A stretch of DNA of 64,000 bases, taken from NCBI GenBank assembly GCA_046290465.1, contig JBKAGP010000001.1, positions 3,632,270-3,696,269 of the forward strand. The letters are read 5' to 3'. Source of the DNA: Planctomycetota bacterium (GTDB lineage: Bacteria > Planctomycetota > UBA1135 > UBA2386). Shown piece by piece: positions 1 through 64,000 of the stretch. How positions within the stretch are numbered: position 1 is the stretch's first letter; each line of letters opens with the position of its first letter. The position numbers and the translations under genes were made by a program. A model generated the notes under the pieces. The model was not told the origin of the DNA and did not search any database. It was given only the letters and a program-made list of their open reading frames with translations.

Positions 1-1
1 C

Positions 2-694
2 GCGGCCGACGCGACCCCGACGGCGCTGGTGCTGAAGGCGTCCTCGGGCGGCGTCACCGGCACCGCGCGCGTGCGCGTCGTGCCGAGCGCGCCCTACACC
101 GACGACCTCGAGGACGTCGCGCTGCAGCCGCACCCGAAGGAGGATGGCGTGAACTTCGCGTTCCCGCGGGCGCACTGGATCAGCGCCAGGCTCAAGTGGG
201 AGGTGCGCGAACGCGACGGCAACAAGGTGCTCGCGCGCACGCTCGACCAGCCGCTGTTCCAGCGCACGATCTCGATGATCGGCGCGCCCGACATGGCCAA
301 CTACACCATGCAGGTCGACGTGATGACCGACGGCAACCGCCGCATCATGTCGACGCCGGGAATGGTCAACCAGCGCTACCTGATCCTGCTCAAGGGCAAC
401 CACCAGGCGCTCGAGATCACCTCCAACGAGGAGCTGCTGAAGGAGCGCGTCAAGTTCCGCTGGAAGCCCAAGGTCTGGTACCGGATGAAGAGCCGGGTCG
501 ACGTCGCGCCCGACGGCAGCGGCGTCGTGCGCGCCAAGGCCTGGCAACGCGACGAGCCCGAGCCGGACGGCTGGCTGCTGGAGGTCGAGGTGCCGCGCGC
601 CAATCGCAGCGGCTCCCCCGGCATCTACGGCTTCACCCCCCAGAGCCGCTTCCGCTGCTACGTCGACAACATCGTGGTGACCCCCAATGACTGA
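2..694 (+). CDS. hypothetical protein, C-terminal fragment (gene begins upstream of the window); possible jelly-roll/DUF1080-like domain
   Basis: Frame is open from nt 2 with no upstream stop and ends TGA 692-694. The stop overlaps the ATG of the next gene. Domain guess rests on weak motif resemblance only. Confidence 0.55.
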   Translation, partial: AADATPTALVLKASSGGVTGTARVRVVPSAPYTDDLEDVALQPHPKEDGVNFAFPRAHWISARLKWEVRERDGNKVLARTLDQPLFQRTISMIGAPDMANYTMQVDVMTDGNRRIMSTPGMVNQRYLILLKGNHQALEITSNEELLKERVKFRWKPKVWYRMKSRVDVAPDGSGVVRAKAWQRDEPEPDGWLLEVEVPRANRSGSPGIYGFTPQSRFRCYVDNIVVTPND

Positions 695-2252
695 TCTGAC
701 CCTGCGTGGCGTCGCGGCGCTGCTGATCGCCCCCGCCCTCCTCTCCTCGCTCGCGTCGGCCCAGGACTGGCCGATGTGGGGCCGCAACGCGACCCGCAAC
801 ATGGTCGCCGACGTCAAGGGACTGCCGCTCGACATCGTGCCCGGCGAGTTCGCCGACGACAGCGAGGACATCGACATCACGACGTCCAAGAACGTCAAGT
901 GGATCGCCAAGCTCGGCTCGCAGAGCTACGGCAACCCGACCGTCGCCGACGGCCGCGTCTACGTCGGCACCAACAACGACGTGCCGCGCGACGACCGCTT
1001 CCAGGGCGACCGCAGCTGCGTCTACTGCCTCGACGAGAAGACCGGCGAGCTGATCTGGCAGCTCAACGTTCCCAAGCTCGGCACCGGCAAGGTCAGCGAC
1101 TGGGAGTTCCTCGGCATCTGCAGTTCGCCCTGCGTCGACGGCGATCGCGTCTACCTGGTGACCAACCGCTGCGAGGTCATGTGCGTCGACGTCAACGGCT
1201 TCAAGGACGGCAACCAGGGCTTCCAGGACGAGGCCAAGTACTACGCCGACAACGGCAAGCCACCGGTCAAGGTCAACGAGAAGACCGACGCCGACATCAT
1301 CTGGAAGATGAACATGATCGACGAGTGCGGCGTGTTCCCGCACAACATCACCAGCTGCTCGGTGATGGTCGTTGGCGACCAGATCTGGACCTCGACGTCC
1401 AACGGCGTCGACTACGGCCACGTCGAGACGCCGGCCCCGAACGCGCCGTCGCTGATCGTCGTCGACAAGAAGACCGGCAAGCTGATCGGCGAGGAGGCCT
1501 CGGGCCTCAGCCAGAACATCTTCCACAGCAACTGGTCGTCGCCCGCCTACCTGAAGGCCGATGACACCGAGCTGGTGATCTTCGGCGGCCCGGACGGCGT
1601 GCTCTACGCGTTCGATCCGAAGCCGGTGAAGGACGAGGACGGCTTCCTGGTGCTGAAGGAGGCGTGGAAGTACGACTGCAACCCGAAGGCCTACCGCGTC
1701 AAGGAGGACGGTTCGCCGCGCAAGTACGCGACCGCCAAGGGACCGAGCGAGGTGCTGGCGACGCCGGTCGTCTACGACGGCCACGCCTACGCCCTGATCG
1801 GCCAGGACCCGGAGCACGGCGAAGGTGTCGGCAACCTCGTCTGCCTCGACCGCAACGGCAAGCAGGTCTGGTCGTTCGGCGAGATCCACCGCTCGATCTC
1901 GACGCTGTCGATCACCGACGGCCTGGTGTTCGCCGCCGACTACTCGGGCTACCTCTACTGCATCGACGCCAAGACCGGCGAGAAGTGCTGGCAGTACGAC
2001 ACCAGCGCGCACATCTGGGGCTCGACGCTGGTCGCCGACGGCCGCGTCTACGTCGGCATCGAGGACGGCTTCCTGGTCAGCGCGCCGGCGACGCGCGCGT
2101 TCGACAAGAAGAACGTCAAGGAGATCGACTTCGCGGTCCCGATCTACAGCTCGCCGATCGCGGCGAACGGCGTGCTCTACATCGCGACCCACACCCACCT
2201 GTTCGCCATCGCCAAGGGCGCCGGCGCGGCCGGGGACGACGGCGGCAAGTGA
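687..2252 (+). CDS. PQQ-like beta-propeller repeat protein (BamB-like family), secreted
   Basis: Signal peptide MTDLTLRGVAALLIAPALL..AQD followed by W-P-M-W-G-R-N motif. Repeated blades of the form G.VY.G..DG.LY..D..TGE..W. Confidence 0.8.
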   Translation: MTDLTLRGVAALLIAPALLSSLASAQDWPMWGRNATRNMVADVKGLPLDIVPGEFADDSEDIDITTSKNVKWIAKLGSQSYGNPTVADGRVYVGTNNDVPRDDRFQGDRSCVYCLDEKTGELIWQLNVPKLGTGKVSDWEFLGICSSPCVDGDRVYLVTNRCEVMCVDVNGFKDGNQGFQDEAKYYADNGKPPVKVNEKTDADIIWKMNMIDECGVFPHNITSCSVMVVGDQIWTSTSNGVDYGHVETPAPNAPSLIVVDKKTGKLIGEEASGLSQNIFHSNWSSPAYLKADDTELVIFGGPDGVLYAFDPKPVKDEDGFLVLKEAWKYDCNPKAYRVKEDGSPRKYATAKGPSEVLATPVVYDGHAYALIGQDPEHGEGVGNLVCLDRNGKQVWSFGEIHRSISTLSITDGLVFAADYSGYLYCIDAKTGEKCWQYDTSAHIWGSTLVADGRVYVGIEDGFLVSAPATRAFDKKNVKEIDFAVPIYSSPIAANGVLYIATHTHLFAIAKGAGAAGDDGGK

Positions 2253-2259
2253 GCCACGC

Positions 2260-2502
2260 ATGACCCGAAAGCTCTCGAGCGGCGGCAAGTTCGCGTGGGG
2301 CCTCGTCGTCCTGCTCGCGATCCTGCACTACGACTTCTGGTTCTGGGGCGACCGCAGCGTCGCGTTCGGCTTCCTGCCGGTCGGCCTGCTGTTCCAGGCG
2401 CTGATCTCGCTCGGGGCCGCCATCGCCTGGGCGCTGGTCGTCCGGTTCGCGTGGCCGACGCACATCGAGGAGTGGGCCGACCGGCCCGTTGACGACGAAT
2501 GA
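2260..2502 (+). CDS. DUF3311-like small membrane protein (accessory subunit commonly found upstream of SSS transporters)
   Basis: 80 aa with two hydrophobic helices (LVVLLAILHYDFWFWG, LLFQALISLGAAIAWALV). ATG at 2260 lies in frame with ORF 1825..2502; only the 3' 80 codons look genuine. Its stop overlaps the ATG of the symporter (ATGA). Confidence 0.55.
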   Translation: MTRKLSSGGKFAWGLVVLLAILHYDFWFWGDRSVAFGFLPVGLLFQALISLGAAIAWALVVRFAWPTHIEEWADRPVDDE

Positions 2503-4031
2503 TCTCGGCACTCCTGCAAGGCCCGCCGCAGAGCACCACCCCGCTCTACGTCGTCGGCGTCTACCTGCTGCTGCTGCTCGCGTTCAGCATCCTCAACAGC
2601 CGGCGCGCGCGCGGCTCGGCCGGCGAGTACTTCGTCGCCAGCCGCTCGATCGGACCGTTCCTGCTGCTGATGAGCGTGTTCGGCACGACGATGACCGCGT
2701 TCGCGCTCGTCGGCTCGACCGGCAAGGCCTACGACAGCGGCATCGGTGTCTACGGGCTGATGGCGTCGGCGTCCGGCATCATCCACTCGCTGGTGTTCTT
2801 CCTGGTCGGCATCCGGCTGTGGGCCATCGGCAAGCGCTTCAACTACGTCACCCAGATCCAGTTCTTCCGCGGCCGCTTCCAGTCGAACCTGCTCGGCTAC
2901 CTGCTGTTCCCGGTGCTGGTCGGGCTGGTGATCCCGTACCTGCTGATCGGGATCGTCGGCGCCGGCGCGGTCGTCAAGGGCATCTCCGGCGTGCCGACCT
3001 GGCTGACCGGACTGGTCGTCTGCGGGGTCGTGCTGGCCTACATCCTGACCGGCGGCGTGCGCGCCGCGGCGCTCGCCAACGCGGTGCAGACGATCGTGTT
3101 CATGGCGGTCGGCCTGCTCGCGTTCGTGCTGATCTCGGGCTCGCTCGGCGGCGTCGAGCAGGCCACCCAGAACGCGGCCGACAACACCCCGGAGCTGCTC
3201 GCCCGCGAAGGCAAGATCGGCCACCTGCAGTTCTTGAGCTACTGCTTCGTGCCGCTCTCGGTCGGCATGTTCCCGCACCTGTTCCAGCACTGGCTGACGG
3301 CGCGCAGCGCCAAGACGTTCCGCACCACGGTCATCGCGCACCCGATCTTCATCATGATCGTCTGGGTGCCGTGCGTGCTGATCGGCGTCTGGGCGGCCGG
3401 CGCCGGCATCGAGGCGCCCGGCGGCAACTCCAACGCGGTGCTGGCCAAGATGGTCGGCATGCAGCTGAAGAACCCCTGGATCAGCGGCCTGCTGATGGCC
3501 GGCATCCTGGCCGCGATCATGTCGTCGCTCGATTCGCAGTTCGTCTGCCTCGGCACGATCTTCACCCACGACATCGTCGTGCACGTGACCGGCGATCGCT
3601 TCGACGAGGCCCAGCGGGTGCGCCTCGGCCGGTTCTTCATCGTCGCGATCGTCGCGCTGACCTACGTGCTGTCGCTGTTCCCGCCGCCCAACGTGTTCGA
3701 TCTGGCGGTGTGGTGCTTCAGCGGCTTCGCCAGCCTGTTCCCGCTGGTCGTCGCGGCCGTCTACTGGCGTCGCGCGACCGCGAAGGGCGCCATCGCGTCG
3801 GTGCTGGTCGCCGGCGGCACCTGGGCGGTGCTGTTCTACGACGGCCTGCTGGCGCCGACGCTCGCGGGCGAACGCGCCGGCGAGGACTACCTGATCGGCG
3901 GCATGATGCCGGTCACGGTGATGATCGCCGCCTCGGCGGTGACGCTGGTCGTCGTCAGCCTGATGACGCAGCCGCCCTCGGCCGCAACCGTGGCCCGCTT
4001 CTTCGACGAAGACCCGGCCGCCGTATCCTGA
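2499..4031 (+). CDS. sodium:solute symporter (SSS) family transporter
   Basis: 510 aa polytopic membrane protein with SSS-like N-terminus (YFVASRSIGPFLL..GTTMTAFALVGSTGKAY). About 13 hydrophobic segments. Confidence 0.85.
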   Translation: MISALLQGPPQSTTPLYVVGVYLLLLLAFSILNSRRARGSAGEYFVASRSIGPFLLLMSVFGTTMTAFALVGSTGKAYDSGIGVYGLMASASGIIHSLVFFLVGIRLWAIGKRFNYVTQIQFFRGRFQSNLLGYLLFPVLVGLVIPYLLIGIVGAGAVVKGISGVPTWLTGLVVCGVVLAYILTGGVRAAALANAVQTIVFMAVGLLAFVLISGSLGGVEQATQNAADNTPELLAREGKIGHLQFLSYCFVPLSVGMFPHLFQHWLTARSAKTFRTTVIAHPIFIMIVWVPCVLIGVWAAGAGIEAPGGNSNAVLAKMVGMQLKNPWISGLLMAGILAAIMSSLDSQFVCLGTIFTHDIVVHVTGDRFDEAQRVRLGRFFIVAIVALTYVLSLFPPPNVFDLAVWCFSGFASLFPLVVAAVYWRRATAKGAIASVLVAGGTWAVLFYDGLLAPTLAGERAGEDYLIGGMMPVTVMIAASAVTLVVVSLMTQPPSAATVARFFDEDPAAVS

Positions 4032-4041
4032 CCCCGACGCC

Positions 4042-5090
<1,049 letters not shown>

Positions 5091-5094
<4 letters not shown>

Positions 5095-6530
5095 GCGCTC
5101 CCCACATCCCGGTGCTGCGGCACGGCGTCGAGTACGAGAGCCTCGACCAGAGCGAGCTGACCGGCATCGGCAGCAACGAGGTGCTGGCGCGCATCAGCCA
5201 GACCAACGCCGGCATGATCAAGCGCGACCTGCGCCGCGCCGACGACGCCGCCAAGAAGCTGCGCGCGCTCAGCAGCGCGCGCCTGCTCGAGATCTGCAAG
5301 CAGGCCGGCAAGCTGTTCCTCGAAGGCGACCTGCCGCTCAACGAGCAGGGTGACACGCAGACCGCCGGCCAATACGTCGCGACGCTCAGCCGCACCAGCG
5401 GGCTGCCGCACGTGCTCGTGCGGCGCAACATGCAGAAGGTCTTCACCGTGCTCGACGGCATGGCGGACATCCTGCGCGGGCTGATGCGCGGCATGGACCC
5501 GGCGGTCGTCGAGACCGGCTTCGGCGAGCACTGCGGCGTGCCGGTCTACTACGCACCGACGACGTCGACCCTCGGCGTCGTGCTGCCGAGCAACTCGCCC
5601 GGCGTCAACTCGATCTGGATCCCGTCGCTGGCGCTCGGCGTGCCGGTCGTGCTCAAGCCCGGCCGCGAGGAGCCGTGGACGCCGCTGCGGATCATGCAGG
5701 CGCTGATCGCCGCCGGCTGCCCGCGCGAGGCGTTCTGCTTCTACCCGACCGACCACGAAGGCTCGTCGGTGATCCTCGACCGCTGCGGCCGCGTGCTGCT
5801 GTTCGGCGACGAGGCCGTGACCAAGGCCTGGTCGCACGACGAGCGCGTGCAGATCCACGGCCCGGGCCGCAGCAAGGTGATCCTCGGCCCGGACGTGGTC
5901 GACGACTGGCGCAGCTTCCTGCCGGTGCTGGCGGCGTCGGTCGCCGACAACGGCGGCCGCAGCTGCATCAACGCCTCGTCGATCTTCGTGCCGGCGCACG
6001 GCCGCGAGATCGCCGAAGCGCTGGCCACCGAGCTGGCGTCGCGCGCGCCGAAGCCGGCCGACGACGACGGCGCGGTGCTGTCGGCGTTCGCCAACCGCAA
6101 GTTCGCCGAGTTCATCGACGCCAAGATCGACGAGGACGTCGCGGCCGGCGGCGCCGAGGACGTCAGCAGCCGGCACCGGGGTGGCCCGCGCCGACGCGAC
6201 ATCGACGGCGCGCCCTACCTGCTGCCGACCGTCGTGCACTGCGACAGCGTCGAGCACCCGCTGGCGCGCACCGAGTTCCTGTTCCCGTTCACCAGCGTGG
6301 TCGAGGTCGCGCCCGAACGGCTGGTCGCCGACATGGGCCCGAGCCTGGTGGTCACGGCGATCACCCGCGACCAGGCGCTGATCGACGAACTGAAGCGCTC
6401 CGACCACGTCGACCGCCTCAACCTCGGCCCGGTGCCGACCTCGCACGTCGAGTGGGACCAGCCGCACGAGGGCAACCTGTTCGAGTTCCTGTACGAACGC
6501 CGCGCGATCCAGCGGGCGACCGACTGGTAG
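5091..6530 (+). CDS. acyl-CoA reductase (LuxC-like), aldehyde dehydrogenase superfamily
   Basis: About 479 aa. ALDH-type catalytic-Cys context DNGGRSCINASSIFVP. Start is probably TTG 5091 overlapping the previous stop (TTGA) or GTG 5112. The upstream 5' part of ORF 4242..6530 is rejected. Confidence 0.6.
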
Positions 6531-7673
6531 ATGCAAGCGCGCACGTTCGAGCTGCCGACGAAGGTCGTGCTCGGCGCGGGCGCGCTGGGCGAGGTGCCGA
6601 CGCTGGTCGGCGACCGCGTGTTCGTGGTCACCGACCCGGGCATCGTCGCGGCCGGCCACTGCGAACGTCTCGAACGGCTGCTGGCCGACGCCGGCATCGA
6701 GGTCCACCGCTACCAGGACGTGCAGCCGAATCCGGACGAGCACGCGGTCGCGGCGTGCCTCGCCGCGTTCGAGCGGGCGGGTGACGGGATCGAGTGGATC
6801 GTCGCGCTCGGTGGCGGCAGCGCCATCGACGTCGCCAAGGGCTGCGCGATGCTCGCCTGCGGCGGCGGCCGCATGGCCGACTACCTCGGCCGCGCCCGCA
6901 TCGACGTGACCTCCCCGCGCCTGATCGCGATCCCGACCACCGCAGGCACCGGCAGCGAGACGCAGTCGTTCGCGCTGATCGGCAACCGCGACACCGGCCA
7001 GAAGATGGCGTGCGGCGGCAGCGCGCCGTTCGCGACCGTGCTCGACCCCGAGCTGACCGTGAGCATGCCAGCGCCGGTGACCGCGTGCACCGGCCTCGAC
7101 ACGCTGGCCCACGCGGTCGAAGCCGCGGTCAGCCGCCGCAGTACGCCGTGGTCGGCGACGTTCGCGCGCGAGGCGTTCCGGCTGGTCGAACGCCACTTCG
7201 AACGCGTGCTCGGCCAGCCCGACGACCTCGACGCGCGCGCTGCGATGCTGCACGCGTCGGCGCTGGCCGGCATCGCGATCGAGAACGGCATGCTCGGCGC
7301 CGCGCACTCGATGGCCAATCCGCTGACCCGGCGCTTCGACACCGCCCACGGCCAGGCGGTCGGCCAGGCGCTGCCGGCGGTCGTCGCGTACAACGCCGGC
7401 GACCCGTCCGCGCGCATCGGCTACGCCGACCTCGCGCGCGGGTCCGCCCTGGTCACCAACGATGCAGACGACGGCGTCGCCGTCGACGCGCTGCTGCGCC
7501 GGCTGCGCACGCTGGTCGAACGCGCCGGCTTCGGCCCGCACATTCCGGGCGTGCCGTCGGCCGCCGCCGACGAGCTCGCTGCCGAAGCCGCCACCCAATG
7601 GACCGCGCAGTTCAACCCGCGCGACGTCGACGTCGCCGCGTTCGCCGGGCTCTACCGGGAGGTGCTCGCGTGA
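6531..7673 (+). CDS. iron-containing alcohol dehydrogenase (Fe-ADH family)
   Basis: GGGSAIDVAKG glycine motif and metal-binding His cluster (HAVEAAV.., HSMANPL). ATG lies immediately after the TAG of the upstream gene. Confidence 0.85.
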   Translation: MQARTFELPTKVVLGAGALGEVPTLVGDRVFVVTDPGIVAAGHCERLERLLADAGIEVHRYQDVQPNPDEHAVAACLAAFERAGDGIEWIVALGGGSAIDVAKGCAMLACGGGRMADYLGRARIDVTSPRLIAIPTTAGTGSETQSFALIGNRDTGQKMACGGSAPFATVLDPELTVSMPAPVTACTGLDTLAHAVEAAVSRRSTPWSATFAREAFRLVERHFERVLGQPDDLDARAAMLHASALAGIAIENGMLGAAHSMANPLTRRFDTAHGQAVGQALPAVVAYNAGDPSARIGYADLARGSALVTNDADDGVAVDALLRRLRTLVERAGFGPHIPGVPSAAADELAAEAATQWTAQFNPRDVDVAAFAGLYREVLA

Positions 7674-9703
7674 GGATCCTGCCGTTCGTCACCGTGCTGG
7701 TGCTCGCCGGCACCGCGCTGGTCGCCCAGCGCATGCGGCTCGACGCCTCGGGTGCGTTCTTCACCAGCAACCCGGCCAGCACCGCCGAAGAGCGACCGCT
7801 GGTGACGTTCGATGCCGGCGCCATCACGCCGTCGATGCTCGCCGATTTCGGCGGCGCGCGGACCGGGCCGCGCATCCTCGAGAACCTCGCGTTCGCGATG
7901 GCCCTGGCGCGCGAATGCGAGGCCCGCGGGCTCGCCCGCAGCGCCCCGACCCTGGCCCGCTCCGAGGTCGCGCAGCAGACCGTCGGCGACCAGCCGTTCG
8001 ATCCGGAGACCCGTGCCCGCCTCGCGACCGAGGCCCTGCGCGACCTGCGCATGGTCGCGCTGATCGGCGAACAGCGCGCCAGGGACGAGGACGCGCTGCG
8101 CGAGCTGTTCGAGCACCGATACGGCAAGGGCGGCGTGCGCGTGCGGGTCCGCCACGTGCTCAGCACCGACCGGATGTCGGCGCCGCAGACGGCCGGCGAG
8201 CGAGCCGCGGCGCTGCGCGCCACGCTGCAGACCGGCGCGACCTTCGACGACCTGCTGGCGAAGTCGCACGACCGCGTCACCCGCCGGCTGCTGCGCGATC
8301 CGCAGCGCCGCGCCGAGGCCGGCCTGCTGCCCAACTACAACTACCATCGCTACGGCGAGGCGTTCGCCCGAGCGGTGCGCGCGCTCGAGGTCGGCGAGGT
8401 CTCGCAACCGGTCTCGTCGTCGGTCGGCGTGCACCTGATCGAACTGCTCGACCGCACCACGACGCAGCTCGCAGACGTGCGCACCGAGCTGGTCCGACAG
8501 CTCGCCGGCGGCAAGGCGCGCAGCGCCGAGATCCTGCAGCTGCGCCAGCGCCTGCTCGCCAAGTACGGCTACCAGGCGCCTGCCGCCGTCGCCCGCAAGC
8601 GCACCCCCGTCGCGGACCTCGGTCCGCCGCCGTCGACCGAGTGGCCGCACTATCGCGGCAACCCGCAGCTGCACGGTGTCTCGGCGGCACGACTCGGCGA
8701 CCAGCCGACGCTCGCGTGGCGGTTCGACACCGCCGGCGACATCCTGTCGTCGCCGGTGATCGCCAACGGCCTGGTCTACATCGGTTCGACCGACAACTTC
8801 GTCTATGCGATCGACCTGAAGACCGGCGAGCAGCGCTGGAAGTTCGAGACCAAGGACATGGTCGAGGCGCCGCCGCTGGTCGTCGACGGCCGCGTGTTCG
8901 TCGGTTCGTCGGACTTCTTCTTCTACGCGCTCGACGCCGCCGGCGGCGGGCTGCTGTGGAAGTACGAGACCCAGGACCGGATCCTCGGCGGCGCCAACTG
9001 GTTCCGCAGCCAGAACGGCAAGACGCGCGTGCTGGTCGGCAGCTACGACGCCAACGTCTACTGCTTCGACGTGCACGGCGGCGATCCGCTGTGGACCTAC
9101 GCGACCGACAACTACGTCAACGGCTCGCCGGCGATCGCCGGCCGCGAGACGCTGTTCGGCGGCTGCGACGCCGCGCTGCACCTGGTCGACCTCGAGAGCG
9201 GCGAACGCGTCGCCAAGGTCGAGCTCGGTGAGGGCTGCCAGGTCGCCGGCTCGGTCGCGCTGCTCGGCGACCGCGCCTACTTCGGCCACTACGGCAACGA
9301 GTTCCTGCGCGTCAACCTCGACGACGGCAAGGCCGAGTGGCGCTACGCGAGCAAGCGGCAGGGCTTCTGCTCGTCGCCGGCGGTCGGCGAGAAGTACGTC
9401 GTGTTCGGCGGCCGCGATCGCCACCTGCACTGCGCGCTGCGCGCCGACGGCACCCCGCAGTGGCAGTTCCGCACCAGGCGCAAGGTTGACGCGTCGCCGG
9501 TGATCTGCGGCGACAAGGTCGTGTTCGGTTCGGGCGACGGCCGCCTCTACGTGCTGCGGCTCGCGACCGGCGAGAAGGTCTGGAGCTACGACATCGGCAA
9601 GCCGATCTACTCGTCGCCGGCGGTCGTCGACGACATGATCGTGGTCGGCGCCGGCGACCAGCGCGTCTACGCGTTCCGCGCTCCCGCAGGAGGCGGCAGG
9701 TAG
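7670..9703 (+). CDS. fusion protein: N-terminal PpiC/parvulin-type peptidyl-prolyl isomerase domain plus C-terminal PQQ-like beta-propeller
   Basis: GTG 7670 overlaps the upstream stop (GTGA) and is preceded by a hydrophobic N-terminus (VRILPFVTVLVLAG). Parvulin-like block VRVRHVLS..TFDDLLAKSHD..GEVSQPVSSSVGVHLIEL. WPHYRGNPQLHG plus blades follow from about residue 330. Confidence 0.7.
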   Translation: MRILPFVTVLVLAGTALVAQRMRLDASGAFFTSNPASTAEERPLVTFDAGAITPSMLADFGGARTGPRILENLAFAMALARECEARGLARSAPTLARSEVAQQTVGDQPFDPETRARLATEALRDLRMVALIGEQRARDEDALRELFEHRYGKGGVRVRVRHVLSTDRMSAPQTAGERAAALRATLQTGATFDDLLAKSHDRVTRRLLRDPQRRAEAGLLPNYNYHRYGEAFARAVRALEVGEVSQPVSSSVGVHLIELLDRTTTQLADVRTELVRQLAGGKARSAEILQLRQRLLAKYGYQAPAAVARKRTPVADLGPPPSTEWPHYRGNPQLHGVSAARLGDQPTLAWRFDTAGDILSSPVIANGLVYIGSTDNFVYAIDLKTGEQRWKFETKDMVEAPPLVVDGRVFVGSSDFFFYALDAAGGGLLWKYETQDRILGGANWFRSQNGKTRVLVGSYDANVYCFDVHGGDPLWTYATDNYVNGSPAIAGRETLFGGCDAALHLVDLESGERVAKVELGEGCQVAGSVALLGDRAYFGHYGNEFLRVNLDDGKAEWRYASKRQGFCSSPAVGEKYVVFGGRDRHLHCALRADGTPQWQFRTRRKVDASPVICGDKVVFGSGDGRLYVLRLATGEKVWSYDIGKPIYSSPAVVDDMIVVGAGDQRVYAFRAPAGGGR

Positions 9704-9707
9704 CGCG

Positions 9708-11012
9708 ATGCGCCTGATGCTGCTGACGCCGGGCACCGGCCACTTCTTCTGCGGCAGCTGCCTGCGCGACGACGCGCTCGGCAACGCGCTGCGACAGCAG
9801 GGACACGATGCCACCAACGTGCCGCTCTACCTGCCGATGGTGCTCGAGCGTCCCGACGACCATCCGGTCCCGGTGCACATGGGCGGGATCAACGTCTACC
9901 TGCAGCAGAAGGCGCGCATGTTCCGCCATCTGCCGCGCTTCGTCGCCAACTGGCTCGACAGCCCCAGGCTGCTGCGCTGGGTGGCGAGCCGCAGCAGCAT
10001 GACCGACGCCAGCGACCTCGGCGCGATGACCGTGTCGATCCTGCGCGGCGAGTGCGGCAAGCAGGAGAAGGAGATCGACAAGCTGGTGGCGTGGATCGGC
10101 ACACAGCCGCGCCCCGACGTCGTCATCGTCTCCAACGCGATGCTGACCGGCGTCGTGCGGCGCCTGCGCGACGCCCTCGGCGTGCCGGTGATGGTGACGC
10201 TGCAGGGCGAGGCGCCGTTCTTGGACGCGCTGCCGCCGCAGGACCGCGACGCGGCGTGGCAGACGCTGCGCGAACGCGCCGGCGAGGTCGACGCGCTGGT
10301 CGCCGTCAGCGCCGACTACCGCGACGAGATGCAGGCGCGCCTGCAGGTCGACCCCGACCGGCTGCACGTGGTGCACAACGGCATCGACCTGAGCGGCTTC
10401 GACGACGAGGCCGCACCGCCGTCCGGACGCACGCCGCCGACGATCGGCTACCTGGCGCGCATGTGCCGCGACAAGGGCCTCGACACGCTGGTCGACGCGT
10501 TCGTCCGCCTGCGCTCCGACGCGCGCTTCCCGCAGCTGCGCCTGCGCGTCGCCGGGGTGCAGCTCGCCGAGGATCGCGCCTACGTCGAGCAACTGCAGCA
10601 GCGGCTGCAGGCCGCTGGCTGCCTCGACGACGCCGAGTTCCTGCCGAACATCGACCGCGCGCAGAAGCTGACGTTCTTGCGTTCGCTGACGGTGATGTCG
10701 GTGCCGGCGCGCTACGGCGAGTCGTTCGGCCTCTACCTGCTCGAGGCGATGGCGGCCGGCGTGCCGGTCGTGCAGCCGCGCCACGCGGCGTTCCCCGAGG
10801 TGCTCGACGCGACCGGCGGCGGCCTGCTGTGCGAACCGGAGGACCCGGCGTCGCTCGCTGCGGGCCTCGCCGAAGTGCTGTCCGACCCGCAGCACGCCGA
10901 CCGGCTCGGCAGCCGCGGCCGCGAGGCCGTGCGCGAGCGCTTCACGTCCGCCCACATGGCTGCCAACGTCACCCGCATCTGCGAAGCCCTCGCAGCCGCC
11001 CGCTCGACCTGA
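9708..11012 (+). CDS. glycosyltransferase family 4 (GT-B, RfaB-like)
   Basis: N-terminus MRLMLLTPGTGHFFCGSCLRD. C-terminal GT4 signature E.FGL..LEAMAAGVPVV. Confidence 0.8.
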   Translation: MRLMLLTPGTGHFFCGSCLRDDALGNALRQQGHDATNVPLYLPMVLERPDDHPVPVHMGGINVYLQQKARMFRHLPRFVANWLDSPRLLRWVASRSSMTDASDLGAMTVSILRGECGKQEKEIDKLVAWIGTQPRPDVVIVSNAMLTGVVRRLRDALGVPVMVTLQGEAPFLDALPPQDRDAAWQTLRERAGEVDALVAVSADYRDEMQARLQVDPDRLHVVHNGIDLSGFDDEAAPPSGRTPPTIGYLARMCRDKGLDTLVDAFVRLRSDARFPQLRLRVAGVQLAEDRAYVEQLQQRLQAAGCLDDAEFLPNIDRAQKLTFLRSLTVMSVPARYGESFGLYLLEAMAAGVPVVQPRHAAFPEVLDATGGGLLCEPEDPASLAAGLAEVLSDPQHADRLGSRGREAVRERFTSAHMAANVTRICEALAAARST

Positions 11013-11053
11013 GCGAACTTGCGCCCAATCCCGACCGCACCGAGACTCCCCCC

Positions 11054-11578
11054 ATGCAGACCTGGATCCTGTTCGCGCTCCTCACCGTCGCCTCGTGGGG
11101 CATCTACGGCGTGCTGCTGCACAGCGGCCAGGTCGCGATGAGCGACCCGCAGAACGGCCGCTACAAGGCGTTCTTCTGGGTCGGCATCGCCTACTTCCTG
11201 ATCGCGGTGCTGGCGCCCGCCGGCATGCTGCTGGCGGCGAAGGCCTCGTGGTCGATGCCGTCCAAGGCGATCTGGCTGTCGCTGTTCGCCGGGGTCGTCG
11301 GCGCCGTCGGCGCGTTCGGCGTGCTGCTCGCGTTCGGCGCCAAGGGCCACCCGGCCGCGGTGATGTCGATCATCTTCGCCGGCGCACCGATCGTGAACGC
11401 GTTCGTCGCGATGTCGCTGCACCCACCCAAGGGCGGCTGGGGCAGCCTCGACTGGCGCTTCCTGCTCGGCATCGCCCTGGCCGCGACCGGCGGGCTGCTG
11501 GTCAGCCTCTACAAGCCCGCGCCCGGCGGCGCCAAGCCGGCCGGCCAGCCACCGAGCCAGCAGAACGCGCCGAAATGA
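11054..11578 (+). CDS. small integral membrane protein (4 TM), unknown function
   Basis: 174 aa. In-frame ATG inside the long spurious ORF 10052..11578. Four hydrophobic helices. Its stop overlaps the ATG of the ABC ATPase. Confidence 0.5.
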   Translation: MQTWILFALLTVASWGIYGVLLHSGQVAMSDPQNGRYKAFFWVGIAYFLIAVLAPAGMLLAAKASWSMPSKAIWLSLFAGVVGAVGAFGVLLAFGAKGHPAAVMSIIFAGAPIVNAFVAMSLHPPKGGWGSLDWRFLLGIALAATGGLLVSLYKPAPGGAKPAGQPPSQQNAPK

Positions 11579-12282
11579 GCGCACCGCTGGTCGAACTGCG
11601 CGGGATCACCCGTCGCTTCGGTGCGACGACCGAAGTGCTGCGCGGGATCGATCTCGAGGTCGCCGCGGACGACACGCTGGCCGTGCTCGGCCCGTCCGGC
11701 TGCGGCAAGAGCACGTTGCTGCACATCCTCGGCGGGCTGCTGCCGCCCACCAGTGGCACCGCGCGCTTCGACGGCCGCGACCTCGCGACGATGTCGGCGA
11801 CCGAACTGGCCGCGCTGCGCAACCGCGAGATCGGCTTCGTGTTCCAGGCGCACCACCTGCTGCCGCAGTGCACCGCGCTCGAGAACGTGCTGGTGCCGAC
11901 CCTCGTGCACCCCAAGGACGACGCGCGCCGCTCTGCCGAGTCGCGTGCCCGCGAGCTGCTCGCCGACGTCGGCCTCGGCCAACGCCTCGACCACCGCCCG
12001 GCGCAGCTGTCCGGAGGCGAGCAGCAGCGCGTCGCGGTCGTGCGCGCGCTGATCAACCGGCCGCGGCTGCTGTTGGCGGACGAGCCGACCGGCTCGCTCG
12101 ATGAGGCGGGCACCGACCTGCTCGGCGACCTGCTGTGCTCGCTCAACGAGAAGCACCGGGTTGCGGTCGTGACGGTCACCCACTCGCCGCGGCTGGCCCG
12201 GCGCATGCGGCGCGTGGTCGAGCTGCACGCAGGCCGCCTGCGCCGCGCCGACGACGCCCGCGCGGCGGACACGGCCGGATGA
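11575..12282 (+). CDS. ABC transporter ATP-binding protein (LolD/MacB-type)
   Basis: Walker A GPSGCGKST, signature LSGGEQQRVAVVRAL, Walker B LLLADEPTGSLD. Confidence 0.85.
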   Translation: MSAPLVELRGITRRFGATTEVLRGIDLEVAADDTLAVLGPSGCGKSTLLHILGGLLPPTSGTARFDGRDLATMSATELAALRNREIGFVFQAHHLLPQCTALENVLVPTLVHPKDDARRSAESRARELLADVGLGQRLDHRPAQLSGGEQQRVAVVRALINRPRLLLADEPTGSLDEAGTDLLGDLLCSLNEKHRVAVVTVTHSPRLARRMRRVVELHAGRLRRADDARAADTAG

Positions 12283-15200
12283 GCTCCTGGAGCCTGATCG
12301 CGCGCGGCCTCGCGCACCACTGGCGCACGCACGTCGGCGTCGTGCTCGGCGTGCTGGTCGCGACCGCGGTGTTGGCCGGCGCGCTGATCGTCGGCGACTC
12401 GGTGCGCGCCAGCCTGCGCCGCCAGGCCCTGCAGCGCATCGGCCGCTTCGACAGCGTGCTCGCCTGCGGCGACCGCTTCGTCACCGCCGACCTCGCGCGA
12501 CGCATCGAGGCCGGACTCGGTGCGACCACCTGCGCGGCGCTGCAGCTGCCGGGGGTCGCCAACCGCGGGGACGGCAACGCGCGCACCGGCATCGTCGACG
12601 TGTTCGGCGTCGACGACACGTTCTTCGCGATGAGCACGCGCGGCGTCGCCCGCCCGGCACCGGCACCTCGCCACGCGCTGCTCAACCGGCAGCTGGCCGA
12701 ACAGCTCGGCGTGCAGCCCGGTGACGAGATCGTGCTGCGCATCGAAAAGCCCAGCCTGATGCCGCAGGAGGCGACGATGGCGACCGTCGACGACCTCGCG
12801 TTCGCGATGCGCGTCGAGATCGACGCGCTCGTCGACGACGACGAGTTCGGCCGCTTCGGCCTGCGCGCCAGCCAGGTCGCGCCGTTCGACGTGTTCGTGT
12901 CGCGCACCTGGCTCGCCGCAGAACTCGAACTCGAAGGCCACGCCAACCTGCTGCTGAGCGCGGCCGGCACGACCCGCAGTGACGAGGCCCTGCGCGCCCA
13001 CTGGACGCTCGCCGACGCCGAACTCGAGCTGCGCGTCGGCGACGCCGGCAGCGAACTGCGCAGCGGCCGCGTGTTCCTCGATGCAGCGATCGTCGACGCG
13101 GCCACGGAGCTGGCTCCCGACGCGTTCGGCGTGTTCACCTACTTCGTCAACGCGCTGCAGGTCGGCGAGCGCGTCACGCCCTACTCGATGGTCTGCGGCG
13201 TCGGCCCGCTCCGTAGCGCACCGGCGACGGCTCCGCTGCGGCAGCTGATGCCGGCCACGGACGACCTGCTGATGCCCAACGCCTGGCTCGCAGACGACCT
13301 CGGCGCCGACCGCGACGACCGCGTCCGGCTGCGCTACTACGTGATGAACGAGCAGCTGCAGCTCGAGGAACGCGAGCACGAACTGCGGATCGGCCGCGTC
13401 GTGCCGCTGGTCGGCGTGGCCGCCGACCCGACGCTGATGCCCGAGTTCCCCGGACTGGCCGAGGCGCGTAGCTGCACCGACTGGGAGCCGGGCGTGCCGG
13501 TCGAGCTCGACCAGCTCGACGACCGCGACCAGCAGTACTGGGACGAACACCGCGGCACGCCCAAGGCGTTCGTGTCGCTGGCGACCGCGCGCTCGCTGTG
13601 GGCCAATCGGTTCGGCACGCTGACGGCGATCCGCGTGCCCGCAGGTCCCGACGCCGAACGGCTCGCGCAGCTGCCGCGCCGGCTCTTGCCCGAATCGGTC
13701 GGCCTGTTCTTCCAGGACCTGCGCGGCCCCGCGCTCGCTGCCGCCGCACCCGCGACCGACTTCGGCGCGCTCTACCTCGGCCTCAGCTTCTTCCTGATCG
13801 TCGCGGCGCTGCTGCTGACCACGCTGCTGTTCGTGTTCGGCATCGAGCAGCGCGCCGGCGAGGTCGGCACGCTACTGGCGGTCGGCTACGAGCCACGGCA
13901 GGTGCGCAGCCTGTTCGTGCGCGAGGCGCTGCTGCTCGCGTGCGTCGGCGCGGCGCTCGGCACGTTCGCCGGCATCGGCTACGCCGACGGCGTGCTCGCC
14001 GGCCTCGCCACGCTGTGGCAGGACACCGCCCGGCAGGCGGCGCTCTCGGCCCACGTCGAACCCGGCTCGCTCTTGACCGGCGCAGCAGTCACGATCCTGG
14101 CCGCGATGGTCGCGATCTGGTGGACGCTGCGCGCGACCGCGCGGCGACCGGCCGTCGAGCTGCTGGCGACCCGCGGCGGCCTGGAGGCCGCCTCGACCGA
14201 TCCCGCCAGCGCACGCCGACGGCTGTGGACCAGCAGCCTGGTCGCCGCGTTGGCGGCCACGGGCGCGCTGACGCTGGCGCTGCGCGCCGACCCGTGGCGG
14301 GCGACCAGCGCGTTCTTCGGCGGCGGCGCGCTGCTGCTGGTCGCGTCGCTCGCGGCGTGCCGTGCGCTGCTGGCGCGCCTCGGTGCCGGTCCACGTCGGC
14401 CGATCGCGACGGTCGCGGCGCTCGGCCTGCGCAGCGCCAGCCGACGGCCGGGGCGCAGCCTCGCGTCGATCGCGCTGCTCGCGAGCGGCGCCTTCCTGGT
14501 GCTGGCGATCCAGGCCAACCGGCTCGCGCCGCCGCAGGACCCGACCGAACGCACCTCCGGCACCGGCGGCTTCGCGCTGTTCGGTCGCTCGACGCTGCCG
14601 GTGTTGCGCGACCTCGCGACCGAGGCGGCGCGCGACGCCTACGCGCTCGACTCAAGAACGCTGCGGGACGTCGACGTCGTGCCGCTGCGGCTGCGGCCCG
14701 GCGACGACGCCAGCTGCCTCAACCTCGCCACCGCCCAGAACCCACAGCTGCTCGGCGTGCTGCCGGAACGGCTCGCCCGGCGCGGTGCGTTCCGCTTCAC
14801 CCGCGCGATCGACGGCGCGTCGGTCGACGACGGCTGGACGCTGCTCGAACGGGACCTCGGTCCGAACGTCGTGCCGGCGATCGGCGACGGCGGCAGCGTC
14901 GCCTGGGCGCTGCACAAGAAGGTCGGCGACTCGCTGCGCTACCGCGACGAGAACGGCGAGGAGTTCGACGTGCGCATCGTCGCCACCGTCGCCGACTCGA
15001 TCCTGCAGGGCAACCTGCTGATCGCCGACCGCCACCTGCGCGCGCGCTTCCCTTCAGCGTCGGGCTTCCGCATGTTCCTCGTCGATGCGCCCGCGCAGCG
15101 CGCCGACGAGGTCGCGCGCGACCTGAGCGACGCGCTGTCCGACATCGGCCTCGAACTGACGCCGACCGGCCAGCGGCTCGCGTCGTTCCAGTCGGTGCAG

Positions 15201-15581
15201 AACACCTACCTGTCGATCTTCCAACTGCTCGGCGGCCTCGGCTTGTTGCTCGGCACGGTCGGCCTCGGCGTCGTCGTGATGCGCAACGCACTCGAACGCC
15301 GCAGCGAACTCGCGGTCGCGCGCGCGCTCGGGTTCTCCGACGGCGCCGTGCGGCGACTGGTCTGGAGCGAGCACGCGCTGCTGCTGGCCCTCGGCCTGTT
15401 GGCCGGAACCGCCGCCGCCTCGATGGCCATGATCCCGGCGCTGCGCGACGGCCGGGACCTGCCGCTCGGGTCGTCGGCCCTGCTGCTCGGCGCACTCGCC
15501 GCGAGCGGCGCGTTCTGGGTCTGGCTGGCCAGCCGCCTCGCCACCCGCGGCCCGCTGCTCGACCGGCTGCGCGGCGACTGA
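12279..15581 (+). CDS. ABC transporter permease, FtsX/MacB-like, very large (about 1100 aa) with duplicated permease modules
   Basis: ATG 12279 overlaps the ATPase stop. N-terminal TM followed by a large extracytoplasmic region. Two FtsX-like 4-helix bundles lie near residues 520-650 and 970-1100. Confidence 0.75.
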   Translation: MSSWSLIARGLAHHWRTHVGVVLGVLVATAVLAGALIVGDSVRASLRRQALQRIGRFDSVLACGDRFVTADLARRIEAGLGATTCAALQLPGVANRGDGNARTGIVDVFGVDDTFFAMSTRGVARPAPAPRHALLNRQLAEQLGVQPGDEIVLRIEKPSLMPQEATMATVDDLAFAMRVEIDALVDDDEFGRFGLRASQVAPFDVFVSRTWLAAELELEGHANLLLSAAGTTRSDEALRAHWTLADAELELRVGDAGSELRSGRVFLDAAIVDAATELAPDAFGVFTYFVNALQVGERVTPYSMVCGVGPLRSAPATAPLRQLMPATDDLLMPNAWLADDLGADRDDRVRLRYYVMNEQLQLEEREHELRIGRVVPLVGVAADPTLMPEFPGLAEARSCTDWEPGVPVELDQLDDRDQQYWDEHRGTPKAFVSLATARSLWANRFGTLTAIRVPAGPDAERLAQLPRRLLPESVGLFFQDLRGPALAAAAPATDFGALYLGLSFFLIVAALLLTTLLFVFGIEQRAGEVGTLLAVGYEPRQVRSLFVREALLLACVGAALGTFAGIGYADGVLAGLATLWQDTARQAALSAHVEPGSLLTGAAVTILAAMVAIWWTLRATARRPAVELLATRGGLEAASTDPASARRRLWTSSLVAALAATGALTLALRADPWRATSAFFGGGALLLVASLAACRALLARLGAGPRRPIATVAALGLRSASRRPGRSLASIALLASGAFLVLAIQANRLAPPQDPTERTSGTGGFALFGRSTLPVLRDLATEAARDAYALDSRTLRDVDVVPLRLRPGDDASCLNLATAQNPQLLGVLPERLARRGAFRFTRAIDGASVDDGWTLLERDLGPNVVPAIGDGGSVAWALHKKVGDSLRYRDENGEEFDVRIVATVADSILQGNLLIADRHLRARFPSASGFRMFLVDAPAQRADEVARDLSDALSDIGLELTPTGQRLASFQSVQNTYLSIFQLLGGLGLLLGTVGLGVVVMRNALERRSELAVARALGFSDGAVRRLVWSEHALLLALGLLAGTAAASMAMIPALRDGRDLPLGSSALLLGALAASGAFWVWLASRLATRGPLLDRLRGD

Positions 15582-15704
15582 CGGCGCCGCGTCGACGCGG
15601 CGAGGTCCCAGTTACGTCCTAACTCCGTATGTGTCGCGGTTGGGGTGCCGGGGTGGCTTCCGTTCCCTGCGCGCCCCCGCTATGCCAACGTGCCAGGAGC
15701 TCCC

Positions 15705-17561
15705 ATGCCGCACATCCGCACCGTCATCGTCTTCGCCGCGCTCGCGACCAGCGCGCTCTGCCAGACCACCGAGAACGATGCCCCCGATCCTCAGCTCGCC
15801 GAGCAGCAGCGCCTCGAGCAGCTGTTCGCCGCACAGATGTCCGGCTGCAAGATGACCGGACGGTTCACGCTCGACGGCTCCGACAAGCCGGCGCAGCCCG
15901 AGACCTACACGCTCGGCGAGGTGCGCAAGATGCGCGACGAGAAGTGGCGCGTCGAAGCCAAGATCGAGTACGCCGACAAGTCGGCGACGGTGCCGCTGAC
16001 GGTCGACGTGTTCTGGGCCGGCGAGACGCCGATGATCCAGGTCACCAACCTGTCGGTTCCGGGTCTCGGCACCTACAGCGCGCGGGTGCTGATCCAGGGC
16101 AACCGTTACGCGGGCACCTGGTCGGGCAAGAGCTACGGCGGCCACATGTTCGGCAGGATCGAGCGCAAGCACGACCGCGCGCGCGGCGACACCGTCTCGC
16201 TCGACGACGTGCTGAGCGGCCGCGTCGAGGGCTCCTCCGCGAGCAAGCAGGGCTCCGACCAGAACTGGCCGACGTGGCGCGGCCCGGCGGGCTCGGGCGA
16301 GGCCGCCGGCAAGCCGCCGCTGACCTGGAGCGAGGACGAGAACATCGTCTGGAAGACGCCGCTGCCCGGCCTCGGTAACTCGACGCCGGTCGTCTGGGGC
16401 AACCGCATCTACCTGACGACGGCGATCGAGACCGAACAGGCCGGGGAAGCGCCGAAAGCCGAGCCGGAGGAATCGGGCGCAGGGGACGCCGGGCGACGAG
16501 GTGGCCGTCGCGGCGGCCGACGCGGCGGCGGCCGCCAGAACAACCCGGCGCCGAAGAACGTCTGGGACTTCCGCGTGCTGGCGCTCGACCGCGCCACCGG
16601 CAAGGTGCTGTGGAACCAAAGCGTCACGCGCATGGTGCCGCACGAGGGTGGCCACAAGACCGGCTCGCAGGCATCCAACTCGCCGATCACCGACGGCCGC
16701 TTCGTCTACGCCCACTTCGGTTCGCGCGGCATCCACTGCCTGACCGTCGACGGCGACAAGGTGTGGTCGCGCGACGACCTCGGCCTGATGCGCACGCGCA
16801 ACGCGTTCGGCGAGGGCAGTTCGCCGGCGCTGGTCGACGACACCCTGATCGTCAACTGGGACCACGAGGGTGACTCGTTCGTGGTCGCACTCGACGCGCG
16901 CACCGGTGAGGACAAGTGGCGCAAGCCGCGCGAAGAGGTCACCAGCTGGTCGACGCCGGTGATCGCCGAGGTCGACGGCCGCAAGCAGGCGATCATCACG
17001 GCGACCGGCGCGTCGCGCGCCTACGACGTCGAGACCGGCGACGTCGTCTGGAGCTGCAAGGGCATGACCCTCAACGCGATCCCGACGCCGATCGTCAAGG
17101 ACGGCGTCGCCTACCTGATGAGTGGGTTCCGCGGCGCGATGCTGCAGGCAATCCGGTTGTCGGGCGCCAAGGGCGACATCACCGACAGCGAGCACGTGCT
17201 GTGGAGCCACAAGCGGCAGACGTCGTACGTGCCGTCGGCGCTGCTCTACGACGACAACCTGTACTTCCTGCGCAGCAACAACGCGGTGCTGAGCTGCGTC
17301 GACGCCAAGACCGGCGAGGTGCGCTACGAAGGGCAGCGCCTGCCGGGCCTGCGCACGGTCTACGCGTCGCCGCTCGGCGCCGACGGCCGGGTCTACTTCA
17401 CTTCGCGCGAGGGCGTCACCAAGGTCGTCAAGGCCGGCGGGACCTTCGAGGAGCTGGCGACCAACGAACTCGACGACTCGTTCGACGCCAGCCCGATCGT
17501 GCTCGGCAACCGCATGTTCCTGCGCGGCCACGGCAACCTGTACTGCATCGGCAACGAGTAG
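15705..17561 (+). CDS. PQQ-like beta-propeller repeat protein with an extra N-terminal domain and a Gly/Arg linker
   Basis: SD aggag sits 7 nt before ATG 15705. Signal peptide. About 190-aa N-domain, then W-P-T-W-R-G-P and GRRGGRRGGRRGGGR low-complexity linker, then blades. Confidence 0.8.
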   Translation: MPHIRTVIVFAALATSALCQTTENDAPDPQLAEQQRLEQLFAAQMSGCKMTGRFTLDGSDKPAQPETYTLGEVRKMRDEKWRVEAKIEYADKSATVPLTVDVFWAGETPMIQVTNLSVPGLGTYSARVLIQGNRYAGTWSGKSYGGHMFGRIERKHDRARGDTVSLDDVLSGRVEGSSASKQGSDQNWPTWRGPAGSGEAAGKPPLTWSEDENIVWKTPLPGLGNSTPVVWGNRIYLTTAIETEQAGEAPKAEPEESGAGDAGRRGGRRGGRRGGGRQNNPAPKNVWDFRVLALDRATGKVLWNQSVTRMVPHEGGHKTGSQASNSPITDGRFVYAHFGSRGIHCLTVDGDKVWSRDDLGLMRTRNAFGEGSSPALVDDTLIVNWDHEGDSFVVALDARTGEDKWRKPREEVTSWSTPVIAEVDGRKQAIITATGASRAYDVETGDVVWSCKGMTLNAIPTPIVKDGVAYLMSGFRGAMLQAIRLSGAKGDITDSEHVLWSHKRQTSYVPSALLYDDNLYFLRSNNAVLSCVDAKTGEVRYEGQRLPGLRTVYASPLGADGRVYFTSREGVTKVVKAGGTFEELATNELDDSFDASPIVLGNRMFLRGHGNLYCIGNE

Positions 17562-17564
17562 CCG

Positions 17565-18791
17565 TCACTTGGAGGCGGCGCCGAGGCAGACCAGCTGCTC
17601 GGCCGTGCGCACGAACATGCAGCCGCGCGCCAGCGCCGGCGTCGCCAGGATCGGCGCACCGAGGTCGAGCGAGCCGAGCCGTTGGTGCCGGCCGATCGCG
17701 AAGCTGACCAGGTGGCCCTCGCGGTCGCCGATGTAGATCGCGCGGCCGTTGCTCACCGGCGAGCTGAAGAAGCGGTGCTCGCTGCGTTCGCGCCACCGCT
17801 GCTCGCCGGTCTCTGCTTCGATGCAGCTGCAGTAGCCGCTGTCCGAGAACAGGTAGAAGTGGCCGTCGACGGCGATCGGCGACGGCACGTACGGCAGCCC
17901 GCGACGCGGCTTGTAGCGCACCTCGGGCTCCTTGCGGGCGCCGTCGGCGAGGTCGAACACGACGCACTCCTTGCCCGAGTCGCCGCTGCCGGTCTGCACC
18001 ATCAGCAGGTCGCCCGACAGGCACGGGCAGGCGATGAACCGGTTCTTGAAGCCGAGGTCGGCCTGCCAGCGGAGCTCGCCCGACTCCGGCTCGATCGCGG
18101 TCAGGCCGTGCGCGTAGCTCGCCAGCAGCAGCACCGGCGGCGCATCCTTCGGGCGGTGCACGAACGGCGGTGAGTAGCACGCCCAGCGCGCCTTCTGCTG
18201 CCGTTCGATGCGCCAACGCGGCTTGCCGGTGCGGCGATCGAGCGCCGTCACGAAGCAGTCGTCGCCCTGGTTCTCGTTGGCGACGACCAGCAGGTCGCCG
18301 CACAACACCGGCGACGTCGCGCTGCCGTGGTTGCTGTAGAACGCGCCGAGCTCGCGCCGCCACAGCGGCTTGCCCGCGTGGTCGAGCGCCAGCGCGACCA
18401 GCTGCTTGCCGGAGGTCCACAACACGTAGACGCCGTCGGCATCGACGGCCGGCGTCGACGACGCAAAGCTGTTGAGCTTGTGCTGGTCGTGCGGCTCGAA
18501 CGCGCTTCTGCGCGCCCAGCGCTGCTCGCCGGTGTCGGCGTCGAAGCAGACGACCTCACGTTCGCCGCGCTGGTCGCCGATGCGCGTCAGGAACAGCGCA
18601 TCGCCCCACAGCACCGGCGACGAGTGGCCGGCGCCGGCATCGACCCGCCAGCGAACGTGCTGCTCGGTCAGGACCGCCGGCAGGTCGGCCTTGCCGTGGC
18701 CCTGCCCCGCCGGGCCGCGCAGCCGCGTCCACTCCTGCGCGGCGGGCGCCGCGGCCAGCAGCACGACCAGCAACCCCGGCGCCGCGCGCAT
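17565..18791 (-). CDS. PQQ-like beta-propeller repeat protein
   Basis: Start taken at MRAAPGLLVVLLAAAPAAQEW (signal peptide). ATG overlaps the stop of the upstream minus-strand gene (TGATG). Confidence 0.75.
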   Translation of the reverse strand: MRAAPGLLVVLLAAAPAAQEWTRLRGPAGQGHGKADLPAVLTEQHVRWRVDAGAGHSSPVLWGDALFLTRIGDQRGEREVVCFDADTGEQRWARRSAFEPHDQHKLNSFASSTPAVDADGVYVLWTSGKQLVALALDHAGKPLWRRELGAFYSNHGSATSPVLCGDLLVVANENQGDDCFVTALDRRTGKPRWRIERQQKARWACYSPPFVHRPKDAPPVLLLASYAHGLTAIEPESGELRWQADLGFKNRFIACPCLSGDLLMVQTGSGDSGKECVVFDLADGARKEPEVRYKPRRGLPYVPSPIAVDGHFYLFSDSGYCSCIEAETGEQRWRERSEHRFFSSPVSNGRAIYIGDREGHLVSFAIGRHQRLGSLDLGAPILATPALARGCMFVRTAEQLVCLGAASK

Positions 18792-20221
18792 CACTTCGCC
18801 CCCAGACGGTAAAGGTGGCCGTGCGTGCGGATCCAGACGCTGTCGTCGACCAGCGCGGGCGTCGCGAAGCACTCCTCGCCGAAGTCGGCGCGGTGCAGTT
18901 CTTCGAGGCCGCCGGCGGCGAGCACGGTCAGCACGCCCGATTCCCCGAGCAGGTAGACCTTGCCGTCACCGGCCACCGGTGAGGCGAAGTAGGCGTCGCC
19001 GGCGTCGCCGACGCGCGCCTTGCCGAGCCGCCTGCCGGCGTCGGCCGAGACCGTCGTGACCAGCCCACCCTGATCGCTGGCCAGGTAGTAGACGTTGTCG
19101 AGGACCAGCGGCGACGGCAGCTGCGGGATCGAACGGTAGTAGCGCCACTGCACGGCCTGCTCGGTGCGATCGCCCTCGCCGCCGACGGTGATCGCCATCG
19201 CCGCGTTGACCGACGCGAACGACGCCCGACACAGCCGCCACTCGCCCGCGTCGAGGCCGCCGCTGTGGTCGAGGTCGAGGTACTGGAAGTAGGCCTTCAC
19301 GCGCCGTTCGTCGACCTCGTCGCGACCGAGCGCGCCGTCGCCGTTCGCGTCCATCGCCGCGACCGCGTCGGCGAACTTCGGCAGCTCGATCTGGCGGCCG
19401 CGATCGTTCATCGGGCTGCCGTAGCCGTGGATCCACAGCGTGTCGCCGCGCAGCACCGGCACCGACTTCATCTCGCACGGCAGGCCGCGCACCCACCAGA
19501 CGCGCTCGCCGGTGTCGGCGTCGTAGGCATCGAGCAGGAACGAGCCCGGCAGGATGAACTGCACCGGCTTGCCCTCGGGTCGGTAGACGATCGGCGTGCA
19601 GTGGCCGCTGACGGCATCGGGCCGCGCGACCTTGTAGAGCACTTCCCCGCTGTGCTTGTGCACGCCCAGCACGTAGCTGTCCTTGCCGTCGTCGCACGGC
19701 AGCACCGCGACGTCGCCGACCAGGATCGGCGACGCGCCCATCCCGTAGATGTTGAAGAACGGCCCGAGCGGCTTGCGCCAGCGTTCCTTGCCGTCGTGGT
19801 CGTAGGCGAGCATGCCGTACTCGTCGAAGAACACGACCACGGTGTCGCCGTCGACCGCGGCCGACGCCGCGGCCGGACCGTTCTTGCCGTGGAACTCGGT
19901 GCGACGCGGCCGCGGCGCCTCGCGCCGCCAGACCGTCTCGCCGGTGCGCTTGTCCAGCGCGTAGGTCCACAGCTTGTCGGACTCGACCGCGGTCAGGAAC
20001 ACGCGGTCCGCACTGAACACCGGCGAGCTGTGGCCCGGCGGAAACGCGCGCTTCCAGATCACGCCCTGCTTTGGCCCGATCTCGGCGGCGTAGCTGCCGG
20101 ACGCGGCGAGGCCGGTGCCGTTGGGCCCACGGAATCGGTTCCACGGGGAGGTGGTCGCCTCCTGGGCGAGCAGACCCACCGCGCACAGCGCGGCGACGGC
20201 GAACGAGCGAACGGGCGACAT
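18791..20221 (-). CDS. PQQ-like beta-propeller repeat protein carrying an inserted EF-hand pair
   Basis: Signal peptide plus W-N-R-F-R-G-P. Canonical EF-hand loops DANGDGALGRDE and DLDHSGGLDAGE are inserted between blades. Confidence 0.8.
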   Translation of the reverse strand: MSPVRSFAVAALCAVGLLAQEATTSPWNRFRGPNGTGLAASGSYAAEIGPKQGVIWKRAFPPGHSSPVFSADRVFLTAVESDKLWTYALDKRTGETVWRREAPRPRRTEFHGKNGPAAASAAVDGDTVVVFFDEYGMLAYDHDGKERWRKPLGPFFNIYGMGASPILVGDVAVLPCDDGKDSYVLGVHKHSGEVLYKVARPDAVSGHCTPIVYRPEGKPVQFILPGSFLLDAYDADTGERVWWVRGLPCEMKSVPVLRGDTLWIHGYGSPMNDRGRQIELPKFADAVAAMDANGDGALGRDEVDERRVKAYFQYLDLDHSGGLDAGEWRLCRASFASVNAAMAITVGGEGDRTEQAVQWRYYRSIPQLPSPLVLDNVYYLASDQGGLVTTVSADAGRRLGKARVGDAGDAYFASPVAGDGKVYLLGESGVLTVLAAGGLEELHRADFGEECFATPALVDDSVWIRTHGHLYRLGAK

Positions 20222-20256
20222 GGCCAGATGCTACGGATCCGGCCTGCCGGCGGCGG

Positions 20257-21492
20257 CTACCGTTTCGTCTCGATACGGTACAGGTGCTTCCGCGTGCGCA
20301 GCACCAGCGCGTCCCCGACCACCGCCGGCGACGCCATGAAGCCCGATTCGAGGTGGTTCTCCGCCAGCTCGCGGTATTCGTCCGCCTTCGCCAGCACGAC
20401 GGTGCGCCCCTCGCGGTCGAAGAAGTAGATCCGGTCGCCCACGCACAGCGGCGAACCCGAGTGCTCGCCGCCGAGGCGATGGCGCCACACCGGCTCGCCG
20501 GTCCGGGCGTCGAGGCAGGTCGCGTAGCCGCCGTCGTCGACCATGAAGATGCGGTCCCCGACCAGCAGCGGCGACGGCATCTTGGGCACGTTGCGCCGCC
20601 ACGTCCACGCGACCTTCTCGTCGGTCACGTCGCCGCTGCCCGCGAGCTCGACCGCGTAGAGCTGCGCGCGCATGAACCCCGTCGGGATGTAGACGCGCAC
20701 GCCGTCGGTGAGCGGTCGCGACGCCAGCGAGAAGCCCTTGTAGCGCACGCGCCACAGCTCCTTGCCGGTCTCGAGGTCGTAGGCCATCGCCGCGTGCGCG
20801 CCGGGGCTGAGCAGCACGCGGGTGCCGTCGAGCTCGGTGACGATCGGCGTGCAGTAGGCCTTGCGCAGGTCCTTCTGCATGCTGGCGAGGTCGATCGAAC
20901 GCTCGGTCTTCCAGACGGTCTCGCCGGTGCGCTTGTCGAGCGCGATGACGAACTGCACATCGCCGCCGTCGACGTGGAACGCGAGCAAGTCGTCGACCAG
21001 CACCGGGGACGAGCCCGGCCCTTCCATGTGGTCGCAGTTGATGTCGCGTCGCTGCCAGACCTCGTCGAACGTCTCGGTGTCGATGCACGCCGTGCCATAG
21101 GTGCCGAAGTGCACGTAGACGCGGCCCGGCTCGACGACCGGCGACGGCGACGCGTGGCTGTTGAGCGCGTTCTTCTTGCCGGCCTTCTCGACCTCGAACA
21201 CGACGCGCCGGTGCACGATCTCGCCGCTGTCGGCGTCGACCGCGACGACGTGCATCTTGCGGCCGCCGTCGGTCGCCGTGGTCAGCCAGATGCGCCCGTC
21301 GCAGACCACCGGTGACGACCAGCCCTCGCCGGGGATCGCGACCTTCCAGCGCACGTTCTGCTGCTCGCTCCAGGTCAGCGGCACGTCGGCCGCAGCGACC
21401 ACGCCGTCGCGCTTCGGGCCGCGGAACTCCGGCCAGACGGCCTGGGCGGCGAGCGGGGCCGCGCACGCAGCGAGAACGAGAAGGTTGCGCAT
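20257..21492 (-). CDS. PQQ-like beta-propeller repeat protein
   Basis: Signal peptide MRNLLVLAACAAPLAAQA followed by W-P-E-F-R-G-P-K-R-D-G. Divergent from the next gene across a 67-bp intergenic region. Confidence 0.8.
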   Translation of the reverse strand: MRNLLVLAACAAPLAAQAVWPEFRGPKRDGVVAAADVPLTWSEQQNVRWKVAIPGEGWSSPVVCDGRIWLTTATDGGRKMHVVAVDADSGEIVHRRVVFEVEKAGKKNALNSHASPSPVVEPGRVYVHFGTYGTACIDTETFDEVWQRRDINCDHMEGPGSSPVLVDDLLAFHVDGGDVQFVIALDKRTGETVWKTERSIDLASMQKDLRKAYCTPIVTELDGTRVLLSPGAHAAMAYDLETGKELWRVRYKGFSLASRPLTDGVRVYIPTGFMRAQLYAVELAGSGDVTDEKVAWTWRRNVPKMPSPLLVGDRIFMVDDGGYATCLDARTGEPVWRHRLGGEHSGSPLCVGDRIYFFDREGRTVVLAKADEYRELAENHLESGFMASPAVVGDALVLRTRKHLYRIETKR

Positions 21493-21559
21493 GGCGGGAT
21501 GTTACGGCGGCGTCGAGCAATCCCGCATCCGGACCCGGCGCCGAGACGAAACGGCGACG

Positions 21560-22879
21560 ATGGCCGCCACCCAGCTCCGCATCCTCTCCTTCGTGCTCGC
21601 CACCCTCGCGGCGAACGCAGCCCCCGCCCAGGCCGAATCGGAGGCCAAGGCCCCAACGAAGAACCAGGCCGCTCCGGAGACCCAGGCCGCCCGCCCGGAC
21701 GCGCCGACCGGCGTCTGGAACCAGTGGCGCGGGCCCGACCGCAACGGCCACTGTCCCGGCGACTGGTGGCCCGAGCGGCTGACCGAGCAGCGCGTCGAGC
21801 GGCTGTGGCGGGTCGAGCTCGGCCCGAGCTACTCCGGGCCGGTCGTCGACCGCGACACGGTCTACACCACCGAGACCGTCGACAAGAAGGACGAGGTCGT
21901 GACCGCCTACGACCGCCGCACCGGCAAGCGCAAGTGGCGCACGTCGTGGGCCGGCGCCATGAAGGTGCCGTTCTTCGCGGCCAAAAACGGCTCGTGGATC
22001 CGTTCGACGCCGGCGGTCGACGACGACTCGATCTACGTGGCCGGCATGCTCGACGTGCTGGTCTGCCTCGACAAGGAGACCGGCGAGGAGCGCTGGCGGG
22101 CCGACTTCACCCGGCGCTTCGACGCGCCCAAGCCCGACTTCGGCTTCGTCTGCTCGCCGCTGGTGGTCGGCGACCACGTCTACGTGCAGGCCGGCGCGAG
22201 CTTCGTCAAGGTCGACAAGAAGACCGGCGAGACCGTCTGGCGTTCGATGAAGGACGGCGGCGGCATGTTCGGCAGCGCGTTCAGCTCGCCGACGCTGGCG
22301 ACGATCGCCGGCAAGGAGCAGCTGCTGGTGCAGAGCCGCAACGAGCTGGCCGGCGTCGCCGTCGACGACGGCGAGGTGCTCTGGTCCAAGAAGATCCGCG
22401 CGTTCCGCGGCATGAACATCCTGACGCCGCAGCCCTACAAGGACTCGGTGTTCATCTCGGCCTACGGCGGCCGCGCCCACCGCTTCGACGTGTCGTCGAC
22501 CGACGGCGCGTTCGCGGCCAACGAAGCGTGGAACAACCGCGCCCAGGCCAACATGACCTCGCCGGTCGTCATCGACCACTACGCCTATCTCTACCTGCGC
22601 GCCAAGCGCTTTGCGTGCGTCGACCTCGACAGCGGCGAGGAGGTCTGGCGTTCGAGCGGCATGGCCGACGACTACTGGTCTCTGGTCGCGCAGGGCGAAC
22701 GCATGCTGGCGCTGACCGACGCCGGCGAACTGCACCTGATCCAGCACGATCCCGATGACCTGAAGATCCTCGACACGCTGCAGATCTCCGACGGCAAGAC
22801 CTGGGCACACCTGTGCGTGGACGGCGGCCAGCTGATCGTGCGCGAGCAGGACGGCCTGGCGGCGTGGTCGTGGAAGTAG
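21560..22879 (+). CDS. PQQ-like beta-propeller repeat protein
   Basis: Internal ATG of ORF 21161..22879 giving a signal peptide MAATQLRILSFVLATLAANAAPAQA. W-N-Q-W-R-G-P-D-R-N-G. Confidence 0.8.
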   Translation: MAATQLRILSFVLATLAANAAPAQAESEAKAPTKNQAAPETQAARPDAPTGVWNQWRGPDRNGHCPGDWWPERLTEQRVERLWRVELGPSYSGPVVDRDTVYTTETVDKKDEVVTAYDRRTGKRKWRTSWAGAMKVPFFAAKNGSWIRSTPAVDDDSIYVAGMLDVLVCLDKETGEERWRADFTRRFDAPKPDFGFVCSPLVVGDHVYVQAGASFVKVDKKTGETVWRSMKDGGGMFGSAFSSPTLATIAGKEQLLVQSRNELAGVAVDDGEVLWSKKIRAFRGMNILTPQPYKDSVFISAYGGRAHRFDVSSTDGAFAANEAWNNRAQANMTSPVVIDHYAYLYLRAKRFACVDLDSGEEVWRSSGMADDYWSLVAQGERMLALTDAGELHLIQHDPDDLKILDTLQISDGKTWAHLCVDGGQLIVREQDGLAAWSWK

Positions 22880-23001
22880 CCCGGCCCCACTAGGAGCGCG
22901 TCCATGTAGTGGACGCGCTGCCAACCGTGATCGCGGAAGCGGAGTGTACGCGTGCGAACGGAGCTTTGCCCGCCAGCGATCCGGCCACCCCTGGATCCCA
23001 C

Positions 23002-23078
23002 AAACACCGCATACCGAACCCGGTTCATCCTGCGCCGTTTCACGGCGCAGGATGAACCGGGTTCGGTATGCGGTGTTT
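23002..23078. repeat. REP-like palindromic element, copy A: perfect 36-bp inverted repeat with 5-nt loop
   Basis: aaacaccgcataccgaacccggttcatcctgcgccg-tttca-cggcgcaggatgaaccgggttcggtatgcggtgttt. Intergenic between the beta-propeller gene and the mqnA-like gene. Confidence 0.85.
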
Positions 23079-23175
23079 GCGCCGAACGGGTCTCCGCGGC
23101 GTTGATCGTGCCCTGCGGGGAAACGGGCTTCGCCCGCTAGGCATTCGTCCGCACCGGCTGCATGCTGCTGCCGAC

Positions 23176-23916
23176 GTGAGCATTCGAATCGGCGGAGTCC
23201 CCTATGGTGTCGGCGCGCCCCTGCTGGGCGGCCTCGAGGACGCACCCGGCGTCGAACTGGTGCGAGAGCCGCCGACGGCGATGATCCCGGCGCTGCGCGC
23301 GGGCACGCTGGACGCGGCGCTGCTGTCGTCGGTCGAGGCGATCCGGCACCCCGGCTACACGATCGCCGGCGGACTCGGCATCGCGTGCAAGCGGGAGATC
23401 CGTTCGGTGCGTGCCTTCCGTCGCCGCGGCCGCAAGATCCGGCGCGTCGGCTGCGACCGCAGCTCGGCGACGACCGTGTCGCTGCTGCGCCTGTTGCTGC
23501 AGCACGTGCACCACGCAGAAGTCGACGGCACCCCCGAGTTCGAGACGATCGAGCCGACCCGCGCACCGGACGAACTGCCGCACGACCTGGTGATGCTGAT
23601 CGGCGATCCGGGGCTCGAGGCCGACGCCGGCGACCGCGAGGTCTGGGACCTCGGCACCGAGTGGGTTCGCTGGACCGGCCTGCCGTTCGTGTTCGCCCTG
23701 TGGGTGCTGCGTCCCGGCGTCGACCACGACGCCGTGCTGCCGGTGCTGCAGCGCGCGCGCGAAGTCGGCCGGCAGCGCGGCGCCGTCGACGGCACCGAAG
23801 GTGCCGCCCACTACGAACTCGACGACCAGGACCTGGTCGGCCTGCGCCGCTTCTGGACCGAATGCCGCGCCCTCGGCATCGGCACCGAACCCGACCCCGA
23901 GTTCGTGACCCCCTGA
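23176..23916 (+). CDS. mqnA: MqnA/MqnD-family protein (futalosine-pathway menaquinone biosynthesis, periplasmic-binding-protein fold)
   Basis: GTG start. IRIGGVPYG..GVELV.E.P..M..ALRAGTLDAALLSSVEAIRHPGYTI..GLGIACKREIRSV matches the conserved MqnA layout. No other mqn genes are in the window. Confidence 0.55.
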   Translation: MSIRIGGVPYGVGAPLLGGLEDAPGVELVREPPTAMIPALRAGTLDAALLSSVEAIRHPGYTIAGGLGIACKREIRSVRAFRRRGRKIRRVGCDRSSATTVSLLRLLLQHVHHAEVDGTPEFETIEPTRAPDELPHDLVMLIGDPGLEADAGDREVWDLGTEWVRWTGLPFVFALWVLRPGVDHDAVLPVLQRAREVGRQRGAVDGTEGAAHYELDDQDLVGLRRFWTECRALGIGTEPDPEFVTP

Positions 23917-23952
23917 TTCGTCACCCACCGATTCGTGACCCACTGACGCCGC

Positions 23953-24042
23953 AAACACCGCATACCGAACCCGGTTCAGCCTGCGCCGTGAAACGGCGCA
24001 GGCTGAACCGGGTTCGGTATGCGGTGTCGGTATGCGGTGTCC
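23953..24042. repeat. REP-like palindromic element, copy B (carries T-to-G / A-to-C compensatory pair relative to copy A, plus a 13-nt tandem duplication cggtatgcggtgt)
   Basis: Left arm 23953-23988, loop tgaaa, right arm 23994-24027. The left arm is identical to copy A except ttcaTcc to ttcaGcc, and the change is mirrored in the right arm (gAtgaa to gCtgaa). Confidence 0.85.
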
Positions 24043-24081
24043 GGGGGTGTTCGTGGTGTGGTGGCGGGGTACCGTTCGTGC

Positions 24082-25359
24082 ATGATCTTGCTGCTGGCGG
24101 CCCTGCTTCCGACGATTGCGCCACAAGGGGACGACTGGCCGCAGTGGCGCGGACCGACGCGCGACGGTGTCTGGCGCGAACAGGGCATCGTCGAGCAGCT
24201 GCCCGAACGGCTCTCGCCCCGTTGGCAGGTCGAGATCGGCGCGGGCTACACCGGGCCGACCGTCGCCGACGGCCGCGTCTACGTCATGGATCGGCTCGAC
24301 GAACCCGACGAGGTCGAACGGGTGCACTGCTTTGCCTGGCAGACCGGCGAACCGATCTGGTCGCACAGCTACGCGTGCTCGTATGCAGGGGTCTCCTACA
24401 CGGCGGGGCCGCGCTGCGCCGTGCAGATCTTCGACGGCCTCGCCTACAGCCTCGGCGCCAAGGGCCACCTGCACTGCTTCGACGCGAAGACCGGCGAGGT
24501 CGTGTGGCAGCAGGACCTCGACGCCGCATACACGATCGACCTGCCGATCTGGGGCATCGCCGCGGCACCGGTCGTCGAAGGCGACCTGCTGATCGTGCCC
24601 GCGTGCGGCAAGGACGCCTACCTCGTCGCGTTCGATCGCCGCACCGGCAAACCCCGCTGGGCCGCGCACTCGGACCGCGGCAACTACTCGGCGCCCATCG
24701 TGATCGAACAGGCCGGCAAGCGCCTGCTGGTCTGCTGGTCCGGCGATCGTGTGCTCGCCGTGCATCCGGACACCGGCAAGCTCGCCTGGGAATACCCGCT
24801 GAAGTCGCGCAACATGCCGCTCGGCGTCGCGTCGCCGCTCCTGCACGAGGACTGCCTGTTCCTGACCGGCTTCTACGACGGCTGCGCGCTGCTGCGCCTC
24901 GACCAGGAGAAGCTCGCCGTCGAGGAACTATGGCGCCTGCGCGGCCCGAGCGAGCGCCGCACGCGCGGCCTGCACAGCACGATCTCGACGCCGATCGCGC
25001 TCGGCGGGCACGTCTACGGCGTCGACAGCTACGGCGAACTACGCTGCCTCGCACTCGCCGACGGCAGCCGCGTCTGGGAGGACCGGACCGCCGTGCCGCG
25101 AAGCCGCTGGGCGACGATCCACTTCGTGCGCAACGGCGAACGCATCTGGATGTTCAACGAACGCGGCGAACTGCTGATCGCCCGCCTGTCGCCCGACGGC
25201 TTCGAGGAGATCGACCGCGCAGCGTTGATCTCGCCGACCCGCGGCCAGCTCAACCGCCGCGGTGGAGTCTGCTGGTCCCATCCCGCGTTCGCCTACGGCC
25301 ACGTGTTCGCACGCAACGACGAACGGCTCGTCTGCGCCGACCTGCGACGGGCGAAGTGA
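24082..25359 (+). CDS. PQQ-like beta-propeller repeat protein
   Basis: Start MILLLAALLPTIAPQGDDWPQWRGPTRDG. The ORF-track start at 24019 lies inside repeat copy B and is rejected. Confidence 0.8.
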   Translation: MILLLAALLPTIAPQGDDWPQWRGPTRDGVWREQGIVEQLPERLSPRWQVEIGAGYTGPTVADGRVYVMDRLDEPDEVERVHCFAWQTGEPIWSHSYACSYAGVSYTAGPRCAVQIFDGLAYSLGAKGHLHCFDAKTGEVVWQQDLDAAYTIDLPIWGIAAAPVVEGDLLIVPACGKDAYLVAFDRRTGKPRWAAHSDRGNYSAPIVIEQAGKRLLVCWSGDRVLAVHPDTGKLAWEYPLKSRNMPLGVASPLLHEDCLFLTGFYDGCALLRLDQEKLAVEELWRLRGPSERRTRGLHSTISTPIALGGHVYGVDSYGELRCLALADGSRVWEDRTAVPRSRWATIHFVRNGERIWMFNERGELLIARLSPDGFEEIDRAALISPTRGQLNRRGGVCWSHPAFAYGHVFARNDERLVCADLRRAK

Positions 25360-25408
25360 CGCCATCCCCCGACCCTGCATCGCGGACCCCGATGGCGGGC
25401 ACCGCATG

Positions 25409-25468
25409 AAACACCGCATACCGAACCCGGTTCAGCCTGCGCCGTGAACCGGGTTCGGTATGCGGTGT
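25409..25468. repeat. REP-like palindromic element, copy C (shortened version: the central 10 nt become the loop)
   Basis: aaacaccgcataccgaacccggttca-gcctgcgccg-tgaaccgggttcggtatgcggtgt. Intergenic between two beta-propeller genes. Confidence 0.8.
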
Positions 25469-25556
25469 CCGGCTGCGGCGGGCGTGGTGGGAGGTTGCTG
25501 GTGGCGGATCCGGGTGCGGGGGTGACGGGCGGTGCGGGACCCTGCACGATGGCGGG

Positions 25557-26912
25557 ATGCACACCGCGATGATCGCGTTCGCTCTCTCGTTGGCGGCGCC
25601 GGCGCTGCTTGCGCAGCAGGCGCAGGACCCGGCGGCGACCAGTTGGCCGTCCTACCACGGTGCGTTCGGCCGCGGCGTCGCCGACGGCTTCGCGACGCCG
25701 GTCGAGTGGGACGTCGAGGCGGGCACCAACATCGCCTGGTCGACCAAGATCCCGGGCCTGTCGCACTCGTCGCCGGTCGTCTGGGGTGACAAGGTATTCG
25801 TCAACACGGCGATCAAGGAAGGCGACGACGACGCGGAGCTGCGCGTTGGCCTCTACGGCGACATCAAGTCGGTCGAGGACGACTCGGAGCACGAGTTCCG
25901 GCTGCTGTGCCTCGATCGCAACAGCGGCGCGGTGCTGTGGTCCAAGCTCGTGTGGAAGGGCGTGCCGGCGATCAAGCGGCACCCGAAGGGCTCGCACGCA
26001 GCGTCGACGCCCGCGACCGACGGCGAACGCGTGGCGGTGTTCCACGGCACCGAAGGCCTGCACGTGTTCGACATGCAGGGCGAACTGCTGTGGAAGAAGG
26101 AGTTCGGGGTGCTCGACGCCGGCTTCTTCCGGATGCCGTCGGCGCAGTGGGGCTGGGCCAGTTCGCCGGTGCTGCACGGCGGCCGCGTCTACGTCCAGGC
26201 CGACCACCAGAAGGACAGCTTCGTCGCCGCGTTCGACGCCAAGACCGGCGAGCAGCTCTGGCGCACCGCGCGCGACGAGGTGCCGACCTGGTCGACGCCG
26301 ACCGTGCACATCAGCGAAGGCCGCCGCCAGCTGGTGCTCAACGGCTGGAAGCACATGGGTGGCTACGACCTCGACACCGGCAAGGAACTCTGGTGGCTCG
26401 AAGGCACCGGCGACATCCCGGTGCCGACGCCGGTCGCAGCACATGGACGGATCTTCTTGACCAACGCCCACGGCGGACCTGCGCGCATCCTGGCGATCGC
26501 CGAGGACGCCGAGGGCGAACTGTCGGTCGACGCCGACGGGGAGAACGTCGTCTGGGCAAACCGTCGCTACGGCGCCTACATGCAGTCGCCGTTCGTCTAC
26601 GGCGACGAACTCTACGTGTGCCGGGACAACGGCGTGATCACCTGCTGGGACGCCAAGACCGGCACCCAGCACTACCGCCAGCGGCTGACCGCCGGCGTCG
26701 GCTACACGGCGTCGGGCGTCGCCGCCGACGGCAAGCTCTACTACCCGAGCGAGGAGGGCGTCGTGCACGTCGTCAAGGCCGGCAAGAGCTACCAACTGCT
26801 GGCGACCAACGACCTCGGCGAGACCTGCATGGCGTCGCCCGCGATCTCGCAGGGCATGCTGCTGTTCCGCACCCGCACGCAGCTGATCGCGGTGGCCGCG
26901 CCGAAGAAGTAG
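25557..26912 (+). CDS. PQQ-like beta-propeller repeat protein
   Basis: Signal peptide plus W-P-S-Y-H-G variant. Blades of the form GRVYV..D...AFDAKTGEQLW. Confidence 0.8.
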   Translation: MHTAMIAFALSLAAPALLAQQAQDPAATSWPSYHGAFGRGVADGFATPVEWDVEAGTNIAWSTKIPGLSHSSPVVWGDKVFVNTAIKEGDDDAELRVGLYGDIKSVEDDSEHEFRLLCLDRNSGAVLWSKLVWKGVPAIKRHPKGSHAASTPATDGERVAVFHGTEGLHVFDMQGELLWKKEFGVLDAGFFRMPSAQWGWASSPVLHGGRVYVQADHQKDSFVAAFDAKTGEQLWRTARDEVPTWSTPTVHISEGRRQLVLNGWKHMGGYDLDTGKELWWLEGTGDIPVPTPVAAHGRIFLTNAHGGPARILAIAEDAEGELSVDADGENVVWANRRYGAYMQSPFVYGDELYVCRDNGVITCWDAKTGTQHYRQRLTAGVGYTASGVAADGKLYYPSEEGVVHVVKAGKSYQLLATNDLGETCMASPAISQGMLLFRTRTQLIAVAAPKK

Positions 26913-26967
26913 CGGCGCCCTTACGCAGAGCTGACGCAAGCTCGGGCGCGACGCGTAGCATCGGGAC

Positions 26968-28338
26968 ATGTCGCCCGTGCTGCCCGCCCTGTTCGTCGCC
27001 GCGATGTCCTGCGGCCTGCCGCTCGCCCAGCAAGGCCGGCAGGCGACTCCGGAGAGCCGGCCAGGGCTCGAGGCGCAGCACCAGCGCGGCGACTGGAGCA
27101 GCTGGCGCGGCCCGCTCGGCACCGGCGTGGCGCCGCAGGCCGATCCGCCGATCCAGTGGAGCGAACGGCAGAACGTGCGCTTCAAGGTCGCGGTGCCCGG
27201 CTTCGGCTACGGCACACCGATCGTGCACGGCAACCAGGTCTTCGTGACCGCGGCGGAGCCGTTCGGGCCCGAACTCGCGCCGGTGCCCGACGACGCACCC
27301 GGTGCGCACGACAACGCGCGCGTCACGCAGAAGCACCGCTTCCTGGCGATGGCGTTCGACGCACGCACCGGCGAGCAGCTGTGGCGAACGGACCTGCACC
27401 AACAGCTGCCGCACGCGGGCTTCCACCAGAGCAGCGCGCTCGCAGCGGCGTCGGCGGTGACCGATGGCGAACACGTGTTCGCGTTCTTCGGCTCGTACGG
27501 CCTCTACTGCCTGACGGTCGACGGCGATCTGGTCTGGCAGACCGACCTCGGCGACATGGACATCAAGCACGGCCACGGCGAAGGCGTCACGCCGGTGCTG
27601 CACGGCGACACGCTGGTCGTCAACTGGGACCACGAGGGGCCGTCGTTCGTCGTCGCGTTCGACAAGGCGACCGGCGAGGAGCGCTGGCGCAAGCAGCGCG
27701 ACGAGGTGACCTCGTGGTCGACGCCGATCACCGTCGAGCACGACGGCCGCGTGCAGGTGATCGTCAGCGCGACCGGCGCCGTGCGCGCCTACGACCTCGC
27801 GACCGGCGACGTGATCTGGTCGTGCCGCGGCCTGTCGCACAACGTCGTCGCGTCGCCGGTCGCCGCGGACGGCTTCGTCTACGCGGGCAGCAGCTACGAG
27901 AAGCGGCGCATGTTCGCCGTCGAGCTGCAAGGCGCCAAGGGCGACATCACCAACACCGACAGCGTCGTCTGGCGTCGGCAGCGCGGCACCCCCTACGTGC
28001 CCTCGCCGCTGCTCTACGGTGAGTGGCTCTACTTCCTCAACCACTACCAGGGCTTCCTGGCGCGCGTGCATGCGAGGACCGGACGCGAAGCCCACCGCCC
28101 GATCCGCCTGCCCGGCATGCGCGCGATCTACGCCTCGCCGGTCGGCGCCGCCAACCGGATCTACCTGACCGATCGCGAAGGTGTCACGCTCGTGCTCGCG
28201 CATCCTGCGAACGGCGCCGAGCCCGAGGTGCTGGCGCGCAACGTGCTCGACGACAGCTTCAGCGCGTCGATGGCGGTCGTCGGCGACGCGATCTACCTGC
28301 GCGGCCGGCAGCACCTGTACTGCCTCGCCAGGCCGTAG
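26968..28338 (+). CDS. PQQ-like beta-propeller repeat protein
   Basis: W-S-S-W-R-G-P-L-G-T-G. Closest paralog of the C-terminal half of the gene at 15705..17561 (shared VNWDHEG..FVVA.D..TGE.KW.. blocks). Confidence 0.8.
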   Translation: MSPVLPALFVAAMSCGLPLAQQGRQATPESRPGLEAQHQRGDWSSWRGPLGTGVAPQADPPIQWSERQNVRFKVAVPGFGYGTPIVHGNQVFVTAAEPFGPELAPVPDDAPGAHDNARVTQKHRFLAMAFDARTGEQLWRTDLHQQLPHAGFHQSSALAAASAVTDGEHVFAFFGSYGLYCLTVDGDLVWQTDLGDMDIKHGHGEGVTPVLHGDTLVVNWDHEGPSFVVAFDKATGEERWRKQRDEVTSWSTPITVEHDGRVQVIVSATGAVRAYDLATGDVIWSCRGLSHNVVASPVAADGFVYAGSSYEKRRMFAVELQGAKGDITNTDSVVWRRQRGTPYVPSPLLYGEWLYFLNHYQGFLARVHARTGREAHRPIRLPGMRAIYASPVGAANRIYLTDREGVTLVLAHPANGAEPEVLARNVLDDSFSASMAVVGDAIYLRGRQHLYCLARP

Positions 28339-28355
28339 CGGCGACCGCTACTTCT
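28331..28355 (+). terminator. hairpin GTAGCGG-CGA-CCGCTAC followed by a T-rich tract between convergent genes
   Basis: 7-bp stem immediately after the TAG of the upstream gene, followed by ttcttctc. Confidence 0.4.
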
Positions 28356-30540
28356 TCTCGACACGCTCGAACATGAGCTTCTGGTCCTTGCCGATGCGCA
28401 GCGCAATCGTCTTGGGGCCGGAGGCCGGCGTGATGATCTCGAGGTCGACCGGAATGCCGGAGATCGGGTAGGCGCCGTCCTTCTTCTCGTCGACACAGAC
28501 GCGGTTGCGATCGCCGTCCGGGCCGAACCAGAGCTCGCCGTCCGAGACCGACATCGCGACCTCACGCTCGCCGAGCGGGGTGTTCTTCATGGTCGGCTTG
28601 TAGCGGCCGAGGATCGACGCGAACTCCTTCTTCAGCGCCTCGGTATCGCGCGCGATCTCGGCCGGCGTGCGCATCAGCCGCCGGATGGCGCTCGGCTGCG
28701 CAAACGCGTCGCCGACCTCCACCCACTCGGCCCCCTGCAAGGCCATCACGTGCTCCTGGCCGTCCTCGGCGCGGTAGCGCGTGATGCTCTGCGGTAGCGT
28801 CAGCCCGGAGAGGCGCTGCGAGCCGTGGTAGACCAGCGTCGACCGCCGCGCGCCCTCGGTGCCGCGGAGGCGGCCCGAGTCGACGGCGAAGTAGAACGAA
28901 CGGCTGTCCCCCGCGCTCGACGCGGTGACCTTCCAGCACTCGGTCTCCGCGAACCGCACCGGGCCGGAGGTCTTCGCCCCCTCGGGGCACGTCGGCGCAA
29001 ACAGCTGCGACAGCGGGAACAGCTGCTGCAGCTCGAACCGCTCGTCGCCGGAGACCATGCGCGCGCCCTGCGGTTCGATCGCCCAGCACGAGTCCTGGTC
29101 GCACACGTAGTCGAGGCCTCCCTCGTCGAGATGCTGCACCCACAGGTCCGGCGCGACCAGCGTCATCGTCATCGGCTCCGGCGGCAGCCCGCGCAGCGGG
29201 ATCGCCCAGGTGCCGGTCAGCCGCAGCGCCTTGCCCTCGACCGCGAAGGCGTCGGCGGCAACGGCCGCTGCGTGCTTGTCGAACAGGTCCTTCGCGGCGG
29301 GCGCATCCGCCGCGGCGTCCCCGCCAGCCCCCTTGGCGACGCCACCGCCCCGGTGGTCGAGGCACGCCATGTCGCCAAGGCTGTTGCGCACGTAGATCAG
29401 CCCCCCGACGAACACCGGCATCGTCCAGTAGACGCCGCCCTCGAGCACCTTCTTGCGCGACAGCTCGCGGAACTCGTCCGGGTCCGCCTCGGCGACGATC
29501 AGTTCGCCGTCCGAGTTGAGCACCAGCAGGCGACCGCCTGCCATCGACAGCGAACCGAGACCCAGGCCGCGCACGCGCCACTTCGACTTGCCGTTGCTGT
29601 CGAGGCAGCGGAGCATCGACTCGTCGAAGCCGTAGAGGTGGTCCTCGTGCAGCACGCACGCGGTCACCTTGTTGCGCATGCGCTTGTTCGACCACAGCCG
29701 TTCGGGCTCCTTGTCGTCGCCGAGCCGGATCATCGCCGCGCCCTTGTTGTAGGCCGTCGACAAGAACACGCGATCCTCGCCGACCGCGATCGGCACCGCG
29801 CAGTGCACGGCGCTGCCCATCAGCGGCCACGGGTATTCGTAGAGCACGCGGCCGTCGTCGCGCGCGTGCACGAAGAACGTCGTCGCGCGCATCGCGGCCA
29901 GCGCCGGCGTGCCGCCCACCTCGAGCATCGCGAGGTTGGAGTAGGACGCGTCGCCGAGGTCGTTGGTCTTCCAGATGACGGCGCCGTCCTGCTTGCGCAC
30001 GGCAGCGACGAGGCCGCCGAACTGCAGGTAGATGCGGTCGTTCTCGAGCAGCGGCGACGCCGAGAAGCCGTGGAAGGTCCTCTCGACCTGCCACTCCTTC
30101 GCATAGTCGCGGGTCCAGGCGACCTTGCCGTTGGCGAGGTCGAGCACGTGCAACACGCCGAAGCGGTTGAGGCAGTAGACGCGGCCGTCGTGGATCGTCG
30201 GCGTCGTCAGCGTGCCGCCGCCGTGGTAGCGCGGTTCGTCGGACGAGTCGTATTCGTACTTCCAGAGCCGCTTGCCCGTCTTGGCGTCGAGGCAGAGCAC
30301 GCGATCGACGCCCTCCTTCTCGTGGTAGCCCATCGTGACGAGCTGGCCGCCCACGATCGACGGGCACGAGTAGCCGAGCCCGACGTTGGCGCGCCACAGC
30401 GGCTCGTCCGCGCCGACCGGCGACCAGTCGCGCGCGGCGACGATTGCGGTGCGGTCCGGGCCGCGGTATTCCGGCCAATCGGGACCCTGGGGAGCGGACA
30501 GAACGAGGGCACTGAAGAGGGTGAGCATGGGCCCGCACAT
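28348..30540 (-). CDS. PQQ-like beta-propeller repeat protein fused to a C-terminal domain of about 340 aa with unknown function
   Basis: W-P-E-Y-R-G-P-D-R-T near the N-terminus. Start is ambiguous (ATG 30540 MCGPMLTL.. or ATG 30528 MLTLFSAL..). After about residue 400 the sequence has no propeller motifs. Confidence 0.7.
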   Translation of the reverse strand: MCGPMLTLFSALVLSAPQGPDWPEYRGPDRTAIVAARDWSPVGADEPLWRANVGLGYSCPSIVGGQLVTMGYHEKEGVDRVLCLDAKTGKRLWKYEYDSSDEPRYHGGGTLTTPTIHDGRVYCLNRFGVLHVLDLANGKVAWTRDYAKEWQVERTFHGFSASPLLENDRIYLQFGGLVAAVRKQDGAVIWKTNDLGDASYSNLAMLEVGGTPALAAMRATTFFVHARDDGRVLYEYPWPLMGSAVHCAVPIAVGEDRVFLSTAYNKGAAMIRLGDDKEPERLWSNKRMRNKVTACVLHEDHLYGFDESMLRCLDSNGKSKWRVRGLGLGSLSMAGGRLLVLNSDGELIVAEADPDEFRELSRKKVLEGGVYWTMPVFVGGLIYVRNSLGDMACLDHRGGGVAKGAGGDAAADAPAAKDLFDKHAAAVAADAFAVEGKALRLTGTWAIPLRGLPPEPMTMTLVAPDLWVQHLDEGGLDYVCDQDSCWAIEPQGARMVSGDERFELQQLFPLSQLFAPTCPEGAKTSGPVRFAETECWKVTASSAGDSRSFYFAVDSGRLRGTEGARRSTLVYHGSQRLSGLTLPQSITRYRAEDGQEHVMALQGAEWVEVGDAFAQPSAIRRLMRTPAEIARDTEALKKEFASILGRYKPTMKNTPLGEREVAMSVSDGELWFGPDGDRNRVCVDEKKDGAYPISGIPVDLEIITPASGPKTIALRIGKDQKLMFERVEKK

Positions 30541-30583
30541 GGTAGCCCTGCAGCCGCACACGCGGCTTTCAAAGAGCACGGTG

Positions 30584-30612
30584 TTGACAACAACGACGCA
30601 GCTCGCTATGGT
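30584..30612 (+). promoter_or_regulatory. near-consensus sigma70-type promoter TTGACA-N17-TATGGT
   Basis: TTGACA 30584-30589, 17-nt spacer, TATGGT 30607-30612. Predicted TSS about 30619. Confidence 0.5.
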
Positions 30613-30618
30613 CCCGCG

Positions 30619-30762
30619 CCGCCATGAGCCACCAGTTGCACAACCAGATCGACACGTCGCGCTTTCGCGACCTGAGGTCTACGCACGCGAGCTGATCGAT
30701 CCACGATCGCTCTCGTCACAAAGGCCTCGCCACCGATTGCGGTGCGAGGCCTTTTCGGTTTT
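30619..30762 (+). ncRNA. candidate small transcript of about 140 nt (sRNA or leaderless micro-ORF mRNA) bounded by a promoter and an intrinsic terminator
   Basis: Transcript bracketed by the promoter above and a terminator at 30723-30762. Contains a 23-codon ORF 30624..30695 (MSHQLHNQIDTSRFRDLRSTHAS) starting about 5 nt after the predicted TSS. Confidence 0.3.
30723..30762 (+). terminator. rho-independent terminator
   Basis: GGCCTCGC(C)ACCG-attg-CGGTGCGAGGCC stem of about 12 bp with one bulge, followed by TTTTCGGTTTT. Confidence 0.6.
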
Positions 30763-30943
30763 GGAACCGGCTGCATGGCCGAACCGGCAGTGCGACCCTG
30801 CCACACACGGAAGAAGGAGGACTCCCGATGAACGACATCTGCACCGAACAACTCGTCTGAACGCCGTCCGGCGGCGCGCTCCCGGCCCATCGAGGTTCCG
30901 GCTGCGTGTTCCGCGACACGGGTTCTCACGGCGTCAGATCGCG

Positions 30944-31015
30944 CGTTGCGTAGCTCAATGGTAGAGCACGGGACTGTTGATCCCGGGGTTACGGGTTCGA
31001 ATCCCGTCCAGCCGA
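30944..31015 (+). tRNA. tRNA-like element, Asn(GTT)-like, with non-pairing acceptor stem (possible pseudo-tRNA)
   Basis: Canonical D-arm TAGCTCAATGGTAGAGC, anticodon arm CGGGA-CTGTTGA-TCCCG and T-arm ACGGG-TTCGAAT-CCCGT. The 5' strand cgttgcg pairs with the 3' strand ccagccg at only 3-4 of 7 positions. Position 37 is G rather than A. Confidence 0.4.
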
Positions 31016-31441
31016 GGCACTCGGCACCTCTTGCCCAAAAGGGCGCACCCGACGCGTGTTCCTGCCGGCGTCCGCGCGACGCCGCGACCGCCTGCGAATC
31101 GCTCCCGACGAGCGGCACGCAGGACCGTTCGATCACCTTGCACCATTCGACTCGCGCCGCGGAAGCGGCGCGGCAACGGCACCGTTGTGCGCCCAGGTTG
31201 CGATCCGCGGACCTCTGCGATCCTTCCGAAACGCACGGCGTCGCCCGCACCGCGTCGCGCCGCTTCGCCTGCGCCTGGTCCGTGATCGCGGCGGGGTCGC
31301 TGCGACACGTGGCGCTGGCGGGGCACCTTTCTCGACGTATCCCGACCACTGCATTCCCCCGTCGCCGGCGATCAGGAACGGCGCCTGCGACGGCTCAGCC
31401 TTCACGTTCCAACCAACTCCCCACCTCCGAAGGAGGACCCC

Positions 31442-32560
31442 ATGATCCGCACCTACATCAAGCAGCACGAGATCGGTCTCGTGTTCCGTCGCGGCGACCT
31501 CAGCCGCGTGCTCGAGCCGGGCCGGCACATCCTGCCGGAGCGGCTGCTGCCCGACACCCGCATCGAGAAGCACTCGATGCTCGACACCCGCTTCCGTCAC
31601 GACTCCCTCGACACGCTCGTCGAGAACGAGACCCTGCGTTCGCACCTCGAGATCGTCGATCTCAGCGAGGACGACCGCGCGGTCGTGTGGCGCAACGGCT
31701 GCCTGTACGACTTCGTCGGCTCCGGCCGCTACGCGTATTGGAAGACTCCGCACACGCTGAAGGTCGAGGCCTTCAACGTGGCGGAGGTCGAGTTTCGTCA
31801 CCCGCAGCGCGATGCGATCATGACCATGCCGCAGGCTCCCGAGCACCTGCTCGGGGTCGACGTCGACTCGCACGAGCGCCTGCTCGTGCGGCGCGGCGGC
31901 GAACTGGTCGGGGTCTACGGCGGCGGGCGTCACGCGTTCTGGTCGCGCGGTCGACTGATCACCTGGACGGCCGTGGACATGCGCGAGCAGATCGCGGACG
32001 TCGCCGGACAGGAGATCATGACCGCCGACAAGGTCACGCTGCGACTCAACCTCGTCGTTGCCTGGCGCGTCACCGATCCCGAACGGAGCACCAGCGTCGT
32101 CGACAACGCGGCCGGGGCCGTCTACCGCGAAGCCCAGCTCGCGCTGCGCGCCGCGGTCGGCACCCGCGAACTCGACCGCCTGCTGTCCGACAAGGACAAG
32201 GTGGCCAACGAGGTCCGCGCGTCGATCACGCCGCGAGCGTCCGAGTTCGGCGTCGCGATCGCGTCGGTCGGCATCCGAGACATCGTGCTGCCCGGCGAGA
32301 TGAAGACGATCCTCAACCAGGTCATCGAGGCCGAGAAGAAGGCGGAGGCCAACCTGATCCGTCGTCGCGAAGAGACCGCGGCGGCGCGCAGCCAGGCCAA
32401 CACCGCCAAGCTGCTGGCCGAACACCCCGTCCTGCTCCGCATGAAGGAGCTCGAGTCGCTCGAAGCGATCCTGCGCGACGCGCGCACGACCTTCGTGTTC
32501 GGCTCGGGTGACATCACGCGACAGGTGAAGAGCCTGATCGCCTCCGGCGAACAGGAATGA
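31442..32560 (+). CDS. SPFH / band-7 (stomatin/HflC-like) domain protein
   Basis: Strong SD aaggagga. The SPFH core shows the IRDIVLPGEM..ILNQVIEAEKKAEANLIRRRE pattern followed by a coiled-coil tail. Confidence 0.8.
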   Translation: MIRTYIKQHEIGLVFRRGDLSRVLEPGRHILPERLLPDTRIEKHSMLDTRFRHDSLDTLVENETLRSHLEIVDLSEDDRAVVWRNGCLYDFVGSGRYAYWKTPHTLKVEAFNVAEVEFRHPQRDAIMTMPQAPEHLLGVDVDSHERLLVRRGGELVGVYGGGRHAFWSRGRLITWTAVDMREQIADVAGQEIMTADKVTLRLNLVVAWRVTDPERSTSVVDNAAGAVYREAQLALRAAVGTRELDRLLSDKDKVANEVRASITPRASEFGVAIASVGIRDIVLPGEMKTILNQVIEAEKKAEANLIRRREETAAARSQANTAKLLAEHPVLLRMKELESLEAILRDARTTFVFGSGDITRQVKSLIASGEQE

Positions 32561-32761
32561 CCGGACCACCCGGTCCGCGCGTCCTCGGCGGCATCCGTCG
32601 CCGGGGACGCGTCCCATCGCCGTACCGAGTCGTTTTCCGGTGACAGGAACGCGCGCGGTCCGTTCACAGCGCACTGCCGCCGAGCGACCCGCCGACCCCA
32701 CGGCTCGCCACGTGCACACGGCCGGATGGCTGCCTCCATCCGGACCCAAGGAAGAAAGAGC

Positions 32762-33919
32762 ATGAGCAAGGCCCACATCGCAATCATCTGTGCCATCGGT
32801 CTGTCCGCAGGTCCGTTCGCGACCTGCATCGCACAGCAGCCCCATGGCATGGCGGCCGACGGCATGGCGGCGTTCGCCGAGCTGTCGCCGGCCCGGCAGA
32901 AGAAGCTCGTAAAGGAGATGCGGCTCGCCGCGGACGCGATCGAGCACGTCGCGTTCGACGCGCAGCGGGAGCTGCTCGCCCAACTGCGGAAGGCGAAGCT
33001 CGCCAACCAGAAGAGCAAGCTCGGCAAGACCAAGGAGTCGAAGAAGCCAGCACCCAAGGCCCCCGCGAGCTGGCAGCTGCCGGCCGTCGTCACCTACCGC
33101 TACGGCTTGGCCCGGATCGAGCCGGTGCTGCGAACGGGCGGTCGCAACGCGCTCAAGGCCGCCGAACTGCGCGTGCCGACCGAGCTGTTGCTGCTCGGCA
33201 TGCTGCCGGACGCGGACCTGGTCGTCGCCGAACTTCAGCGCCAGATGGACGGCGACCGGTCGGCCGACCCGTTCATGCGCTTCCTCGAGCTGTGGCGCAA
33301 CGGCGACGAGAGCTTCTACCAGGCGCTCGACCGGACCGCCGGCACGCAGGACAGCGTGTTCTTCTACGACGTGATGCTCGGCGACTACGTCAAGAGCTTC
33401 GGCAAGGGCAAGAGCGCCGCCGCCAAGCACCTCGCGAGCAGCCTCGACGCCGCGCACGATGCGCTGCACGACTCGTTCTTGAGCTACCGACAGTACCGGG
33501 CGTTCCGCGAGGCCGTCGCGCTGTCGCTGGTGCTGCCGCCGGACGTGCAACTGCCGGCGCGGCTACGCCGCTACGAGACCGCCGCCGAAGGCCTCTACTC
33601 GCTGCGCGACCAGGTGCAGATGGTGCTCGCCGCCAACGACCACGACCCGCGCGCCGTCACCACGCTGGTGCGCGAGACCGCCCCGCCGCTGCCGGACCCG
33701 CTGTGGTCGAGCAGCTACAACCCCTACGACGGCTGGACCAAGGTCTTCCAACGCGCGATGCCCAAGATGATCGCCGACAGCGGCAGCACCGACGCGTTCT
33801 TGGCGAAGGCCAGCAAGCAGGCGACCGAACGCGCGACGACCGTGCGCAACGCAGCACGCGCCGCGCTCGGCCTGCCGACCGGCGAACCCCGCCACCTCGG
33901 CGGCGCGGCCCCGCAATAG
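32762..33919 (+). CDS. hypothetical secreted protein
   Basis: SD ggaagaaagag. Signal peptide MSKAHIAIICAIGLSAGPFATCIAQ. No recognisable domain. Confidence 0.55.
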   Translation: MSKAHIAIICAIGLSAGPFATCIAQQPHGMAADGMAAFAELSPARQKKLVKEMRLAADAIEHVAFDAQRELLAQLRKAKLANQKSKLGKTKESKKPAPKAPASWQLPAVVTYRYGLARIEPVLRTGGRNALKAAELRVPTELLLLGMLPDADLVVAELQRQMDGDRSADPFMRFLELWRNGDESFYQALDRTAGTQDSVFFYDVMLGDYVKSFGKGKSAAAKHLASSLDAAHDALHDSFLSYRQYRAFREAVALSLVLPPDVQLPARLRRYETAAEGLYSLRDQVQMVLAANDHDPRAVTTLVRETAPPLPDPLWSSSYNPYDGWTKVFQRAMPKMIADSGSTDAFLAKASKQATERATTVRNAARAALGLPTGEPRHLGGAAPQ

Positions 33920-33955
33920 ACCCTCCGACGACGACCGCGGCCCTCAAGAACGAGC

Positions 33956-33991
33956 AAACACCGCATACCGAACCGGGTTCATCCTGCGCCG
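33956..33991. repeat. REP-like palindromic element, copy D (left arm only, right arm degenerate)
   Basis: aaacaccgcataccgaac(-)cgggttcatcctgcgccg with no intact partner arm. Lies between convergent genes. Confidence 0.7.
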
Positions 33992-34032
33992 TGAACGGCG
34001 CGGCGGCAGCGGTCGTTGGGCTGGGGGCGCGG

Positions 34033-35124
34033 CTAGGGGGACGTTCGGTTTGCGGGCCGGCACGTCGACAACGCGTAGAGAACCACCAATGCGAGCAGGC
34101 TGACGACGGCGACCTTGCCGGCGAGGGCAGGGCCGCCAGCCGCGGCGGCCTTGGCCGGCGCTGCGGCGAGGCCGAGCGTGTGGGCCAGCGCACCGCCGGC
34201 CATCAGGCCCGCGACGCCGACGAACGCATCGCCGTTGCCTTCGCCGGTCAGCACGATCAGGCGCACCGGGCAGCCCCCGCAGAGCGCGCCGCACAGGCCG
34301 ACCAGCATCAATCCGAGCAGGTTCCAGAGCCAGACGCCGTGGGCGACCGGCGCGTCGAAGCCGAACGTGAAGCGACCGCCGACCAGGGCGACGAGCGCGT
34401 AGGTGCCGACCATCGCCCCCGCCGCGACCAGCATCGAACGGCGACCGCCGAACACCTGCCGCATCGCGGAGATGCCACAGAACCCGGTCGCCGACAGGAT
34501 CGCGCCGGCCACACCGCCGATCGCGAGCGCCCACAGCCACGGAGCATGGCCGGGCGGACCACCGACGCCGGGACCGGGGCCGGCGAGCACGTCCGTCGCC
34601 ACGAACACCACCAGCAGCCCGACGCACGCGATCGGACCGAGCAGCCCGACCCCGAGCGGCACTTCGTGGGTCTTCCCGATCGAGTAGCCGCGCGCCTCGA
34701 ACCCCATCGCGATCCGCACGCCGAGGCCGAAGCCCGGCAGCGCGAGCCAGGCGTTGAGGTCGCCGCCACCGAGCCGCTGGAACAGCCGGAACGGACAGCC
34801 GAGGAACACCAGCGCGCCGACGGCCATCGCCGCCGCCAGCAGGAACCGCGCCACCGCGTTGGATCCCGAGCGACCGACGTGGCGCCCGCTCACCAGACAG
34901 AACAACAGTGCGCCGAGCACGACGCCGGGCACCTCCGGCCGCAGGATCGATGGCCCTTGGTGCAGGCCGAGCGCACCGGCGACGTCACGTGCGAAGCAGG
35001 CACCGCACAGCCCCATGTTCCCCGGGTTGCCCAACAGCACGAGCGCCGCCGCGAGCGCGCCGACCACCGCCATCAGCAGGACGCCCGCGGTTCGGCGGGC
35101 CGGAGTCACTTCGCCACGTAGCAT
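34033..35124 (-). CDS. YeeE/YedE-family inner-membrane protein (putative sulfur- or selenium-compound transporter)
   Basis: Polytopic Gly/Ala-rich membrane protein whose two halves each carry a conserved Cys in a G..G.C context (NMGLCGAC.., LCGALCGGCPVRL). Start may be the internal ATG at 35073. Confidence 0.45.
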   Translation of the reverse strand: MLRGEVTPARRTAGVLLMAVVGALAAALVLLGNPGNMGLCGACFARDVAGALGLHQGPSILRPEVPGVVLGALLFCLVSGRHVGRSGSNAVARFLLAAAMAVGALVFLGCPFRLFQRLGGGDLNAWLALPGFGLGVRIAMGFEARGYSIGKTHEVPLGVGLLGPIACVGLLVVFVATDVLAGPGPGVGGPPGHAPWLWALAIGGVAGAILSATGFCGISAMRQVFGGRRSMLVAAGAMVGTYALVALVGGRFTFGFDAPVAHGVWLWNLLGLMLVGLCGALCGGCPVRLIVLTGEGNGDAFVGVAGLMAGGALAHTLGLAAAPAKAAAAGGPALAGKVAVVSLLALVVLYALSTCRPANRTSP

Positions 35125-35316
35125 CTGCGGAACTGTGCGGCGAGCCGGCGACGCTGTCAGCAGGGAAATGCCACGCGACCGCCCCCGGCCCCTGGGTCGC
35201 GGACTGCAGCGTCGAGCAGGACCGCGTCCTCGTCGACTGGAGCCCGGTCGACGACGGCGTGCGCATCGAGTCGCAGCTGTCGATGACCCCGATCCGGTAG
35301 GCGCCTCGTCGGCGGA

Positions 35317-35799
35317 TCAGCGCTCCGACGAACCCTCGCCGCGCCGTTCGCCGGCACCGCCGGACTCGCCTGGCTCGACGCCTTCGACGTGGACCTCGGT
35401 GATCTCGATCTTGACGTCGAGCTCCGGCCACTCGTGCGCCGACAGACCGACGGAGTAGTCGCCGGAGAACCCGTCGAGCACGAGCTCGCCGCGCCAGCGA
35501 CCGGCCATGGCGGGCAGCTGGCCGGTCTGCTCGACGTGACCGCCGCGAGCCGCCACCTGCCAGACGACCTTGCCGCCGGGATCGCGGAGCGAGAAGCGCG
35601 CCGCGCCGCCGACGCCGCACACGTCGAGGTCGACGTCGAGCACCGATGCGCGCTGCGGACACTGCAGGTCGAGCTGCACGGTCTCGCTGCGTTGCTCGAT
35701 CCCGTAGGCCGCGTCGGTTCGCGAGATCGAGATCGAATGGGTGGCGCAGGCGGAGAGCAGACCGAAGGTGGTGAACAGGGACAGGAAGAGCATTCGCAT
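35317..35799 (-). CDS. hypothetical lipoprotein
   Basis: MRMLFLSLFTTFGLLSAC lipobox (L-L-S-A-C). Confidence 0.5.
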   Translation of the reverse strand: MRMLFLSLFTTFGLLSACATHSISISRTDAAYGIEQRSETVQLDLQCPQRASVLDVDLDVCGVGGAARFSLRDPGGKVVWQVAARGGHVEQTGQLPAMAGRWRGELVLDGFSGDYSVGLSAHEWPELDVKIEITEVHVEGVEPGESGGAGERRGEGSSER

Positions 35800-35930
35800 C
35801 GCGGCGCGAGGTGGCCTGCCGGCGCGCACCGCCGTCGATCGTGGGCAGTTCTCCCGTCGACCGGTCGTCGCGCCCGCGTTGCCGCAGGCGGCATGGGTGG
35901 ACCCGGGCAGGTTCGCGGTAGCATGCGCAG

Positions 35931-36761
35931 ATGGCGCGCGTCGGTGATGGCTATGAGCTCGAACCCGACCAGCTCGACGCGTTCGCGCGCGACGGCTGGG
36001 TGGTGTTGCCGGACTTCCTCGACGAGCAGGAGCTCGCGCCGCTCGAGCAGGCCTACATGCGCCTGCTGCGACGCGAGGTACCGGTCACCGGTCGCGACTA
36101 CTGCGACATGACCGGCAACTACGCGCGGCCGATCGAGCAGTTCGAGATCCTCAACGTGATGCTGCCGCGCACCTACCTGCCGGACCTGCAGGGCAACGTC
36201 TACGAACGGCGCGCCGCGGACGTCGTGCGGCAGCTGCTCGGGCACGGCTTTGCGATCGACTACGACCAGCTGGTCGCCAAGCCACCGCAGCGCCACGGCG
36301 CGGTGTTCGGGTGGCACCAGGACCTGGGCTACTGGCCGATCACGCCGGACACCCGCACCGCCACGTTCTGGCTGGCGCTCGACGACGTCGCCGACGACAA
36401 CGGCTGCGTGCGCTTCGTCGACGGCTCGCACCGCGAACCGGAGCTGCGGGAACACGTGCCGCTCCAGGGGGACCGCGACGAGAACCACTCGCTGGTCGCC
36501 GAGGTCGACCCCCGACGCGACCGCATCCGCAGCGCGGCGATGAAGCGCGGCTCGGTGACGGTGCACCACGAACGGACCGTGCACGGCTCGGCCGGCAACC
36601 ACAGCGACCGCTGGCGACGCGGCTACGTGCTGGCGTTCCGTTCGCAGGCGACGATCGCCGCCGAGCGCGCGATGGGCTTCACGCACTCGCACAACGACGA
36701 GGTCGAGGTGCTGACGATGATCGGCGAGCAGACGCGCCGCCGGCAGGCGCGCCGGGACTGA
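35931..36761 (+). CDS. phytanoyl-CoA dioxygenase (PhyH) family Fe(II)/2-oxoglutarate oxygenase
   Basis: HQDLGYWP..D facial-triad region, distal H..G.N.S motif (VHGSAGNHSD) and R..Y 2OG-binding residues. Confidence 0.8.
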   Translation: MARVGDGYELEPDQLDAFARDGWVVLPDFLDEQELAPLEQAYMRLLRREVPVTGRDYCDMTGNYARPIEQFEILNVMLPRTYLPDLQGNVYERRAADVVRQLLGHGFAIDYDQLVAKPPQRHGAVFGWHQDLGYWPITPDTRTATFWLALDDVADDNGCVRFVDGSHREPELREHVPLQGDRDENHSLVAEVDPRRDRIRSAAMKRGSVTVHHERTVHGSAGNHSDRWRRGYVLAFRSQATIAAERAMGFTHSHNDEVEVLTMIGEQTRRRQARRD

Positions 36762-36865
36762 CGGCGGTCGCGGCGGCCGGCTCGCATCCGCCAGGACAGC
36801 GATCCACTGGCTCGCCTGGGGCCGCGGCCCCCGGCCAAGGCGACGGGCTCGCGGCCCCATTCCGA

Positions 36866-37064
36866 ATGCACGATCGTGCACGCGAGCACTGCCACCGCCC
36901 GCCATGCCGTGGTCACGAGCACATGCATGCACGTTCGTGCATCCCAATGGCGAACGGCCCCCCAATCCAACGCGCCGGGGCCGCGATATGCATGTTCGTG
37001 CATTGCGTCTTGCGCTCAGGCCCCAGATCGCCGATCTTCCGCCATGACATGCACGATCATGCAT
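36866..37064 (+). promoter_or_regulatory. array of four 16-bp palindromic operators (consensus ATGCACGnnCGTGCAT) at an exact 61-bp period upstream of and overlapping the hipB start
   Basis: O1 36866-36881 atgcacgatcgtgcac. O2 36927-36942 atgcacgttcgtgcat. O3 36988-37003 atgcatgttcgtgcat. O4 37049-37064 atgcacgatcatgcat (overlaps the hipB ATG). The sequences between sites are unrelated. Confidence 0.7.
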
Positions 37065-37279
37065 TTCCACAATCGCTCGGCGAACGCCTCCGCCAACGCC
37101 GCGCCGAGCTCGGGCTGAAGCAGGTCGACCTCGCCGAGCTCGCCGGCTGCTCGACCCGCTTCGTGCACGCAGCGGAGGCCGGCAAGCCGACCCTCCGACT
37201 CGACAAGCTGCTGCAGCTGCTCGACGTGCTGGGCCTGCGGCTGGTCGTCGAGCCCGCGCACGGAGGCGATCCCCGATGA
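37049..37279 (+). CDS. hipB: HipB-like XRE-family HTH antitoxin
   Basis: 76 aa. HTH LRQRRAELGLKQVDLAELAGCSTRFVHAAEAGK. Stop overlaps the hipA ATG (ATGA). Confidence 0.75.
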   Translation: MHDHAFPQSLGERLRQRRAELGLKQVDLAELAGCSTRFVHAAEAGKPTLRLDKLLQLLDVLGLRLVVEPAHGGDPR

Positions 37280-38517
37280 ACGCCCCCGACTACCGGCGGG
37301 TCGCGGTCGGCGCCGTGCACAAGGCCGGCGAACCCGCCGCCCGCCTGACCCGCGAAGCCGACGGCGGGATCACGTTCTGCTACGAGCCCGGCTACCGCGG
37401 CCCCGCCGTCGCCACGTCCCTGCCGCTCGGCGCCGAGCCGGTGCGCACCGTCGGCGGCGCGCTGCCGCCGTTCTTCAGCGGCCTGCTGCCCGAGGGCCGG
37501 CGGCTGACCGCCATCCGCAGCGCGGTGAAGACCTCGGCCGACGACGAACTGTCGCTGCTGCTGGCGGTCGGCGCCGACGTCGTCGGCGACGTCCAGGTCC
37601 TGCCCGAAGGAACCTCCGCACCGCCCGACGAGCAGACCCAGCCCAAACGGCAGACCCAGGCCCACCAGCAGATCCAGGCCGTCGGCTCGTTCGCGGACGT
37701 GTCGTTCCGCGAAGTGTTCGAACGCGCAGTCGGCCCGGAGGCCGAAGACCGCACCGCGCTCGCAGGCGTGCAGGACAAGGTCTCCGGCCGGATGATCTCG
37801 CTACCGGTCGAACATCGCGACGCCGCCTGGATCCTCAAGCTCGATCCCCCCGAGTTTCCGCACCTGGTCGCCAACGAAGCGTTCTTCCTGGCGGCGGCGC
37901 GCGAGTCGGGGCTCACGGTCGCCGAGGCGCACGTCGTGCACGACCGCGACGGCGCACCGGGACTGCTCGTGCGTCGCTTCGACCGCGTGCCCGGCGACGA
38001 CGGCCGGACGCTCGAGCCGCGCGCCCAGGAGGACGCCTGCCAGGTGCTCGGCCGCTACCCCGCGGACAAGTATCGCCTGACCACCGAAGAACTGATCGCC
38101 GGCCTCGCCGCACGAACGGGCGCACCGATCGTGGCCGCACGCACGCTGCTGCAGCAGCTCGCGTTTGCCTACCTGAGCTGCAACGGCGACGCCCACGGCA
38201 AGAACTTCTCGATCGTGCACACCGGCACGGAATGGCGCGTCTCCCCGGCCTACGACCGGCCCTCGACCCATCCGTATCGCGACGTCACGATGGCGCTGCC
38301 GATCGCCGGCAAGGACCGCGAGGACATCGGCCGCGCCGACTTCGTGACGGCGGGCGAGGCCTGCGGCGTGCCCGCCCGCGCCACCGCGCGGATGCTGGAC
38401 CAACTGGTGAGCACGGCACCGCGCTGGCTCGAGCGACTGCACGAGCTGCCGTTCGACGGGCGTGCGGTGCACAAGCTCGAGAAGGCGTGTCGGTATCGGC
38501 TGGAGCGGTTGCGGTGA
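37276..38517 (+). CDS. hipA: HipA-family serine/threonine kinase toxin
   Basis: HipA C-terminal catalytic motif LSCNGDAHGKNFS plus an N-terminal HipA_N-like region. 413 aa. Confidence 0.85.
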   Translation: MNAPDYRRVAVGAVHKAGEPAARLTREADGGITFCYEPGYRGPAVATSLPLGAEPVRTVGGALPPFFSGLLPEGRRLTAIRSAVKTSADDELSLLLAVGADVVGDVQVLPEGTSAPPDEQTQPKRQTQAHQQIQAVGSFADVSFREVFERAVGPEAEDRTALAGVQDKVSGRMISLPVEHRDAAWILKLDPPEFPHLVANEAFFLAAARESGLTVAEAHVVHDRDGAPGLLVRRFDRVPGDDGRTLEPRAQEDACQVLGRYPADKYRLTTEELIAGLAARTGAPIVAARTLLQQLAFAYLSCNGDAHGKNFSIVHTGTEWRVSPAYDRPSTHPYRDVTMALPIAGKDREDIGRADFVTAGEACGVPARATARMLDQLVSTAPRWLERLHELPFDGRAVHKLEKACRYRLERLR

Positions 38518-38619
38518 GTGCGGACTGCGTGCGCGCGGGGCACCCGTGGTCTGGGGATCATCCGCAAGCTGCGCGAAGCCGGACCGCCGCGACCGCCATC
38601 GCCACGAGGCACCACACCC

Positions 38620-40479
38620 TCACCTCTTCGTTGCGGTCAGGGTGATCTGCTCGACACGCCGCGACGACAACGACACGACGCTGCGGTCCAGCACGTTGGA
38701 ACCCTCGAGCAGGGTGACCACGTAGTCCCCCGGCGGCTCGACCAACCGAACCATCTCGCCGCCCTGCACACGGCGCATCGGTCGGGCGATGTGCATGAAG
38801 TCGCATCGCACGATCATGAGCTGGAGCGGGACGGCACGTGCATCGGCCACCTCTACGACGCATTGGGCAAAGGGCGCGAGCCGCAAGCGCCCCTCGCGCA
38901 ACACCTTCATCAGTTGCGGACCACTCAGCAGGGCGCCACCCCCGTCATCCGAGTCCCATCGGAACGCATCCCCAAGCTCTTCGCCCCGTATCCACACGTC
39001 GTGCACGCCCGAGAAGCGCTGGACCTCCTTCCAATCACCCCACATCCCTCGCACGAACCTCGCCTGCTTGACGGAGCCAACCGCATTCGCAGCGCACTCG
39101 ACCCGGAGCGGATAGCGCTCCTGGACTCCGACTGCATCGACCACGAGGTCCTGACGGCTACGAGCCCCTGGCTCGCAAACGACATCCACGCTACCGACGT
39201 GGCCGCCAACGACGAGAGGGCCGCTGATCGCCACTCGCCATATCCCGGCAAGCGGCGGAGGAGACGCAAACCGGAACTCCCCACTGCCGCTGGTCTCCGC
39301 CTGCATGTGCCAGCGATGAGGCATGCCAAGACCAGCGGCACTGCCAAGGTCCATCGCCCGGAATACGTCGACAGCCAATCCCGCAGCATCGAGCGGCACC
39401 GCCTCGAGCGTCACGCCAGGCAGTGGCCGCCCCTCGCACAACACCATGCCCGCCAGTGGCTCGGACTCATGCACGTGCAAGTCACAATGCGCGCGCCGAA
39501 CATCCGCGTCCACACGCACGCGGGAGACCGAACCCACATACCCCGTCGCCATGACGGTCACCTGGTATTCGCCTGGCCTGGGCAAGTCCAACGAATAGGA
39601 CCCGTCATCGGCGGAGGAGAGCTTCGTATGGAATGGGCTGGCAAGGAACTCGCCCATACCTGATACGGCGATGCGAGCGCCAGACACCCCGACCCCATCG
39701 TGGAGCACCCGCCCAGCGAGACGGTAGGTGGGCGCCCCGACCCTCAGCTCCACTCGAGACACCCCACCCGGAGCGACGCTGACCAGAGTGGATGGAGACA
39801 CCATCCCTTCACCATCCGTTGCGGCGACGTAATAGACCCCATCGGGGCTGACCCTCAATTCGGCGCCCCCATCCGGCCCGGACCTCGCATGCCCAGCACC
39901 GGCATATGGCTTGCCCTGCGCGTCTCCAGCGACGCCCCGAACGGTCGCGGCCACGATCGCCCCGGAAACCGGCGCATCGTGTTCGTCCAATACCGTGGCC
40001 GCGATCCGCGCCCAGGGCCGCAACTCCATGAGCACCTCGTCCGCCCCAGCGGTCGTCGCCACAGCCAGGGACCTGGTCCCAAACCGCTCGTGGGAAGCCT
40101 CCAGTTCCACCAGCCCGACGGGTAGCCCGACCCGCATCCCGCCGTCGTCTTCCGTCAAGCCTTCCTGGACGTGATCGCCGCTACGGATCCAGACCCGCAC
40201 ACCGCCGACACGTTGGCCACCTGGCGCCTGGACGAGAATGAGATCTCGAACGAGGTCTTCGCCGGAGAGCGCATCACGCACCACCGGCTCCGTTGAAGGG
40301 ACGTTCCCCTGCGCTGGTGCGGCTGCGCCTTGTCGATGCGAACCATCGTCACGCTCACCACGAGGCCTCGGAACGCCGCTGCTGGCGATGATCGCCAACA
40401 GAACGACGCCGAGAACCAGCGCAGTTGCCGCCAGCACCGCGAGCCGAACACGTGCGCTGTCCATTGCCTCTCCCATCAC
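38620..40479 (-). CDS. hypothetical membrane-anchored protein with repeated beta-sandwich-like (carboxypeptidase-regulatory-like) modules
   Basis: N-terminal TM (RLAVLAATALVLGVVLLAIIA). Real start is probably ATG 40464. Recurrent V.V.V...G.PV.GA.V hydrophobic alternation. Confidence 0.5.
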   Translation of the reverse strand: MMGEAMDSARVRLAVLAATALVLGVVLLAIIASSGVPRPRGERDDGSHRQGAAAPAQGNVPSTEPVVRDALSGEDLVRDLILVQAPGGQRVGGVRVWIRSGDHVQEGLTEDDGGMRVGLPVGLVELEASHERFGTRSLAVATTAGADEVLMELRPWARIAATVLDEHDAPVSGAIVAATVRGVAGDAQGKPYAGAGHARSGPDGGAELRVSPDGVYYVAATDGEGMVSPSTLVSVAPGGVSRVELRVGAPTYRLAGRVLHDGVGVSGARIAVSGMGEFLASPFHTKLSSADDGSYSLDLPRPGEYQVTVMATGYVGSVSRVRVDADVRRAHCDLHVHESEPLAGMVLCEGRPLPGVTLEAVPLDAAGLAVDVFRAMDLGSAAGLGMPHRWHMQAETSGSGEFRFASPPPLAGIWRVAISGPLVVGGHVGSVDVVCEPGARSRQDLVVDAVGVQERYPLRVECAANAVGSVKQARFVRGMWGDWKEVQRFSGVHDVWIRGEELGDAFRWDSDDGGGALLSGPQLMKVLREGRLRLAPFAQCVVEVADARAVPLQLMIVRCDFMHIARPMRRVQGGEMVRLVEPPGDYVVTLLEGSNVLDRSVVSLSSRRVEQITLTATKR

Positions 40480-40694
40480 CGATTGCCCCTGCTGCTCCAG
40501 ACCCGCACCGCCAAGGCAGCATCGCCATCCGTTGCAGCGCGGCGGTCACGGAATGGTGCAATCTTGCGAGACGCAACGATCCGCAACAACCGCCCTGAAG
40601 CCAACACAGGAACACCCGGGCCGATTCCCCCGGCAAAGCCACGCGGCCTTCGTCCACCTGACGCGACGACCGGCAGCACGGCTGCCCCACATCG

Positions 40695-41786
40695 ATGACC
40701 CACCACCTACTGCGATCCACTCTCGGCGCTGCCCTGCTCGCATCGCCACTCCTTGCCCAGCAGGATGCGCGCGACCTCCATCAGAAGCTCGTCGAAGAGC
40801 ACGTCGCAGCGAAGCTGGCACGTTCTGCCGAGTCGACGCGCATCCGGCAGTCCGCGGCCTACAGGCAAGCCGTCGAAACCGGCGACTTCGACGGCAGCCG
40901 CAAGCTCCTCGCGAAGCTGCCCGACACCGAAGCGGCCATGCGTCCCAGGTTCGAGGCTGCGCGCGCCAGGTTCAAAGGCACACCGGGCGAGGCCTGGTTC
41001 CTCGCCTGGCTGCTCGACAACGTCATGCCGCCGCGTGGCCAGCCAAGCCCGTATGCGCAGCAGCTGCTCGAGCGGCACGCGGACCACGAGATCTGGAAGA
41101 CCCTCGCGCCGAACGCCCGCTACTTCTTCGGCAAGGACCCGAGTGAGGCCCTCGCCACCCTGCTCGCCAAGACGCCGTTCGACGAAGTGCGGGTGTGGGT
41201 GCGCTACGGCCAGGCACGCACCAGGCTTCGCTCGAAGTCCACGAGCGAGGAACAACGAAAGCTCGCGCAAGCTGAGCTGGACCGCATCGTGCGCGAGCAC
41301 CCCGACAGCATCCCCGCGATGACGATCGCTGCGCCGCAGTTCCAGAAGGAGCACCTCCAGGTCGGCATGAAGGCGCCGGACATCGAGGGCGTCGACCTGG
41401 ACGGCAAGGCGTTTCGACTGACGGACTACCGCGGCAAGGTCGTGTTGCTCGACTTCTGGGGCGATTGGTGAGGCCCGTGCCGGGCCATGTACCCCCACGA
41501 GCGGTCGCTCGTGCAGAAGTGGAAGGACCAGCCGTTCGCCCTGATCGGCGTCAACTCGGATGCCAACCTCGCCTACGCCAAGGCTCGCGTTCGACAGGAG
41601 CAGATCAACTGGCGTTCGTTCTGGAACGGCCCGCTCGGGACGTCGGGACCGATCTCCAGCCGGTGGGGCGTGCGCGCCTGGCCGACGCTGTACGTCCTGG
41701 ATCACGAGGGAGTGATCCGGTCGATCGATCCACGCGGTGAGGCGTTGGATGATGTTCTGACGGAGCTGATCGGGCGGGCGCGTTAG
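40695..41786 (+). CDS. candidate selenoprotein: secreted TlpA/ResA-like thioredoxin-fold thiol-disulfide oxidoreductase with in-frame UGA (41469-41471) at the first redox-motif position (W-U-G-P-C), fused to an N-terminal helical domain
   Basis: ORF 40695..41471 ends ..VVLLDFWGDW-TGA. The same frame continues GPCRAMYPHE..ALIGVNSD..WPTLYVLDHEGVI.. to 41786. This matches the TlpA pattern LLDFWATWCGPC..P.L..G.SLD..WP.T.FLID..G.I exactly, with TGA in the Cys column. A hairpin cacgagc-GGUC-gctcgtg lies 27-44 nt downstream of the UGA. Confidence 0.6.
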
Positions 41787-41939
41787 GGCGCGGCGCTGGT
41801 GTGCCATTGCGACGATTGCGGCACCAGGCCAGCCAACTGTCGGGCGGACGACGCCTCGTCTGCGCCGGCGCGGCGGTGATGTGACCCGCGGCGCCAGCTC
41901 CGCAAGCGGCACGCCCACACCGACGGTCCGCCGCCACCC

Positions 41940-43862
41940 TCAGAACACCCGGAACGTCGTCGGCTCGGCCAGATAGGCAGCGCCAGCAGCCCGCAGGAAC
42001 AGCGGCTGCACGAACCACTCGCTGCCCGCGAACACCGGCAGCGCCGGGATCGTGACCGTGAAGTCGAGGGTGTGCCCGGCACCGGACTGGCCATACAGCG
42101 CGAGCGACGTCGCTGCCGGATCGAGCCATAGCTGGCCGAACGGCGGCAGGTTGATCCCGGCGGGTGCCCGCGGGCCGAAGCCGACCAGCGCGAACTCGCC
42201 GCTGTCGAGAAGCAGCTGATGACGCAGCGCCGAGCCGCGGCCGATCGCGACCAGGTCGTGCGGCAGACCCTGCCACGACGTGTGCTCGCCGAACTCCGAG
42301 AACATGTGCAGCCGGGACGCCGTTCGCGCCCATGCAAACTGGCGCCAGACGCCGCGATCGAGCACCGGCTCGGACGTCACCCGTTCTCCGACACGGCCCG
42401 TTCTCGCCGAGTAGCCGAGGAGGCGGTTGCCCTCCTGTGCGAGCAGCACCGAACTGGCCCAACCCACCGACGAGACCTCGGGCGCCCGGGAACCGACCGC
42501 GATCGGCACGGCCAGCCAGCGCGAACGCGCCGCGTCGAACACGTGCATCGTCGTGGCGTCGTAGGCGGCGAGCGCCGTCGAGAGCCCGTAGACCAGCTGC
42601 AGGCCCGGCATCGCCAGCGGCACGAACGCCCCGTCGTGCGCCGAGAAGCCGACCAGTCCGCCGCTGGTCGACAGGATCGCACCGTTGTCGCCGAAGGACC
42701 ACGGCGACTGCGCGCCGGCAGGCGCGGGATACCACTGCCCGGTGAGCCCACTGAACAGCCACATCTGCCCGCTGGAGTCGGTGCCCACCGCGACGTGGTC
42801 GCCGCCAACCGAACCCGTGCCCGGCGGCGTGCCGGGAAGCGGCGTCAGCTGGTTGGTGACCGCACTGAAGCCGAGCGTCGTGCCGCCGTCCTGGAACATG
42901 CCAACCGTCACCCCACCGACGTTGCCGGTGGCGCCCGCCGGCAACGGAACCCAGCTGCCACCGGTGCCGATCACGTGCATCGGCTGCCCGGCCGCGGCTC
43001 CGCGCACCAGCATCCCCGACAGCTCGTAGCCCGGACTGTTGCCGAACGTGTAGGTGGGATACGGCGTCTGCGCGAACTGGCCGTTGAGTCCGCAGTAGAC
43101 CGCGCCGCGGTATTGGATCAGGTCGGAGCGATCGTTCTCGACGATCGTTCCGCCCGACAGGTTGGTGGCCACCGGCAGCACGTCGAGCACGCCGCGCTGC
43201 GCCGAGAACCCGATGGTCTCGTTGGCGAACAGGAGCATCGCCGACCCGCCGTTGACGCGCACCCTGAGCGCGCCCGGCCGCGCCGGCAGGTCGTGCCATT
43301 GGCTTCGGAACGCGTCGAAGATCGCAGCCCCCTCGGTCGGCCCGCTGTAGGTCGAGTCGGCGAACACGCAGATGCGATCGTGCAGGGACATCGACCAGGT
43401 CGCCGGCACTGCGTGTGTCGACCAGGTGCCGGTGTAGGCCGAGAACACGTGCGCGGTGTCGTTGTGACGCACCACGAACAGGCCCGCCGAGATGTCCCAG
43501 GTCGAAGCCGAGAACGGCACCAACTGGGTCGCAAACGTGCCGCGGAACGGCGAGAACGCGGTCCAGCGATCCGACTCGGGCACGGCGACCAGATGGTCCT
43601 CGATCTGCTGGGACGTGCCGAAGCTCGGAGCGTGTGCGTACCACTGCCGCGTGATCGCCGAGTAGACACGCATGTAGAGGCCGTCGCGATACACGGCCAC
43701 GGTGGCGCCGCGCGTGAACTTCGCCGGATCGACCCCGCCCGGCGGGGACAGCGTGGCCCACGACGAAGGCGACTGGGCAAGGCCTGGGGTCGCGCTGCAC
43801 ATGGCGGCGATCGACAGACACACGGCGAGCCACGTGGCGCGCTGGCAGATTGCATTCTTCAT
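41940..43862 (-). CDS. hypothetical secreted repeat protein (W/Y-rich beta-rich repeats)
   Basis: Start taken at MKNAICQRATWLAVCLSIAAMCSATPGLAQS. Recurrent Y/F-S-A/G-x-T-G-x-W motifs. The overlapping alternative-frame ORF 41605..44103 is rejected. Confidence 0.6.
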   Translation of the reverse strand: MKNAICQRATWLAVCLSIAAMCSATPGLAQSPSSWATLSPPGGVDPAKFTRGATVAVYRDGLYMRVYSAITRQWYAHAPSFGTSQQIEDHLVAVPESDRWTAFSPFRGTFATQLVPFSASTWDISAGLFVVRHNDTAHVFSAYTGTWSTHAVPATWSMSLHDRICVFADSTYSGPTEGAAIFDAFRSQWHDLPARPGALRVRVNGGSAMLLFANETIGFSAQRGVLDVLPVATNLSGGTIVENDRSDLIQYRGAVYCGLNGQFAQTPYPTYTFGNSPGYELSGMLVRGAAAGQPMHVIGTGGSWVPLPAGATGNVGGVTVGMFQDGGTTLGFSAVTNQLTPLPGTPPGTGSVGGDHVAVGTDSSGQMWLFSGLTGQWYPAPAGAQSPWSFGDNGAILSTSGGLVGFSAHDGAFVPLAMPGLQLVYGLSTALAAYDATTMHVFDAARSRWLAVPIAVGSRAPEVSSVGWASSVLLAQEGNRLLGYSARTGRVGERVTSEPVLDRGVWRQFAWARTASRLHMFSEFGEHTSWQGLPHDLVAIGRGSALRHQLLLDSGEFALVGFGPRAPAGINLPPFGQLWLDPAATSLALYGQSGAGHTLDFTVTIPALPVFAGSEWFVQPLFLRAAGAAYLAEPTTFRVF

Positions 43863-43999
43863 GACTCTCCTCGGGTGGGGCTGCGCAGCATATCCGATGT
43901 AACGCGTCCCGCAGGTCGATGGCTCCGCCGGGCGATAGCAGGGTGCCCTGGCCGGGTAGTTCCCGACCCAGTGCGCCAGGTCCCTGCGTAACGGTTGCT

Positions 44000-45724
44000 G
44001 CAATGACCACGACCCACGCCCCATTGCTGCCGATCCTCGCGATCCTGACCCTGGTCGCCGGCATGCCATCCCAGAGCTGGCTTCCTGCGAGCCCGCTGCC
44101 CAACTGGAATGCGCCGACCTCGGTTACGACGCTCGCCTACGACCCGGCGCGCAGTCCGACCCAGAACGGCGCCGACCTGCACGTTGCGCTCGGCGCGCTG
44201 CAGCCGGGTGACGGCCTCGCGATCGGCCCGGGCACGTGGTCGGTGCCCTTCCGGCTCGACCTGTCCATCCAGGCGACGGCGAGCCAGCCGGTGTGGGTAT
44301 TCGCGAGCGACCCGAACGACCGGCCGGTGATCACGCGACCCGACAACCAGCAGAACTGCCTCAACGTCGGCAGCCTCGGCGTATCGCGTTTCCTGGTGCT
44401 GCGCGATCTCGAGTTTACCGGCGGCAGCGACCTGATCCGCATCTACGACGGCTCGTCGACGTGGATCGACGGCTGCTACCTGCACGATGGCGACGGGGTC
44501 GGCATTGCCGTGCAGACCCAATCCTGCACACACCTGTATGTGACGCGCAACGAGATCGCGCGGCCAGGCCCCGGCAATGGCGAGGCGATCTACCTCGGCG
44601 GCAACTTCGGCTCGCTGCAGGTCACCGACTCGGTGGTCGCGTTCAACCATGTGCACGACACGCGCATGGCGGTGCCGGGTCAGGGCGACGGCATCGAGCT
44701 CAAGCAGGGCAGCACCCGCAACTGGATCGCGTGGAACCACGTGCACGACTGCAAGAACCCGTGCATCCTCGTCTACGGCACCGGCGGCGTCGACGAGAAC
44801 GTGGTCGAGGGCAACCTGTGCTACGACAGTGACGATGTCGTGCTACAGGTGCAGGGCGAGGCGATCGTGCGCAACAACGTCGCCATCGGCGGCTCGCGCG
44901 CGTTCACCAGCTTTGACCACCAGGGCATCTCGCAGCACCTGCAGCTGCTGCACAATACGTTCGTCAACGTCGGCCGCGCGTGCGAACTGAGCCGCTGGGG
45001 CGGCAGACCGGGCATGGTGTTCGCAAACAACGCCTGCTACAGCACCAGCGCGGACAGCCTCTACTATGGCATCGGCGACCAGGGCGTGCTCGCGGCCGGC
45101 AACGTGCTGTTCGGCCCCAGCAACCAGACGGGCACGGGCTATCGGAGCGGCGCCGGGCTGAGTGACTTCGTCGCCGTCGATCCGGCGACCTTTCTGACCG
45201 ACGCGCGACCGCGTCGGGGCGGTGCGCTCGACAACGTCGGGGATCCGGAGTTCGCGCTGCCGCTGGACCTCACGCTGACCGCGCGCCGCCTGCCCGTCGA
45301 TCCTGGCGCACGCCGCAGCTTGCCAACCCTGCTCGCCGACGTCGCGACGATTCCGGCTGCGACCGGTGGCGTGCAGACGCTGCAGCTTGCCCTCGGTGCC
45401 GGCTACGCCAACCAAACCCACGTACTCGCCGCGAGCACCAGCGGCACGATGCCGCTCGGCACACCGGCCCTGCTCGAGTTCGCCGGCTTCCACCTGCCGC
45501 TGGTGCCGGACTGGCTGTTCGTGCAAGCGATCACCGGCCAGGCGCCCAACGCGCTCCCGGGCGGCATCGGCACGCTCGACGCGCAGGGCCGGACCACGGC
45601 GCGAGTCGTCGTGCCGGCACTCGGCCCGGCCGCGGCCGGCCTGACCATCACGGCCTGCATGGCCAGCATGCAGGGCGGCGTGGTCACGCATGTCAGCAAT
45701 ACGGTGACGTTGACGCTGCAGTGA
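44000..45724 (+). CDS. right-handed parallel beta-helix repeat protein (pectate-lyase-like fold), secreted
   Basis: Signal peptide MTTTHAPLLPILAILTLVAG. Repeated coils of the form ..I.I.G..N..V.GN. with Asn/Gly ladders. Confidence 0.65.
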   Translation, partial: AMTTTHAPLLPILAILTLVAGMPSQSWLPASPLPNWNAPTSVTTLAYDPARSPTQNGADLHVALGALQPGDGLAIGPGTWSVPFRLDLSIQATASQPVWVFASDPNDRPVITRPDNQQNCLNVGSLGVSRFLVLRDLEFTGGSDLIRIYDGSSTWIDGCYLHDGDGVGIAVQTQSCTHLYVTRNEIARPGPGNGEAIYLGGNFGSLQVTDSVVAFNHVHDTRMAVPGQGDGIELKQGSTRNWIAWNHVHDCKNPCILVYGTGGVDENVVEGNLCYDSDDVVLQVQGEAIVRNNVAIGGSRAFTSFDHQGISQHLQLLHNTFVNVGRACELSRWGGRPGMVFANNACYSTSADSLYYGIGDQGVLAAGNVLFGPSNQTGTGYRSGAGLSDFVAVDPATFLTDARPRRGGALDNVGDPEFALPLDLTLTARRLPVDPGARRSLPTLLADVATIPAATGGVQTLQLALGAGYANQTHVLAASTSGTMPLGTPALLEFAGFHLPLVPDWLFVQAITGQAPNALPGGIGTLDAQGRTTARVVVPALGPAAAGLTITACMASMQGGVVTHVSNTVTLTLQ

Positions 45725-46000
45725 GCTGGGGCGGGGCGGCGATCCAACTCGGGCCACCGCTGCAAGCGGGCGAGCGCCTCAACCATCGCGTCGAGGGCGT
45801 TGTCGAAGCCGTCTCCATGAACGGCTCGCTCCGATCGACCCATTGCGCATCAAGCTGCGAACCGTCTCGGTTGCACCTGGCGTGGGTTGCGGCTCAGAAG
45901 CACGAGCGCGACGCAGAACCATGTCGTCTCACCGCCTGTCACGCTGAGCTTCGGCACAACGCGTCGACAGTTGCTGCGTGTCGTTGCGCAGCCTGGCTAG

Positions 46001-46507
46001 CTAGGCGAGGACAGGCGTACTCCGCCCCTGTCGCGTTTTCGACCGCGGCGCAATAGTCACCGCCAACGCTCCTTCGCCAAGCGCCAGACTCCACTGGCAC
46101 CCCCGCCTCGACACGGCCACGTAGCGGAACGACTGCGGCGGCATGAAGCCTGCCCAGGAGTCCCGAATTCGGGAGAGGGGAACTCCCAACTTGAAGCGCC
46201 ACGCTCTCGCCACCGTGAGCGCGACAGCCTTCTTTGACCCTTGATAGTAATCTCGAAAACCGCTTCTGGATATCGCCGCACGCCCCCCAAATCGGCTCCA
46301 AATCGCGCTTGGTGCGCCAGTCACGATCTCCCCAACACGGAACGCACCCTCTAACGAGCGGACGCTACCCGTCGCGTAGACGAGAACTAGGCAGCCAGAC
46401 TCAATCCGCGGCTGCGTGCGCCGCAACTCCACGGTCTTGGTCCCTTCGATGATGGCCTCGGCATAGCGAGGCGACAGAGAGAGAAGCAGGGCACGTTCAC
46501 CGCTCAT
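46001..46507 (-). CDS. ASCH-domain (PUA-like) protein, on a low-GC island
   Basis: ALLLSLSPRYAEAIIEGTKTVELRR..LVYATG matches the ASCH N-terminal beta-barrel pattern. Start at ATG 46507, 12 nt downstream of the GNAT gene stop. GC about 58%. Confidence 0.5.
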   Translation of the reverse strand: MSGERALLLSLSPRYAEAIIEGTKTVELRRTQPRIESGCLVLVYATGSVRSLEGAFRVGEIVTGAPSAIWSRFGGRAAISRSGFRDYYQGSKKAVALTVARAWRFKLGVPLSRIRDSWAGFMPPQSFRYVAVSRRGCQWSLALGEGALAVTIAPRSKTRQGRSTPVLA

Positions 46508-46518
46508 GAGGACTGCGC

Positions 46519-48540
46519 TCAAGCGCGCTGGTAGAGATCGAAGAAGATCTCGCTCGAGATTTGCAGAGGACTCTGCAGATTGTTGCGTGAGCAGCCGTGA
46601 TTCTCCAGGATGCATTGGACTTCGCCGAAGTCGACTGGGCGCAATAACTCCGTGTGCGAGAAGCGACACGCCATTATCAATGCACCTTCGTCGCCATGAG
46701 CAGTCTCAAGGACCTGCTCCCAGCTGTAGACGCCAAGTCTCTTGAATTGTTTGAAGAGAACACTTGGCTTGTCGATCTGCACATCCTCAAGAAGCGACGC
46801 CGCTCGAATACTGCGTGGTCCCCTACTTACATACCAGAGAAGGCGCGCCGGCGCCTTGATCCCCGTCCTAGCAGATCGGTAGTAGACATTCTCCAATGCA
46901 AATGCCAGCTCCGGCGGCACACCGAAGAGTGAATCTGCACCGAGGCGAGTCTCAAACATCGACTCCGCCCACCTCGACTGGATCGGAACAATCCAGTTGT
47001 CGATCGACAAATCCCTGAGCTTGCACGGCCAATAGGTCTTTTCCATCTGAAGAGATGGATCATTGTCCATTTCCGTCATCGCAGCGACAGGGGGAGATGC
47101 CTCTTGGAGCATCGAGCGCGCGCTTTGCGCAATGCTTGAGGCGAAGTTCGATTCATGGACCAGGCACTTCCACCAGGATCTCTCCGACCGCGAGAACCCG
47201 GCGTCTCGGAGGGCTGCCACGCTGCTATGGCAAAGCTTGGAATCCGTCACCTGAACCACATGAGAGCCCATCGTGGAAATCAATCCCATGACAGCTCTTC
47301 GAGCGACAGTCGGAGCCAACGGCGAACTACTGACCCGGAAAACAGTCACATCGAGCGATCTACTTCCAATCCCCCTCCAGCCCACGAGCATGATGGGGCT
47401 ACCGCGAGCGTCGGAGATCTGCTGCAACCTCGCTGTGCGTGCAGAGGACAACAGTCCGGTGATGGCCCGTCGCAACTCGTATTTCTTCTCGCCAAGGTCC
47501 GTCCGAAGGAACGGGGAGACGTGCACGCTCTCGTCCAACTGACTCGGACGCGCAACGCGCATCAATGAGGACTCGAACCTCGCCGGCTCGTAGTCGGCTT
47601 CATTCCCAGCTCTGTCGATCGTGGCGATCAACTCTGAAGGCCGCAGAACCTTAACTCCGAACTCCCTATCGATCTCCTCTCGCCACTTAAGCACTGCTTC
47701 GTCGCGCGTAGCGAAGAACTTTGCACCGCCCGCCACCACGTGAGCAATGTGACGCCGATCCGAATGATCGTTCCTAGTCCTCCCCGGGCCGATCAAACCT
47801 TGAACTCGCTTGAGGGCCTTGTCGAAGTCAGCTCCATCGCCCTCCGTGACTTCGAAGTCCCTTGCTCGAGCCTCGTGGTGTTTGCGCCGCCCCTTGTCCC
47901 GACCTCGACTGATCTCGACGTCGATTTCGGGCGTTAGCGACAACTTGATGAAGTCGGATAGCCAGTCTTCAAGTAGAGCCTCCGATTCGTGGGAATCCGA
48001 CGACACGCGGACAAAATCATAAAATACTTGCGCATCAATCGCCGCGACTGGAAGCACCTGCTGCGCATCGACACCATCGAACAGACTGGATCCGGATATA
48101 TGGTAACGCCATATCGTTAGCGGCTTCCGATCCCTCCCTCGCCCAACGGCATCACCGGCACGTCGAAATCCAAGCTGTGGCCACACGTCGTTCTCTTCAT
48201 AGTCATTACGGCAGCGAACGCGTATCGAAGACAGATGGCGTGCTCTCTGTTTGAGTTCGTCGAACAGCGCGCGAGCGACACCCTCGCCTCGAAACCGTTT
48301 GTCGACGCAAAGGTGAGCAATGACCGCCGTCTCTGACCGCCGGTTTACTCGATACATGAGGTAGCCGGCGAGTGCGCTGTCATCAGGCAAGCTCGCTACA
48401 ACGATCGTGCGTTGATTGGCCTCGAACGCCCCTCTCGGCATGAATCCGAGTGTCGACTTGTTCGAGTCTCCCAGCTTGATGACCGCCTCGAGTAGGCGAC
48501 AACGGTCGCTGAGCCCTCCCACCACTAGTCCTTCTACCAT
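46519..48540 (-). CDS. 673-aa GNAT-family N-acetyltransferase fusion protein with a long C-terminal region of unknown function (possible PIN-like and PUA/EVE-like segments), on a low-GC island
   Basis: GNAT motif A block YLMYRVNRRSETAVIAHLCVDKRFRGEGVARALFDEL (acetyl-CoA-binding R/Q-x-x-G-x-G/A). GC about 50-52% and A/T-ending codons against roughly 70% flanks. Confidence 0.55.
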   Translation of the reverse strand: MVEGLVVGGLSDRCRLLEAVIKLGDSNKSTLGFMPRGAFEANQRTIVVASLPDDSALAGYLMYRVNRRSETAVIAHLCVDKRFRGEGVARALFDELKQRARHLSSIRVRCRNDYEENDVWPQLGFRRAGDAVGRGRDRKPLTIWRYHISGSSLFDGVDAQQVLPVAAIDAQVFYDFVRVSSDSHESEALLEDWLSDFIKLSLTPEIDVEISRGRDKGRRKHHEARARDFEVTEGDGADFDKALKRVQGLIGPGRTRNDHSDRRHIAHVVAGGAKFFATRDEAVLKWREEIDREFGVKVLRPSELIATIDRAGNEADYEPARFESSLMRVARPSQLDESVHVSPFLRTDLGEKKYELRRAITGLLSSARTARLQQISDARGSPIMLVGWRGIGSRSLDVTVFRVSSSPLAPTVARRAVMGLISTMGSHVVQVTDSKLCHSSVAALRDAGFSRSERSWWKCLVHESNFASSIAQSARSMLQEASPPVAAMTEMDNDPSLQMEKTYWPCKLRDLSIDNWIVPIQSRWAESMFETRLGADSLFGVPPELAFALENVYYRSARTGIKAPARLLWYVSRGPRSIRAASLLEDVQIDKPSVLFKQFKRLGVYSWEQVLETAHGDEGALIMACRFSHTELLRPVDFGEVQCILENHGCSRNNLQSPLQISSEIFFDLYQRA

Positions 48541-48890
48541 CGCCGGAGCATGGTATTAGCACAGGGAGACTCTGAGCGCCACAAGTCCAGGGATGGTTGA
48601 GCTTCCGCGGACAAGGGAACCTCACGCGGCGCCGCGCTGCTTCGAAGCGCCCGCGCCAACTCGCCACGTGATGTCAAGCACGTCCCTGATGCGCTTCATC
48701 GCCGACTCAGCAACATGGCGTCATCTCACCCAAAGCTCGCAATCTGTTCGGCGCGATACGGTGTGGCAACTCCTGGACGTCCAACTAAAAAGACGGGCTT
48801 AGAAGGCGGTTGCACGACCCGATCGCAAAGCAGCGATGGCCGCACTGCGAGTTCGGGCTCTCCTAGACCCCCGAATTCAGACAACAAGAA

Positions 48891-48967
<77 letters not shown>

Positions 48968-49005
48968 CGACCGGGCGCACAGTCTACCGAGCCGACACCG
49001 CTGTT

Positions 49006-49467
49006 CTAGCCGTCACCTTCCGTCGTCGAATCCGGCTTCGAGGCCCGTGGGATCTCCGGAGCATCCAGTGGCGTGTAGTCGAAGCTGGTGACCGGGTTGG
49101 GCTGGTCGATCCAGGCGCGGCGGAAGGTCCAGTCGAGCAGGTCGGCGGGGGCGCCGAAGAGGGCGTGGCAGCCGGCGGCGAGGCCGGTAGCGGGGAACAT
49201 GATCAGCTCGTCCTTGCTGTGCTCGCCGAGGCCTTCGTCGCAGAGTTCGCTCAGCGGCCAAGTGATCGGCAGCAGCGCGACCGACGCGACGCCGCCGACG
49301 ATGCCGCCGATCCAGCCGCCGACGCCGGCGGTCGTGCGCACCCAGGCAGGGCGGCCGAACTCCGGCGGCGGGCTGCTGTCGCCGAGCTGCTCGATCGTGT
49401 TCGGGATCGAGCAGGCGCCGAAGAACAGGACCGGCAACAGGGACCAGCGGGACAGCCGTCGCGTCAT
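49006..49467 (-). CDS. hypothetical lipoprotein
   Basis: MTRRLSRWSLLPVLFFGAC lipobox. Gly-rich TM-like segment GVGGWIGGIVGGVASVALL. Confidence 0.5.
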   Translation of the reverse strand: MTRRLSRWSLLPVLFFGACSIPNTIEQLGDSSPPPEFGRPAWVRTTAGVGGWIGGIVGGVASVALLPITWPLSELCDEGLGEHSKDELIMFPATGLAAGCHALFGAPADLLDWTFRRAWIDQPNPVTSFDYTPLDAPEIPRASKPDSTTEGDG

Positions 49468-49504
49468 GCGCGCATGGTAGCAGGCCGGCCCGGTGGCGCC
49501 CCGC

Positions 49505-50371
49505 CTACTTGCCGTTCTTGCGACGGTGCTCGTCCAGGCGAACGGCATCGCCGGCGGCGTCGTGCTTGTCGTCGAGCGCCCGCTGCAGGGCCTTGCGGGC
49601 GCTCATGCGCTGGCAGGCGCGGCGCAGGCGCTCGGCGACGATCGGGTCGCCGTCCTCGTGCTCGCGCACCAGCTTCTCGGCGTGCTCGATCACGAAGCCG
49701 GCGGACTCGAGGTCGCCCTTGACGATCCAGGCCTTGGCCAGGAAGTCCGCCGCGTCGATCGCCTGCCGCGGCGACGGCGCCGACTCGAGCGCCGCCTGGA
49801 ACCGGGCGATCGCCGCGTCGATCTTGTCCTGGCTCTGCAGCATGCGCGCCATCCACAGACGCGCGCGCTGGGCGCGACTGGTCGCCGGGTCGACCTTCTC
49901 GGCGGCGGCGTAGGACTTCATCGCCTCCTCGAGGCGTTGCTGGCGGCGCTGCATGTCGGCGGCGCCGAGCAGGCCGCGCTGGCCGTACCGCGGTGCATCG
50001 CAGCTGGCCGCGTGCAGGTAGTCCTTCTCGGCGAGCAGCAGGCTGCCGTGGCGGCGCCACAGCTCGGCGGCCGACCATGCGGCGAGCGCCGCGGCCCGCG
50101 GCTCGGCTTCGAACCTCGCGACGCAGCGATCGAACGCCGACGCCGCCAGCTCGAGCGAACGCGCCCGCTCCGGCCCGTTCTTGCCGCGGCTGGCCTTGGC
50201 CAGCGCGCGCGCCTCGCCGATCGCGGCGCGCGCCGCGTCGCTGAGCTTGGGCGCGGTCGCGACCTTCTTGCTCGGCTCGTCGACCTTCGGCTCGACCTCC
50301 CCGGCCTGGGCGCACAGCGCCGCCACCGACAGCCAACCGACCAACAACATGCGAACGTCCTTCATCGTCAT
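49505..50371 (-). CDS. ECF-sigma-associated exported TPR-like protein (possible anti-sigma factor or co-regulated partner)
   Basis: ATG overlaps the stop of the ECF sigma gene (ATGA). Signal peptide/TM MTMKDVRMLLVGWLSVAALCAQA. Alpha-helical TPR-like repeats. Confidence 0.5.
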   Translation of the reverse strand: MTMKDVRMLLVGWLSVAALCAQAGEVEPKVDEPSKKVATAPKLSDAARAAIGEARALAKASRGKNGPERARSLELAASAFDRCVARFEAEPRAAALAAWSAAELWRRHGSLLLAEKDYLHAASCDAPRYGQRGLLGAADMQRRQQRLEEAMKSYAAAEKVDPATSRAQRARLWMARMLQSQDKIDAAIARFQAALESAPSPRQAIDAADFLAKAWIVKGDLESAGFVIEHAEKLVREHEDGDPIVAERLRRACQRMSARKALQRALDDKHDAAGDAVRLDEHRRKNGK

Positions 50372-50946
50372 CTCCGACCCTCCTCTTCTTCTCGATCGTC
50401 GAACCCGGCCGCACCGCGGACGAGTCCTTCCAACAGTCGCTGCACGCGTCGCCGCGCGCGGTGGATGCGGGTCTTGACGCACGCCTCGGTCCGACCGAAG
50501 CGGTGCGCAAGCTCCGCACAACAGAAGCCCTCGTGGAAGCCGAGCAGCAGGTGCTGGTCCAGCTCGGGCAGACGGTCCAGGACACGGTCGAGCCGATGCA
50601 CGGCCCAGCCGAGCGGCACGGTGCGGGCGCCGATGCGCAGCGAGGCCTCGTCGGGCACGCGCGCGATGGGATCGTCCACGCCGTCGTCGCCGAACGGCAC
50701 CAGCTGCAGCGGGCCGCGGTCTTTGCACTGCCGCAGCTTGCGCAGCCGCTGCCGACGCGTGATCGTGCGCACCGCTGCCAACAGCCGCGAAGTGCGGTCG
50801 AGTCGACCGACCCACTGCCAGGCCAGCACCGCCGCGTCCTGCGCGATCTCGTCGCGCAGCGCGCAGGTCATCGGATCGCGGAAGCGACGCAGGTAGTCCT
50901 GCGCCGCCGCCACAACCTCTCGCCATCGCTGCTCCCCCCGCTCCAT
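50368..50946 (-). CDS. ECF-type RNA polymerase sigma-70 factor
   Basis: Region 2 (..AAVLAWQWVGRLDR..) and region 4 HTH (LPELDQHLLLGFHEGFCCAELAHRFGRTEACVKTRIHRARRRV). Confidence 0.8.
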   Translation of the reverse strand: MERGEQRWREVVAAAQDYLRRFRDPMTCALRDEIAQDAAVLAWQWVGRLDRTSRLLAAVRTITRRQRLRKLRQCKDRGPLQLVPFGDDGVDDPIARVPDEASLRIGARTVPLGWAVHRLDRVLDRLPELDQHLLLGFHEGFCCAELAHRFGRTEACVKTRIHRARRRVQRLLEGLVRGAAGFDDREEEEGRR

Positions 50947-50991
50947 GCACGGGCTAGTGGCAGCGGGGCGCGCACAGTGCGCCTCGAAAAC

Positions 50992-51696
50992 CTACGCGGT
51001 GACCTGGTCTTCGCGCGCGGCCTCGAGCACGTCCTCGCGCGCCTGCTGGCCGGTCAACTCCGCGATGCGCTGCATGATCAGGCGCGTCGCGTTCTGCAGG
51101 CGCTCACGTCGACCACCGCCCAGCGCGTCGATCTCCTCGGGCAGGATCGGCCGGCCGTAGCGCACGACGACCTTCTTGAAGCGCGGCAGGATCGCCCCTG
51201 ACGGCAGCGCCTCGGCGGCGCCGACCAGACCGACCGGCACGATCGGCAGGCCCTCGTTGAGCACCAGCGACACCGCGCCGGGACTGCCGAGCATCAGCTT
51301 GCCGTCGCGGCTGAGGCCGCCCTCCGGAAAGATGCCGACGACCCGCTGCTGCTTCAGCACGGTCCTCGCCGCGCGCAGCGCCTCGCGGTTGCCGCCGCGC
51401 GCGCTCAGCGGGATCGTGCGGTTCCAGCGATAGAACCAGCCAGCACCCGCCGAACGCCAGACCGTCTCGGTCATCAGGTAGATGACGCGGCGCCGCACCG
51501 ACGCGCCGAGGATCACCGGATCGAGGAACGACGTGTGGTTGGCGGCGAGCACGTAGCCGCCGCTCGCCGGCGGGGCACCCTCGACGCGCCAGCGGAAGCA
51601 GATCCGCATCATCAGGCGCACCCCGAAGCGGAACGCCCAGAACAGGGCTCTGTCCCACCGGGGCGGCGGGGTCGAGAGTCGGTCGTAGTCGATCAC
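50992..51696 (-). CDS. plsC: 1-acyl-sn-glycerol-3-phosphate acyltransferase (PlsC/LPLAT family)
   Basis: Catalytic NHTSFLD (H-x4-D) and FPEGG motifs. Confidence 0.8.
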   Translation of the reverse strand: MIDYDRLSTPPPRWDRALFWAFRFGVRLMMRICFRWRVEGAPPASGGYVLAANHTSFLDPVILGASVRRRVIYLMTETVWRSAGAGWFYRWNRTIPLSARGGNREALRAARTVLKQQRVVGIFPEGGLSRDGKLMLGSPGAVSLVLNEGLPIVPVGLVGAAEALPSGAILPRFKKVVVRYGRPILPEEIDALGGGRRERLQNATRLIMQRIAELTGQQAREDVLEAAREDQVTA

Positions 51697-51730
51697 GGTC
51701 GGTCGGTGATGCTACGACAGGAGCCGCGGC

Positions 51731-52759
51731 TCAGCGCGACTTGGCCAGCTTGGCCCACTCCGAGTTCGGGTACTCGTTGAACAGCAGGCCGCGGCAGCGG
51801 CCGACGATGTAGACGTATTCCGGGCCCTGCCACTTCCGCGCCGCCTGCGCGGCGTGGTAGAGCGCTTCGGCCTGCAGGCTCGGCCACGCGTCGCGGGTCT
51901 CGAGGCGAACGCGCAGGAAGTAGAGCAGCGCCTGCTTGGCCGCATCCTTGCCGCCTTCGCCCTCGAGGTCGATCAGACCGAGGCCGAGGTAGGCGCCGGC
52001 GCGGGCGCTGTCGTCGACGGCGTCCTTGCCGACGATCTCCTCGTAGATGCGCTTGGCGCCGTCGGCCTCACCGCTCTTGCGCATGCTGTGCGCGAGCTCG
52101 ATGTTGGCGCGGCTGGCGACGATCGGGTTGGTGCTGCGGGCGCGGCTGACGATCGTCTTGAGCTTCTTCTGGAAGTCGGCGGGCGAGCTCTTCTCGGCGA
52201 GAGCCTGGAAGAACGATGCCTCGATCGCAAACGCGTCCGGCCAGGCGCCGCCGATCGCATCGGTCTCGTACTTCTTGGCGACCTTCAGCGCGTCCGGGCT
52301 GCCGACGCCCATGTAGTACTCGAACTTGAGGCGGTAGACCTCGGGCAGCGCGCCGCCTTCCTTGTATTCCTTGGCCAGCTCGTTGAGCGTGGCGATCGCC
52401 TGGGCCGGGTTGCCCTCGTCGAGGAAGCGGTTGGCGCACGCGACGTAGCCGACCTGCGCCATCACGTCGTTCTTGGCCTTCACCTGCTCACCGACGAGCG
52501 TCAGCATCAGCGCCGCGTCCTCGAGGCCACGGGCGTAGACCGACTTGAACTTGCCCAGCTCCAGCTTGGCGACACGGTCGGTCTCGACCGACTCGGTGCC
52601 GCTGCCGCGCTTGTAGCGAACGCTGCGGATCCCGTACTCCGTGACCTGGCACTTCTCGACCACCGTGCCGTTGACCAGGTGGATCTTGTCGGACTGGGCG
52701 GTCGCCACGTTGGCGGCCAGCAGGGCGAAGAGAGTTGCTGCGAGGATCTTGGACGTCAT
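51731..52759 (-). CDS. hypothetical secreted protein
   Basis: Start at MTSKILAATLFALLAANVATAQS (signal peptide). Helical and TPR-like C-terminal part. Confidence 0.5.
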   Translation of the reverse strand: MTSKILAATLFALLAANVATAQSDKIHLVNGTVVEKCQVTEYGIRSVRYKRGSGTESVETDRVAKLELGKFKSVYARGLEDAALMLTLVGEQVKAKNDVMAQVGYVACANRFLDEGNPAQAIATLNELAKEYKEGGALPEVYRLKFEYYMGVGSPDALKVAKKYETDAIGGAWPDAFAIEASFFQALAEKSSPADFQKKLKTIVSRARSTNPIVASRANIELAHSMRKSGEADGAKRIYEEIVGKDAVDDSARAGAYLGLGLIDLEGEGGKDAAKQALLYFLRVRLETRDAWPSLQAEALYHAAQAARKWQGPEYVYIVGRCRGLLFNEYPNSEWAKLAKSR

Positions 52760-52933
52760 CTGGGATCGCGGAGGGTCTTGGTGACCAGTCGGGAGGGGGC
52801 GAACATTCTGCCGATCGGGGTCCGTCGGCACAACGGCGCGGCCCCCTGGGAGGTTCGGTCGGGCGGCAGATCGGGCCACGATGCGCCCGGAGGACGGCGC
52901 CGGAGCGGGTCCGTTCGTGCGGTTCGCCGCAGA

Positions 52934-53848
52934 TCAGGCGTCGGCGACCGGAAGGTCCCGAACCCCTTCGTTGCGGGCCTTCTGCGCGCTGCGCTCGTCC
53001 CAACTGCCGTGCAGGTCGTGGCCGAGGCGGCGCACCGCGATCAGTTCGGCGACGACGCTGACCGCGATCTCCTCGTGGGTCCGGCTGCCGAGATACGCCC
53101 CCATCGGCGTGCGCACCGAGTCGAGGAAGTCGTCGCCGACGCCCTGCTCGCGCAGGTGCTTCCACAAGAGCGCCTGCTTGGTCTTGCTGCCGATCATGCC
53201 GAGGAACCGCAGCCGGTCACCGCCGGCGAAGCGCTGCGCCAGCGCCGCGAGCACGACGCCGTCCTCCTTGTGGCCACGGGTCACGATGACCGCATAGCTG
53301 TTCTGGCGGATCGGCATCCGCGCGACCGCGTCCGGATAGGCGCCGCCGACCGTCGCGTGCGCCTCGGGGAAGCGTTCGCCGGTCGCGTAGTCCTCGCGGT
53401 CGTCGACGATGGTCGTGCGGAAGCCCGCCAGCGCGGCGACCTGGCACAGCGCCTTGCTGACGTGGCCGCCGCCGAAGATCCACAGCACAGGAGTCGTGAT
53501 CGGTTCCACGAAGATCGTCACCTCCCCGCCACACATCAGGCCGCTGTCCGGCGAGTCCTTCTCGGTAAGCCGGAACTGCAGCGACTGCGGCTTCTCGTCG
53601 GCGAGCACCTGCAGCGCCGCGTCGTAGACCTCGGCCTCGAGGCAGCCGCCGCCGACCGTGCCGAGGAACGTTCCGTCGGCCAACACCAGCAGCCGCATGG
53701 TCGCGCGGCCAGGGGTCGATCCACGCGTGCCGACGATGGTCGCGAGGGCGGCGGGAATGCCCTCGGCGCGCAGGCGCACGATCTCTTCGAAGATGTCGGG
53801 TTGGGCGGCCAAGGCGATCCAGACTAGGACGGAACGGCCCTCACGCAA
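52934..53848 (-). CDS. xdhC: XdhC/CoxI-family molybdoenzyme maturation (accessory) protein
   Basis: LATIVGTRGSTPGRATMRLLVLADG..GTVGGGCLE N-domain plus Rossmann-like C-domain (VLWIFGGGHVSKAL). Confidence 0.75.
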   Translation of the reverse strand: MREGRSVLVWIALAAQPDIFEEIVRLRAEGIPAALATIVGTRGSTPGRATMRLLVLADGTFLGTVGGGCLEAEVYDAALQVLADEKPQSLQFRLTEKDSPDSGLMCGGEVTIFVEPITTPVLWIFGGGHVSKALCQVAALAGFRTTIVDDREDYATGERFPEAHATVGGAYPDAVARMPIRQNSYAVIVTRGHKEDGVVLAALAQRFAGGDRLRFLGMIGSKTKQALLWKHLREQGVGDDFLDSVRTPMGAYLGSRTHEEIAVSVVAELIAVRRLGHDLHGSWDERSAQKARNEGVRDLPVADA

Positions 53849-54398
53849 AGTGCGCGCGCACGTCGGCGTCGCTCATCTGCTGCAGCGCACGGCGGCCGGC
53901 GGCGGACGCGCGGGTCTTGACGACCAGGTAGTCGTCGCGACGCGAGCAGCCGGGACAGCGGCCGTAGCGCACCTGCTCGACGACGACGCGGTCGCCGCAG
54001 GAGCCACACATTCGCAGGTAGAGGAAGCGCCTGCTCGGCCGCCGCCGCAGGTCGTCGACCGGCAGGGTGTGGGTGACGTTGGGCTCCTGGCCCGCGATCC
54101 GCATCAGCGACCGCCAGTGCCGGCCGTGTGCCGGGATGTTGGCGCCGAACAGGCGGAAGGCGGCGACGTGGGCGGCTTCGTGGATCAGCACGCCGTCGAT
54201 CTCGTGCGGCACGCGCGCCAGCAGCCGCGGGTTGAGCTCGATGCAGCCGCGCCGCACGTAGGCGCGACCGGCGGTGGTCGACAGGCGTGCGTTCCAGACC
54301 ACGTCGACTTCGGTGTCGAGCACGCGCCAGGCCTCGAACAGTTCGGCGCAGCGCTGCTGCAGCTGTCGGGGGGTCGGCAGGTCCTCGGTCACGGTCAC
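53841..54398 (-). CDS. SprT-like zinc metalloprotease-domain protein
   Basis: HExxH (LIHEAAHV) plus C-terminal CxxC..CxxC zinc ribbon (MCGSCGD..GRCPGCS). GTG start near 54398 is inferred; the ORF-track N-terminal extension is rejected. Coordinate uncertain by +/-1. Confidence 0.55.
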   Translation of the reverse strand: MTVTEDLPTPRQLQQRCAELFEAWRVLDTEVDVVWNARLSTTAGRAYVRRGCIELNPRLLARVPHEIDGVLIHEAAHVAAFRLFGANIPAHGRHWRSLMRIAGQEPNVTHTLPVDDLRRRPSRRFLYLRMCGSCGDRVVVEQVRYGRCPGCSRRDDYLVVKTRASAAGRRALQQMSDADVRAHFA

Positions 54399-54463
54399 GC
54401 GGCAGAGCCTAGCAGGGCGCAGCCGAGCGGACACCTCGTTCGCGTCCGGGTGCGGCGCCGACG

Positions 54464-54898
54464 CTACTGGCGCTGGTCGGCCAGCGAGCGCCGGCCGAAG
54501 TCGCGCAGCGCGACCGGCAGCGACATCAGGCCGAGTCCGATCAGCGCCATCGGCGCGACGAACTCGAGGTTGGGCATGTAGATGATGCCGGTGTAGCCGA
54601 GCACCAGCAGGCCGCCGCAGAGCAGGAACGCCATCCAGCCGACGGCGAACGCGGTGCGCTGCCAAAAGCCGGGCTGCAGGAAGAACGGTCGGTCGCCCTT
54701 CTGTTCGTCGGTCAGCGAGCGCAGCAGCTCCTGCCGGGTCGCGGGATCGAGGTCGGCGCGGTCGAGCGCCTTGTCGAGCACTTCGAGGCGCTGCTTGCGG
54801 GTCTCGAAGCGACGCTGGATGTAGGTGGTTCCGACCGCGATGACGGCGCCGGAGATGGCGCAGATCGAGGCCATGACGGCGATGTCTTCGCTATGCAT
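54464..54898 (-). CDS. small membrane protein (paralog of the next gene)
   Basis: Three hydrophobic helices. Shares architecture and the C-terminal motif AL(R)(D/E)(F/L)..R with 54967..55374. Confidence 0.5.
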   Translation of the reverse strand: MHSEDIAVMASICAISGAVIAVGTTYIQRRFETRKQRLEVLDKALDRADLDPATRQELLRSLTDEQKGDRPFFLQPGFWQRTAFAVGWMAFLLCGGLLVLGYTGIIYMPNLEFVAPMALIGLGLMSLPVALRDFGRRSLADQRQ

Positions 54899-54925
54899 GG
54901 GACGAGGGCGGCGGGGGTCGTGGCG

Positions 54926-54979
54926 AACTGCTGCGACGCTACTGCTGCGACACTACTGCTGAGACATTACTGCTGGGCG
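54926..54979. repeat. four tandem copies of a 14-nt unit CTACTGCTG(C/A)GACA between the two paralogous membrane-protein genes
   Basis: aactgctgcgacg / ctactgctgcgaca / ctactgctgagaca / ttactgctgggcg. The last copy contains the TAA stop of the upstream gene. Confidence 0.7.
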
Positions 54980-55374
54980 CGGCGCGCCTCGAGTTCGCGC
55001 AGCGCGAACGGGTAGGTGACGAGGCCGAAGCCGACGATCGACGTGATCACGCCGCCGGCCAGCGCGTCCTTCTCGTGGGTCATCTCGCCGAACACCCAGC
55101 AGCCGATGCCGGCGAACAGCGCGATCCAGCCGACCGCGAGGATGATCGCCATCAGCGGACTCGACCCCGGCTTCTTCGGACCGCGGGCGCCGGTCAGCTG
55201 GAACGTCAGGCTCTCGATCGTGGCCCGGTCGATCGCCGGGTTCTTGAGCGCTTCCTCGAGCAGCTTGACCTTCTCGGTGCGCGACTGGACCCGCGCATCC
55301 ATCCAGCCCTTGATCAACGCGAACACGAAGATCGTGATCAGCACGGGTACGACGAAGAACGCGATCTCTTCCAT
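54967..55374 (-). CDS. small membrane protein (paralog of the previous gene)
   Basis: MEEIAFFVVPVLITIFVFALI.. has the same TM/helix/TM-TM layout as 54464..54898. Confidence 0.5.
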   Translation of the reverse strand: MEEIAFFVVPVLITIFVFALIKGWMDARVQSRTEKVKLLEEALKNPAIDRATIESLTFQLTGARGPKKPGSSPLMAIILAVGWIALFAGIGCWVFGEMTHEKDALAGGVITSIVGFGLVTYPFALRELEARRAQQ

Positions 55375-55442
55375 GGGCTGGGGTCCGGGTCGGTGGCGGC
55401 GCGGGGATACGGGCCGCCTCGATTGTATTCGCGATCCGTCGT

Positions 55443-56129
55443 CTACGAATCGAGCGGGCTGAGCCCCAGCCGCGTCAGGAACGCGTCGGGGTCGCCGTCC
55501 CAGACCCAGTCGGCCTCGTCGATCGTGCAGCGATCGTTGCGCCGCCAGACGAACGGCCAGCCGTGCGCGACCGCCGCCTCATGGTCCGGCTCGCGGTCGC
55601 CGACCATCACAACTCTTTGTGCAGAAGCAGCTTGCTGGGCCTCCCGCAGCATGTCGGTCTTGCTCTCGACGTTCTCGCTGTCGAGGCAGAACTGCCAATC
55701 CGTCAGCTGTCGCAGCCCCTGGCCGTCCTGCATCGCGGCCAGGTATTCGCTGCGGCAGTTGCTGGCGAGCGCGACCTTGACGCCGATCTCACGCAGGTGG
55801 ATCAGCAGCGGGCGGACCCCGGCGAACAGGTAGTCGACGCCGCGGCTGACCTCTTCGACCTCCATCGGCAGCACCACGCTGCGCAGGTCGAACCAGCGGT
55901 CCTGGTAGCCCTCGGGCAAGAACGGCGCCCAGACGCCGGCGTCCTTCATGCCGACGACGGCCTCCGCCGCCTGGCGGTCGGGCAGTTCGATCTCGATGCC
56001 CTCCTGCTCGGCGAAGCGCTGCACCCCGACGCGGATGACCGGCGCCCACCAGGCGAAGGTGTCGTGCAGGGTGCCGTCGACGTCGAAGATGACGAGGTCG
56101 GGGGGACAGTGTCGGTCTAGCAGGCTCAC
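55443..56129 (-). CDS. HAD-superfamily hydrolase (phosphatase-like)
   Basis: Motif I FDVDGTL, motif II S/T (ALASN) and motif IV VGDRE.D. Confidence 0.75.
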   Translation of the reverse strand: MSLLDRHCPPDLVIFDVDGTLHDTFAWWAPVIRVGVQRFAEQEGIEIELPDRQAAEAVVGMKDAGVWAPFLPEGYQDRWFDLRSVVLPMEVEEVSRGVDYLFAGVRPLLIHLREIGVKVALASNCRSEYLAAMQDGQGLRQLTDWQFCLDSENVESKTDMLREAQQAASAQRVVMVGDREPDHEAAVAHGWPFVWRRNDRCTIDEADWVWDGDPDAFLTRLGLSPLDS

Positions 56130-56156
56130 TGTTGCGGACTCACGTTCGGTCGGGGT

Positions 56157-56507
56157 TCAGAGGTAGACGATCTGGCGCACGCCCATGATCTCGAGTTCGC
56201 TCAGCAGCCGCGCGCGCGAGCCCTGCTGGATGCGTGCCGACTCGCCGTCCCGCACCTTGGCGAGGCGCAGGCGCACGACGTAGCGCAGCAGTTCGGTCGG
56301 CTCCATCTCGCGGGTCGCCTGGCGCAGTTCGAGCACCAGCCGCTCGAGCGGGATGCGGCGCCGGTCGACGCGCACGAAGCCGTCGCCGAGCAGTTCGACG
56401 GACACCAGTCCGGCGCTGTAGTCGAACTCGGTGTCGATCGGCGGACCGCCCTCGCACGCGGCGAGCAGCAACGCGGCAGCGCACGACGTTCGCAGCCGCC
56501 GATTCAT
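56157..56507 (-). CDS. hypothetical lipoprotein
   Basis: MNRRLRTSCAAALLLAAC lipobox. ATG overlaps the ridA stop (ATGA). Confidence 0.5.
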   Translation of the reverse strand: MNRRLRTSCAAALLLAACEGGPPIDTEFDYSAGLVSVELLGDGFVRVDRRRIPLERLVLELRQATREMEPTELLRYVVRLRLAKVRDGESARIQQGSRARLLSELEIMGVRQIVYL

Positions 56508-56911
56508 CGTGCTGCGATCCCCTGGACCTCGATCCGCGCGTCGGGATCGAACAGCGACACGACCTGGAACATGGCCATGCCCGGGTAGTGCTTGCCGCAG
56601 TGCTTGCGCCAGACGCGGCCGAACTCCTTGCGCGCGGTCGAGTAGTCGTTGCGCGACGTGACGTAGAAGTTGAGCTGCACGACGTCCTCGAACGCCATCT
56701 CGGCGTCGCGCAGGATCGCACCGATGTTGGCCATCGCCTGGTCGAGCTGGGCCGCGACGTCGCCCGGGTGCATCACGTGGCCCGCCTGGTCGTAGCCGCA
56801 CTGGCCGGCCAGGTAGAGCGTGCGCTGGTCGCCGCCCGACTCGACCAGCCAGGCGTGGGCGAAGCCGACCGGCGGCGAGAGATCGTCGGGGTTGATGGCG
56901 CGTTTGGTCAT
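56504..56911 (-). CDS. ridA: RidA/YjgF/UK114-family enamine/imine deaminase
   Basis: 135 aa. ..AGQCGYD..G..V..D...Q..QA..NI..IL..A...DVV.L.FYV pattern. ATG overlaps the kynB stop. Confidence 0.75.
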   Translation of the reverse strand: MTKRAINPDDLSPPVGFAHAWLVESGGDQRTLYLAGQCGYDQAGHVMHPGDVAAQLDQAMANIGAILRDAEMAFEDVVQLNFYVTSRNDYSTARKEFGRVWRKHCGKHYPGMAMFQVVSLFDPDARIEVQGIAAR

Positions 56912-57576
56912 GGCAGTTCGCGAAGGATCGCACGCACCGGGCTCGAATCGCAACCGACGATGCGCAGCGGCAGCGCGATCAGTTCGTAGTCGCCCTCGGG
57001 CACGCCGCTCAGATCGAGGTTCTCGAGGATCGCGACGCCGCCCTCGTAGAGCGCGTGGTGGCCGCCGAGGTCCTTGTCGGTGGCGTGGTCCATGCTCGGC
57101 GTGTCGATGCCGACGAGCTTGACGCCGGCGTCGGCGAGCACCTTGCCCGCCGCCTCGCCGAGCGAGACGAAGTCCGGATCGAACGTCTTGTGGTCGTGCC
57201 GCGCGGCGGTGCGCAGCAGCACCCGTTCGGCGCCGTCGAGCACCTCGCGCGTCAGCGCTTCGGCCGGCACGCGCGGCGGCGAGCCGACCGGCGTCACCTC
57301 GACGACGCGGCATCGCCCCATGTAGGTGTGCAGGTCGACGCTGGCGATGTCCTGCCCGGCCGAGTCGTAGTGCAGCGGCGCGTCGGTGTGCGTGCCGACG
57401 TGCACCGACATGCGGATCGTGCTGACGTTGCACGAAGCCCCCTGCGACATGCGCATCACCCATTCCTGCGAAAACGCGTTGTCGCCCGGAAACGTCGCGG
57501 TCGCCGGCTCGATCGGTTCGCTGATGTCCCAGATCCTGCGGTTCATCACCCTGCGACTGGTCCCCTCGCTGGTCAT
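56908..57576 (-). CDS. kynB: kynurenine formamidase / putative cyclase family
   Basis: HVGTHTDAPLHY metal-binding motif of the cyclase/arylformamidase family. ATG overlaps the kynureninase stop. Confidence 0.7.
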   Translation of the reverse strand: MTSEGTSRRVMNRRIWDISEPIEPATATFPGDNAFSQEWVMRMSQGASCNVSTIRMSVHVGTHTDAPLHYDSAGQDIASVDLHTYMGRCRVVEVTPVGSPPRVPAEALTREVLDGAERVLLRTAARHDHKTFDPDFVSLGEAAGKVLADAGVKLVGIDTPSMDHATDKDLGGHHALYEGGVAILENLDLSGVPEGDYELIALPLRIVGCDSSPVRAILRELP

Positions 57577-58784
57577 CCGGGCTTGCGCTCCTGCTGCAAG
57601 AACGGCCGGTGCTCGCCGCTGTCGAGGATGTCGCGGATCGCCTGCAGGCACGCGCGCACTTCGTCCGTGGTGTTGTAGAAGTGCGGCGCGATGCGCAGCC
57701 CGGCGTCCGGCCGGAAGTCGACGACGATCTCGCGCGCCGACAGCGCCTGGCACACGGCGTAGCCGTCGGGAACGTCGAGCGCGACGTGGCCGCCGCGTCG
57801 CTCGGCATCGAGCGGCGACTTGAGCGCGAAGCCGTGCCGCTGCGCCTCGTCGACCAGCAGCGACGTCAGCTGCTGGCTGCGGCGCCGCACGTTGTCGAGG
57901 CCGGCTTCGAGGCACGTCGCGATGCCCTCCTTGCCGGAGTAGAGCGCAGGCACGTTGGGCGTGCCGGTCGCGAAGCGATGGCCGTCGTCGCGGTAGTCCT
58001 GGCCCTCGGGCGAGAACAAGAACGGCTGCTTGTGCGCCGCCCAGCCGGTGAACGCCGGCGTCAGCGACGACACCAGGTCCGGCCGCACGTAGAGGAAGCA
58101 GTTGCCGGGGCCACCACACAGCCACTTGAGCGCGCCGCCGACCGCCGCGTGCACCCCCGCCTGCTCCAGCTCGAGCTGCTGCGTGCCCACCGAGTGGAAC
58201 GTGTCGAGGATCACGAACGCGCCGACCTGGTTGGCCTTCTCGACGATCGGCGCGATGTCGACGATCGCCGAGCTGCGGAACATCACGTGGTCGATCGCAA
58301 CCAGCAGCGTGCGGTCGTCGATGTGCGACGCGAACTGCTCGCCGTCGGTCGAGATGCCGTCGCTCGCCGCCGGCACGCGCACCAGCCGGGCGCCGTGCGC
58401 CTGGCGGGCCTCGTAGATGTACTGGTCGCTCGGAAAGTTGCGGTCCGCGTAGACGATGCCGTTGCGCGGCCCGTCGAAGCGGAAGCACGACAGGATCATC
58501 TCGAGCGCGACCGCGATGTTCTGGTGCATCGTGACCGTGCCCGCCTGCACGCCGAGCGTGCGCGCGACCTGGTCGGCGACCTGCTCCTGCAGCACCCACC
58601 AGCCGTCGCCCCACGACCGCACCCCGCGCGTGTCCCACTCGTCGAGGAACTGCTGCACGCTGGCGCGTGCGGCCGCGGGCATCGCGCCGAGCGAGTTGTT
58701 GATCAGGTAGTTGCTGCGCTGCGTGACGGCGAAGCGCTCGCGGAACGCCAGCAGGGGATCGTTGTCGGTCTGGGTCTCGGCCAC
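57573..58784 (-). CDS. kynU: kynureninase (PLP-dependent, aminotransferase class V fold)
   Basis: About 403 aa. PLP-lysine context GGALKWLCGGPG corresponds to the kynureninase C-S-Y-K-Y-L-N-G-G-P-G motif. Confidence 0.8.
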   Translation of the reverse strand: MAETQTDNDPLLAFRERFAVTQRSNYLINNSLGAMPAAARASVQQFLDEWDTRGVRSWGDGWWVLQEQVADQVARTLGVQAGTVTMHQNIAVALEMILSCFRFDGPRNGIVYADRNFPSDQYIYEARQAHGARLVRVPAASDGISTDGEQFASHIDDRTLLVAIDHVMFRSSAIVDIAPIVEKANQVGAFVILDTFHSVGTQQLELEQAGVHAAVGGALKWLCGGPGNCFLYVRPDLVSSLTPAFTGWAAHKQPFLFSPEGQDYRDDGHRFATGTPNVPALYSGKEGIATCLEAGLDNVRRRSQQLTSLLVDEAQRHGFALKSPLDAERRGGHVALDVPDGYAVCQALSAREIVVDFRPDAGLRIAPHFYNTTDEVRACLQAIRDILDSGEHRPFLQQERKPG

Positions 58785-58859
58785 GGGCGCACAGTTCTAC
58801 GGGTGTGCGTGGCCCGTCGCCCGTGAAAAGCACCGGCGGCGGGCCACGCACGCCGCCCG

Positions 58860-59440
58860 TCAGCGCACCTGCACCGTCAGCACCAACGACCGCTCACCCG
58901 GAGCCGCGGGGTCGGGCCCGATGTGCGCGATCTGCCAGCCGTTGCCGTCGACGGCGACGGTGCGCTCGACGTCGGTCCAGGCGACCGCCGGCGTATCGAT
59001 GGCGCCGAGATCCTCGTTGCCGAGGTCGACGGTCGCGACCGGCGGCACGGCCCCCCCCACTCGAGCAGCGTCAACACGTCCTGCACCTCGGTCTGCACCG
59101 GCATCGGCGCGCGCAGGGTCAGCGTCTGGTCGAACACCTTGCCGACGCCGCGCTCCTGATCCCAGAGGTGCTCGAGCCACGGAACCAGCAGCTTCTGCGG
59201 CAACCACGGTGCTGCGATCGGCTCCGGCCGGGCCTCGCCACCCGGCAGGAACGAGAACTCGTTGCGCCGCTCGCGTGCCAGCACGCGCCCGGATGGCAGC
59301 AACAACAACGGCCGATCGAAGTTGCGGGTGATGCCCGGCAGCGGGCGAACCAGCTCCGACAGATCGTAGGTGCGTTCGACGGTCTCCTGCGCGGTCAGCG
59401 CAGACAGGAAGAGGGCGGGCAGGCAGATGGTGCAGCGCAT
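58860..59440 (-). pseudogene. secreted hypothetical protein gene interrupted by a frameshift at a C8 homopolymer (G8 on the coding strand), or a sequencing error
   Basis: The N-terminal part (signal peptide MRCTICLPALFLSALTAQ..) lies in frame 58877..59440. The C-terminal part (..VAVDGNGWQIAHIGPDPAAPGERSLVLTVQVR) lies in frame ..58860. The switch occurs at gcccccccca 59051-59060, encoding W-G-G-(P). Confidence 0.45.
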
Positions 59441-59613
59441 GTGTACTCCTGGGGGGCCACACTGCGCCCGTAATCCCGGCGGGCGCAGCGATCGGAGGGG
59501 GTTGGCGCACGCTGCACCAAGCTTCGTACCGACGGCGGTGTGATGAGACGAATGCGCAGGGGGCGCCCGAGGTCACGAGAACGTCACCACCCTCACCCCA
59601 CCGACCCCGCCCC

Positions 59614-60432
59614 CTATGCCGGTCGGTAGAACGTCGCCCGCCCCAAGCGCACCGGCACGAAGTCGTCGCGGATCCCGAGCACGGTCTCGGCCGCGCCGAG
59701 GCACAGCAGGCCGTCCGGCCGCAGCACGCGTCGGAGTTCGCCGAGGATGCGCTGCTTGGTCGCGACGTCGAAGTAGATCAACACGTTGCGCAGGAACACG
59801 ACGTCCATCTGGCCGACGTTCGCCCACGACCCGGTAAGGTTGAACTCACCGAACTCGACCATCCGGCGCAGCGGCGGCTGCACGCGCCAACAGCGACCGT
59901 CACGTTCGAAATAGCGCTCGCGCAGCGACGGGGACAGACCGCGCTGCACCTCGACATCGGAATAGATGCCGGCGCGCGCCTGGGCCAGCACGCGCAGCGA
60001 CAGGTCGGTCGCCCGGATGCGGGCCCGCGAGACGTATGGCTCGGGCACGTTCTCGCGCAGCAACATCGCCAGCGAGTAGGCTTCCTGGCCGGTCGAACTC
60101 GCCGCCGACCAGATGTCCATCGAGCGGCGGCCGCCCGCTTCGAGCAGCGACGGCAGCACGAACTCGCGCAACGCCTCGAACGGGTGCTCGTCGCGGAAGA
60201 AGCTGGTCTCGTTGGTCGTCATCGCGTCGACCACGCGCGCGCGCAGTTCGCCGCTCGCGGGCCGCTTCAGGGCCTCGACCAGCTGCGCCGTTCCGCCGAA
60301 GCCGTAGTCATCGACCACGACCCGCAGCCGCGTCTCGAACAAGTAGTCCTTGCGCTCGTCGAGCAGCAACCCGGCGACCTGGTGCACGAGTTGCCGGCAG
60401 TAGTCCAGGTCACCGGCCGTGAACATGCTCAT
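59614..60432 (-). CDS. cheR: chemotaxis protein methyltransferase CheR
   Basis: CheR N-domain plus SAM-MTase domain (..TNETSFFRDEHPFEAL.. IWSAASSTGQEAYSLAMLL). ATG overlaps the cheB stop. Confidence 0.85.
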   Translation of the reverse strand: MSMFTAGDLDYCRQLVHQVAGLLLDERKDYLFETRLRVVVDDYGFGGTAQLVEALKRPASGELRARVVDAMTTNETSFFRDEHPFEALREFVLPSLLEAGGRRSMDIWSAASSTGQEAYSLAMLLRENVPEPYVSRARIRATDLSLRVLAQARAGIYSDVEVQRGLSPSLRERYFERDGRCWRVQPPLRRMVEFGEFNLTGSWANVGQMDVVFLRNVLIYFDVATKQRILGELRRVLRPDGLLCLGAAETVLGIRDDFVPVRLGRATFYRPA

Positions 60433-61469
60433 CGCGACACCTCTTGCGACTGCGGCGGATGGCCGCAACGCACGCGGCGCTCGATCTCGCCCGCGATCAT
60501 CGGCAGCGGCAGCACGCGAGCCGCAAGGCCGCCGCGCACCACCGCACCCGGCATGCCCCAGACGACCGACGTCTCCTCGTCCTGCGCGATGACCTGGGCG
60601 CCGGCGGCGACCAGGCTCTGCGAACCACAGAAGCCGTCCTGCCCCATGCCGGTCAGCACGACGCCGAGCGCGCCGTCGCCGTAGCACGCCGCCGCTGAAC
60701 GGAACAGCACGTCCACGGCCGGTCGGCACGAGTTCTCCTCGGGGCCGTCCGACAGCTCGATGACGACCTCGGTGCCGCGCCGTTCGATCGACATGTGGCG
60801 ATCCCCCGGCGCGATCCACACGTCGCCGGCAGCGACCACGTCACCGTGCTGCGCCTCGCGCACGCGCAGCGCCGAACGGCGGTCGAGGCGTTCGGCGAAC
60901 TGACGCGTGAACACCGGCGGCATGTGCTGCACGACCAGGATCGGCGCCGCCAGGTCGCCTCGGAACCGCGGCAGCAGGTCGGCCATGGCGTTCGGCCCGC
61001 CGGTCGACACCCCGACGACCACCGCCTCGACCGTCTGCGAGCCGCGGCGGGGACGCGCGCGTGCCTCGCGACGCTCCCTGCCGCTGCCCAACTCGCGCAC
61101 CTTGCGCGCCAGCAGCGCCATGGTCTCGGCCACGTCGCCGCCGTCGGCAGGCTTCGCGAGCACGTCGGTCGCGCCGCGCGCCAGCGCGTCGAGCGTGATC
61201 TCGGCGCCGCGCTCGGTCAGCCCACTGAACATGATCACCGGCAGGCCGGGCTTGCGGATGCACAGCTCGTCCAGCACTTCCAGACCGTCGATCCCGGGCA
61301 TGTCGACGTCCAGTACGACGACGTCCGGCGACTCCTTGATGGTCCGCTCGATCGCCACCGCGCCGCTACTCGCAGGGCGCAGGACCTCGAGGTCCATCTC
61401 ACGGGACAGGGCCCGGCTCACGGCGCTTCGCGTCGCGAGCGAGTCATCGACGATCAGGACCCGGATCAC
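60429..61469 (-). CDS. cheB: chemotaxis response regulator protein-glutamate methylesterase CheB
   Basis: Receiver domain ([10 protein letters not shown]56 context [12 protein letters not shown]) plus methylesterase domain ([20 protein letters not shown]). Confidence 0.9.
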
Positions 61470-63055
61470 GCCCCCGCTCCGTTGCGCTTCTTGGCCTCGG
61501 CGACGAGTTCCTGCAGCCCGGTCGACAGCCCGGCCAGATCGGTGGCCGCGTTCATCGTGCCGGATGCCCCGGTGGCAGCGTCCTTCGCCGCCTGGGCGAC
61601 ACCGGTCACCGCCGACGCGATCTCCGAACTGCCCTTCGCCGCCTCGGCGACACTGCGGCTGATCTCGTTGGTCGTCGCGGTCTGCTCCTCGACGGCGCTG
61701 GCGATCGTCGCCTGGATGTCGTTGATGCGGCTGATCACGCCGCTGATCTCCGCGATCGCCGAGACCGCACCCTCGGTGTCGCCCTGGATCGCCTCGATCT
61801 TCTGTCCGATGTCCTCGGTGGCGCGCGCCGTCTCCTTGGCGAGTTCCTTGACCTCGTTGGCGACCACCGCGAAGCCCTTGCCGGCCTCGCCAGCGCGCGC
61901 GGCCTCGATCGTCGCGTTGAGCGCGAGCAGGTTGGTCTGCTGCGCGATCGACGTGATCACCTTGATCACCTTGCCGATCTCGCCGCTGCTGACGCCGAGC
62001 TTGTCGATCGTGGTGGTCGTCGAACTGGCAACGTCGACGGCGCTGGTCGCGACCTGCGCGGCCTCGTCCGCACTCTTGGCGATCTCGCTGATGCTCGCGT
62101 CGAGTTCCTCGATGCCGGTCGCCACGGTCTGCACGTTGGAGCTGACCTCCTCGGCCGCGCTCGAGACCGTGTCGGCCTGCGACGCCGTCTCCTCAGCCGC
62201 ACTCGAGACCTGCGTGCTGGTGGCGGCGAGCCGCTCCGCCGATTCGGTCAGCGAGGTCGCGGTCTCCTCGACGCGCCTCTCGGTCCGCAGCCGCTCGGTG
62301 ATCACCGACCACGTGATCATCGCACCGAGGTGATTGCCGTGCTCGTCGTAGACGGGAGTGGCCAACAGATCGAGCGTTTCGGAGCCGAACTGCAGTTCCC
62401 AGTTCATGGGCAACTTGTCGGGATCCGCGATGATGCCACGCTCTTGGGACGGATTCAGAAGGAACGCGTCGACACTCGAACCGACGACTCGATCGGCCTG
62501 CATCGGCAATTGCGACTGCAACTGGCCGAGGGTCTTCGACGACGCAGTGTTCATGTATTGAACGATGAGCTCGCGGTCGACGAACAGCGTGTTGATCGGC
62601 GTGTCTTCGATCATCGAGGCGTAGCGCACGTTGAGCGCGCGCGCCTCGACCATCTCGGTCACGTCCGCAGCGAACTTCACCACCTTGTACGGACGGCCGT
62701 CCTGATCACGAATGGCGTTGTAGCTACCCTGGACCCAGACCGGCTTCCCGGCCTTGCTGACCCTCTCGAACTCGCCGGTGAAGCTCTCCCCACTCCCGAG
62801 CCGCTTCCAGTGGCTGGCGTACTCGGCGCCGTCCCGCACGTGCTGCGGCACGAACAGGCTGTGGTGCTTCCCGACCACTTCGTTGACGGAGTAGCCAAAG
62901 GCAGACAGAAAATTCTCGTTGGCGGCCCTGATCGTGCCGTCGAGTTCGAACTCGATTACGGCTTGACTGGCACTGAGAGCAGCCAGCTGGCCGCGCAGGT
63001 CCTGGAGTTCGGTTTCGATTTCGTCTTGGACGAGCACGGGTGATTCAGCGGTCAT
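61466..63055 (-). CDS. soluble methyl-accepting chemotaxis protein with two N-terminal PAS domains
   Basis: No TM segment. Two PAS-like blocks, then MCP signalling domain (..[31 protein letters not shown]..). Start at MTAESPVL.. overlaps the cheW stop. Confidence 0.85.
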
Positions 63056-63549
63056 TGCGGGTTCCTCTTCGCTAGCGTTGTGGTGTGGGGGATGCCCCCC
63101 TGGGCCGGCGCAGCACATGCCGCGTCGAAATCGAGCACCTGCTCAACATCGAGCAGGAGCAGTAGGTCGTCTGCGAGCTGGTGGATGCCTCGAACGAGGT
63201 CACGCGTCGGCCCAGCCAACGTCGGCGGCGGCTCCTCGATCTGATCAGCGTCGATCTCGAGGACATCTCCGATCTCATCCACGAGCAGGCTCGTGATGCC
63301 GCCGTCGACTCGGACGACGACGTTCATGGCTTCGCTCGCCCCCGTGGCAGCCGCATCGCCGAAGCGAACGCGCAGATCGATCGCAGTGACGATCTGTCCG
63401 CGCAGATTGATCAGGCCGGCCACCGCCGCGGAAGCATGCGGCACGCGGGTCATCTCTTGCCAGCGCAGGACTTCCTGGACGCGCTCGACCTCGACGCCGA
63501 GCAGCTGCGACCCGAGGCGGAACGTGCAGAGTTGGACAACGTGACTCAT
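63052..63549 (-). CDS. cheW: chemotaxis coupling protein CheW
   Basis: 165 aa with the CheW-domain pattern ..[41 protein letters not shown]. Confidence 0.85.
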
Positions 63550-64000
63550 CGCACCACCTCCTCAACCGCTACGGAAGGGACCGAAGCAACCTCCGACGAA
63601 TGCTGCAGCGCGACCAAGTGATCCACGTCCAGGAGATCGGTAACGCGACCCTGCAGGGTCGCAGCGCCACGTAGCCACGGCGCCCCTGCGGAACGCCCGA
63701 CTTCGACGTCTTCCTCGACGATGTCGAGGATCTCGTCGACAGCGAGGCCAGCGCTGCGCCCGTCATGGTCGCGGACGACCACCAGCGGCAACTGCCGAGC
63801 CGGGTCCGCTGGAGCCCCATCATCGAAGAGGCGCGACACCCTCACGATCGGCATGATCTCTCCTCGGTACTGAAGCACCTCGCTACCGCCCGCACGCTCG
63901 ACCTCGTCTGCACCGAGTTCCTCGAGACGTGCGACCGACGACAATTCGAGCGCGACACGCCTGCCGGCTACGCCCAGCAACAGCCAAGAGGACTTGGCGC
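63546..64000 (-). CDS. cheA: chemotaxis histidine kinase CheA, C-terminal (P5/CheW-like) part; gene continues beyond the window end
   Basis: ..LQYRGEIMPIVRVSRLF..LPLVVV.. ..GAATLQGRVTDLLDVDHLVAL matches the CheA P5 domain ending (GATILGDGRVALILDV). The track's M at 63980 is internal. Confidence 0.7.
   Translation of the reverse strand, partial: AKSSWLLLGVAGRRVALELSSVARLEELGADEVERAGGSEVLQYRGEIMPIVRVSRLFDDGAPADPARQLPLVVVRDHDGRSAGLAVDEILDIVEEDVEVGRSAGAPWLRGAATLQGRVTDLLDVDHLVALQHSSEVASVPSVAVEEVVR

Follow-up and report, generated by a model that had tools for sequence, protein, structure and literature searches.

Eleven PQQ-like propeller paralogs in a marine Planctomycetota bacterium and a conserved five-propeller locus with an ABC transporter

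Eleven propeller genes lie within 30 kb

We analyzed a 64-kb stretch of the genome of an uncultured marine Planctomycetota bacterium (hereafter, the window). Eleven genes for PQQ-like propellers (P1 to P11; Table 1) were found at 687-30528, all of which matched PF13360 (PQQ_2) with 61-145 bits against a gathering threshold of 27.6, and none was detected in the remaining 34 kb. When an HMM made from these 11 proteins was run against all ORFs of the window, it recovered just the same 11 and none beyond 687-30579, in agreement with the original prediction of eleven paralogs in 30 kb. Assuming about 28 such genes per genome, the figure reported for Tuwongella immobilis (PMC8567305), ~0.1 would be expected per 30 kb, so that eleven genes in this space greatly exceed what chance would give. 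Two overlapping ORFs (7462-9231 and 21499-22758) were discarded as wrong-frame, Arg/Pro-rich artefacts of the true P2 and P7 genes. The pairwise identity among the paralogs was 19-47%; they are thus far from near-identical, which rules out an assembly duplication artefact. A genomic island was likewise rejected, as GC was uniform over the cluster (0.67-0.74) and the locus described below is syntenic in relatives.

An N-terminal W-x-x-[WFYL]-[RHG]-[GR] motif was present in all 11 proteins, with an invariant Trp. The stricter form proposed earlier, W-P-x-(W/F/Y)-R-G, holds for the whole family only when loosened in this way, being degenerate in P1 (WPMWGRN) and P9 (WPSYHGA). All 11 also begin with a hydrophobic, signal-peptide-like segment as judged by eye, consistent with the predicted export, presumably through the Sec pathway. 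These segments close with sites of the ...A-Q/A-x-A type and show no conserved lipobox Cys by inspection. The sole lipobox-like sequence (LAAC, residue 10 of P6) is absent from P6 orthologs.

Table 1. Genes and sequence elements of the propeller cluster (positions in the window)
Feature	Position	Strand	Evidence
P1 (p687), exported, 521 aa, long loop inserts	687..2252	+	PF13360 79.8 bits
P2 (p7670)	7670..9703	+	Rotamase_3, Rotamase, PQQ_2 and Beta-prop_ACSF4 above thresholds
GT4-family glycosyltransferase	9708..11012	+	Glycos_transf_1 107 bits; synteny
ABC transporter ATPase, LolD/YbbA/MacB/FtsE type (type VII)	11575..12282	+	ABC_tran 120 bits
Duplicated FtsX/MacB-type permease, ~1100 aa	12279..15581	+	two FtsX stretches, MacB_PCD match
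P3 (p15705)	15705..17561	+	signal peptide, predicted calycin-like barrel, propeller
P4 (p17565), exported propeller	17565..18791	-	PQQ_2 99.7 bits
P5 (p18791), exported, predicted 8-bladed propeller with EF-hand pair	18791..20221	-	
P6 (p20257), exported propeller	20257..21492	-	PQQ_2 109 bits
P7 (p21560), exported propeller	21560..22879	+	PQQ_2 144.9 bits
REP-like perfect palindrome, copy 1, 38-nt arms	23001..23079		dG -80.6 kcal/mol, z -15.5
MqnA/VitK2_biosynth-family gene, variable flank	23068..23916	+	PF02621 105 bits
REP-like perfect palindrome, copy 2, 35-nt arms	23955..24027		dG -82.3 kcal/mol
P8 (p24082), propeller between REP-like elements	24082..25359	+	PQQ_2 117 bits
REP-like palindrome, copy 3, shorter, without the inner part	25411..25465		
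P9 (p25557), exported propeller	25557..26912	+	PQQ_2 101 bits
P10 (p26968), exported propeller, very widespread family	26968..28338	+	
P11 (p28348), propeller with C-terminal region	28348..30528	-	PQQ_2 77.8 bits

Predicted fold and relation to known propellers

Because a blade-motif regular expression was unreliable (2-4 hits per protein), blades were counted from the secondary structure of the models. The propellers are predicted to be compact and eight-bladed, closed by the N-terminal strand, and the closest folds are YxaL, Rv3035, and BamB. YxaL (Bacillus; PDB 7eq5, PMC6483160) is also a secreted PQQ-like propeller, but its host is Gram-positive, and it occurs as a single copy that lacks accessory domains. 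Rv3035 (Mycobacterium; PDB 9p3f, FecB-bound; PMC13041763), a BamB-like propeller encoded by a single essential gene, is only 17% identical; it partners with a periplasmic binding protein, of which no homolog was seen in the locus. Both Rv3035 and BamB are scaffolds of envelope-biogenesis machines (PMC13041763). BamB (YfgL) of the E. coli BAM complex is a lipoprotein, whereas the window encodes eleven different propellers with type I-like signal peptides and added domains, and no bam gene is in the vicinity. Against the BamB model TIGR03300 (cutoff 285), P2 scored best with 177 bits and the others 37-74, and none of the 11 reached the cutoff of 423 for a second BamB model, NF008351.

PQQ-dependent alcohol/methanol dehydrogenases and tetrathionate hydrolase share the blade repeat motif and the 8-blade topology with the window proteins. 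These enzymes are far larger and decorated, and their cofactor/metal ligands and Cys-Cys are missing here. We consider it very improbable that the paralogs are genuine PQQ-dependent quinoprotein dehydrogenases: scores were at most 71 bits versus 480 for TIGR03075 and at most 29 versus 833 for TIGR03074, and the propellers of 356-497 aa aligned over only ~357 residues with enzymes of 560-670 aa. Moreover, vicinal Cys-Cys occurred in 0 of 11 paralogs, and no metal or PQQ ligand set was conserved over them. It had been anticipated that PQQ-binding residues would not be conserved, and indeed an ordinary PQQ-dehydrogenase site was found in none of the 11.

Accessory domains of four propellers

In P2, a signal peptide is followed by a ~135-aa region without a family match, a parvulin/PpiC domain (aa ~157-269), and a propeller from ~325. 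The rotamase fusion had been called from the sequence, and both models support it (Rotamase_3, 32.4 bits vs 22.5; Rotamase, 31.7 vs 21.7), so that P2 is a predicted PPIase. Its parvulin domain also matched SurA and PrsA, and P2 was the sole paralog to pass the Beta-prop_ACSF4 threshold. In E. coli, SurA and BamB share one OMP assembly pathway. Together with the highest TIGR03300 score, these features could mean that one paralog, most plausibly P2, is a functional BamB equivalent fused to a SurA/PrsA-like parvulin, with the rest functionally unrelated. We regard this as improbable, since the score falls short of the equivalog cutoff, P2 has no lipobox, its conserved neighbors are GT4 and ABC transporter genes rather than bam genes, and BamB-like paralogs are non-essential in P. 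limnophila (PMC10632474).

The N-domain of P3 (~185 aa, close to the ~190 aa first estimated) contains a predicted calycin-like, that is, lipocalin/avidin-like, 8-stranded barrel at aa ~21-165, with the propeller starting at aa ~185. The barrel matched no specific family, a comparison of the N-domain with PDB sequences gave nothing significant, and the genomic contexts of two standalone homologs gave no consistent functional clue. The (GRR)n run, originally taken for an inter-domain linker, is instead a stretch rich in Gly and Arg that interrupts the B-C loop of blade 1, a site also occupied by inserts in P9 and P10.

The canonical EF-hand pair reported for P5 was borne out (EF-hand_5, 27.9 bits vs a threshold of 25.9). 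Its two 12-residue DxDxDG loops, DANGDGALGRDE and DLDHSGGLDAGE, are kept in orthologs, and the pair (aa ~285-335) interrupts blade 5 at its B-C loop, on the top face. In the model, the insert forms helices at 281-292, 305-314, and 325-334 with low pLDDT.

P11 consists of a propeller (aa 1-~385) and a C-terminal region of ~340 aa, in which no motif had been recognized earlier and which has no Pfam match. Searches of Pfam (E<=1) with isolated segments, namely this C-domain and its last 110 aa, the EF insert by itself, and the N-region plus linker of P2, returned nothing usable, and NCBIfam gave nothing for standalone relatives of the P3 N-domain and the P11 C-domain. The window sequence of the C-domain alone had no significant PDB sequence match. 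However, a profile of its family (97 representative clusters) marginally matched PDB 9tp6, a lipoprotein-sorting protein (E 4.3e-4, ~100 residues), and one standalone relative showed a faint DUF4412 match. A LolA-like fold is therefore possible for this domain. Reading P11 as a membrane-coat-like (propeller plus alpha-solenoid) protein was a further candidate, but is unsupported.

A conserved locus combines five propellers with ABC transporter genes

Five of the propellers belong to a locus of ~14 kb in which P2-GT4-ABC-FtsX-P3 converges on P6-P5-P4, an operon with P6 as the first gene and P4 as the last. The gene order was unchanged in all contigs long enough to display it, at least 10 in number (L009, L012, L014, L015, L021, L032, L033, L034, L035, and L036), with GC of 0.55-0.72; the locus is distributed over a marine Planctomycetota clade. 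Stop/start overlaps provide operon signals at three junctions: the GTG start of P2 overlaps the stop of an Fe-ADH gene (GTGA), the ATG of the FtsX permease overlaps the stop of the ABC ATPase (ATGA), and the ATG of P4 shares one base with the P5 stop (TGATG). The GT4 gene begins 4 nt past P2, and the two are adjacent in L009, L032, L033, L034, and L036, while P3 adjoins the FtsX permease in every contig of sufficient length. P4 and P5 were sister clades in the tree. Orthologs of P6 (44-85% identical) extend to Verrucomicrobiota and Vicinamibacterales MAGs.

The best NCBIfam matches of the ABC ATPase were LolD, YbbA, MacB, and FtsE, all under their equivalog cutoffs, and the permease gave weak MacB_PCD and ADOP/DevC matches. 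By sequence, the pair is assigned to the type VII (MacB/FtsX-type) class, with no specific equivalog cutoff reached. Known type VII ABC systems include LolCDE-LolA, FtsEX-EnvC, MacAB-TolC, and YbbAP-TesA, and all four of these characterized E. coli systems work via a dedicated periplasmic partner (PMC12646458). The locus resembles them in its LolD/YbbA/MacB-type ATPase, its FtsX-fold permease with a periplasmic domain, and the exported P3 directly downstream. Unlike them, it has a duplicated permease of ~1100 aa, and none of the known systems has a propeller or calycin-barrel partner. It is synteny that suggests the partnership of P3. In contig L030, a standalone homolog of the P3 N-barrel again comes after an ABC+FtsX pair.

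In T. immobilis, 28 'BamB' paralogs of 43-193 kDa have been described, several of which were detected as soluble proteins in its proteome (PMC8567305). That expansion concerns the same phylum and the same family, and is likewise variable in size and architecture, but the report contains no dense clustering, no conserved multi-propeller locus, and no connection with ABC transport of type VII (PMC8567305). Our literature search found no paper linking PQQ-like propellers to MacB/FtsX transporters. The family expansion has already been published and the practical impact is modest; the conserved multi-gene locus is a new finding.

Paralogs are ancient and under purifying selection

In the tree, each paralog grouped separately, in a clade shared only with its orthologs in other MAGs. 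These orthologs, from other Planctomycetota MAGs and metagenome contigs, were 57-85% identical, and their divergence matched that of the neighboring ABC, FtsX, and GT4 genes. Against a 98% relative, dN/dS was 0.05-0.24; the value for P9, against contig L006, was 0.05, and that listed for P11 was 0.037. In the five paralogs compared, ortholog conservation was higher in top-face loops (0.81-0.94) than in bottom loops (0.66-0.75). The paralogs are thus anciently diverged and under purifying selection, and the tree and ortholog identities indicate that the duplications predate the split of lineages spanning 55-72% GC.

The original prediction saw in the cluster periplasmic or surface binding modules that diversify rapidly, named hypervariable surface loops as something to look for, and held that REP-like elements may mediate the duplications. 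The high local density, the varied accessory domains, the palindromes at three intergenic sites, and a gene content that differs between relatives to the right of P6 all fit such a scenario of recent local duplication. We nevertheless judge it highly unlikely, because ortholog clades, low dN/dS, and top loops that are the most conserved part rather than hypervariable all point the other way. Shuffled domains in a dense group of paralogs need not signal rapid diversification; such a group can be ancient and strongly constrained.

The palindromes themselves are real and REP-type: multi-copy, intergenic, and near-perfect. The three copies and a half-copy at 33961 share a 21-nt core, for which 0 occurrences are expected by chance. 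The sites bracket mqnA and P8, and no copies lie between eight of the 11 propeller genes, so the earlier placement of REP-like elements between the paralogs applies to a few intervals only. As the duplications are very old, these elements cannot account for them. At most, they mark a variable flank whose gene content differs in relatives. The true start of mqnA, the position of which also differs among relatives, probably lies downstream of palindrome copy 1.

The remaining six propellers (P1 and P7-P11) lie in variable flanks outside the conserved locus. P1, which overlaps the stop of an upstream ORF without assigned function, diverges most and shares 20-24% identity with the other paralogs. 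P7 is transcribed divergently from P6 and was found in the closest tier of relatives only (orthologs in L008, L009, L022, L032, and L040). In L013, the P8 ortholog adjoins that of P6. P10 belongs to a family with more than 7800 homologs (best matches, 58-83% identical), is a singleton in other genomes, and has ~30 invariant polar top-face residues within its family, six His among them. The genomic context of P10 orthologs gave no consistent functional clue.

Possible roles in the cell envelope

Planctomycetes carry dozens of "BamB-like" propellers, and their cell envelope has long been debated. With about even confidence, we propose that the eleven paralogs are periplasmic adaptor, scaffold, or carrier subunits of envelope biogenesis or trafficking. 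The fused parvulin, EF-hand, calycin-like, and possibly LolA-like modules are of kinds that occur in periplasmic chaperones and carriers, which makes this role the likeliest. Each paralog would bind one specific periplasmic partner or ligand through its own conserved top face; P3 is the probable periplasmic partner of the type VII ABC transporter, and the EF-hand pair would probably make the interaction of P5 Ca2+-dependent. The analysis shows the family and fold, N-termini that resemble signal peptides, the lack of hallmarks of PQQ enzymes and of BamB, the conserved gene order, and the age of the paralogs together with the purifying selection on them; that they bind partners, which partners these are, and that they serve the envelope is what we infer. 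The earlier idea of binding modules survives as the most plausible reading for exported, probably non-PQQ propellers.

The main rival is an enzymatic role, in which some or all paralogs would be enzymes that depend on a metal or need no cofactor, with the active site on the top face and one substrate specificity each, modeled on tetrathionate hydrolase or propeller-fold hydrolases/lyases and acting on periplasmic or extracellular substrates. The very high conservation of the P10 family, with its invariant residues, fits an enzyme or metal site at least as well as a scaffold. However, only structural residues (W, G, P, and D) are conserved across the 11 paralogs, and thus there is no shared catalytic set. 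In addition, the similarity to tetrathionate hydrolase is confined to the blade repeat, the nearest folds are undecorated scaffolds, and the fused domains belong to binding or chaperone modules, not to catalytic ones. We therefore consider enzymes possible but rather unlikely.

The fixed locus joins a MacB-type ABC transporter and a glycosyltransferase with five different propellers, offering a concrete, testable entry point: the binding partner of each propeller, and whether one of them is the periplasmic partner of the transporter, can now be tested. In more distant genomes, orthologs of P6 and P10 turn up singly and in unrelated surroundings. The propellers are hence not obligate parts of a single complex, and the synteny of the locus could partly be gene order inherited within one clade. 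More speculatively, and with low confidence, the locus might encode a new Planctomycetota envelope machine, in which a periplasmic, Ca2+-regulated multi-propeller assembly would be driven or loaded by a mechanotransducing ABC system of type VII and would move a hydrophobic or glycosylated envelope component. Such a machine would be a fifth type VII ABC partner system beside EnvC, LolA, MacA-TolC, and TesA.

Exported propellers related to BamB, YxaL and Rv3035

ORFs of the window (~70% GC) were selected by third-position GC and protein-like translation. Eleven of the products (P1 to P11, listed in the table) exceeded the Pfam gathering score of PF13360 (PQQ_2). An HMM built from these paralogs recovered the same eleven only among all ORFs of the 64-kb window, with no further propeller beyond 30.6 kb. 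The window begins just upstream of P1, and the cluster may continue leftward. Every paralog has, as judged by eye, a signal-peptide-like hydrophobic segment at its N-terminus. A motif of the type W-x-x-[WFYL]-R-G-P comes after it and is degenerate in P1 and P9. The N-termini finish in A-Q or A-x-A type sites and, in contrast to lipobox-bearing BamB, have no conserved lipobox. The propellers and accessory features described in the original prediction, made by a model from the sequence alone, are real, and that observation is solid.

None of the eleven reached the curated cutoff for BamB (best 177 versus 285 bits), which disfavors a true BamB. Scores against the PQQ dehydrogenase models were far below their cutoffs in all eleven (at most 71 versus 480 and 29 versus 833 bits), disfavoring a true PQQ dehydrogenase. 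The propeller parts are 356-497 aa long, vicinal Cys-Cys is absent from all paralogs, and the residues conserved across all of them (W, G, P, D) are structural only. Database entries call these proteins PQQ-binding-like beta-propeller repeat proteins. The sub-cutoff scores, size, and lack of Cys-Cys and lipobox together identify them, at the level of sequence, as predicted exported, compact propellers of the BamB/YxaL/Rv3035 class, and neither quinoproteins nor BamB orthologs.

Features of the window and their positions
Feature	Position	Strand	Remark
P1 (p687)	687-2252	+	PF13360
Small hydrophobic ORF	2253-2498	+	246 nt
AMP-binding-like ORF and two dehydrogenase genes	4042-7673	+	upstream of P2
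Aldehyde dehydrogenase-family gene	5100-6530	+	
Fe-type alcohol dehydrogenase (FeADH)	6531-7673	+	stop overlaps P2 start
P2 (p7670)	7670-9703	+	PF13360
Glycosyltransferase (GT4)	9708-11012		
ABC ATPase	11575-12282		
FtsX/MacB-type permease	12279-15581		duplicated
P3 (p15705)	15705-17561	+	PF13360
P3 N-domain	15765-16270	+	
P3 Gly/Arg-rich loop	16560-16610		aa ~283-300
P4 (p17565)	17565-18791	-	PF13360
P5 (p18791)	18791-20221	-	PF13360
P6 (p20257)	20257-21492	-	PF13360
P7 (p21560)	21560-22879	+	PF13360
REP-like palindromes	23001-23079, 23955-24027, 25411-25465		half-copy 33961-33981
P8 (p24082)	24082-25359	+	PF13360
P9 (p25557)	25557-26912	+	PF13360
P10 (p26968)	26968-28338	+	PF13360
P11 (p28348)	28348-30528	-	PF13360
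tRNA-model match	30944-31015	+	56 bits, E 2e-9
HipA-family toxin kinase gene	37048-38517	+	HipA_C 147 bits, Couple_hipA 63 bits
Low-GC patch	46000-48967		GC 0.587
673-aa ORF	46519-48540	-	
tRNA-Val(TAC)	48891-48967	-	

The paralogs are old and constrained

Pairwise identity among the paralogs was 19-47% (median 24%), which rules out both an assembly artefact and recent duplication. Exact or 98%-identical contigs were found in metagenomes only, and the nearest genomes were Planctomycetota MAGs; the DNA comes from a lineage of Planctomycetota that has not been cultured. Each paralog had its own ortholog, at 57-85% identity, in Planctomycetota MAGs and marine metagenome contigs. In a neighbour-joining tree, each formed a separate, long-stemmed clade with its orthologs, and only P4/P5 and P3/P10 were sister clades. 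The propeller orthologs and the adjacent ABC, FtsX and GT4 genes of the same contigs show a similar degree of divergence. Against the 98% relative L006, dN/dS was 0.05 for P9, 0.22 for P10, 0.12 for P11 and 0.04 for the P11 C-domain, all estimated from few substitutions. With faces assigned from strand order, and one propeller and one accessory domain modelled, conservation across orthologs of five paralogs was 0.81-0.94 in top-face loops, 0.75-0.85 in strands and 0.66-0.75 in bottom loops.

Because the paralogs keep their own ortholog clades, show low dN/dS and are most conserved in the top-face loops, the family is old and constrained, and its surfaces are not hypervariable. The original prediction had proposed rapid diversification, with hypervariable surface loops as a check. 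Paralog identity, clade structure, dN/dS and the top loops all contradict this evolutionary reading, which is wrong.

REP-like elements between the paralogs had also been proposed to mediate the duplications. Only three intergenic sites and one half-copy were found. The sites are perfect REP/MITE-like palindromes, in which arms of 35-38 nt enclose a 3-nt loop; their core is CCGCATACCGAACCCGGTTCA (dG about -80 kcal/mol). They lie just downstream of P7, an mqnA-like gene and P8, and exactly bracket the mqnA-like gene and P8, a segment missing from the interval that separates the orthologs of P7 and P9 on three related contigs (L008, L009, L032). The palindromes are markers of a variable flank and do not explain the duplications; with paralogs this old and palindromes this few, REP-driven diversification is disfavored. 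The other numerous "repeats" of the region are the coding blade motif. The identical Logan contig L001 also has one palindrome arm at its end.

Accessory modules and inserts

The parvulin/PpiC domain reported in P2 is present, as is the EF-hand pair of P5. The latter consists of two canonical 12-residue loops, conserved in orthologs, and is inserted in a top-face loop of blade 5, the one joining strands B and C. The N-domain of P3 was likewise confirmed (~165-185 aa). The (GRR)n run of P3 exists but is not the linker it was taken for, as it lies inside the propeller, in blade 1, where the loop joining strands B and C also holds inserts in P10 and P9. In orthologs from contigs L008-L021, this Gly/Arg-rich low-complexity loop (GRRGGRRGGRRGGGR) of the exported protein is conserved in composition, not in sequence; polyanion binding is conceivable.

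The P3 N-domain (also L028 10001-10519 and L030 10001-10672) is the founding member of a family, still unnamed, of small exported proteins from Planctomycetes, with a predicted 8-stranded barrel of calycin-like type (61 hits; for example, Rosistilla Poly24_36040 and EC9_36580). The family has no Pfam or NCBIfam model, and its invariant residues include W84, Y115-A-G-x-W119, G126 and G130.

P11 does carry the C-terminal extension noted earlier, of ~340 aa and without a Pfam match. A word-indexed search gave 3 hits, and an exhaustive search gave 97 representative clusters. Many relatives share the ~740-aa propeller plus C-domain architecture, some stand alone (~250 aa), and some carry extra beta-lactamase, HEAT/F5-8C or DUF3471 domains. 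The family profile matched PDB 9tp6, "outer membrane lipoprotein-sorting protein", marginally (E 4.3e-4), and one relative gave a faint DUF4412 match; a LolA-like fold is plausible.

A conserved locus with an ABC transporter and a glycosyltransferase

The genes P2-GT4-ABC ATPase-FtsX/MacB-type permease-P3 are convergent with P6-P5-P4. This order and orientation were identical in every sufficiently long contig (L009, L012, L014, L015, L021, L032, L033, L034, L035, L036), some of which may share a species, so that independent lineages are fewer than contigs; the L009 copy is without P5. Their GC range (0.55 to 0.72) and identity tiers (~80%, ~72% and ~60-65%) indicate that the locus spans several lineages. 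Stop/start overlaps (FeADH/P2 GTGA, ABC/FtsX ATGA, P5/P4 TGATG) and short gaps elsewhere agree with two putative operons, FeADH-P2-GT4-ABC-FtsX-P3 and P6-P5-P4.

The remaining paralogs, including P7, P8 and P10, are outside this conserved core. P7 orthologs are confined to the closest tier of relatives, a P8 ortholog adjoins the P6 ortholog in L013, and those of P10 are singletons whose contexts are unrelated. Distant P6 orthologs are also such singletons (Verrucomicrobiota, Vicinamibacterales and Rubripirellula MAGs).

Two contigs with this Planctomycetota locus, L008 (CAZTQF010000097.1, binned 'Brocadiaceae') and L022 (JBERSB010000250.1, binned 'Luminiphilus sp.'), show 80-88% protein identity and 71-72% GC, and are probably mis-binned. 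On the same strand upstream of P2, an AMP-binding-like ORF (weak match) precedes the two dehydrogenase genes.

Possible role of the propellers

Fold, fusion and synteny are the grounds on which we infer the function of the propellers. On the reading with most support, each would be a periplasmic adaptor, scaffold or carrier, whose conserved top face would bind a specific partner or ligand. It is favored because both close structural relatives with an understood function, BamB and Rv3035, act as scaffolds in machines of envelope biogenesis, Rv3035 supporting a glycosyltransferase (PMC13041763). It is also favored because modules such as the parvulin, EF-hand, calycin-like barrel and possibly LolA-like ones typify chaperones and carriers of the periplasm. 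All four characterised type VII ABC systems of E. coli act via a dedicated periplasmic partner (PMC12646458), and since its gene lies directly downstream of the permease, P3 would be the natural candidate partner of this transporter.

The chief alternative is enzymatic: some paralogs may be enzymes that either need no cofactor or depend on a metal, and P10 speaks for it. About 30 invariant polar residues lie in the top-face loops of its family versus 2 in the bottom loops. They include six histidines (invariant set H114, D115, H153, H201, H203, E205, N219-W-D-H222, R244, E246, H359-Y-Q), suggesting a metal or active site; several are common to P3. Phylum-wide conservation of P10 is also high for a scaffold: the family (>7800 homologs) has best matches of 58-83% identity, including MAGs labelled Acidobacteriota. 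This conservation, which holds over thousands of sequences and was seen among homologs P0001-P0120, is unusual.

Earlier papers describe an expansion of "BamB" paralogs in Planctomycetes, with 28 of 43-193 kDa in Tuwongella immobilis, several of them found as soluble proteins (PMC8567305), and multiple copies in P. limnophila that are non-essential (PMC10632474). In the literature searched, we found no description of a dense 11-gene propeller cluster, of a conserved locus that joins five propellers to a type VII ABC transporter and GT4, or of the blade-5 EF-hand pair, calycin-like barrel fusion and possible LolA-like fusion.

Neighbouring features

By eye, a small ORF with a hydrophobic product (MTRKLSSGGKFAWGLVVLLAILHYDFWFWG...) occupies the stretch between P1 and a sodium:solute symporter gene, and probably encodes a membrane protein that goes with the symporter. 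The 913-nt gap between P11 and Band7, on the right-hand border of the cluster, contains an Rfam tRNA-model match without an ARAGORN call. Further right, a patch of low GC (versus ~0.70 elsewhere), which holds a 673-aa ORF adjoining tRNA-Val(TAC), may be foreign or integrated DNA. The window also encodes a HipA-family toxin kinase.

Follow-up and report, generated by a model that had tools for sequence, protein, structure and literature searches.

What does the closely packed set of genes at positions 2260–7673 of this planctomycetal DNA do, and is it complete in itself? The whole stretch analysed here, 64,000 nucleotides in length, is referred to as the window. An earlier note had proposed that five genes form an operon in which a carboxylic acid is imported, activated and reduced by enzymes of the LuxE/LuxC type and finally converted to an alcohol. 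That observation is confirmed and its interpretation is partly supported. Import and reduction of a carboxylic acid via the aldehyde to the alcohol is the most likely role predicted for the five-gene module; as for the route in full, from an imported acid through an acyl-adenylate and an aldehyde to an alcohol by enzymes of the EhpF/GriC type, we put its chance a little above even.

All five ORFs were found on the plus strand at the coordinates that the note had given, and direct reading of the sequence bore out their overlapping stop and start codons. The packing expected of a single transcription unit is likewise present, with every junction across the block being an ATGA, TTGA or GTGA overlap or a gap of 0–10 nt. 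The five genes are not the whole operon they had been taken for. Tight co-directional packing begins ahead of position 29 and continues to 15581, probably even to 17561, and positions 2260–7673 are the central module of a 12–13-gene array in an uncultured planctomycetal genome, not a self-contained five-gene unit:

29–694, plus strand: propA, the C-terminal part of a secreted BamB/PQQ_2-like beta-propeller of roughly 770 aa, cut by the window start
687–2252, plus strand: propB, a secreted 8-bladed BamB-like beta-propeller
2260–2502, plus strand: DUF3311-type small two-helix membrane protein, presumed accessory subunit of the symporter
2499–4031, plus strand: sodium:solute symporter (SSS) family transporter, presumed carboxylate importer
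4042–5094, plus strand: EhpF/GriC-type stand-alone adenylating enzyme, ANL N-terminal domain only
5091–6530, plus strand: EhpG/GriD-type ALDH-superfamily reductase partner
6531–7673, plus strand: iron-type (group III) alcohol dehydrogenase (Fe-ADH), presumed aldehyde reductase
7670–9703, plus strand: PPIase (rotamase) domain fused to a third BamB-like propeller (Pfam Rotamase; Beta-prop_ACSF4, 208 bits)
9708–11012, plus strand: GT4 glycosyltransferase (Pfam Glycos_transf_1, Glyco_transf_4)
11054–11578, plus strand: small EamA-like membrane protein (weak EamA match)
11575–12282, plus strand: LolD/MacB-like ABC ATPase (NCBIfam LolD, 245 bits, below cut-off)
12279–15581, plus strand: permease of about 1100 aa with two FtsX domains (Pfam FtsX, twice)

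The propB stop codon (TGA, 2250–2252) is followed after a 7-nt gap by the DUF3311 ATG at 2260, the DUF3311 stop and the SSS start share an ATGA at 2499–2502, and the SSS stop at 4031 is separated by 10 nt from the ATG of the adenylating enzyme at 4042. The latter overlaps the ALDH-like gene in a TTGA (5091–5094), so that the start codon of the ALDH-like gene would be TTG; an alternative in-frame GTG lies 7 codons downstream. The ALDH-like TAG (6528–6530) immediately precedes the Fe-ADH ATG at 6531, the Fe-ADH stop and the rotamase-propeller start form a GTGA overlap (7670–7673), and additional ATGA overlaps occur at 11575–11578 and 12279–12282. GC3 in the five frames is 0.94–0.97 in a genome of roughly 70% GC, which identifies them as the coding frames. 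No sigma-70-like promoter or terminator-like site was found within the five-gene block, and the nearest plus-strand terminator-like match lies at 9728–9740, just within the downstream GT4 gene, both searches being weak tests for this phylum.

The adenylating enzyme, of 350 aa, has EhpF (3L2K/3HGU) as its best match in the PDB (phmmer, E 3.6e-39), with residues 10–350 aligned to EhpF 23–366 and both proteins ending in an EGVY C-terminus. The motif FETGGTTGMPK is present, and among 84 sequences of the enzyme there is no variation in the P-loop FETGGTTGMPKQR or in the YGNTLMGLA and ERD motifs. More than 8000 relatives were found, of which the 120 best are 74–92% identical. By tblastn, relatives with the annotation 'arylcarboxylate reductase' or 'phenazine biosynthesis protein' were retrieved, and identity to proteins annotated as the former is 32–34% over the full length. 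We therefore class the protein, by alignment, as a full-length EhpF homologue, a predicted ANL enzyme without the C-terminal subdomain. In ANL enzymes that subdomain, of roughly 100 residues, is needed for the thioester-forming half-reaction, so that the core present here would not be expected to carry out the usual second step.

This bears on a CoA-dependent route, in which a PaaK-like aryl-CoA ligase would supply acyl-CoA to a CoA-acylating aldehyde dehydrogenase working in reverse, from acyl-CoA to aldehyde. Such a route draws on weak AMP-binding, F390 synthetase and PaaK matches of the adenylating enzyme, on the JGI labels 'PaaK-like' and 'acyl-CoA reductase-like' for relatives and on the top NCBIfam match of the ALDH-like protein, the CoA-acylating MMSDH (E 1e-6), but all of these matches are far below curated cut-offs. 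The adenylating enzyme ends where EhpF ends, short of the thioester-forming subdomain, and a true PaaK-like ligase with AMP-binding_C_2 is separately encoded in related clusters. We regard the CoA-dependent route as highly unlikely.

The ALDH-like protein matches PF00171 with 61 bits and contains the motif GGRSCINAS. Compared by BLASTP with ALDHs adjoining EhpF-like genes, it gives full-length matches with E-values of 2e-31, 2e-25 and 2e-39, far stronger than the best classical ALDH in the PDB (E 7e-11). The catalytic Cys292 and Asn168, together with Glu395 and a C-terminal PH(E/D)G motif, are invariant. The two proteins together are thus assigned to the EhpF/EhpG (GriC/GriD) family, which is already known.

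Could the pair nevertheless be, as the earlier note had it, the acyl-protein synthetase (LuxE type) and acyl reductase (LuxC type) of luminous bacteria, recruited to a new setting? In LuxE/LuxC an ANL-related enzyme activates the acyl group with ATP and passes it on to a cysteine of the reductase, a member of the ALDH superfamily, which then forms the aldehyde with NADPH. The logic is analogous, and so is the architecture, an ANL-like enzyme of ~350–370 aa without C-terminal subdomain beside a thiol reductase of the ALDH superfamily; FETGGTTGMPK and GGRSC, the motifs that had suggested the assignment, are there. However, neither PF04443 (LuxE) nor PF05893 (LuxC) matched the two proteins even at E<=10, and the best relatives of known structure or function are EhpF and GriC/EhpG-type partners. 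An acylated C-terminal cysteine is a feature of LuxE; no conserved C-terminal cysteine was found in the adenylating enzyme, the only nearby one (Cys323) varying among 84 orthologues. The gene neighbourhood is also different, and a domain scan of it detected no luciferase or LuxD-type gene. The Lux family assignment is effectively refuted by the missing profile matches, the EhpF/EhpG-type relatives and the variable Cys323, and recruitment from luminous bacteria is extremely improbable. The note had added that its reading would fail if the two proteins fell into PaaK/F390 and generic ALDH families with unshared neighbourhoods: profile searches did yield no more than weak PaaK, F390 and AMP-binding matches and a generic Aldedh match, but the neighbourhood is conserved.

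EhpF of Pantoea agglomerans (3L2K, 3HGU, 3HGV) has the same length and C-terminal end as the window enzyme and likewise lacks the ANL C-terminal subdomain. For the EhpG-like partner, the alignment to the window ALDH extends from residue 95 as far as the C-terminus, with GPGR(S/A)K, GG..C and PH(D/E) motifs in common; identity is about 36% between the EhpF-type proteins and 23% between those of EhpG type. A 2010 paper on the EhpF structure reportedly proposed, but did not demonstrate, a two-component acid-reduction route for EhpF/EhpG. The substrate of EhpF, phenazine-1,6-dicarboxylate, comes from the same cluster, in the phenazine pathway to D-alanylgriseoluteic acid, and unlike the window the ehp-type clusters inspected have neither a transporter nor an alcohol dehydrogenase.

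GriC/GriD of the grixazone pathway in Streptomyces griseus also consist of an AMP-forming stand-alone enzyme of ~350 aa followed by an ALDH-superfamily protein, a likeness measured here through relatives annotated 'arylcarboxylate reductase' at NCBI. As PMC10179220 relates with reference to Suzuki et al. 2007, 3,4-AHBA is activated by GriC as its acyl-AMP, which GriD then reduces to give the aldehyde; the two make up a carboxylic acid reductase of two components, published in 2007, that depends on ATP and NAD(P)H. Activity of such an enzyme pair was shown experimentally for GriC/GriD only. Their published activity, with homology, synteny and gene fusions, supports the predicted chemistry and the logic of an adenylating enzyme, an ALDH-superfamily reductase and an alcohol dehydrogenase acting on an imported carboxylate, and it means that this is not a new enzyme class. 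The claim of novelty for a carboxylate-reduction route distinct from CAR thus falls away; what is new is the gene context, with its larger conserved array, importer and propellers. GriC/GriD act on an endogenous intermediate (3-amino-4-hydroxybenzoate) in an antibiotic or pigment cluster, whereas the window pair stands with an importer and an Fe-ADH.

Type I CARs, multidomain A-PCP-R enzymes dependent on phosphopantetheine, similarly convert an acid to the aldehyde with ATP and NAD(P)H, but the predicted window reductase is an ALDH-fold thiol enzyme. Domain searches of the block detected neither a carrier-protein domain nor an R domain of the SDR type, and no phosphopantetheinyl transferase was seen among the scanned ORFs of the first 23 kb. 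The gene order of the window recurs in an archaeon: plasmid 2 of Halalkalicoccus jeotgali carries a small TM ORF, an SSS, an EhpF-like gene and an ALDH in succession. Its symporter is 28% identical to that of the window (E 3e-45), the adenylating enzyme 36% and the ALDH 25%, and a small two-helix ORF, with no Pfam DUF3311 match, overlaps the symporter start. This uncharacterised locus has no Fe-ADH and no propellers, but there is an SDR gene close by on the opposite strand.

The remaining members of the module were largely as first annotated. The SSS assignment stands (PF00474, 153 bits), with PanF, PutP and MctP, all below cut-off, as nearest NCBIfam models. The DUF3311-type partner was recognised correctly: the window copy scores 25.5 bits against PF11755, below the cut-off of 30, while its orthologue in a related locus (L089) reaches 39.6 bits, and proteins of related loci are 40–82% identical to the window copy. 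In Sinorhizobium, DUF3311 genes are paired with the monocarboxylate permease MctP (PMC9100948). The Fe-ADH matches PF00465 and PF25137, and its closest solved structures are an NAD-dependent methanol dehydrogenase (5e-50) and 1,3-propanediol oxidoreductase. Its GGGS motif and all four metal ligands (D190, H194, H259, H273) are invariant in 52 sequences; the active site is intact and conserved.

The symporter and its small partner would accordingly import a carboxylic acid, which the EhpF/GriC-type enzyme, with its solved-structure homology and intact motifs, would convert with ATP to the acyl-adenylate. The EhpG/GriD-type partner would accept the activated acyl group, most plausibly as a thioester on Cys292, and use NAD(P)H to form the aldehyde from it, and the Fe-ADH would then yield the alcohol. 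The direction of the last two enzymes is inferred to be reductive. The general-base Glu of hydrolytic ALDHs is absent throughout the family, with Q, R, Y or H in its place, a loss that would fit a reductase. The window protein has His256 there, invariant in the PVC (Planctomycetota-Verrucomicrobiota) clade, which could in principle activate water and so counts against reduction, as does the lack of an obvious physiological rationale for spending ATP and two NAD(P)H on an imported acid.

His256 would suit an oxidative, biosynthetic order, in which Fe-ADH and the ALDH-like enzyme turn an alcohol first into the aldehyde and then into an acid that is adenylated for ligation to an amine, alcohol or carrier, the product feeding a GT4/EamA-like/ABC-FtsX module that makes or exports an envelope glycoconjugate. 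The array does run unbroken into the GT4, EamA-like, ABC and FtsX genes, and in one related locus (L088) ALDH and Fe-ADH are contiguous with an rSAM-FAD-GT4-4HBT-EamA-PaaK-ABC cluster, the adenylating enzyme and transporter not being beside them. Against this order stand the family-wide loss of the Glu, the dedicated importer directly upstream, and a block that encodes no ligase acceptor, condensation domain or carrier protein. Fusion proteins, Zn-ADH::EhpF-like and class-III aminotransferase::EhpF-like, join the adenylating enzyme to partners that consume aldehydes. In the relatives inspected outside the PVC clade (Streptomyces, an E. coli plasmid with ehp-type phenazine genes, Burkholderia, Halalkalicoccus) an ALDH-family gene lies directly downstream of the adenylating gene, the same order as in GriC/GriD, whose published function is reduction; the one exception, a GriC-like gene that precedes a PKS, is more in keeping with biosynthesis. 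On balance, oxidation appears distinctly unlikely.

How widely is the reductive module kept? At least 430 species-level genomes contain relatives, and synteny was counted, with loci as denominators, in the 80 best of these. Apart from a few otherwise-labelled bins, the 80 are Planctomycetota and Verrucomicrobiota MAGs with 61–92% identity in the adenylating enzyme, and the window group forms its own tight clade. The typical order is two secreted BamB-like propellers, a transporter (SSS or MFS), the adenylating enzyme and then, usually, the ALDH and the Fe-ADH. Conservation of the block, as the earlier note had expected, is evident in a transporter directly upstream of the adenylating enzyme at 49/65 loci, an ALDH directly downstream at 52/71 and an Fe-ADH at 45/60. 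The wider array is uncharacterised and conserved across Planctomycetota and Verrucomicrobiota, and conservation across two phyla resembles that of a primary-metabolism function. On the other hand, the adenylating enzyme stands without an adjoining ALDH or Fe-ADH in about 1/5 to 1/4 of related loci. With the GriC-like gene before a PKS, this implies that the acyl-adenylate can have other acceptors.

A simple reduction pathway also leaves two facts unexplained. Conservation is far higher in the adenylating enzyme (median pairwise identity 0.71) than in its ALDH-like partner (0.53), and the gene found most constantly beside the adenylating enzyme is propB (52/58 loci), a closer tie than that with the ALDH. 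PropB, with many invariant polar motifs, comes close to the adenylating enzyme in conservation, and some loci consist of propA, propB and an EhpF-like gene, with no transporter, ALDH or Fe-ADH. The primary partner might then be the secreted propA/propB system, with ALDH and Fe-ADH as accessories. Such a system could make or recycle a small-molecule or protein-derived cofactor, in relatives together with a HemN-like radical SAM protein and a QhpG/LodB-like flavoprotein. The relatives' FAD protein does match the quinone-cofactor maturases QhpG, LodB and GoxB, but below cut-off, and the rSAM and FAD genes are absent from the window. The propellers bear signal peptides, while the adenylating enzyme requires ATP and is a cytoplasmic protein; propB is closer to BamB and YxaL scaffolds than to PQQ enzymes, and no precursor peptide or cofactor gene was identified. 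We consider a propeller-centred role rather unlikely.

For the favoured reduction of an imported acid, coupling of the module in relatives to a TonB-dependent receptor and a MarR regulator, together with the propellers, suggests a substrate of extracellular origin. An aromatic carboxylate is weakly favoured. Known substrates of the EhpF/GriC family are aromatic acids, and in some Verrucomicrobiota loci the transporter slot is filled by an MFS protein of the aromatic-acid/H+ symporter type, a non-orthologous replacement of the SSS (7 of the 49 loci above) whose best matches, below threshold, are that family, MhpT and PcaK. The MarR regulator best matches HpaR and BagL, also below threshold. It counts against an aromatic substrate that the closest symporter models are PanF and PutP and not a known aromatic-acid carrier.

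Around the module, propA precedes propB in nearly every related locus, and the truncated window copy is 58% identical to residues 539–768 of propA in one of them (L001; tblastn). The rotamase-propeller gene is found downstream of Fe-ADH in 25/55 loci. The GT4 gene is retained in many Planctomycetota loci, its functional link to the reductase module being uncertain, and the EamA-like protein is 59% identical to the product of the same-position gene in L088.

The five genes lie on the + strand precisely where the earlier note had placed them, with every junction read from the sequence, and they are the middle of a 12- or 13-gene array. The tight packing noted earlier therefore stands, while the idea of a self-contained unit of five genes does not. 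The GC content of the window is about 70%, and GC3 values of 0.94-0.97 mark the true reading frames.

Genes of the array (window coordinates)
29-694, secreted BamB/PQQ_2-like propeller (propA), 5' of the block, cut by the window start
687-2252, secreted BamB-like propeller (propB), 5' of the block, ending 7 nt before 2260
2260-2502, + strand, DUF3311-type small protein, 80 aa
2499-4031, + strand, SSS symporter, 510 aa
4042-5094, + strand, adenylating enzyme, 350 aa
5091-6530, + strand, ALDH-like protein, 479 aa
6531-7673, + strand, Fe-ADH, 380 aa
7670-9703, PPIase-propeller, downstream of the block
9708-11012, GT4, downstream of the block
11054-11578, EamA-like protein, downstream of the block
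11575-12282, ABC ATPase, downstream of the block
12279-15581, double-FtsX permease, downstream of the block

The DUF3311-type and SSS genes overlap in ATGA at 2499-2502, and a gap of 10 nt separates the SSS gene from the ATG of the adenylating gene at 4042. The adenylating and ALDH-like genes share TTGA at 5091-5094, which makes TTG the start codon of the latter; its stop codon TAG (6528-6530) abuts the ATG of the Fe-ADH gene at 6531, which in turn is joined to the PPIase-propeller gene by GTGA at 7670-7673. A scan for promoter- or terminator-like sites, of low value for this phylum, found none within the five-gene block, and the nearest terminator-like site (9728-9740) is just inside the GT4 gene. 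Further downstream, a small EamA-like membrane protein precedes a LolD-like ATPase and its paired permease, which is unusually long (about 1100 aa) and has two FtsX domains; two further ATGA overlaps join these three genes.

The earlier note had assigned the adenylating enzyme and the ALDH-like protein to the LuxE and LuxC families, an assignment that the profile searches contradict. In LuxE the acyl group is carried by a conserved Cys near the C-terminus. The adenylating enzyme has no match to PF04443 (LuxE) even at E<=10, its Cys323 (in PCERYPWD) varies across 84 orthologues from related loci, and EhpF of the Pantoea agglomerans phenazine (D-alanylgriseoluteic acid) pathway has no Cys there; a LuxE-style acyl-Cys is thus absent and a LuxE identity is ruled out. 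The only Pfam match is to AMP-binding (21.8 bits, below its cut-off), and the NCBIfam matches are weak hits to F390/PaaK models, far below cut-off. Among solved structures, a phmmer search matched EhpF (3L2K) with E 3.6e-39, residues 10-350 aligning to 23-366 with coincident C-termini (...IVEGVY in the window enzyme, ...VIEGVY in EhpF). The core motifs of ANL adenylation enzymes are present and the C-terminal subdomain is absent. A missing C-terminal subdomain is reportedly the atypical feature of EhpF itself, and the authors of that structure are said to have proposed an adenylate-based reduction of phenazine-1,6-dicarboxylate, by EhpF together with EhpG, that yields the aldehyde.

Orthologues of the adenylating enzyme are 335-366 aa long, and in the alignment of 84 of them 125 of 350 positions are invariant, among them those of the P-loop FETGGTTGMPKQR and of the motifs YGNTLMGLA and ERD. 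Membership of the EhpF/GriC family predicts ATP-dependent carboxylate adenylation by the window enzyme. Relatives found on plasmids by tblastn are 32-38% identical to it, and some are annotated as 'arylcarboxylate reductase' or 'phenazine biosynthesis protein'. An ALDH-family gene lies directly 3' of the adenylating gene in Streptomyces goshikiensis, in Halalkalicoccus jeotgali, on an E. coli plasmid with an ehp-type (phenazine) cluster and in a Burkholderia phenazine cluster. In a neighbour-joining tree the enzymes of Planctomycetota and Verrucomicrobiota (PVC) form a tight clade, apart from the phenazine-type, GriC-type and haloarchaeal groups. Two natural fusions were seen among 1435 representatives of the family, P0302 (Streptomyces, 824 aa) and P0362 (725 aa); the fusion types are a class-III aminotransferase and a Zn-alcohol dehydrogenase, each joined to an EhpF-like domain. 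Each of the two fused partners is an aldehyde-using enzyme, in keeping with the proposed product, and the fusions may be single-polypeptide acid-to-amine and acid-to-alcohol enzymes.

For the ALDH-like protein, PF00171 (Aldedh, 61.3 bits) is the sole Pfam match; there is no match to PF05893 (LuxC) at E<=10, and a LuxC identity is thereby ruled out. NCBIfam returned assorted ALDH models far below cut-off. Compared with the partner ALDHs of EhpF-like genes, the protein gave E values of 2e-39, 2e-31 and 2e-25; two of the three alignments run end to end, and in the third, with the E. coli plasmid partner, residues 95-479 are aligned. Among classical ALDHs of solved structure the best was KauB, with 7e-11 over a partial alignment. 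Three residues, the catalytic Cys292 (in GGRSC), the oxyanion residue Asn168 and Glu395 in the nucleotide site, do not vary across 63 PVC sequences and three outgroup partner ALDHs. A family-specific C-terminal motif, PH(E/D)G, is likewise invariant, and the three partners have it in the form PH(E/D)G...L. The position of the ALDH general base (Glu268-equivalent, fixed by alignment to KauB) is occupied by His256 in PVC and by Q, R or Y in the outgroup partners. A retained thiol with loss of the water-activating Glu is expected where an acyl-thioester is reduced and not hydrolysed, and we infer such a thioester step on this protein. The activated acyl group would then be reduced to the aldehyde with NAD(P)H, a prediction by analogy with GriC/GriD, for which alone this reaction is published. 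The Fe-ADH matches PF00465 (134.5 bits) and PF25137 (101.3 bits), its N- and C-terminal domains, as the earlier note had it. It keeps the NAD-binding GGGS, and its metal ligands D190, H194, H259 and H273 are invariant in 52 sequences and align with those of methanol dehydrogenase 8ZRL.

On the homology to EhpF and to the partner ALDHs, we assign the window pair to the two-component carboxylate reductases of the EhpF/EhpG, or GriC/GriD, kind and not to the Lux kind; all testable defining features of the EhpF/GriC and EhpG/GriD families are present in it. According to PMC10179220 (citing Suzuki et al. 2007), GriC (AMP-binding) and GriD (ALDH-like) of the Streptomyces griseus grixazone pathway 'constitute a carboxylic acid reductase', in which GriC forms the acyl-AMP of 3-amino-4-hydroxybenzoate and GriD the aldehyde. 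The window system would work like GriC/GriD, and by analogy like LuxE/LuxC and CAR: ATP would activate the acid, an ALDH-fold thiol enzyme would reduce it and an alcohol dehydrogenase would finish the conversion. The pathway logic proposed earlier, from acid to aldehyde to alcohol, is supported, and the published precedent takes away the novelty claimed for a route distinct from CAR. Type I CAR (A-PCP-R) has a phosphopantetheine carrier and a terminal SDR-type R domain, whereas the window proteins lack both: PP-binding and NAD_binding_4 have no matches in any of the five proteins, which rules out type I CAR membership. Two-component reductases are of interest for biocatalysis, as they need neither a carrier domain nor a phosphopantetheinyl transferase to make aldehydes.

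To our knowledge, descriptions of two-component carboxylate reductases of the GriC/GriD type are limited to a few secondary-metabolite clusters. Unlike the pair as known so far, from secondary metabolism only, the window version is coupled to a transporter and an Fe-ADH, associated with propellers and PVC-wide. No description of this gene cluster was found in the literature searched, the coverage of which was limited.

The symporter was likewise correctly recognized in the earlier note: PF00474 matches with 153 bits, which exceeds the gathering score, and the match spans positions 1-405 of the 406 in the profile. None of the five proteins has an equivalog-level NCBIfam match. The nearest symporter models, PanF, PutP and MctP, are all far below cut-off, and the search of solved structures gave distant SGLT matches only. 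The DUF3311-type protein scores 25.5 bits against the PF11755 cut-off of 30, and its orthologues in the related loci L089 and L003 score 39.6 and 29.5 bits. In Sinorhizobium, DUF3311 genes are paired with the pyruvate/monocarboxylate permease MctP (PMC9100948). In Verrucomicrobiota loci without an SSS gene, the slot is filled by an MFS transporter, and this non-orthologous replacement supports substrate import as the role of the slot.

There are four weak indications that the substrate is an aromatic acid. The two family members for which a substrate is known or has been proposed act on aromatic carboxylates; the MFS protein of the slot matches the aromatic-acid/H+ symporter family, with MhpT and PcaK best; the MarR regulator of Verrucomicrobiota loci matches BilQ, BagL/FevM and HpaR best; and PaaK-like and 4HBT genes occur within the extended cluster. 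The MFS, MarR, PaaK-like and 4HBT matches are all below the curated thresholds. A search of seven related loci (139 kb) with Rfam found no riboswitch as a clue to the ligand. The MFS gene replaces or accompanies the SSS gene, as at L076 6699-8387 and at L089 2444-3988, the latter locus having both, and the MarR-family gene is transcribed divergently, 5' of propA, in Verrucomicrobiota-type loci (L077 707-1246, - strand). A haloarchaeal plasmid shares the order small TM ORF, SSS, EhpF-like, ALDH. There, on Halalkalicoccus jeotgali plasmid 2 (L006 4281-4517), a two-helix ORF of 78 aa, absent from the annotation, overlaps the SSS start; its position is analogous to that of the DUF3311 gene, but it has no Pfam DUF3311 match and was rejected as such.

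Relatives of the adenylating enzyme number more than 8000 when counted as 90%-identity clusters. The best 120 listed are 74-92% identical to the window protein, and those named by organism are Planctomycetota MAGs, mostly annotated as 'hypothetical protein'. In a scan of one genome per species, relatives occur in at least 430 genomes, of which the best 80 (70-92% identity) are all MAGs and are labelled Planctomycetota (including Phycisphaerae) or Verrucomicrobiota, bar a few (Luminiphilus, Vicinamibacteraceae, 'bacterium'). By tblastn the gene order is strikingly conserved: [TonB-dependent receptor]-propA-propB-DUF3311-SSS-adenylating enzyme-ALDH-Fe-ADH-propeller, followed by [HemN-like radical SAM]-GT4-[4HBT thioesterase]-EamA-like-[PaaK-like ligase]-ABC-FtsX. 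Co-occurrence was also counted by tblastn, because a greedy ORF caller gave shadow ORFs in high-GC loci, and only loci with enough flanking DNA were used.

The conservation of the block in relatives that the earlier note had envisaged is evident in these counts. ALDH is directly downstream of the adenylating gene in 52 of 71 loci (and elsewhere in the locus in 6 more), Fe-ADH is a neighbour in 45 of 60, and a transporter is directly upstream in 49 of 65 (SSS in 42, MFS in 7), with SSS slightly further away in 5 more. The most constant neighbour is propB and not the ALDH, being upstream in 52 of 58 loci. About one fifth to one quarter of the loci have no adjacent ALDH and Fe-ADH, and in some Planctomycetota loci labelled Isosphaeraceae a CCP_MauG pair takes their place; at L021 11237-17657 the adenylating gene is followed by two CCP_MauG (di-haem cytochrome c peroxidase) proteins of about 1000 aa. 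Conversely, the related locus L088 joins ALDH-Fe-ADH-propeller to a radical SAM/FAD/GT4/thioesterase/PaaK/ABC module without an adenylating gene; a 349-aa gene 3' of its Fe-ADH, considered as the missing enzyme, encodes a propeller instead. The adenylating enzyme evolves far more slowly than the ALDH (median pairwise identity 0.71 versus 0.53). A further conserved module, absent from the window, is present at L001 13153-17095, L088 14237-21434 and L089 14717-17925. It consists of a HemN-like radical SAM enzyme, an FAD protein, a YbgC-like 4HBT thioesterase and a PaaK-like ligase, and the FAD protein has sub-threshold matches to the halogenase CmlS, to the quinone-cofactor maturases QhpG/LodB/GoxB and to geranylgeranyl reductases.

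The five genes are best explained by import and reduction of a carboxylic acid. A pathway this simple probably does not account for the entire system, given the constancy of propB, the slow evolution of the adenylating enzyme, the loci without ALDH and the composition of L088. We suggest, tentatively and with more doubt than confidence, that PVC bacteria share a four-part system that captures an acid from outside the cell (perhaps aromatic or cofactor-like) and reduces it to the alcohol. Secreted BamB-like propeller proteins would form its first part and, in some members, a TonB-dependent receptor its second; the third would be an importer in the inner membrane (SSS with DUF3311, or else an MFS of the aromatic-acid type), and the cytoplasmic two-component carboxylate reductase with Fe-ADH the fourth. 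If true, this would give a primary-metabolism role to a pair of enzymes hitherto known only from pathways for antibiotics and pigments, and a first function to the large 'PQQ-like' propeller families in Planctomycetota and Verrucomicrobiota. The enzyme chemistry is expected and not new; it is the breadth and conservation of the system and its unexplained tie to secreted propellers that make it a worthwhile experimental target. A large conserved clade, from mostly uncultured Planctomycetota and Verrucomicrobiota, is wired to a transporter and an alcohol dehydrogenase. It provides a concrete hypothesis for a widespread 'hypothetical protein' block in abundant aquatic and soil bacteria, and an entry point to the function of many BamB/PQQ-like propellers.

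The propB protein is a secreted 8-bladed propeller with a fold closest to BamB and YxaL, and its conservation almost equals that of the adenylating enzyme (63-93% identity among the top 120 matches). Its invariant polar motifs, GTGKVSDWE, VFPHN, NGVDYGHVETPAPNAP, HSNWSSP and GQDPEHGEGVGN, resemble an active or metal-binding site more than they do the surface of a scaffold. A PQQ dehydrogenase is not supported, as the sequence matches span two blades only, and PQQ enzymes are more distant from the model than BamB and YxaL are; propB could conceivably be an enzyme. The window holds at least 12 paralogous secreted PQQ_2/BamB-like propeller genes on both strands. Together with the propellers at 29-2252 and 7670-9703, those listed below amount to a large local expansion.

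Propeller paralogues elsewhere in the window
15645-17561, propeller paralogue
17565-18872, - strand, propeller paralogue
18791-20221, - strand, propeller paralogue with EF-hand
20257-21492, - strand, propeller paralogue
21161-22879, propeller paralogue
24019-25359, propeller paralogue
25557-26912, propeller paralogue
26968-28338, propeller paralogue
28348-30579, - strand, propeller paralogue

Follow-up and report, generated by a model that had tools for sequence, protein, structure and literature searches.

Proteobacteria are well known to have palindromic repeats between their genes, but in Planctomycetota such repeats have, to our knowledge, barely been described, and we know of none in uncultured marine lineages. 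MITEs are flanked by a target-site duplication, their terminal inverted repeats (TIRs) match those of a parent IS, and the core between these is not palindromic; they can be co-transcribed and fold in the RNA. Integron attC sites are imperfect palindromes with R''/L''/L'/R' boxes (RYYYAAC ... GTTRRRY) and extrahelical bases, and their cassettes stand beside an integrase. In the GTAG- and CGTC-tagged REP superfamilies, units of 20-40 bp fold into a stem of 5-13 bp and a loop of 2-20 nt, and the tag stands unpaired at one end (Di Nocera et al. 2013, PMC3733652). Some TIR families that go with RAYT-like tyrosine transposases are self-complementary and dimeric (PMC3733652). REPINs are REP doublets that fold as hairpins, and compensatory changes are common in those of SBW25 (Bertels & Rainey 2011, PMC3116915). 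Finally, template switching can make quasipalindromes perfect with no selection needed (PMC7202029).

We analysed a window of 64 kb (the whole stretch of DNA that was read) from the 6.59-Mb MAG of an uncultured marine member of the Planctomycetota (NCBI). A dispersed family of ~80-bp palindromic elements had been predicted there and is real: in the window the 36-nt arm gave 6 matches at <=3 mismatches and the 23-nt core of the arm gave 7, against 0 in shuffles for both, and the copies lie at four loci, all of them intergenic (Table 1). The full-length unit is a perfect DNA palindrome of ~79 bp made of 38-bp arms (CAAACACCGCATACCGAACCCGGTTCATCCTGCGCCGT) and a 3-nt centre. The inverted repeat of copy A is perfect, as the original prediction had it, although its arms are 38+38 around the 3-nt centre and not 36/36. 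Each arm holds an 11-nt mini-palindrome, GAACCCGGTTC (GAACC-C-GGTTC, 5 bp with a 1-nt centre), that does not fold by itself. The copies are 97-100% identical to one another and fall into two sub-types, a T variant (A and D) and a G variant (B and C). They are clustered, with 4 copies in 11 kb of the window (p about 0.018), and an nhmmer search with an arm profile found no further diverged copies in the window. The palindrome is non-coding: the source annotation lists the consecutive proteins MFN3242671-78 with gene-free gaps between them. The peptide by which the repeat had been recognised among the open reading frames merges two frames, HTEPGS(S/A)CAV and (D/A)EPGSVCGV. This is a previously undescribed repeat family of the ordinary REPIN/MITE-like hairpin-forming kind. 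As only four loci are known, all inside 11 kb, the family may be a local peculiarity that conversion or template switching has multiplied, not a genome-wide mobile element.

Table 1. Positions of the repeat copies and of adjoining features in the 64-kb window
Feature	Position	Strand	Description
Copy A	23001..23079		T variant, full-length perfect palindrome, 38-bp arms, centre TTC
83-nt indel beside copy A	22890..22972		Window genome only; holds a 10-bp hairpin
Triplicated mqnA end	23902..23946	+	Also in L011-L013; single in element-free relative L014
Copy B	23952..24042		G variant, centre GAA, 35-bp perfect arms (23955-24027)
Copy C	25409..25468		G variant, 15-nt deletion in inner right arm, 24-bp outer stem left
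Copy C right flank	25469..25556	+	G-rich, contains GCTGGTGG (25497-25504)
Copy D	33956..34022		Decayed T variant: left arm intact (33956-33991), scrambled right arm

Copy A is located 122 nt past the stop of the propeller gene PQQ1, which is at 22879 and not at 22758 as first given, and 97 nt ahead of the mqnA start (23176). It folds at -80.6 kcal/mol as RNA (z -15.5) and at -55.3 kcal/mol as DNA. Copy B (RNA fold -88.7 kcal/mol) is found 36 nt past the mqnA stop and about 40 nt ahead of the PQQ2 start (24082). The 2 mismatches at the outer end of its right arm, the 13-nt tandem duplication at its right end (CGGTATGCGGTGT x2, 24015-24040) and the T-to-G change mirrored in the right arm are all as described before; the duplication is specific to the window and absent in relatives. 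A tandem triplication, TTCGTGACCCCCTGA x3, of the last 15 nt of mqnA abuts the left side of this copy. Copy C, 50 nt past the PQQ2 stop (25359) and 88 nt ahead of the PQQ3 start (25557), is indeed a shortened hairpin whose right arm is without 15 nt, and its RNA fold is -50.5 kcal/mol. Copy D was correctly read as a decayed half-site in the window; left arm and centre survive together with 6 nt of the right arm, the 15-nt deletion is the one seen in copy C, and there is no significant RNA fold (z +0.6). Two convergent genes, 113 nt apart, enclose this copy: a hypothetical gene with its stop at 33919 and, on the minus strand, a YedE-family gene with its stop at 34033. The location in short co-directional or convergent gaps holds for all four copies. 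The confinement to the beta-propeller array does not, copy D being ~3.3 kb past the last propeller gene.

The comparison with related genomes that had been proposed as a check gave the following pattern. Relatives 97-99% identical to the window (metagenome contigs L011, L012, L013, L017 and L018) have the element at all four orthologous sites: copies A and B were found in L011, L012 and L013, copy B with its centre inverted, copy C is full length in L011 (2911-2989), and L017 (8447-8525) and L018 have copy D as a perfect palindrome of full length. The element is absent in relatives at ~87% nucleotide identity (L014-16), in a ~83% relative (L003), in the more distant L001 and L008, and in an 81% relative that has PQQ2. 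Gene order is kept in the relatives that are without the element, the genes being 8-44 nt apart (95 nt at the copy A site in L003). Since the ~87%, ~83% and 81% relatives are element-free, the element was probably gained recently, after the split from the ~87% relatives.

Searches of larger collections added no further member. The exact 23-mer had 0 matches each in GTDB species genomes, JGI metagenomes and IMG/VR, but these scans miss known positives: the JGI contigs L012, L013 and L017 do carry exact 23-mer matches, so the JGI collection lacks some samples and the zero counts are weak negatives. A scan of GTDB genomes for the TIR pair gave one chance-level hairpin, in Umezawaea endophytica (gapped outer-arm pattern), which was rejected as only the outer 12-13 nt are common. 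A JGI match to the inner stem was also judged to be chance; it is inside a reverse-transcriptase-like coding sequence, as read from the translation. Plasmid and phage libraries gave no relevant match to the element or its TIRs. The three-frame translation of the element found no candidate among 5.8 billion protein cluster representatives, a census of low power because N-terminal extensions through the element are hidden in clusters (e.g., P0246, P0247). The only Rfam matches in the window that reach the gathering threshold are tRNAs, and at E <= 10 the element sites match only miRNA-precursor models, far below threshold, as generic long hairpins would. The metagenome contigs break at the elements; these palindromes break short-read metagenome assemblies exactly at these gaps.

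Three of the copies adjoin paralogous PQQ_2 propeller genes, and the elements might be remnants of common 3' flanks that were passively duplicated with these genes. The propeller paralogs share 22-35% protein identity, however, against 97-100% identity among the elements, copy B follows mqnA, copy D follows an unrelated gene, and relatives with the same paralogs are without elements. The divergence mismatch contradicts co-duplication with the paralogs, which we rejected and to which we leave a very small probability.

The copies could also be recombination sites bounding mobile gene units, integron attC-like or MITE-flanked, with B, PQQ2 and C as a cassette. Copies B and C, which flank PQQ2, are of the same sub-type and have the same orientation. 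L003 has no PQQ2 orthologue, and its mqnA and PQQ3 are 8 nt apart. In L012 the left flank of B is joined to the right flank of C, a hybrid junction that, like the centre inversions, comes from short-read metagenome assemblies, which are poor on palindromes and repeats; the 90% cluster contains no PQQ2 protein from the JGI populations. The 81% relative argues against the cassette: there PQQ2 has the same two neighbours at distances of 44 and 40 nt, too short for the element, so PQQ2 is ancestral at the site and the elements came later. The insertion of B, PQQ2 and C as a unit, an idea prompted by L003, was rejected on this ground. In addition, mqnA, between A and B, is syntenic in element-free relatives, the arms are perfectly symmetric with no RYYYAAC/GTTRRRY boxes or extrahelical bases, and no integrase is encoded in the window. 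We consider such a cassette very unlikely. The L012 junction and the PQQ2 protein missing in JGI populations point instead to gene loss and not to paralog expansion. Thus the suggestion that the repeats are recombination sites has some support, whereas their role in driving the expansion of the paralogs is contradicted by the same divergence mismatch and by the element-free PQQ2 of the 81% relative. The propeller gene between B and C seems to have been deleted in one sister population, and recombination between the two copies is the probable cause of its removal.

The ends of the repeat were compared in nine full-length copies. No shared 2-10-nt direct repeat abuts them as a target-site duplication would, and no conserved target is visible at the copies. 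Longer direct repeats that flank the copies are local duplications at variable distance from the ends. The direct repeat around copy A derives from the window-specific 83-nt indel difference, and the end of this indel is an inverted match to the post-mqnA sequence of element-free relatives. At its far end the right flank of copy C repeats, in direct orientation, a sequence from the left of the copy, GGACCC..CGATGGCGGG (about 25383-25399 and 25536-25555), and ~30 nt of the same right flank aligns with the flank of copy A in relatives. A GCTGG(T/G)GG-like motif is common to one side of copies A, C and D. The distance of the G-rich motif from the palindrome varies, down to direct contact in D, so that no fixed boundary of the repeat unit can be drawn; the idea that every unit includes a G-rich tail was rejected on this ground.

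When the relatives are included, two internal stem positions have changed and both are compensated, 21/59 from C:G to G:C and 28/52 from T:A to G:C. No internal stem position is uncompensated, and 35 of the 38 pairs are without any unpaired cell. The original prediction of compensated stem changes was therefore right, but its reading of them as an indication of selection for the hairpin does not follow from them alone: quasipalindrome template switching perfects the arms with no need of selection (PMC7202029), the two internal changes are transversion pairs that lack a G-U intermediate, and pairing is lost in two of the four window copies, the flanking genes of which look intact. At loci A, B and D, genomes that are nearly identical carry the central triplet in opposite orientations, TTC or GAA. 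Within the elements, the window and its relatives differ by about eight structural differences and two point substitutions, and the window copies show the 13-nt duplication, the recurrent 15-nt deletion (C and D) and one scrambled arm. Template switching accounts for compensation and rearrangement as well as hairpin selection does. Between the window and L011, substitutions were found at 2/196 stem positions and at 16/348 positions of other intergenic DNA (Fisher p = 0.025), a difference that also fits purifying selection.

Alternatively, selection might keep the elements as functional RNA hairpins. Made as part of the 3' end of the upstream transcript, they would terminate or attenuate transcription independently of a U-tract, be processed by RNase III or block 3' exonucleases, and in this way determine how strongly mqnA and the propeller genes are expressed relative to one another. 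Their position would suit such a role, every copy being 36-122 nt past a stop codon in a co-directional or convergent gap and none in a divergent one, as would the very stable folds (-50 to -89 kcal/mol, z -8 to -15), the compensated changes and the lower substitution of the stems. Nevertheless, no U-tract follows any stem, where the sequence reads GCGCC, CCGGG or CCGGC, and a scan for intrinsic terminators from 20000 to 36000 listed none of the four sites. Relatives maintain the same gene order with the short, element-free gaps given above, 38 perfect pairs far exceed the need of any known terminator or REP stem, and transversion pairs without wobble are the pattern expected of templating, not of selection at the RNA level; the loss of pairing in half of the window copies also speaks against an RNA function. 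Four copies are too few to test a positional bias. Selection on an RNA hairpin is, on balance, unlikely.

The reading that we prefer, with a probability of roughly 0.6, is a young, non-coding, lineage-restricted repeat whose arms template each other. The family would have entered the intergenic DNA of a marine Planctomycetota lineage after the split from the ~87% relatives and spread to at least four nearby sites as two sub-types; its structure can be likened to REPIN- or MITE-like selfish DNA, and the analysis gave no evidence of a host need for the element. By quasipalindrome template switching during replication, each arm would act as template for the other and pass its changes on to it, and this may be what made the arms perfect. 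Inverted centres in different strains, and a tendency of the copies to duplicate or lose sequence by slippage, would follow from the same templating. Copies B and C, being in direct orientation, would also recombine with each other and could thereby delete the intervening gene. The structure of the copies, their occurrence in the relatives, the rearrangements between strains and the compensated stem changes were observed; the spread may have been due to a trans-acting hairpin-specific enzyme of the HUH/RAYT type or to template-switch copying; no transposase or RAYT-like gene was found in the 64-kb window or in ~60 kb of the relatives' loci. A perfect 38-bp intercistronic hairpin, if transcribed, would be expected to be cut by RNase III or to block exonucleases.

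A stronger version holds that an active hairpin- or cruciform-processing enzyme, HUH/RAYT-like or of the resolvase type, copies the palindromes to new sites and flips the centre often, which would make TTC/GAA a reversible switch and the whole a planctomycete-specific mobile hairpin system. We regard it as improbable; were it true, mobile hairpins would remodel operons and delete or shuffle propeller paralogs between strains. The family has been caught early, in one shallow lineage and with its copies still nearly identical, and four orthologous sites allow strains to be compared. It offers a natural record of the behaviour of long palindromes, with centre inversion, arm-to-arm correction, recurrent slippage deletions and a probable gene deletion between copies. 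It also calls for caution in comparative RNA work, as compensated stems in a palindromic DNA repeat do not amount to selection at the RNA level.

How do these copies compare with the described systems? Like the bacterial MITEs (Correia/NEMIS, RPE, Nezha), they are small, non-autonomous and intergenic and have terminal inverted repeats; unlike them, they show no target-site duplication or non-palindromic core, and no match of their TIRs beyond chance was found in the plasmids, phages and GTDB genomes searched. Integron attC sites differ in their boxes and imperfect pairing, and neither boxes nor an integrase was found in the window, where pairing is perfect and the flanked genes are syntenic without the element in relatives. 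No Rfam family reached its gathering threshold at the element sites. Like REP/BIME sequences (PMC3733652), which include those of Planctomycetes, the repeats are palindromic, mostly downstream of coding regions and of strain-variable abundance. Unlike these, the element is 79 bp long and its stem, around the 3-nt centre, 38 bp, both outside the REP size range, and it has no tag, none of GTAG, CTAC, CGTC or GACG occurring within the 38-nt arm. The TIRYT/TIRtrons of S. maltophilia and R. baltica (PMC3733652) are likewise longer inverted-repeat families unrelated to GTAG REPs, and a GGGGWSAS-type motif, a weak match, is present near C (GGGGTGAC) and left of B (GGGGTCAC, minus strand), although its position is not fixed.

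The likeness to the REPINs of Pseudomonas fluorescens SBW25 (PMC3116915) goes further. These are also non-coding extragenic elements of about 70-110 nt whose two inverted halves form one long hairpin, and they share with the present family the compensatory changes, the absence of a target-site duplication, the clusters and the decayed singlets. The two inverted halves here also form one extragenic hairpin, with a spacer of only 3 nt, but neither half is a REP: the arm holds GAACC-C-GGTTC only and is without a REP-type stem-loop of its own. The perfect palindrome without a GTAG tag sets it further apart. REPINs number tens to hundreds per genome and go with a cognate single-copy RAYT (Y1/HUH transposase) that they flank; the 64 kb read contain four loci, and no RAYT was found in the window or the relatives' loci. 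The quasipalindrome hotspots of E. coli (Klaric, Perr & Lovett 2020, PMC7202029) are, unlike a repeat family, a single-locus mutational mechanism, which explains the upkeep of the arms and not their spread. There, likewise, the nascent strand copies the other arm and perfects the inverted repeat, and such template switching predicts both compensated changes and centre inversions, as are seen at these copies.

The palindromic element found at four intergenic sites (copies A to D; see table) is, with a probability of roughly 0.6, a young REPIN/MITE-like repeat acting as selfish or neutral DNA. The 36-nt arm AAACACCGCATACCGAACCCGGTTCA(T/G)CCTGCGCCG gave 6 matches in the window at up to 3 mismatches and the 23-nt arm core gave 7, where shuffled sequences are expected to give none, which bears out the dispersed repeat of the original prediction. 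Copy A was confirmed as a perfect palindrome, with arms of 38 + 38 nt instead of the 36/36 first described. No further diverged copies were found in the 64 kb with a nhmmer profile of the arms. The RNA folds of A, B, and C reached -80.6, -88.7, and -50.5 kcal/mol (z = -15.5, -13.0, and -8.1), that of D was not better than shuffles, and the DNA folds were consistent with the RNA folds. All four copies lie inside 11 kb of the 64-kb window (p about 0.018), three of them inside 2.5 kb (p about 0.017). Two imperfect hairpins elsewhere in the window are outside the family.

Positions in the window of the element copies, the surrounding genes, and other hairpins
Feature	Position	Strand	Description
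PQQ_2 propeller	20257-21492	minus	
PQQ1	ends 22879		PQQ_2 propeller paralog
Copy A	23001-23079		perfect inverted repeat, 38 + 38 nt, 3-nt centre
mqnA	23176-23916		
Copy B	23952-24042		35 perfect pairs; 2 mismatches at outer right end; 13-nt tandem duplication
PQQ2	24082-25359		PQQ_2 propeller paralog
Copy C	25409-25468		24-bp outer stem retained
PQQ3	25557-26912		PQQ_2 propeller paralog
PQQ4	26968-28338		PQQ_2 propeller paralog
Propeller gene	28348-30678	minus	
tRNA, then slipin	between the preceding and following rows		
Hypothetical gene	ends 33919		
Copy D	33956-33991		left arm retained
YedE-family gene	34033-35124	minus	
HipA-like kinase toxin gene	37276-38517		HipA_C + Couple_hipA
Imperfect hairpin	39273-39352		arms 32 nt (75% complementary)
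Imperfect hairpin	58802-58854		arms 24 nt (88% complementary)

Genes were called in this DNA (69.5% G+C) by combining the analysis of G+C at third codon positions (GC3) with Pfam. Copies A, B, and C lie 122, 36, and 50 nt after the preceding stop codon in co-directional gaps. The gap of D (113 nt) is convergent and outside the propeller array, so that the predicted placement in gaps between co-directional or convergent genes holds but the confinement to the array does not. The MqnA protein is 100% identical to MFN3242671.1 from a Planctomycetota MAG, whose annotation numbers the proteins MFN3242671-78 without a break and so places no gene in the gaps. No Rfam family matched at threshold, the sub-threshold matches being generic miRNA hairpins only. 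The orthologue of the HipA-like toxin gene in the JGI contig L017 is preceded by a small HTH gene.

Relatives in four groups of identity were read (97-99%, ~87%, ~83%, and 81%, the last for PQQ2), a comparison that the original prediction had proposed in order to look for presence/absence polymorphism. In contigs of 97-99% nucleotide identity (TARA L011 and L018; JGI L012, L013, and L017), the element is present at each of the four orthologous sites; L011 has C at full length, and in both L017 and L018 D is a perfect palindrome of full length. The Logan contigs L014-16 (~87%) have the A site without the element, the ~83% contig L003 has none in the order PQQm-PQQ1-mqnA-PQQ3-PQQ4 (gap lengths 95, 8, and 27 nt), and the gaps flanking the 81% PQQ2 (44 and 40 nt) leave no room for it. 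No long hairpins or arm matches were seen in the more distant loci L001 and L008. By parsimony, the family would have been gained in the shallow lineage containing the window. Co-duplication with the propeller genes was ruled out, since the paralogs have 22-35% protein identity and the element copies are 97-100% identical. An inserted cassette of B, PQQ2, and C, prompted by the absence of PQQ2 from L003, was also ruled out: the 81% relative has PQQ2 at the same place without elements, so PQQ2 is ancestral there and the elements came later. In the 87% relatives, the site between PQQ1 and mqnA that holds copy A in the window lineage contains an additional 167-aa ORF without a significant Pfam match (L014 9402-9905, minus).

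Comparison of the window with L011 gave substitution levels of 1.2% in coding DNA, 4.6% (16/348) in non-element intergenic DNA, and 1.0% (2/196) in the stems (stems versus other intergenic DNA, Fisher p = 0.025), both stem substitutions being at outermost positions. Structural changes, as read from the contigs, are concentrated at the elements. The central triplet is inverted between genomes at three loci: it is TTC in the window and L011 and GAA in L012 and L013 at locus A, GAA in the window and TTC in L011-13 at locus B, and GAA-type in the window and TTC in L017 and L018 at locus D; these states were read from assembled contigs, and short-k assemblies can mis-orient the centre because the two orientations of a palindrome are reverse complements of each other. 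The states are concordant between L012 and L013 and between L017 and L018. The 13-nt duplication in B is specific to the window. Window C and D share an identical 15-nt deletion (CCG^TTTCACGGCGCAGGM^TGAAC), which is slippage between TGAA repeats existing in one centre state only, and the right-arm remainder of D is scrambled.

The surroundings of A, B, and C contain local direct duplications, and the top three of 56 flank-to-flank comparisons were all left versus right flank of one copy in direct orientation. Beside A, an 83-nt segment (22890-22972) absent from the 98-99% relatives L011, L012, and L013 is bounded by an imperfect 8-nt direct repeat (CCCACTAG / CCCGCCAG) and contains a 10-bp hairpin whose loop reads TGTAG; 22950-22978 (minus) is 90% identical to 29 nt in L014-16 spanning the mqnA stop and 23 nt after it. 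Directly left of B lies a tandem triplication (23902-23946) of the 3'-terminal 15 nt of mqnA, stop codon included; the triplication is common to L011-13, with variant units ordered differently, and the unit is single in L014-16. The E. coli Chi octamer GCTGGTGG, a consensus that may not be that of this phylum, occurs 10 times in the window versus 2.8 +/- 1.6 in shuffles; it is found in the G-rich flank of C (25497-25504) and in the A flank of relatives (L011 about 490-497, minus), and the D flank carries GCTGGGGG.

In an alignment of seven distinct copies of full length, representing four loci, with pairs counted on the hairpin, 35 of the 38 pairs never had an unpaired cell and fraying was limited to the outer three positions. 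Only two internal positions vary, both changed on both sides: 28/52 is T:A in A and D versus G:C in B and C, and 21/59 is C:G versus G:C in D. Compensation is thus stronger than the original prediction knew, but selection for RNA pairing is not shown thereby, since both changes are transversion pairs without a G-U intermediate, the 21/59 change is also a centre inversion of an 11-nt mini-palindrome inside each arm, and the arms of quasipalindromes are known to be made perfect by template switching (PMC7202029).

The main rival, a regulatory RNA role as terminator, RNase III site, or exonuclease barrier, seems unlikely to us: the copies are positioned after stop codons and the stems evolve slowly, but no T-run follows the stem of any copy to give a U-tract, relatives have the same operon without elements, and pairing is lost in two of the four copies of the window genome. 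Should transcription of the operon run through B and C, a perfect 38-bp RNA duplex would be an expected RNase III substrate.

PQQ2 is variably present: the TARA relative and the 81% relative have it, and L003 has no orthologue, 8 nt separating its mqnA from PQQ3 (L003 3978-3987). In L012, mqnA is followed by a G-type element and 12 nt of the C right flank (CCGGCTGCGGCG) before the contig ends (L012 10851-10863); L017, from the same JGI sample, begins 48 nt before PQQ3 (L017 1-50). The PQQ2 90% cluster has zero JGI members, which are present in the clusters of MqnA, PQQ3, PQQ4, slipin, the hypothetical gene, and YedE. The simplest reading, and a fairly probable one from these contigs, is that recombination of B with C removed PQQ2 from that JGI population; the L012 junction may instead be an artefact of assembly through the shared repeat of ~78 nt. 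The short-read metagenome contigs L012, L013, and L017 terminate at or within palindromes, and two Logan contigs of 924-935 nt covering A to B only encode a 282-aa MqnA starting in the A right arm (P0246/P0247), so the elements break up assemblies and give rise to spurious N-terminal extensions.

Plasmid and phage collections gave no element match, nor did a protein-based census for more copies, which had low power; pattern scans of DNA collections were negative and weak, as exact matches occur in JGI contigs beyond those that the scans covered. In Umezawaea endophytica, a 57-nt hairpin located downstream of a gene (L009 7879-7935) was rejected as a coincidence, only its outer 12-13 nt (CACCGCATACCG) being common with the arms. 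Given the clustering of the four copies, local copying without a transposase is possible.

The definitions of REP and REPIN (PMC3733652, PMC3116915) were used as tests. The element is far longer than a classical REP and has no GTAG or CGTC tag, and its arms are not REPs as those of a strict REPIN should be. A MITE requires a target-site duplication, an intrinsic terminator a U-tract, and an attC site R/L boxes, imperfections, and an integrase, all of which the element lacks. In behaviour the element comes closest to a REPIN: the hairpin is long and extragenic and lacks a target-site duplication, changes are compensated, and the copies are clustered and leave remnants that decay.
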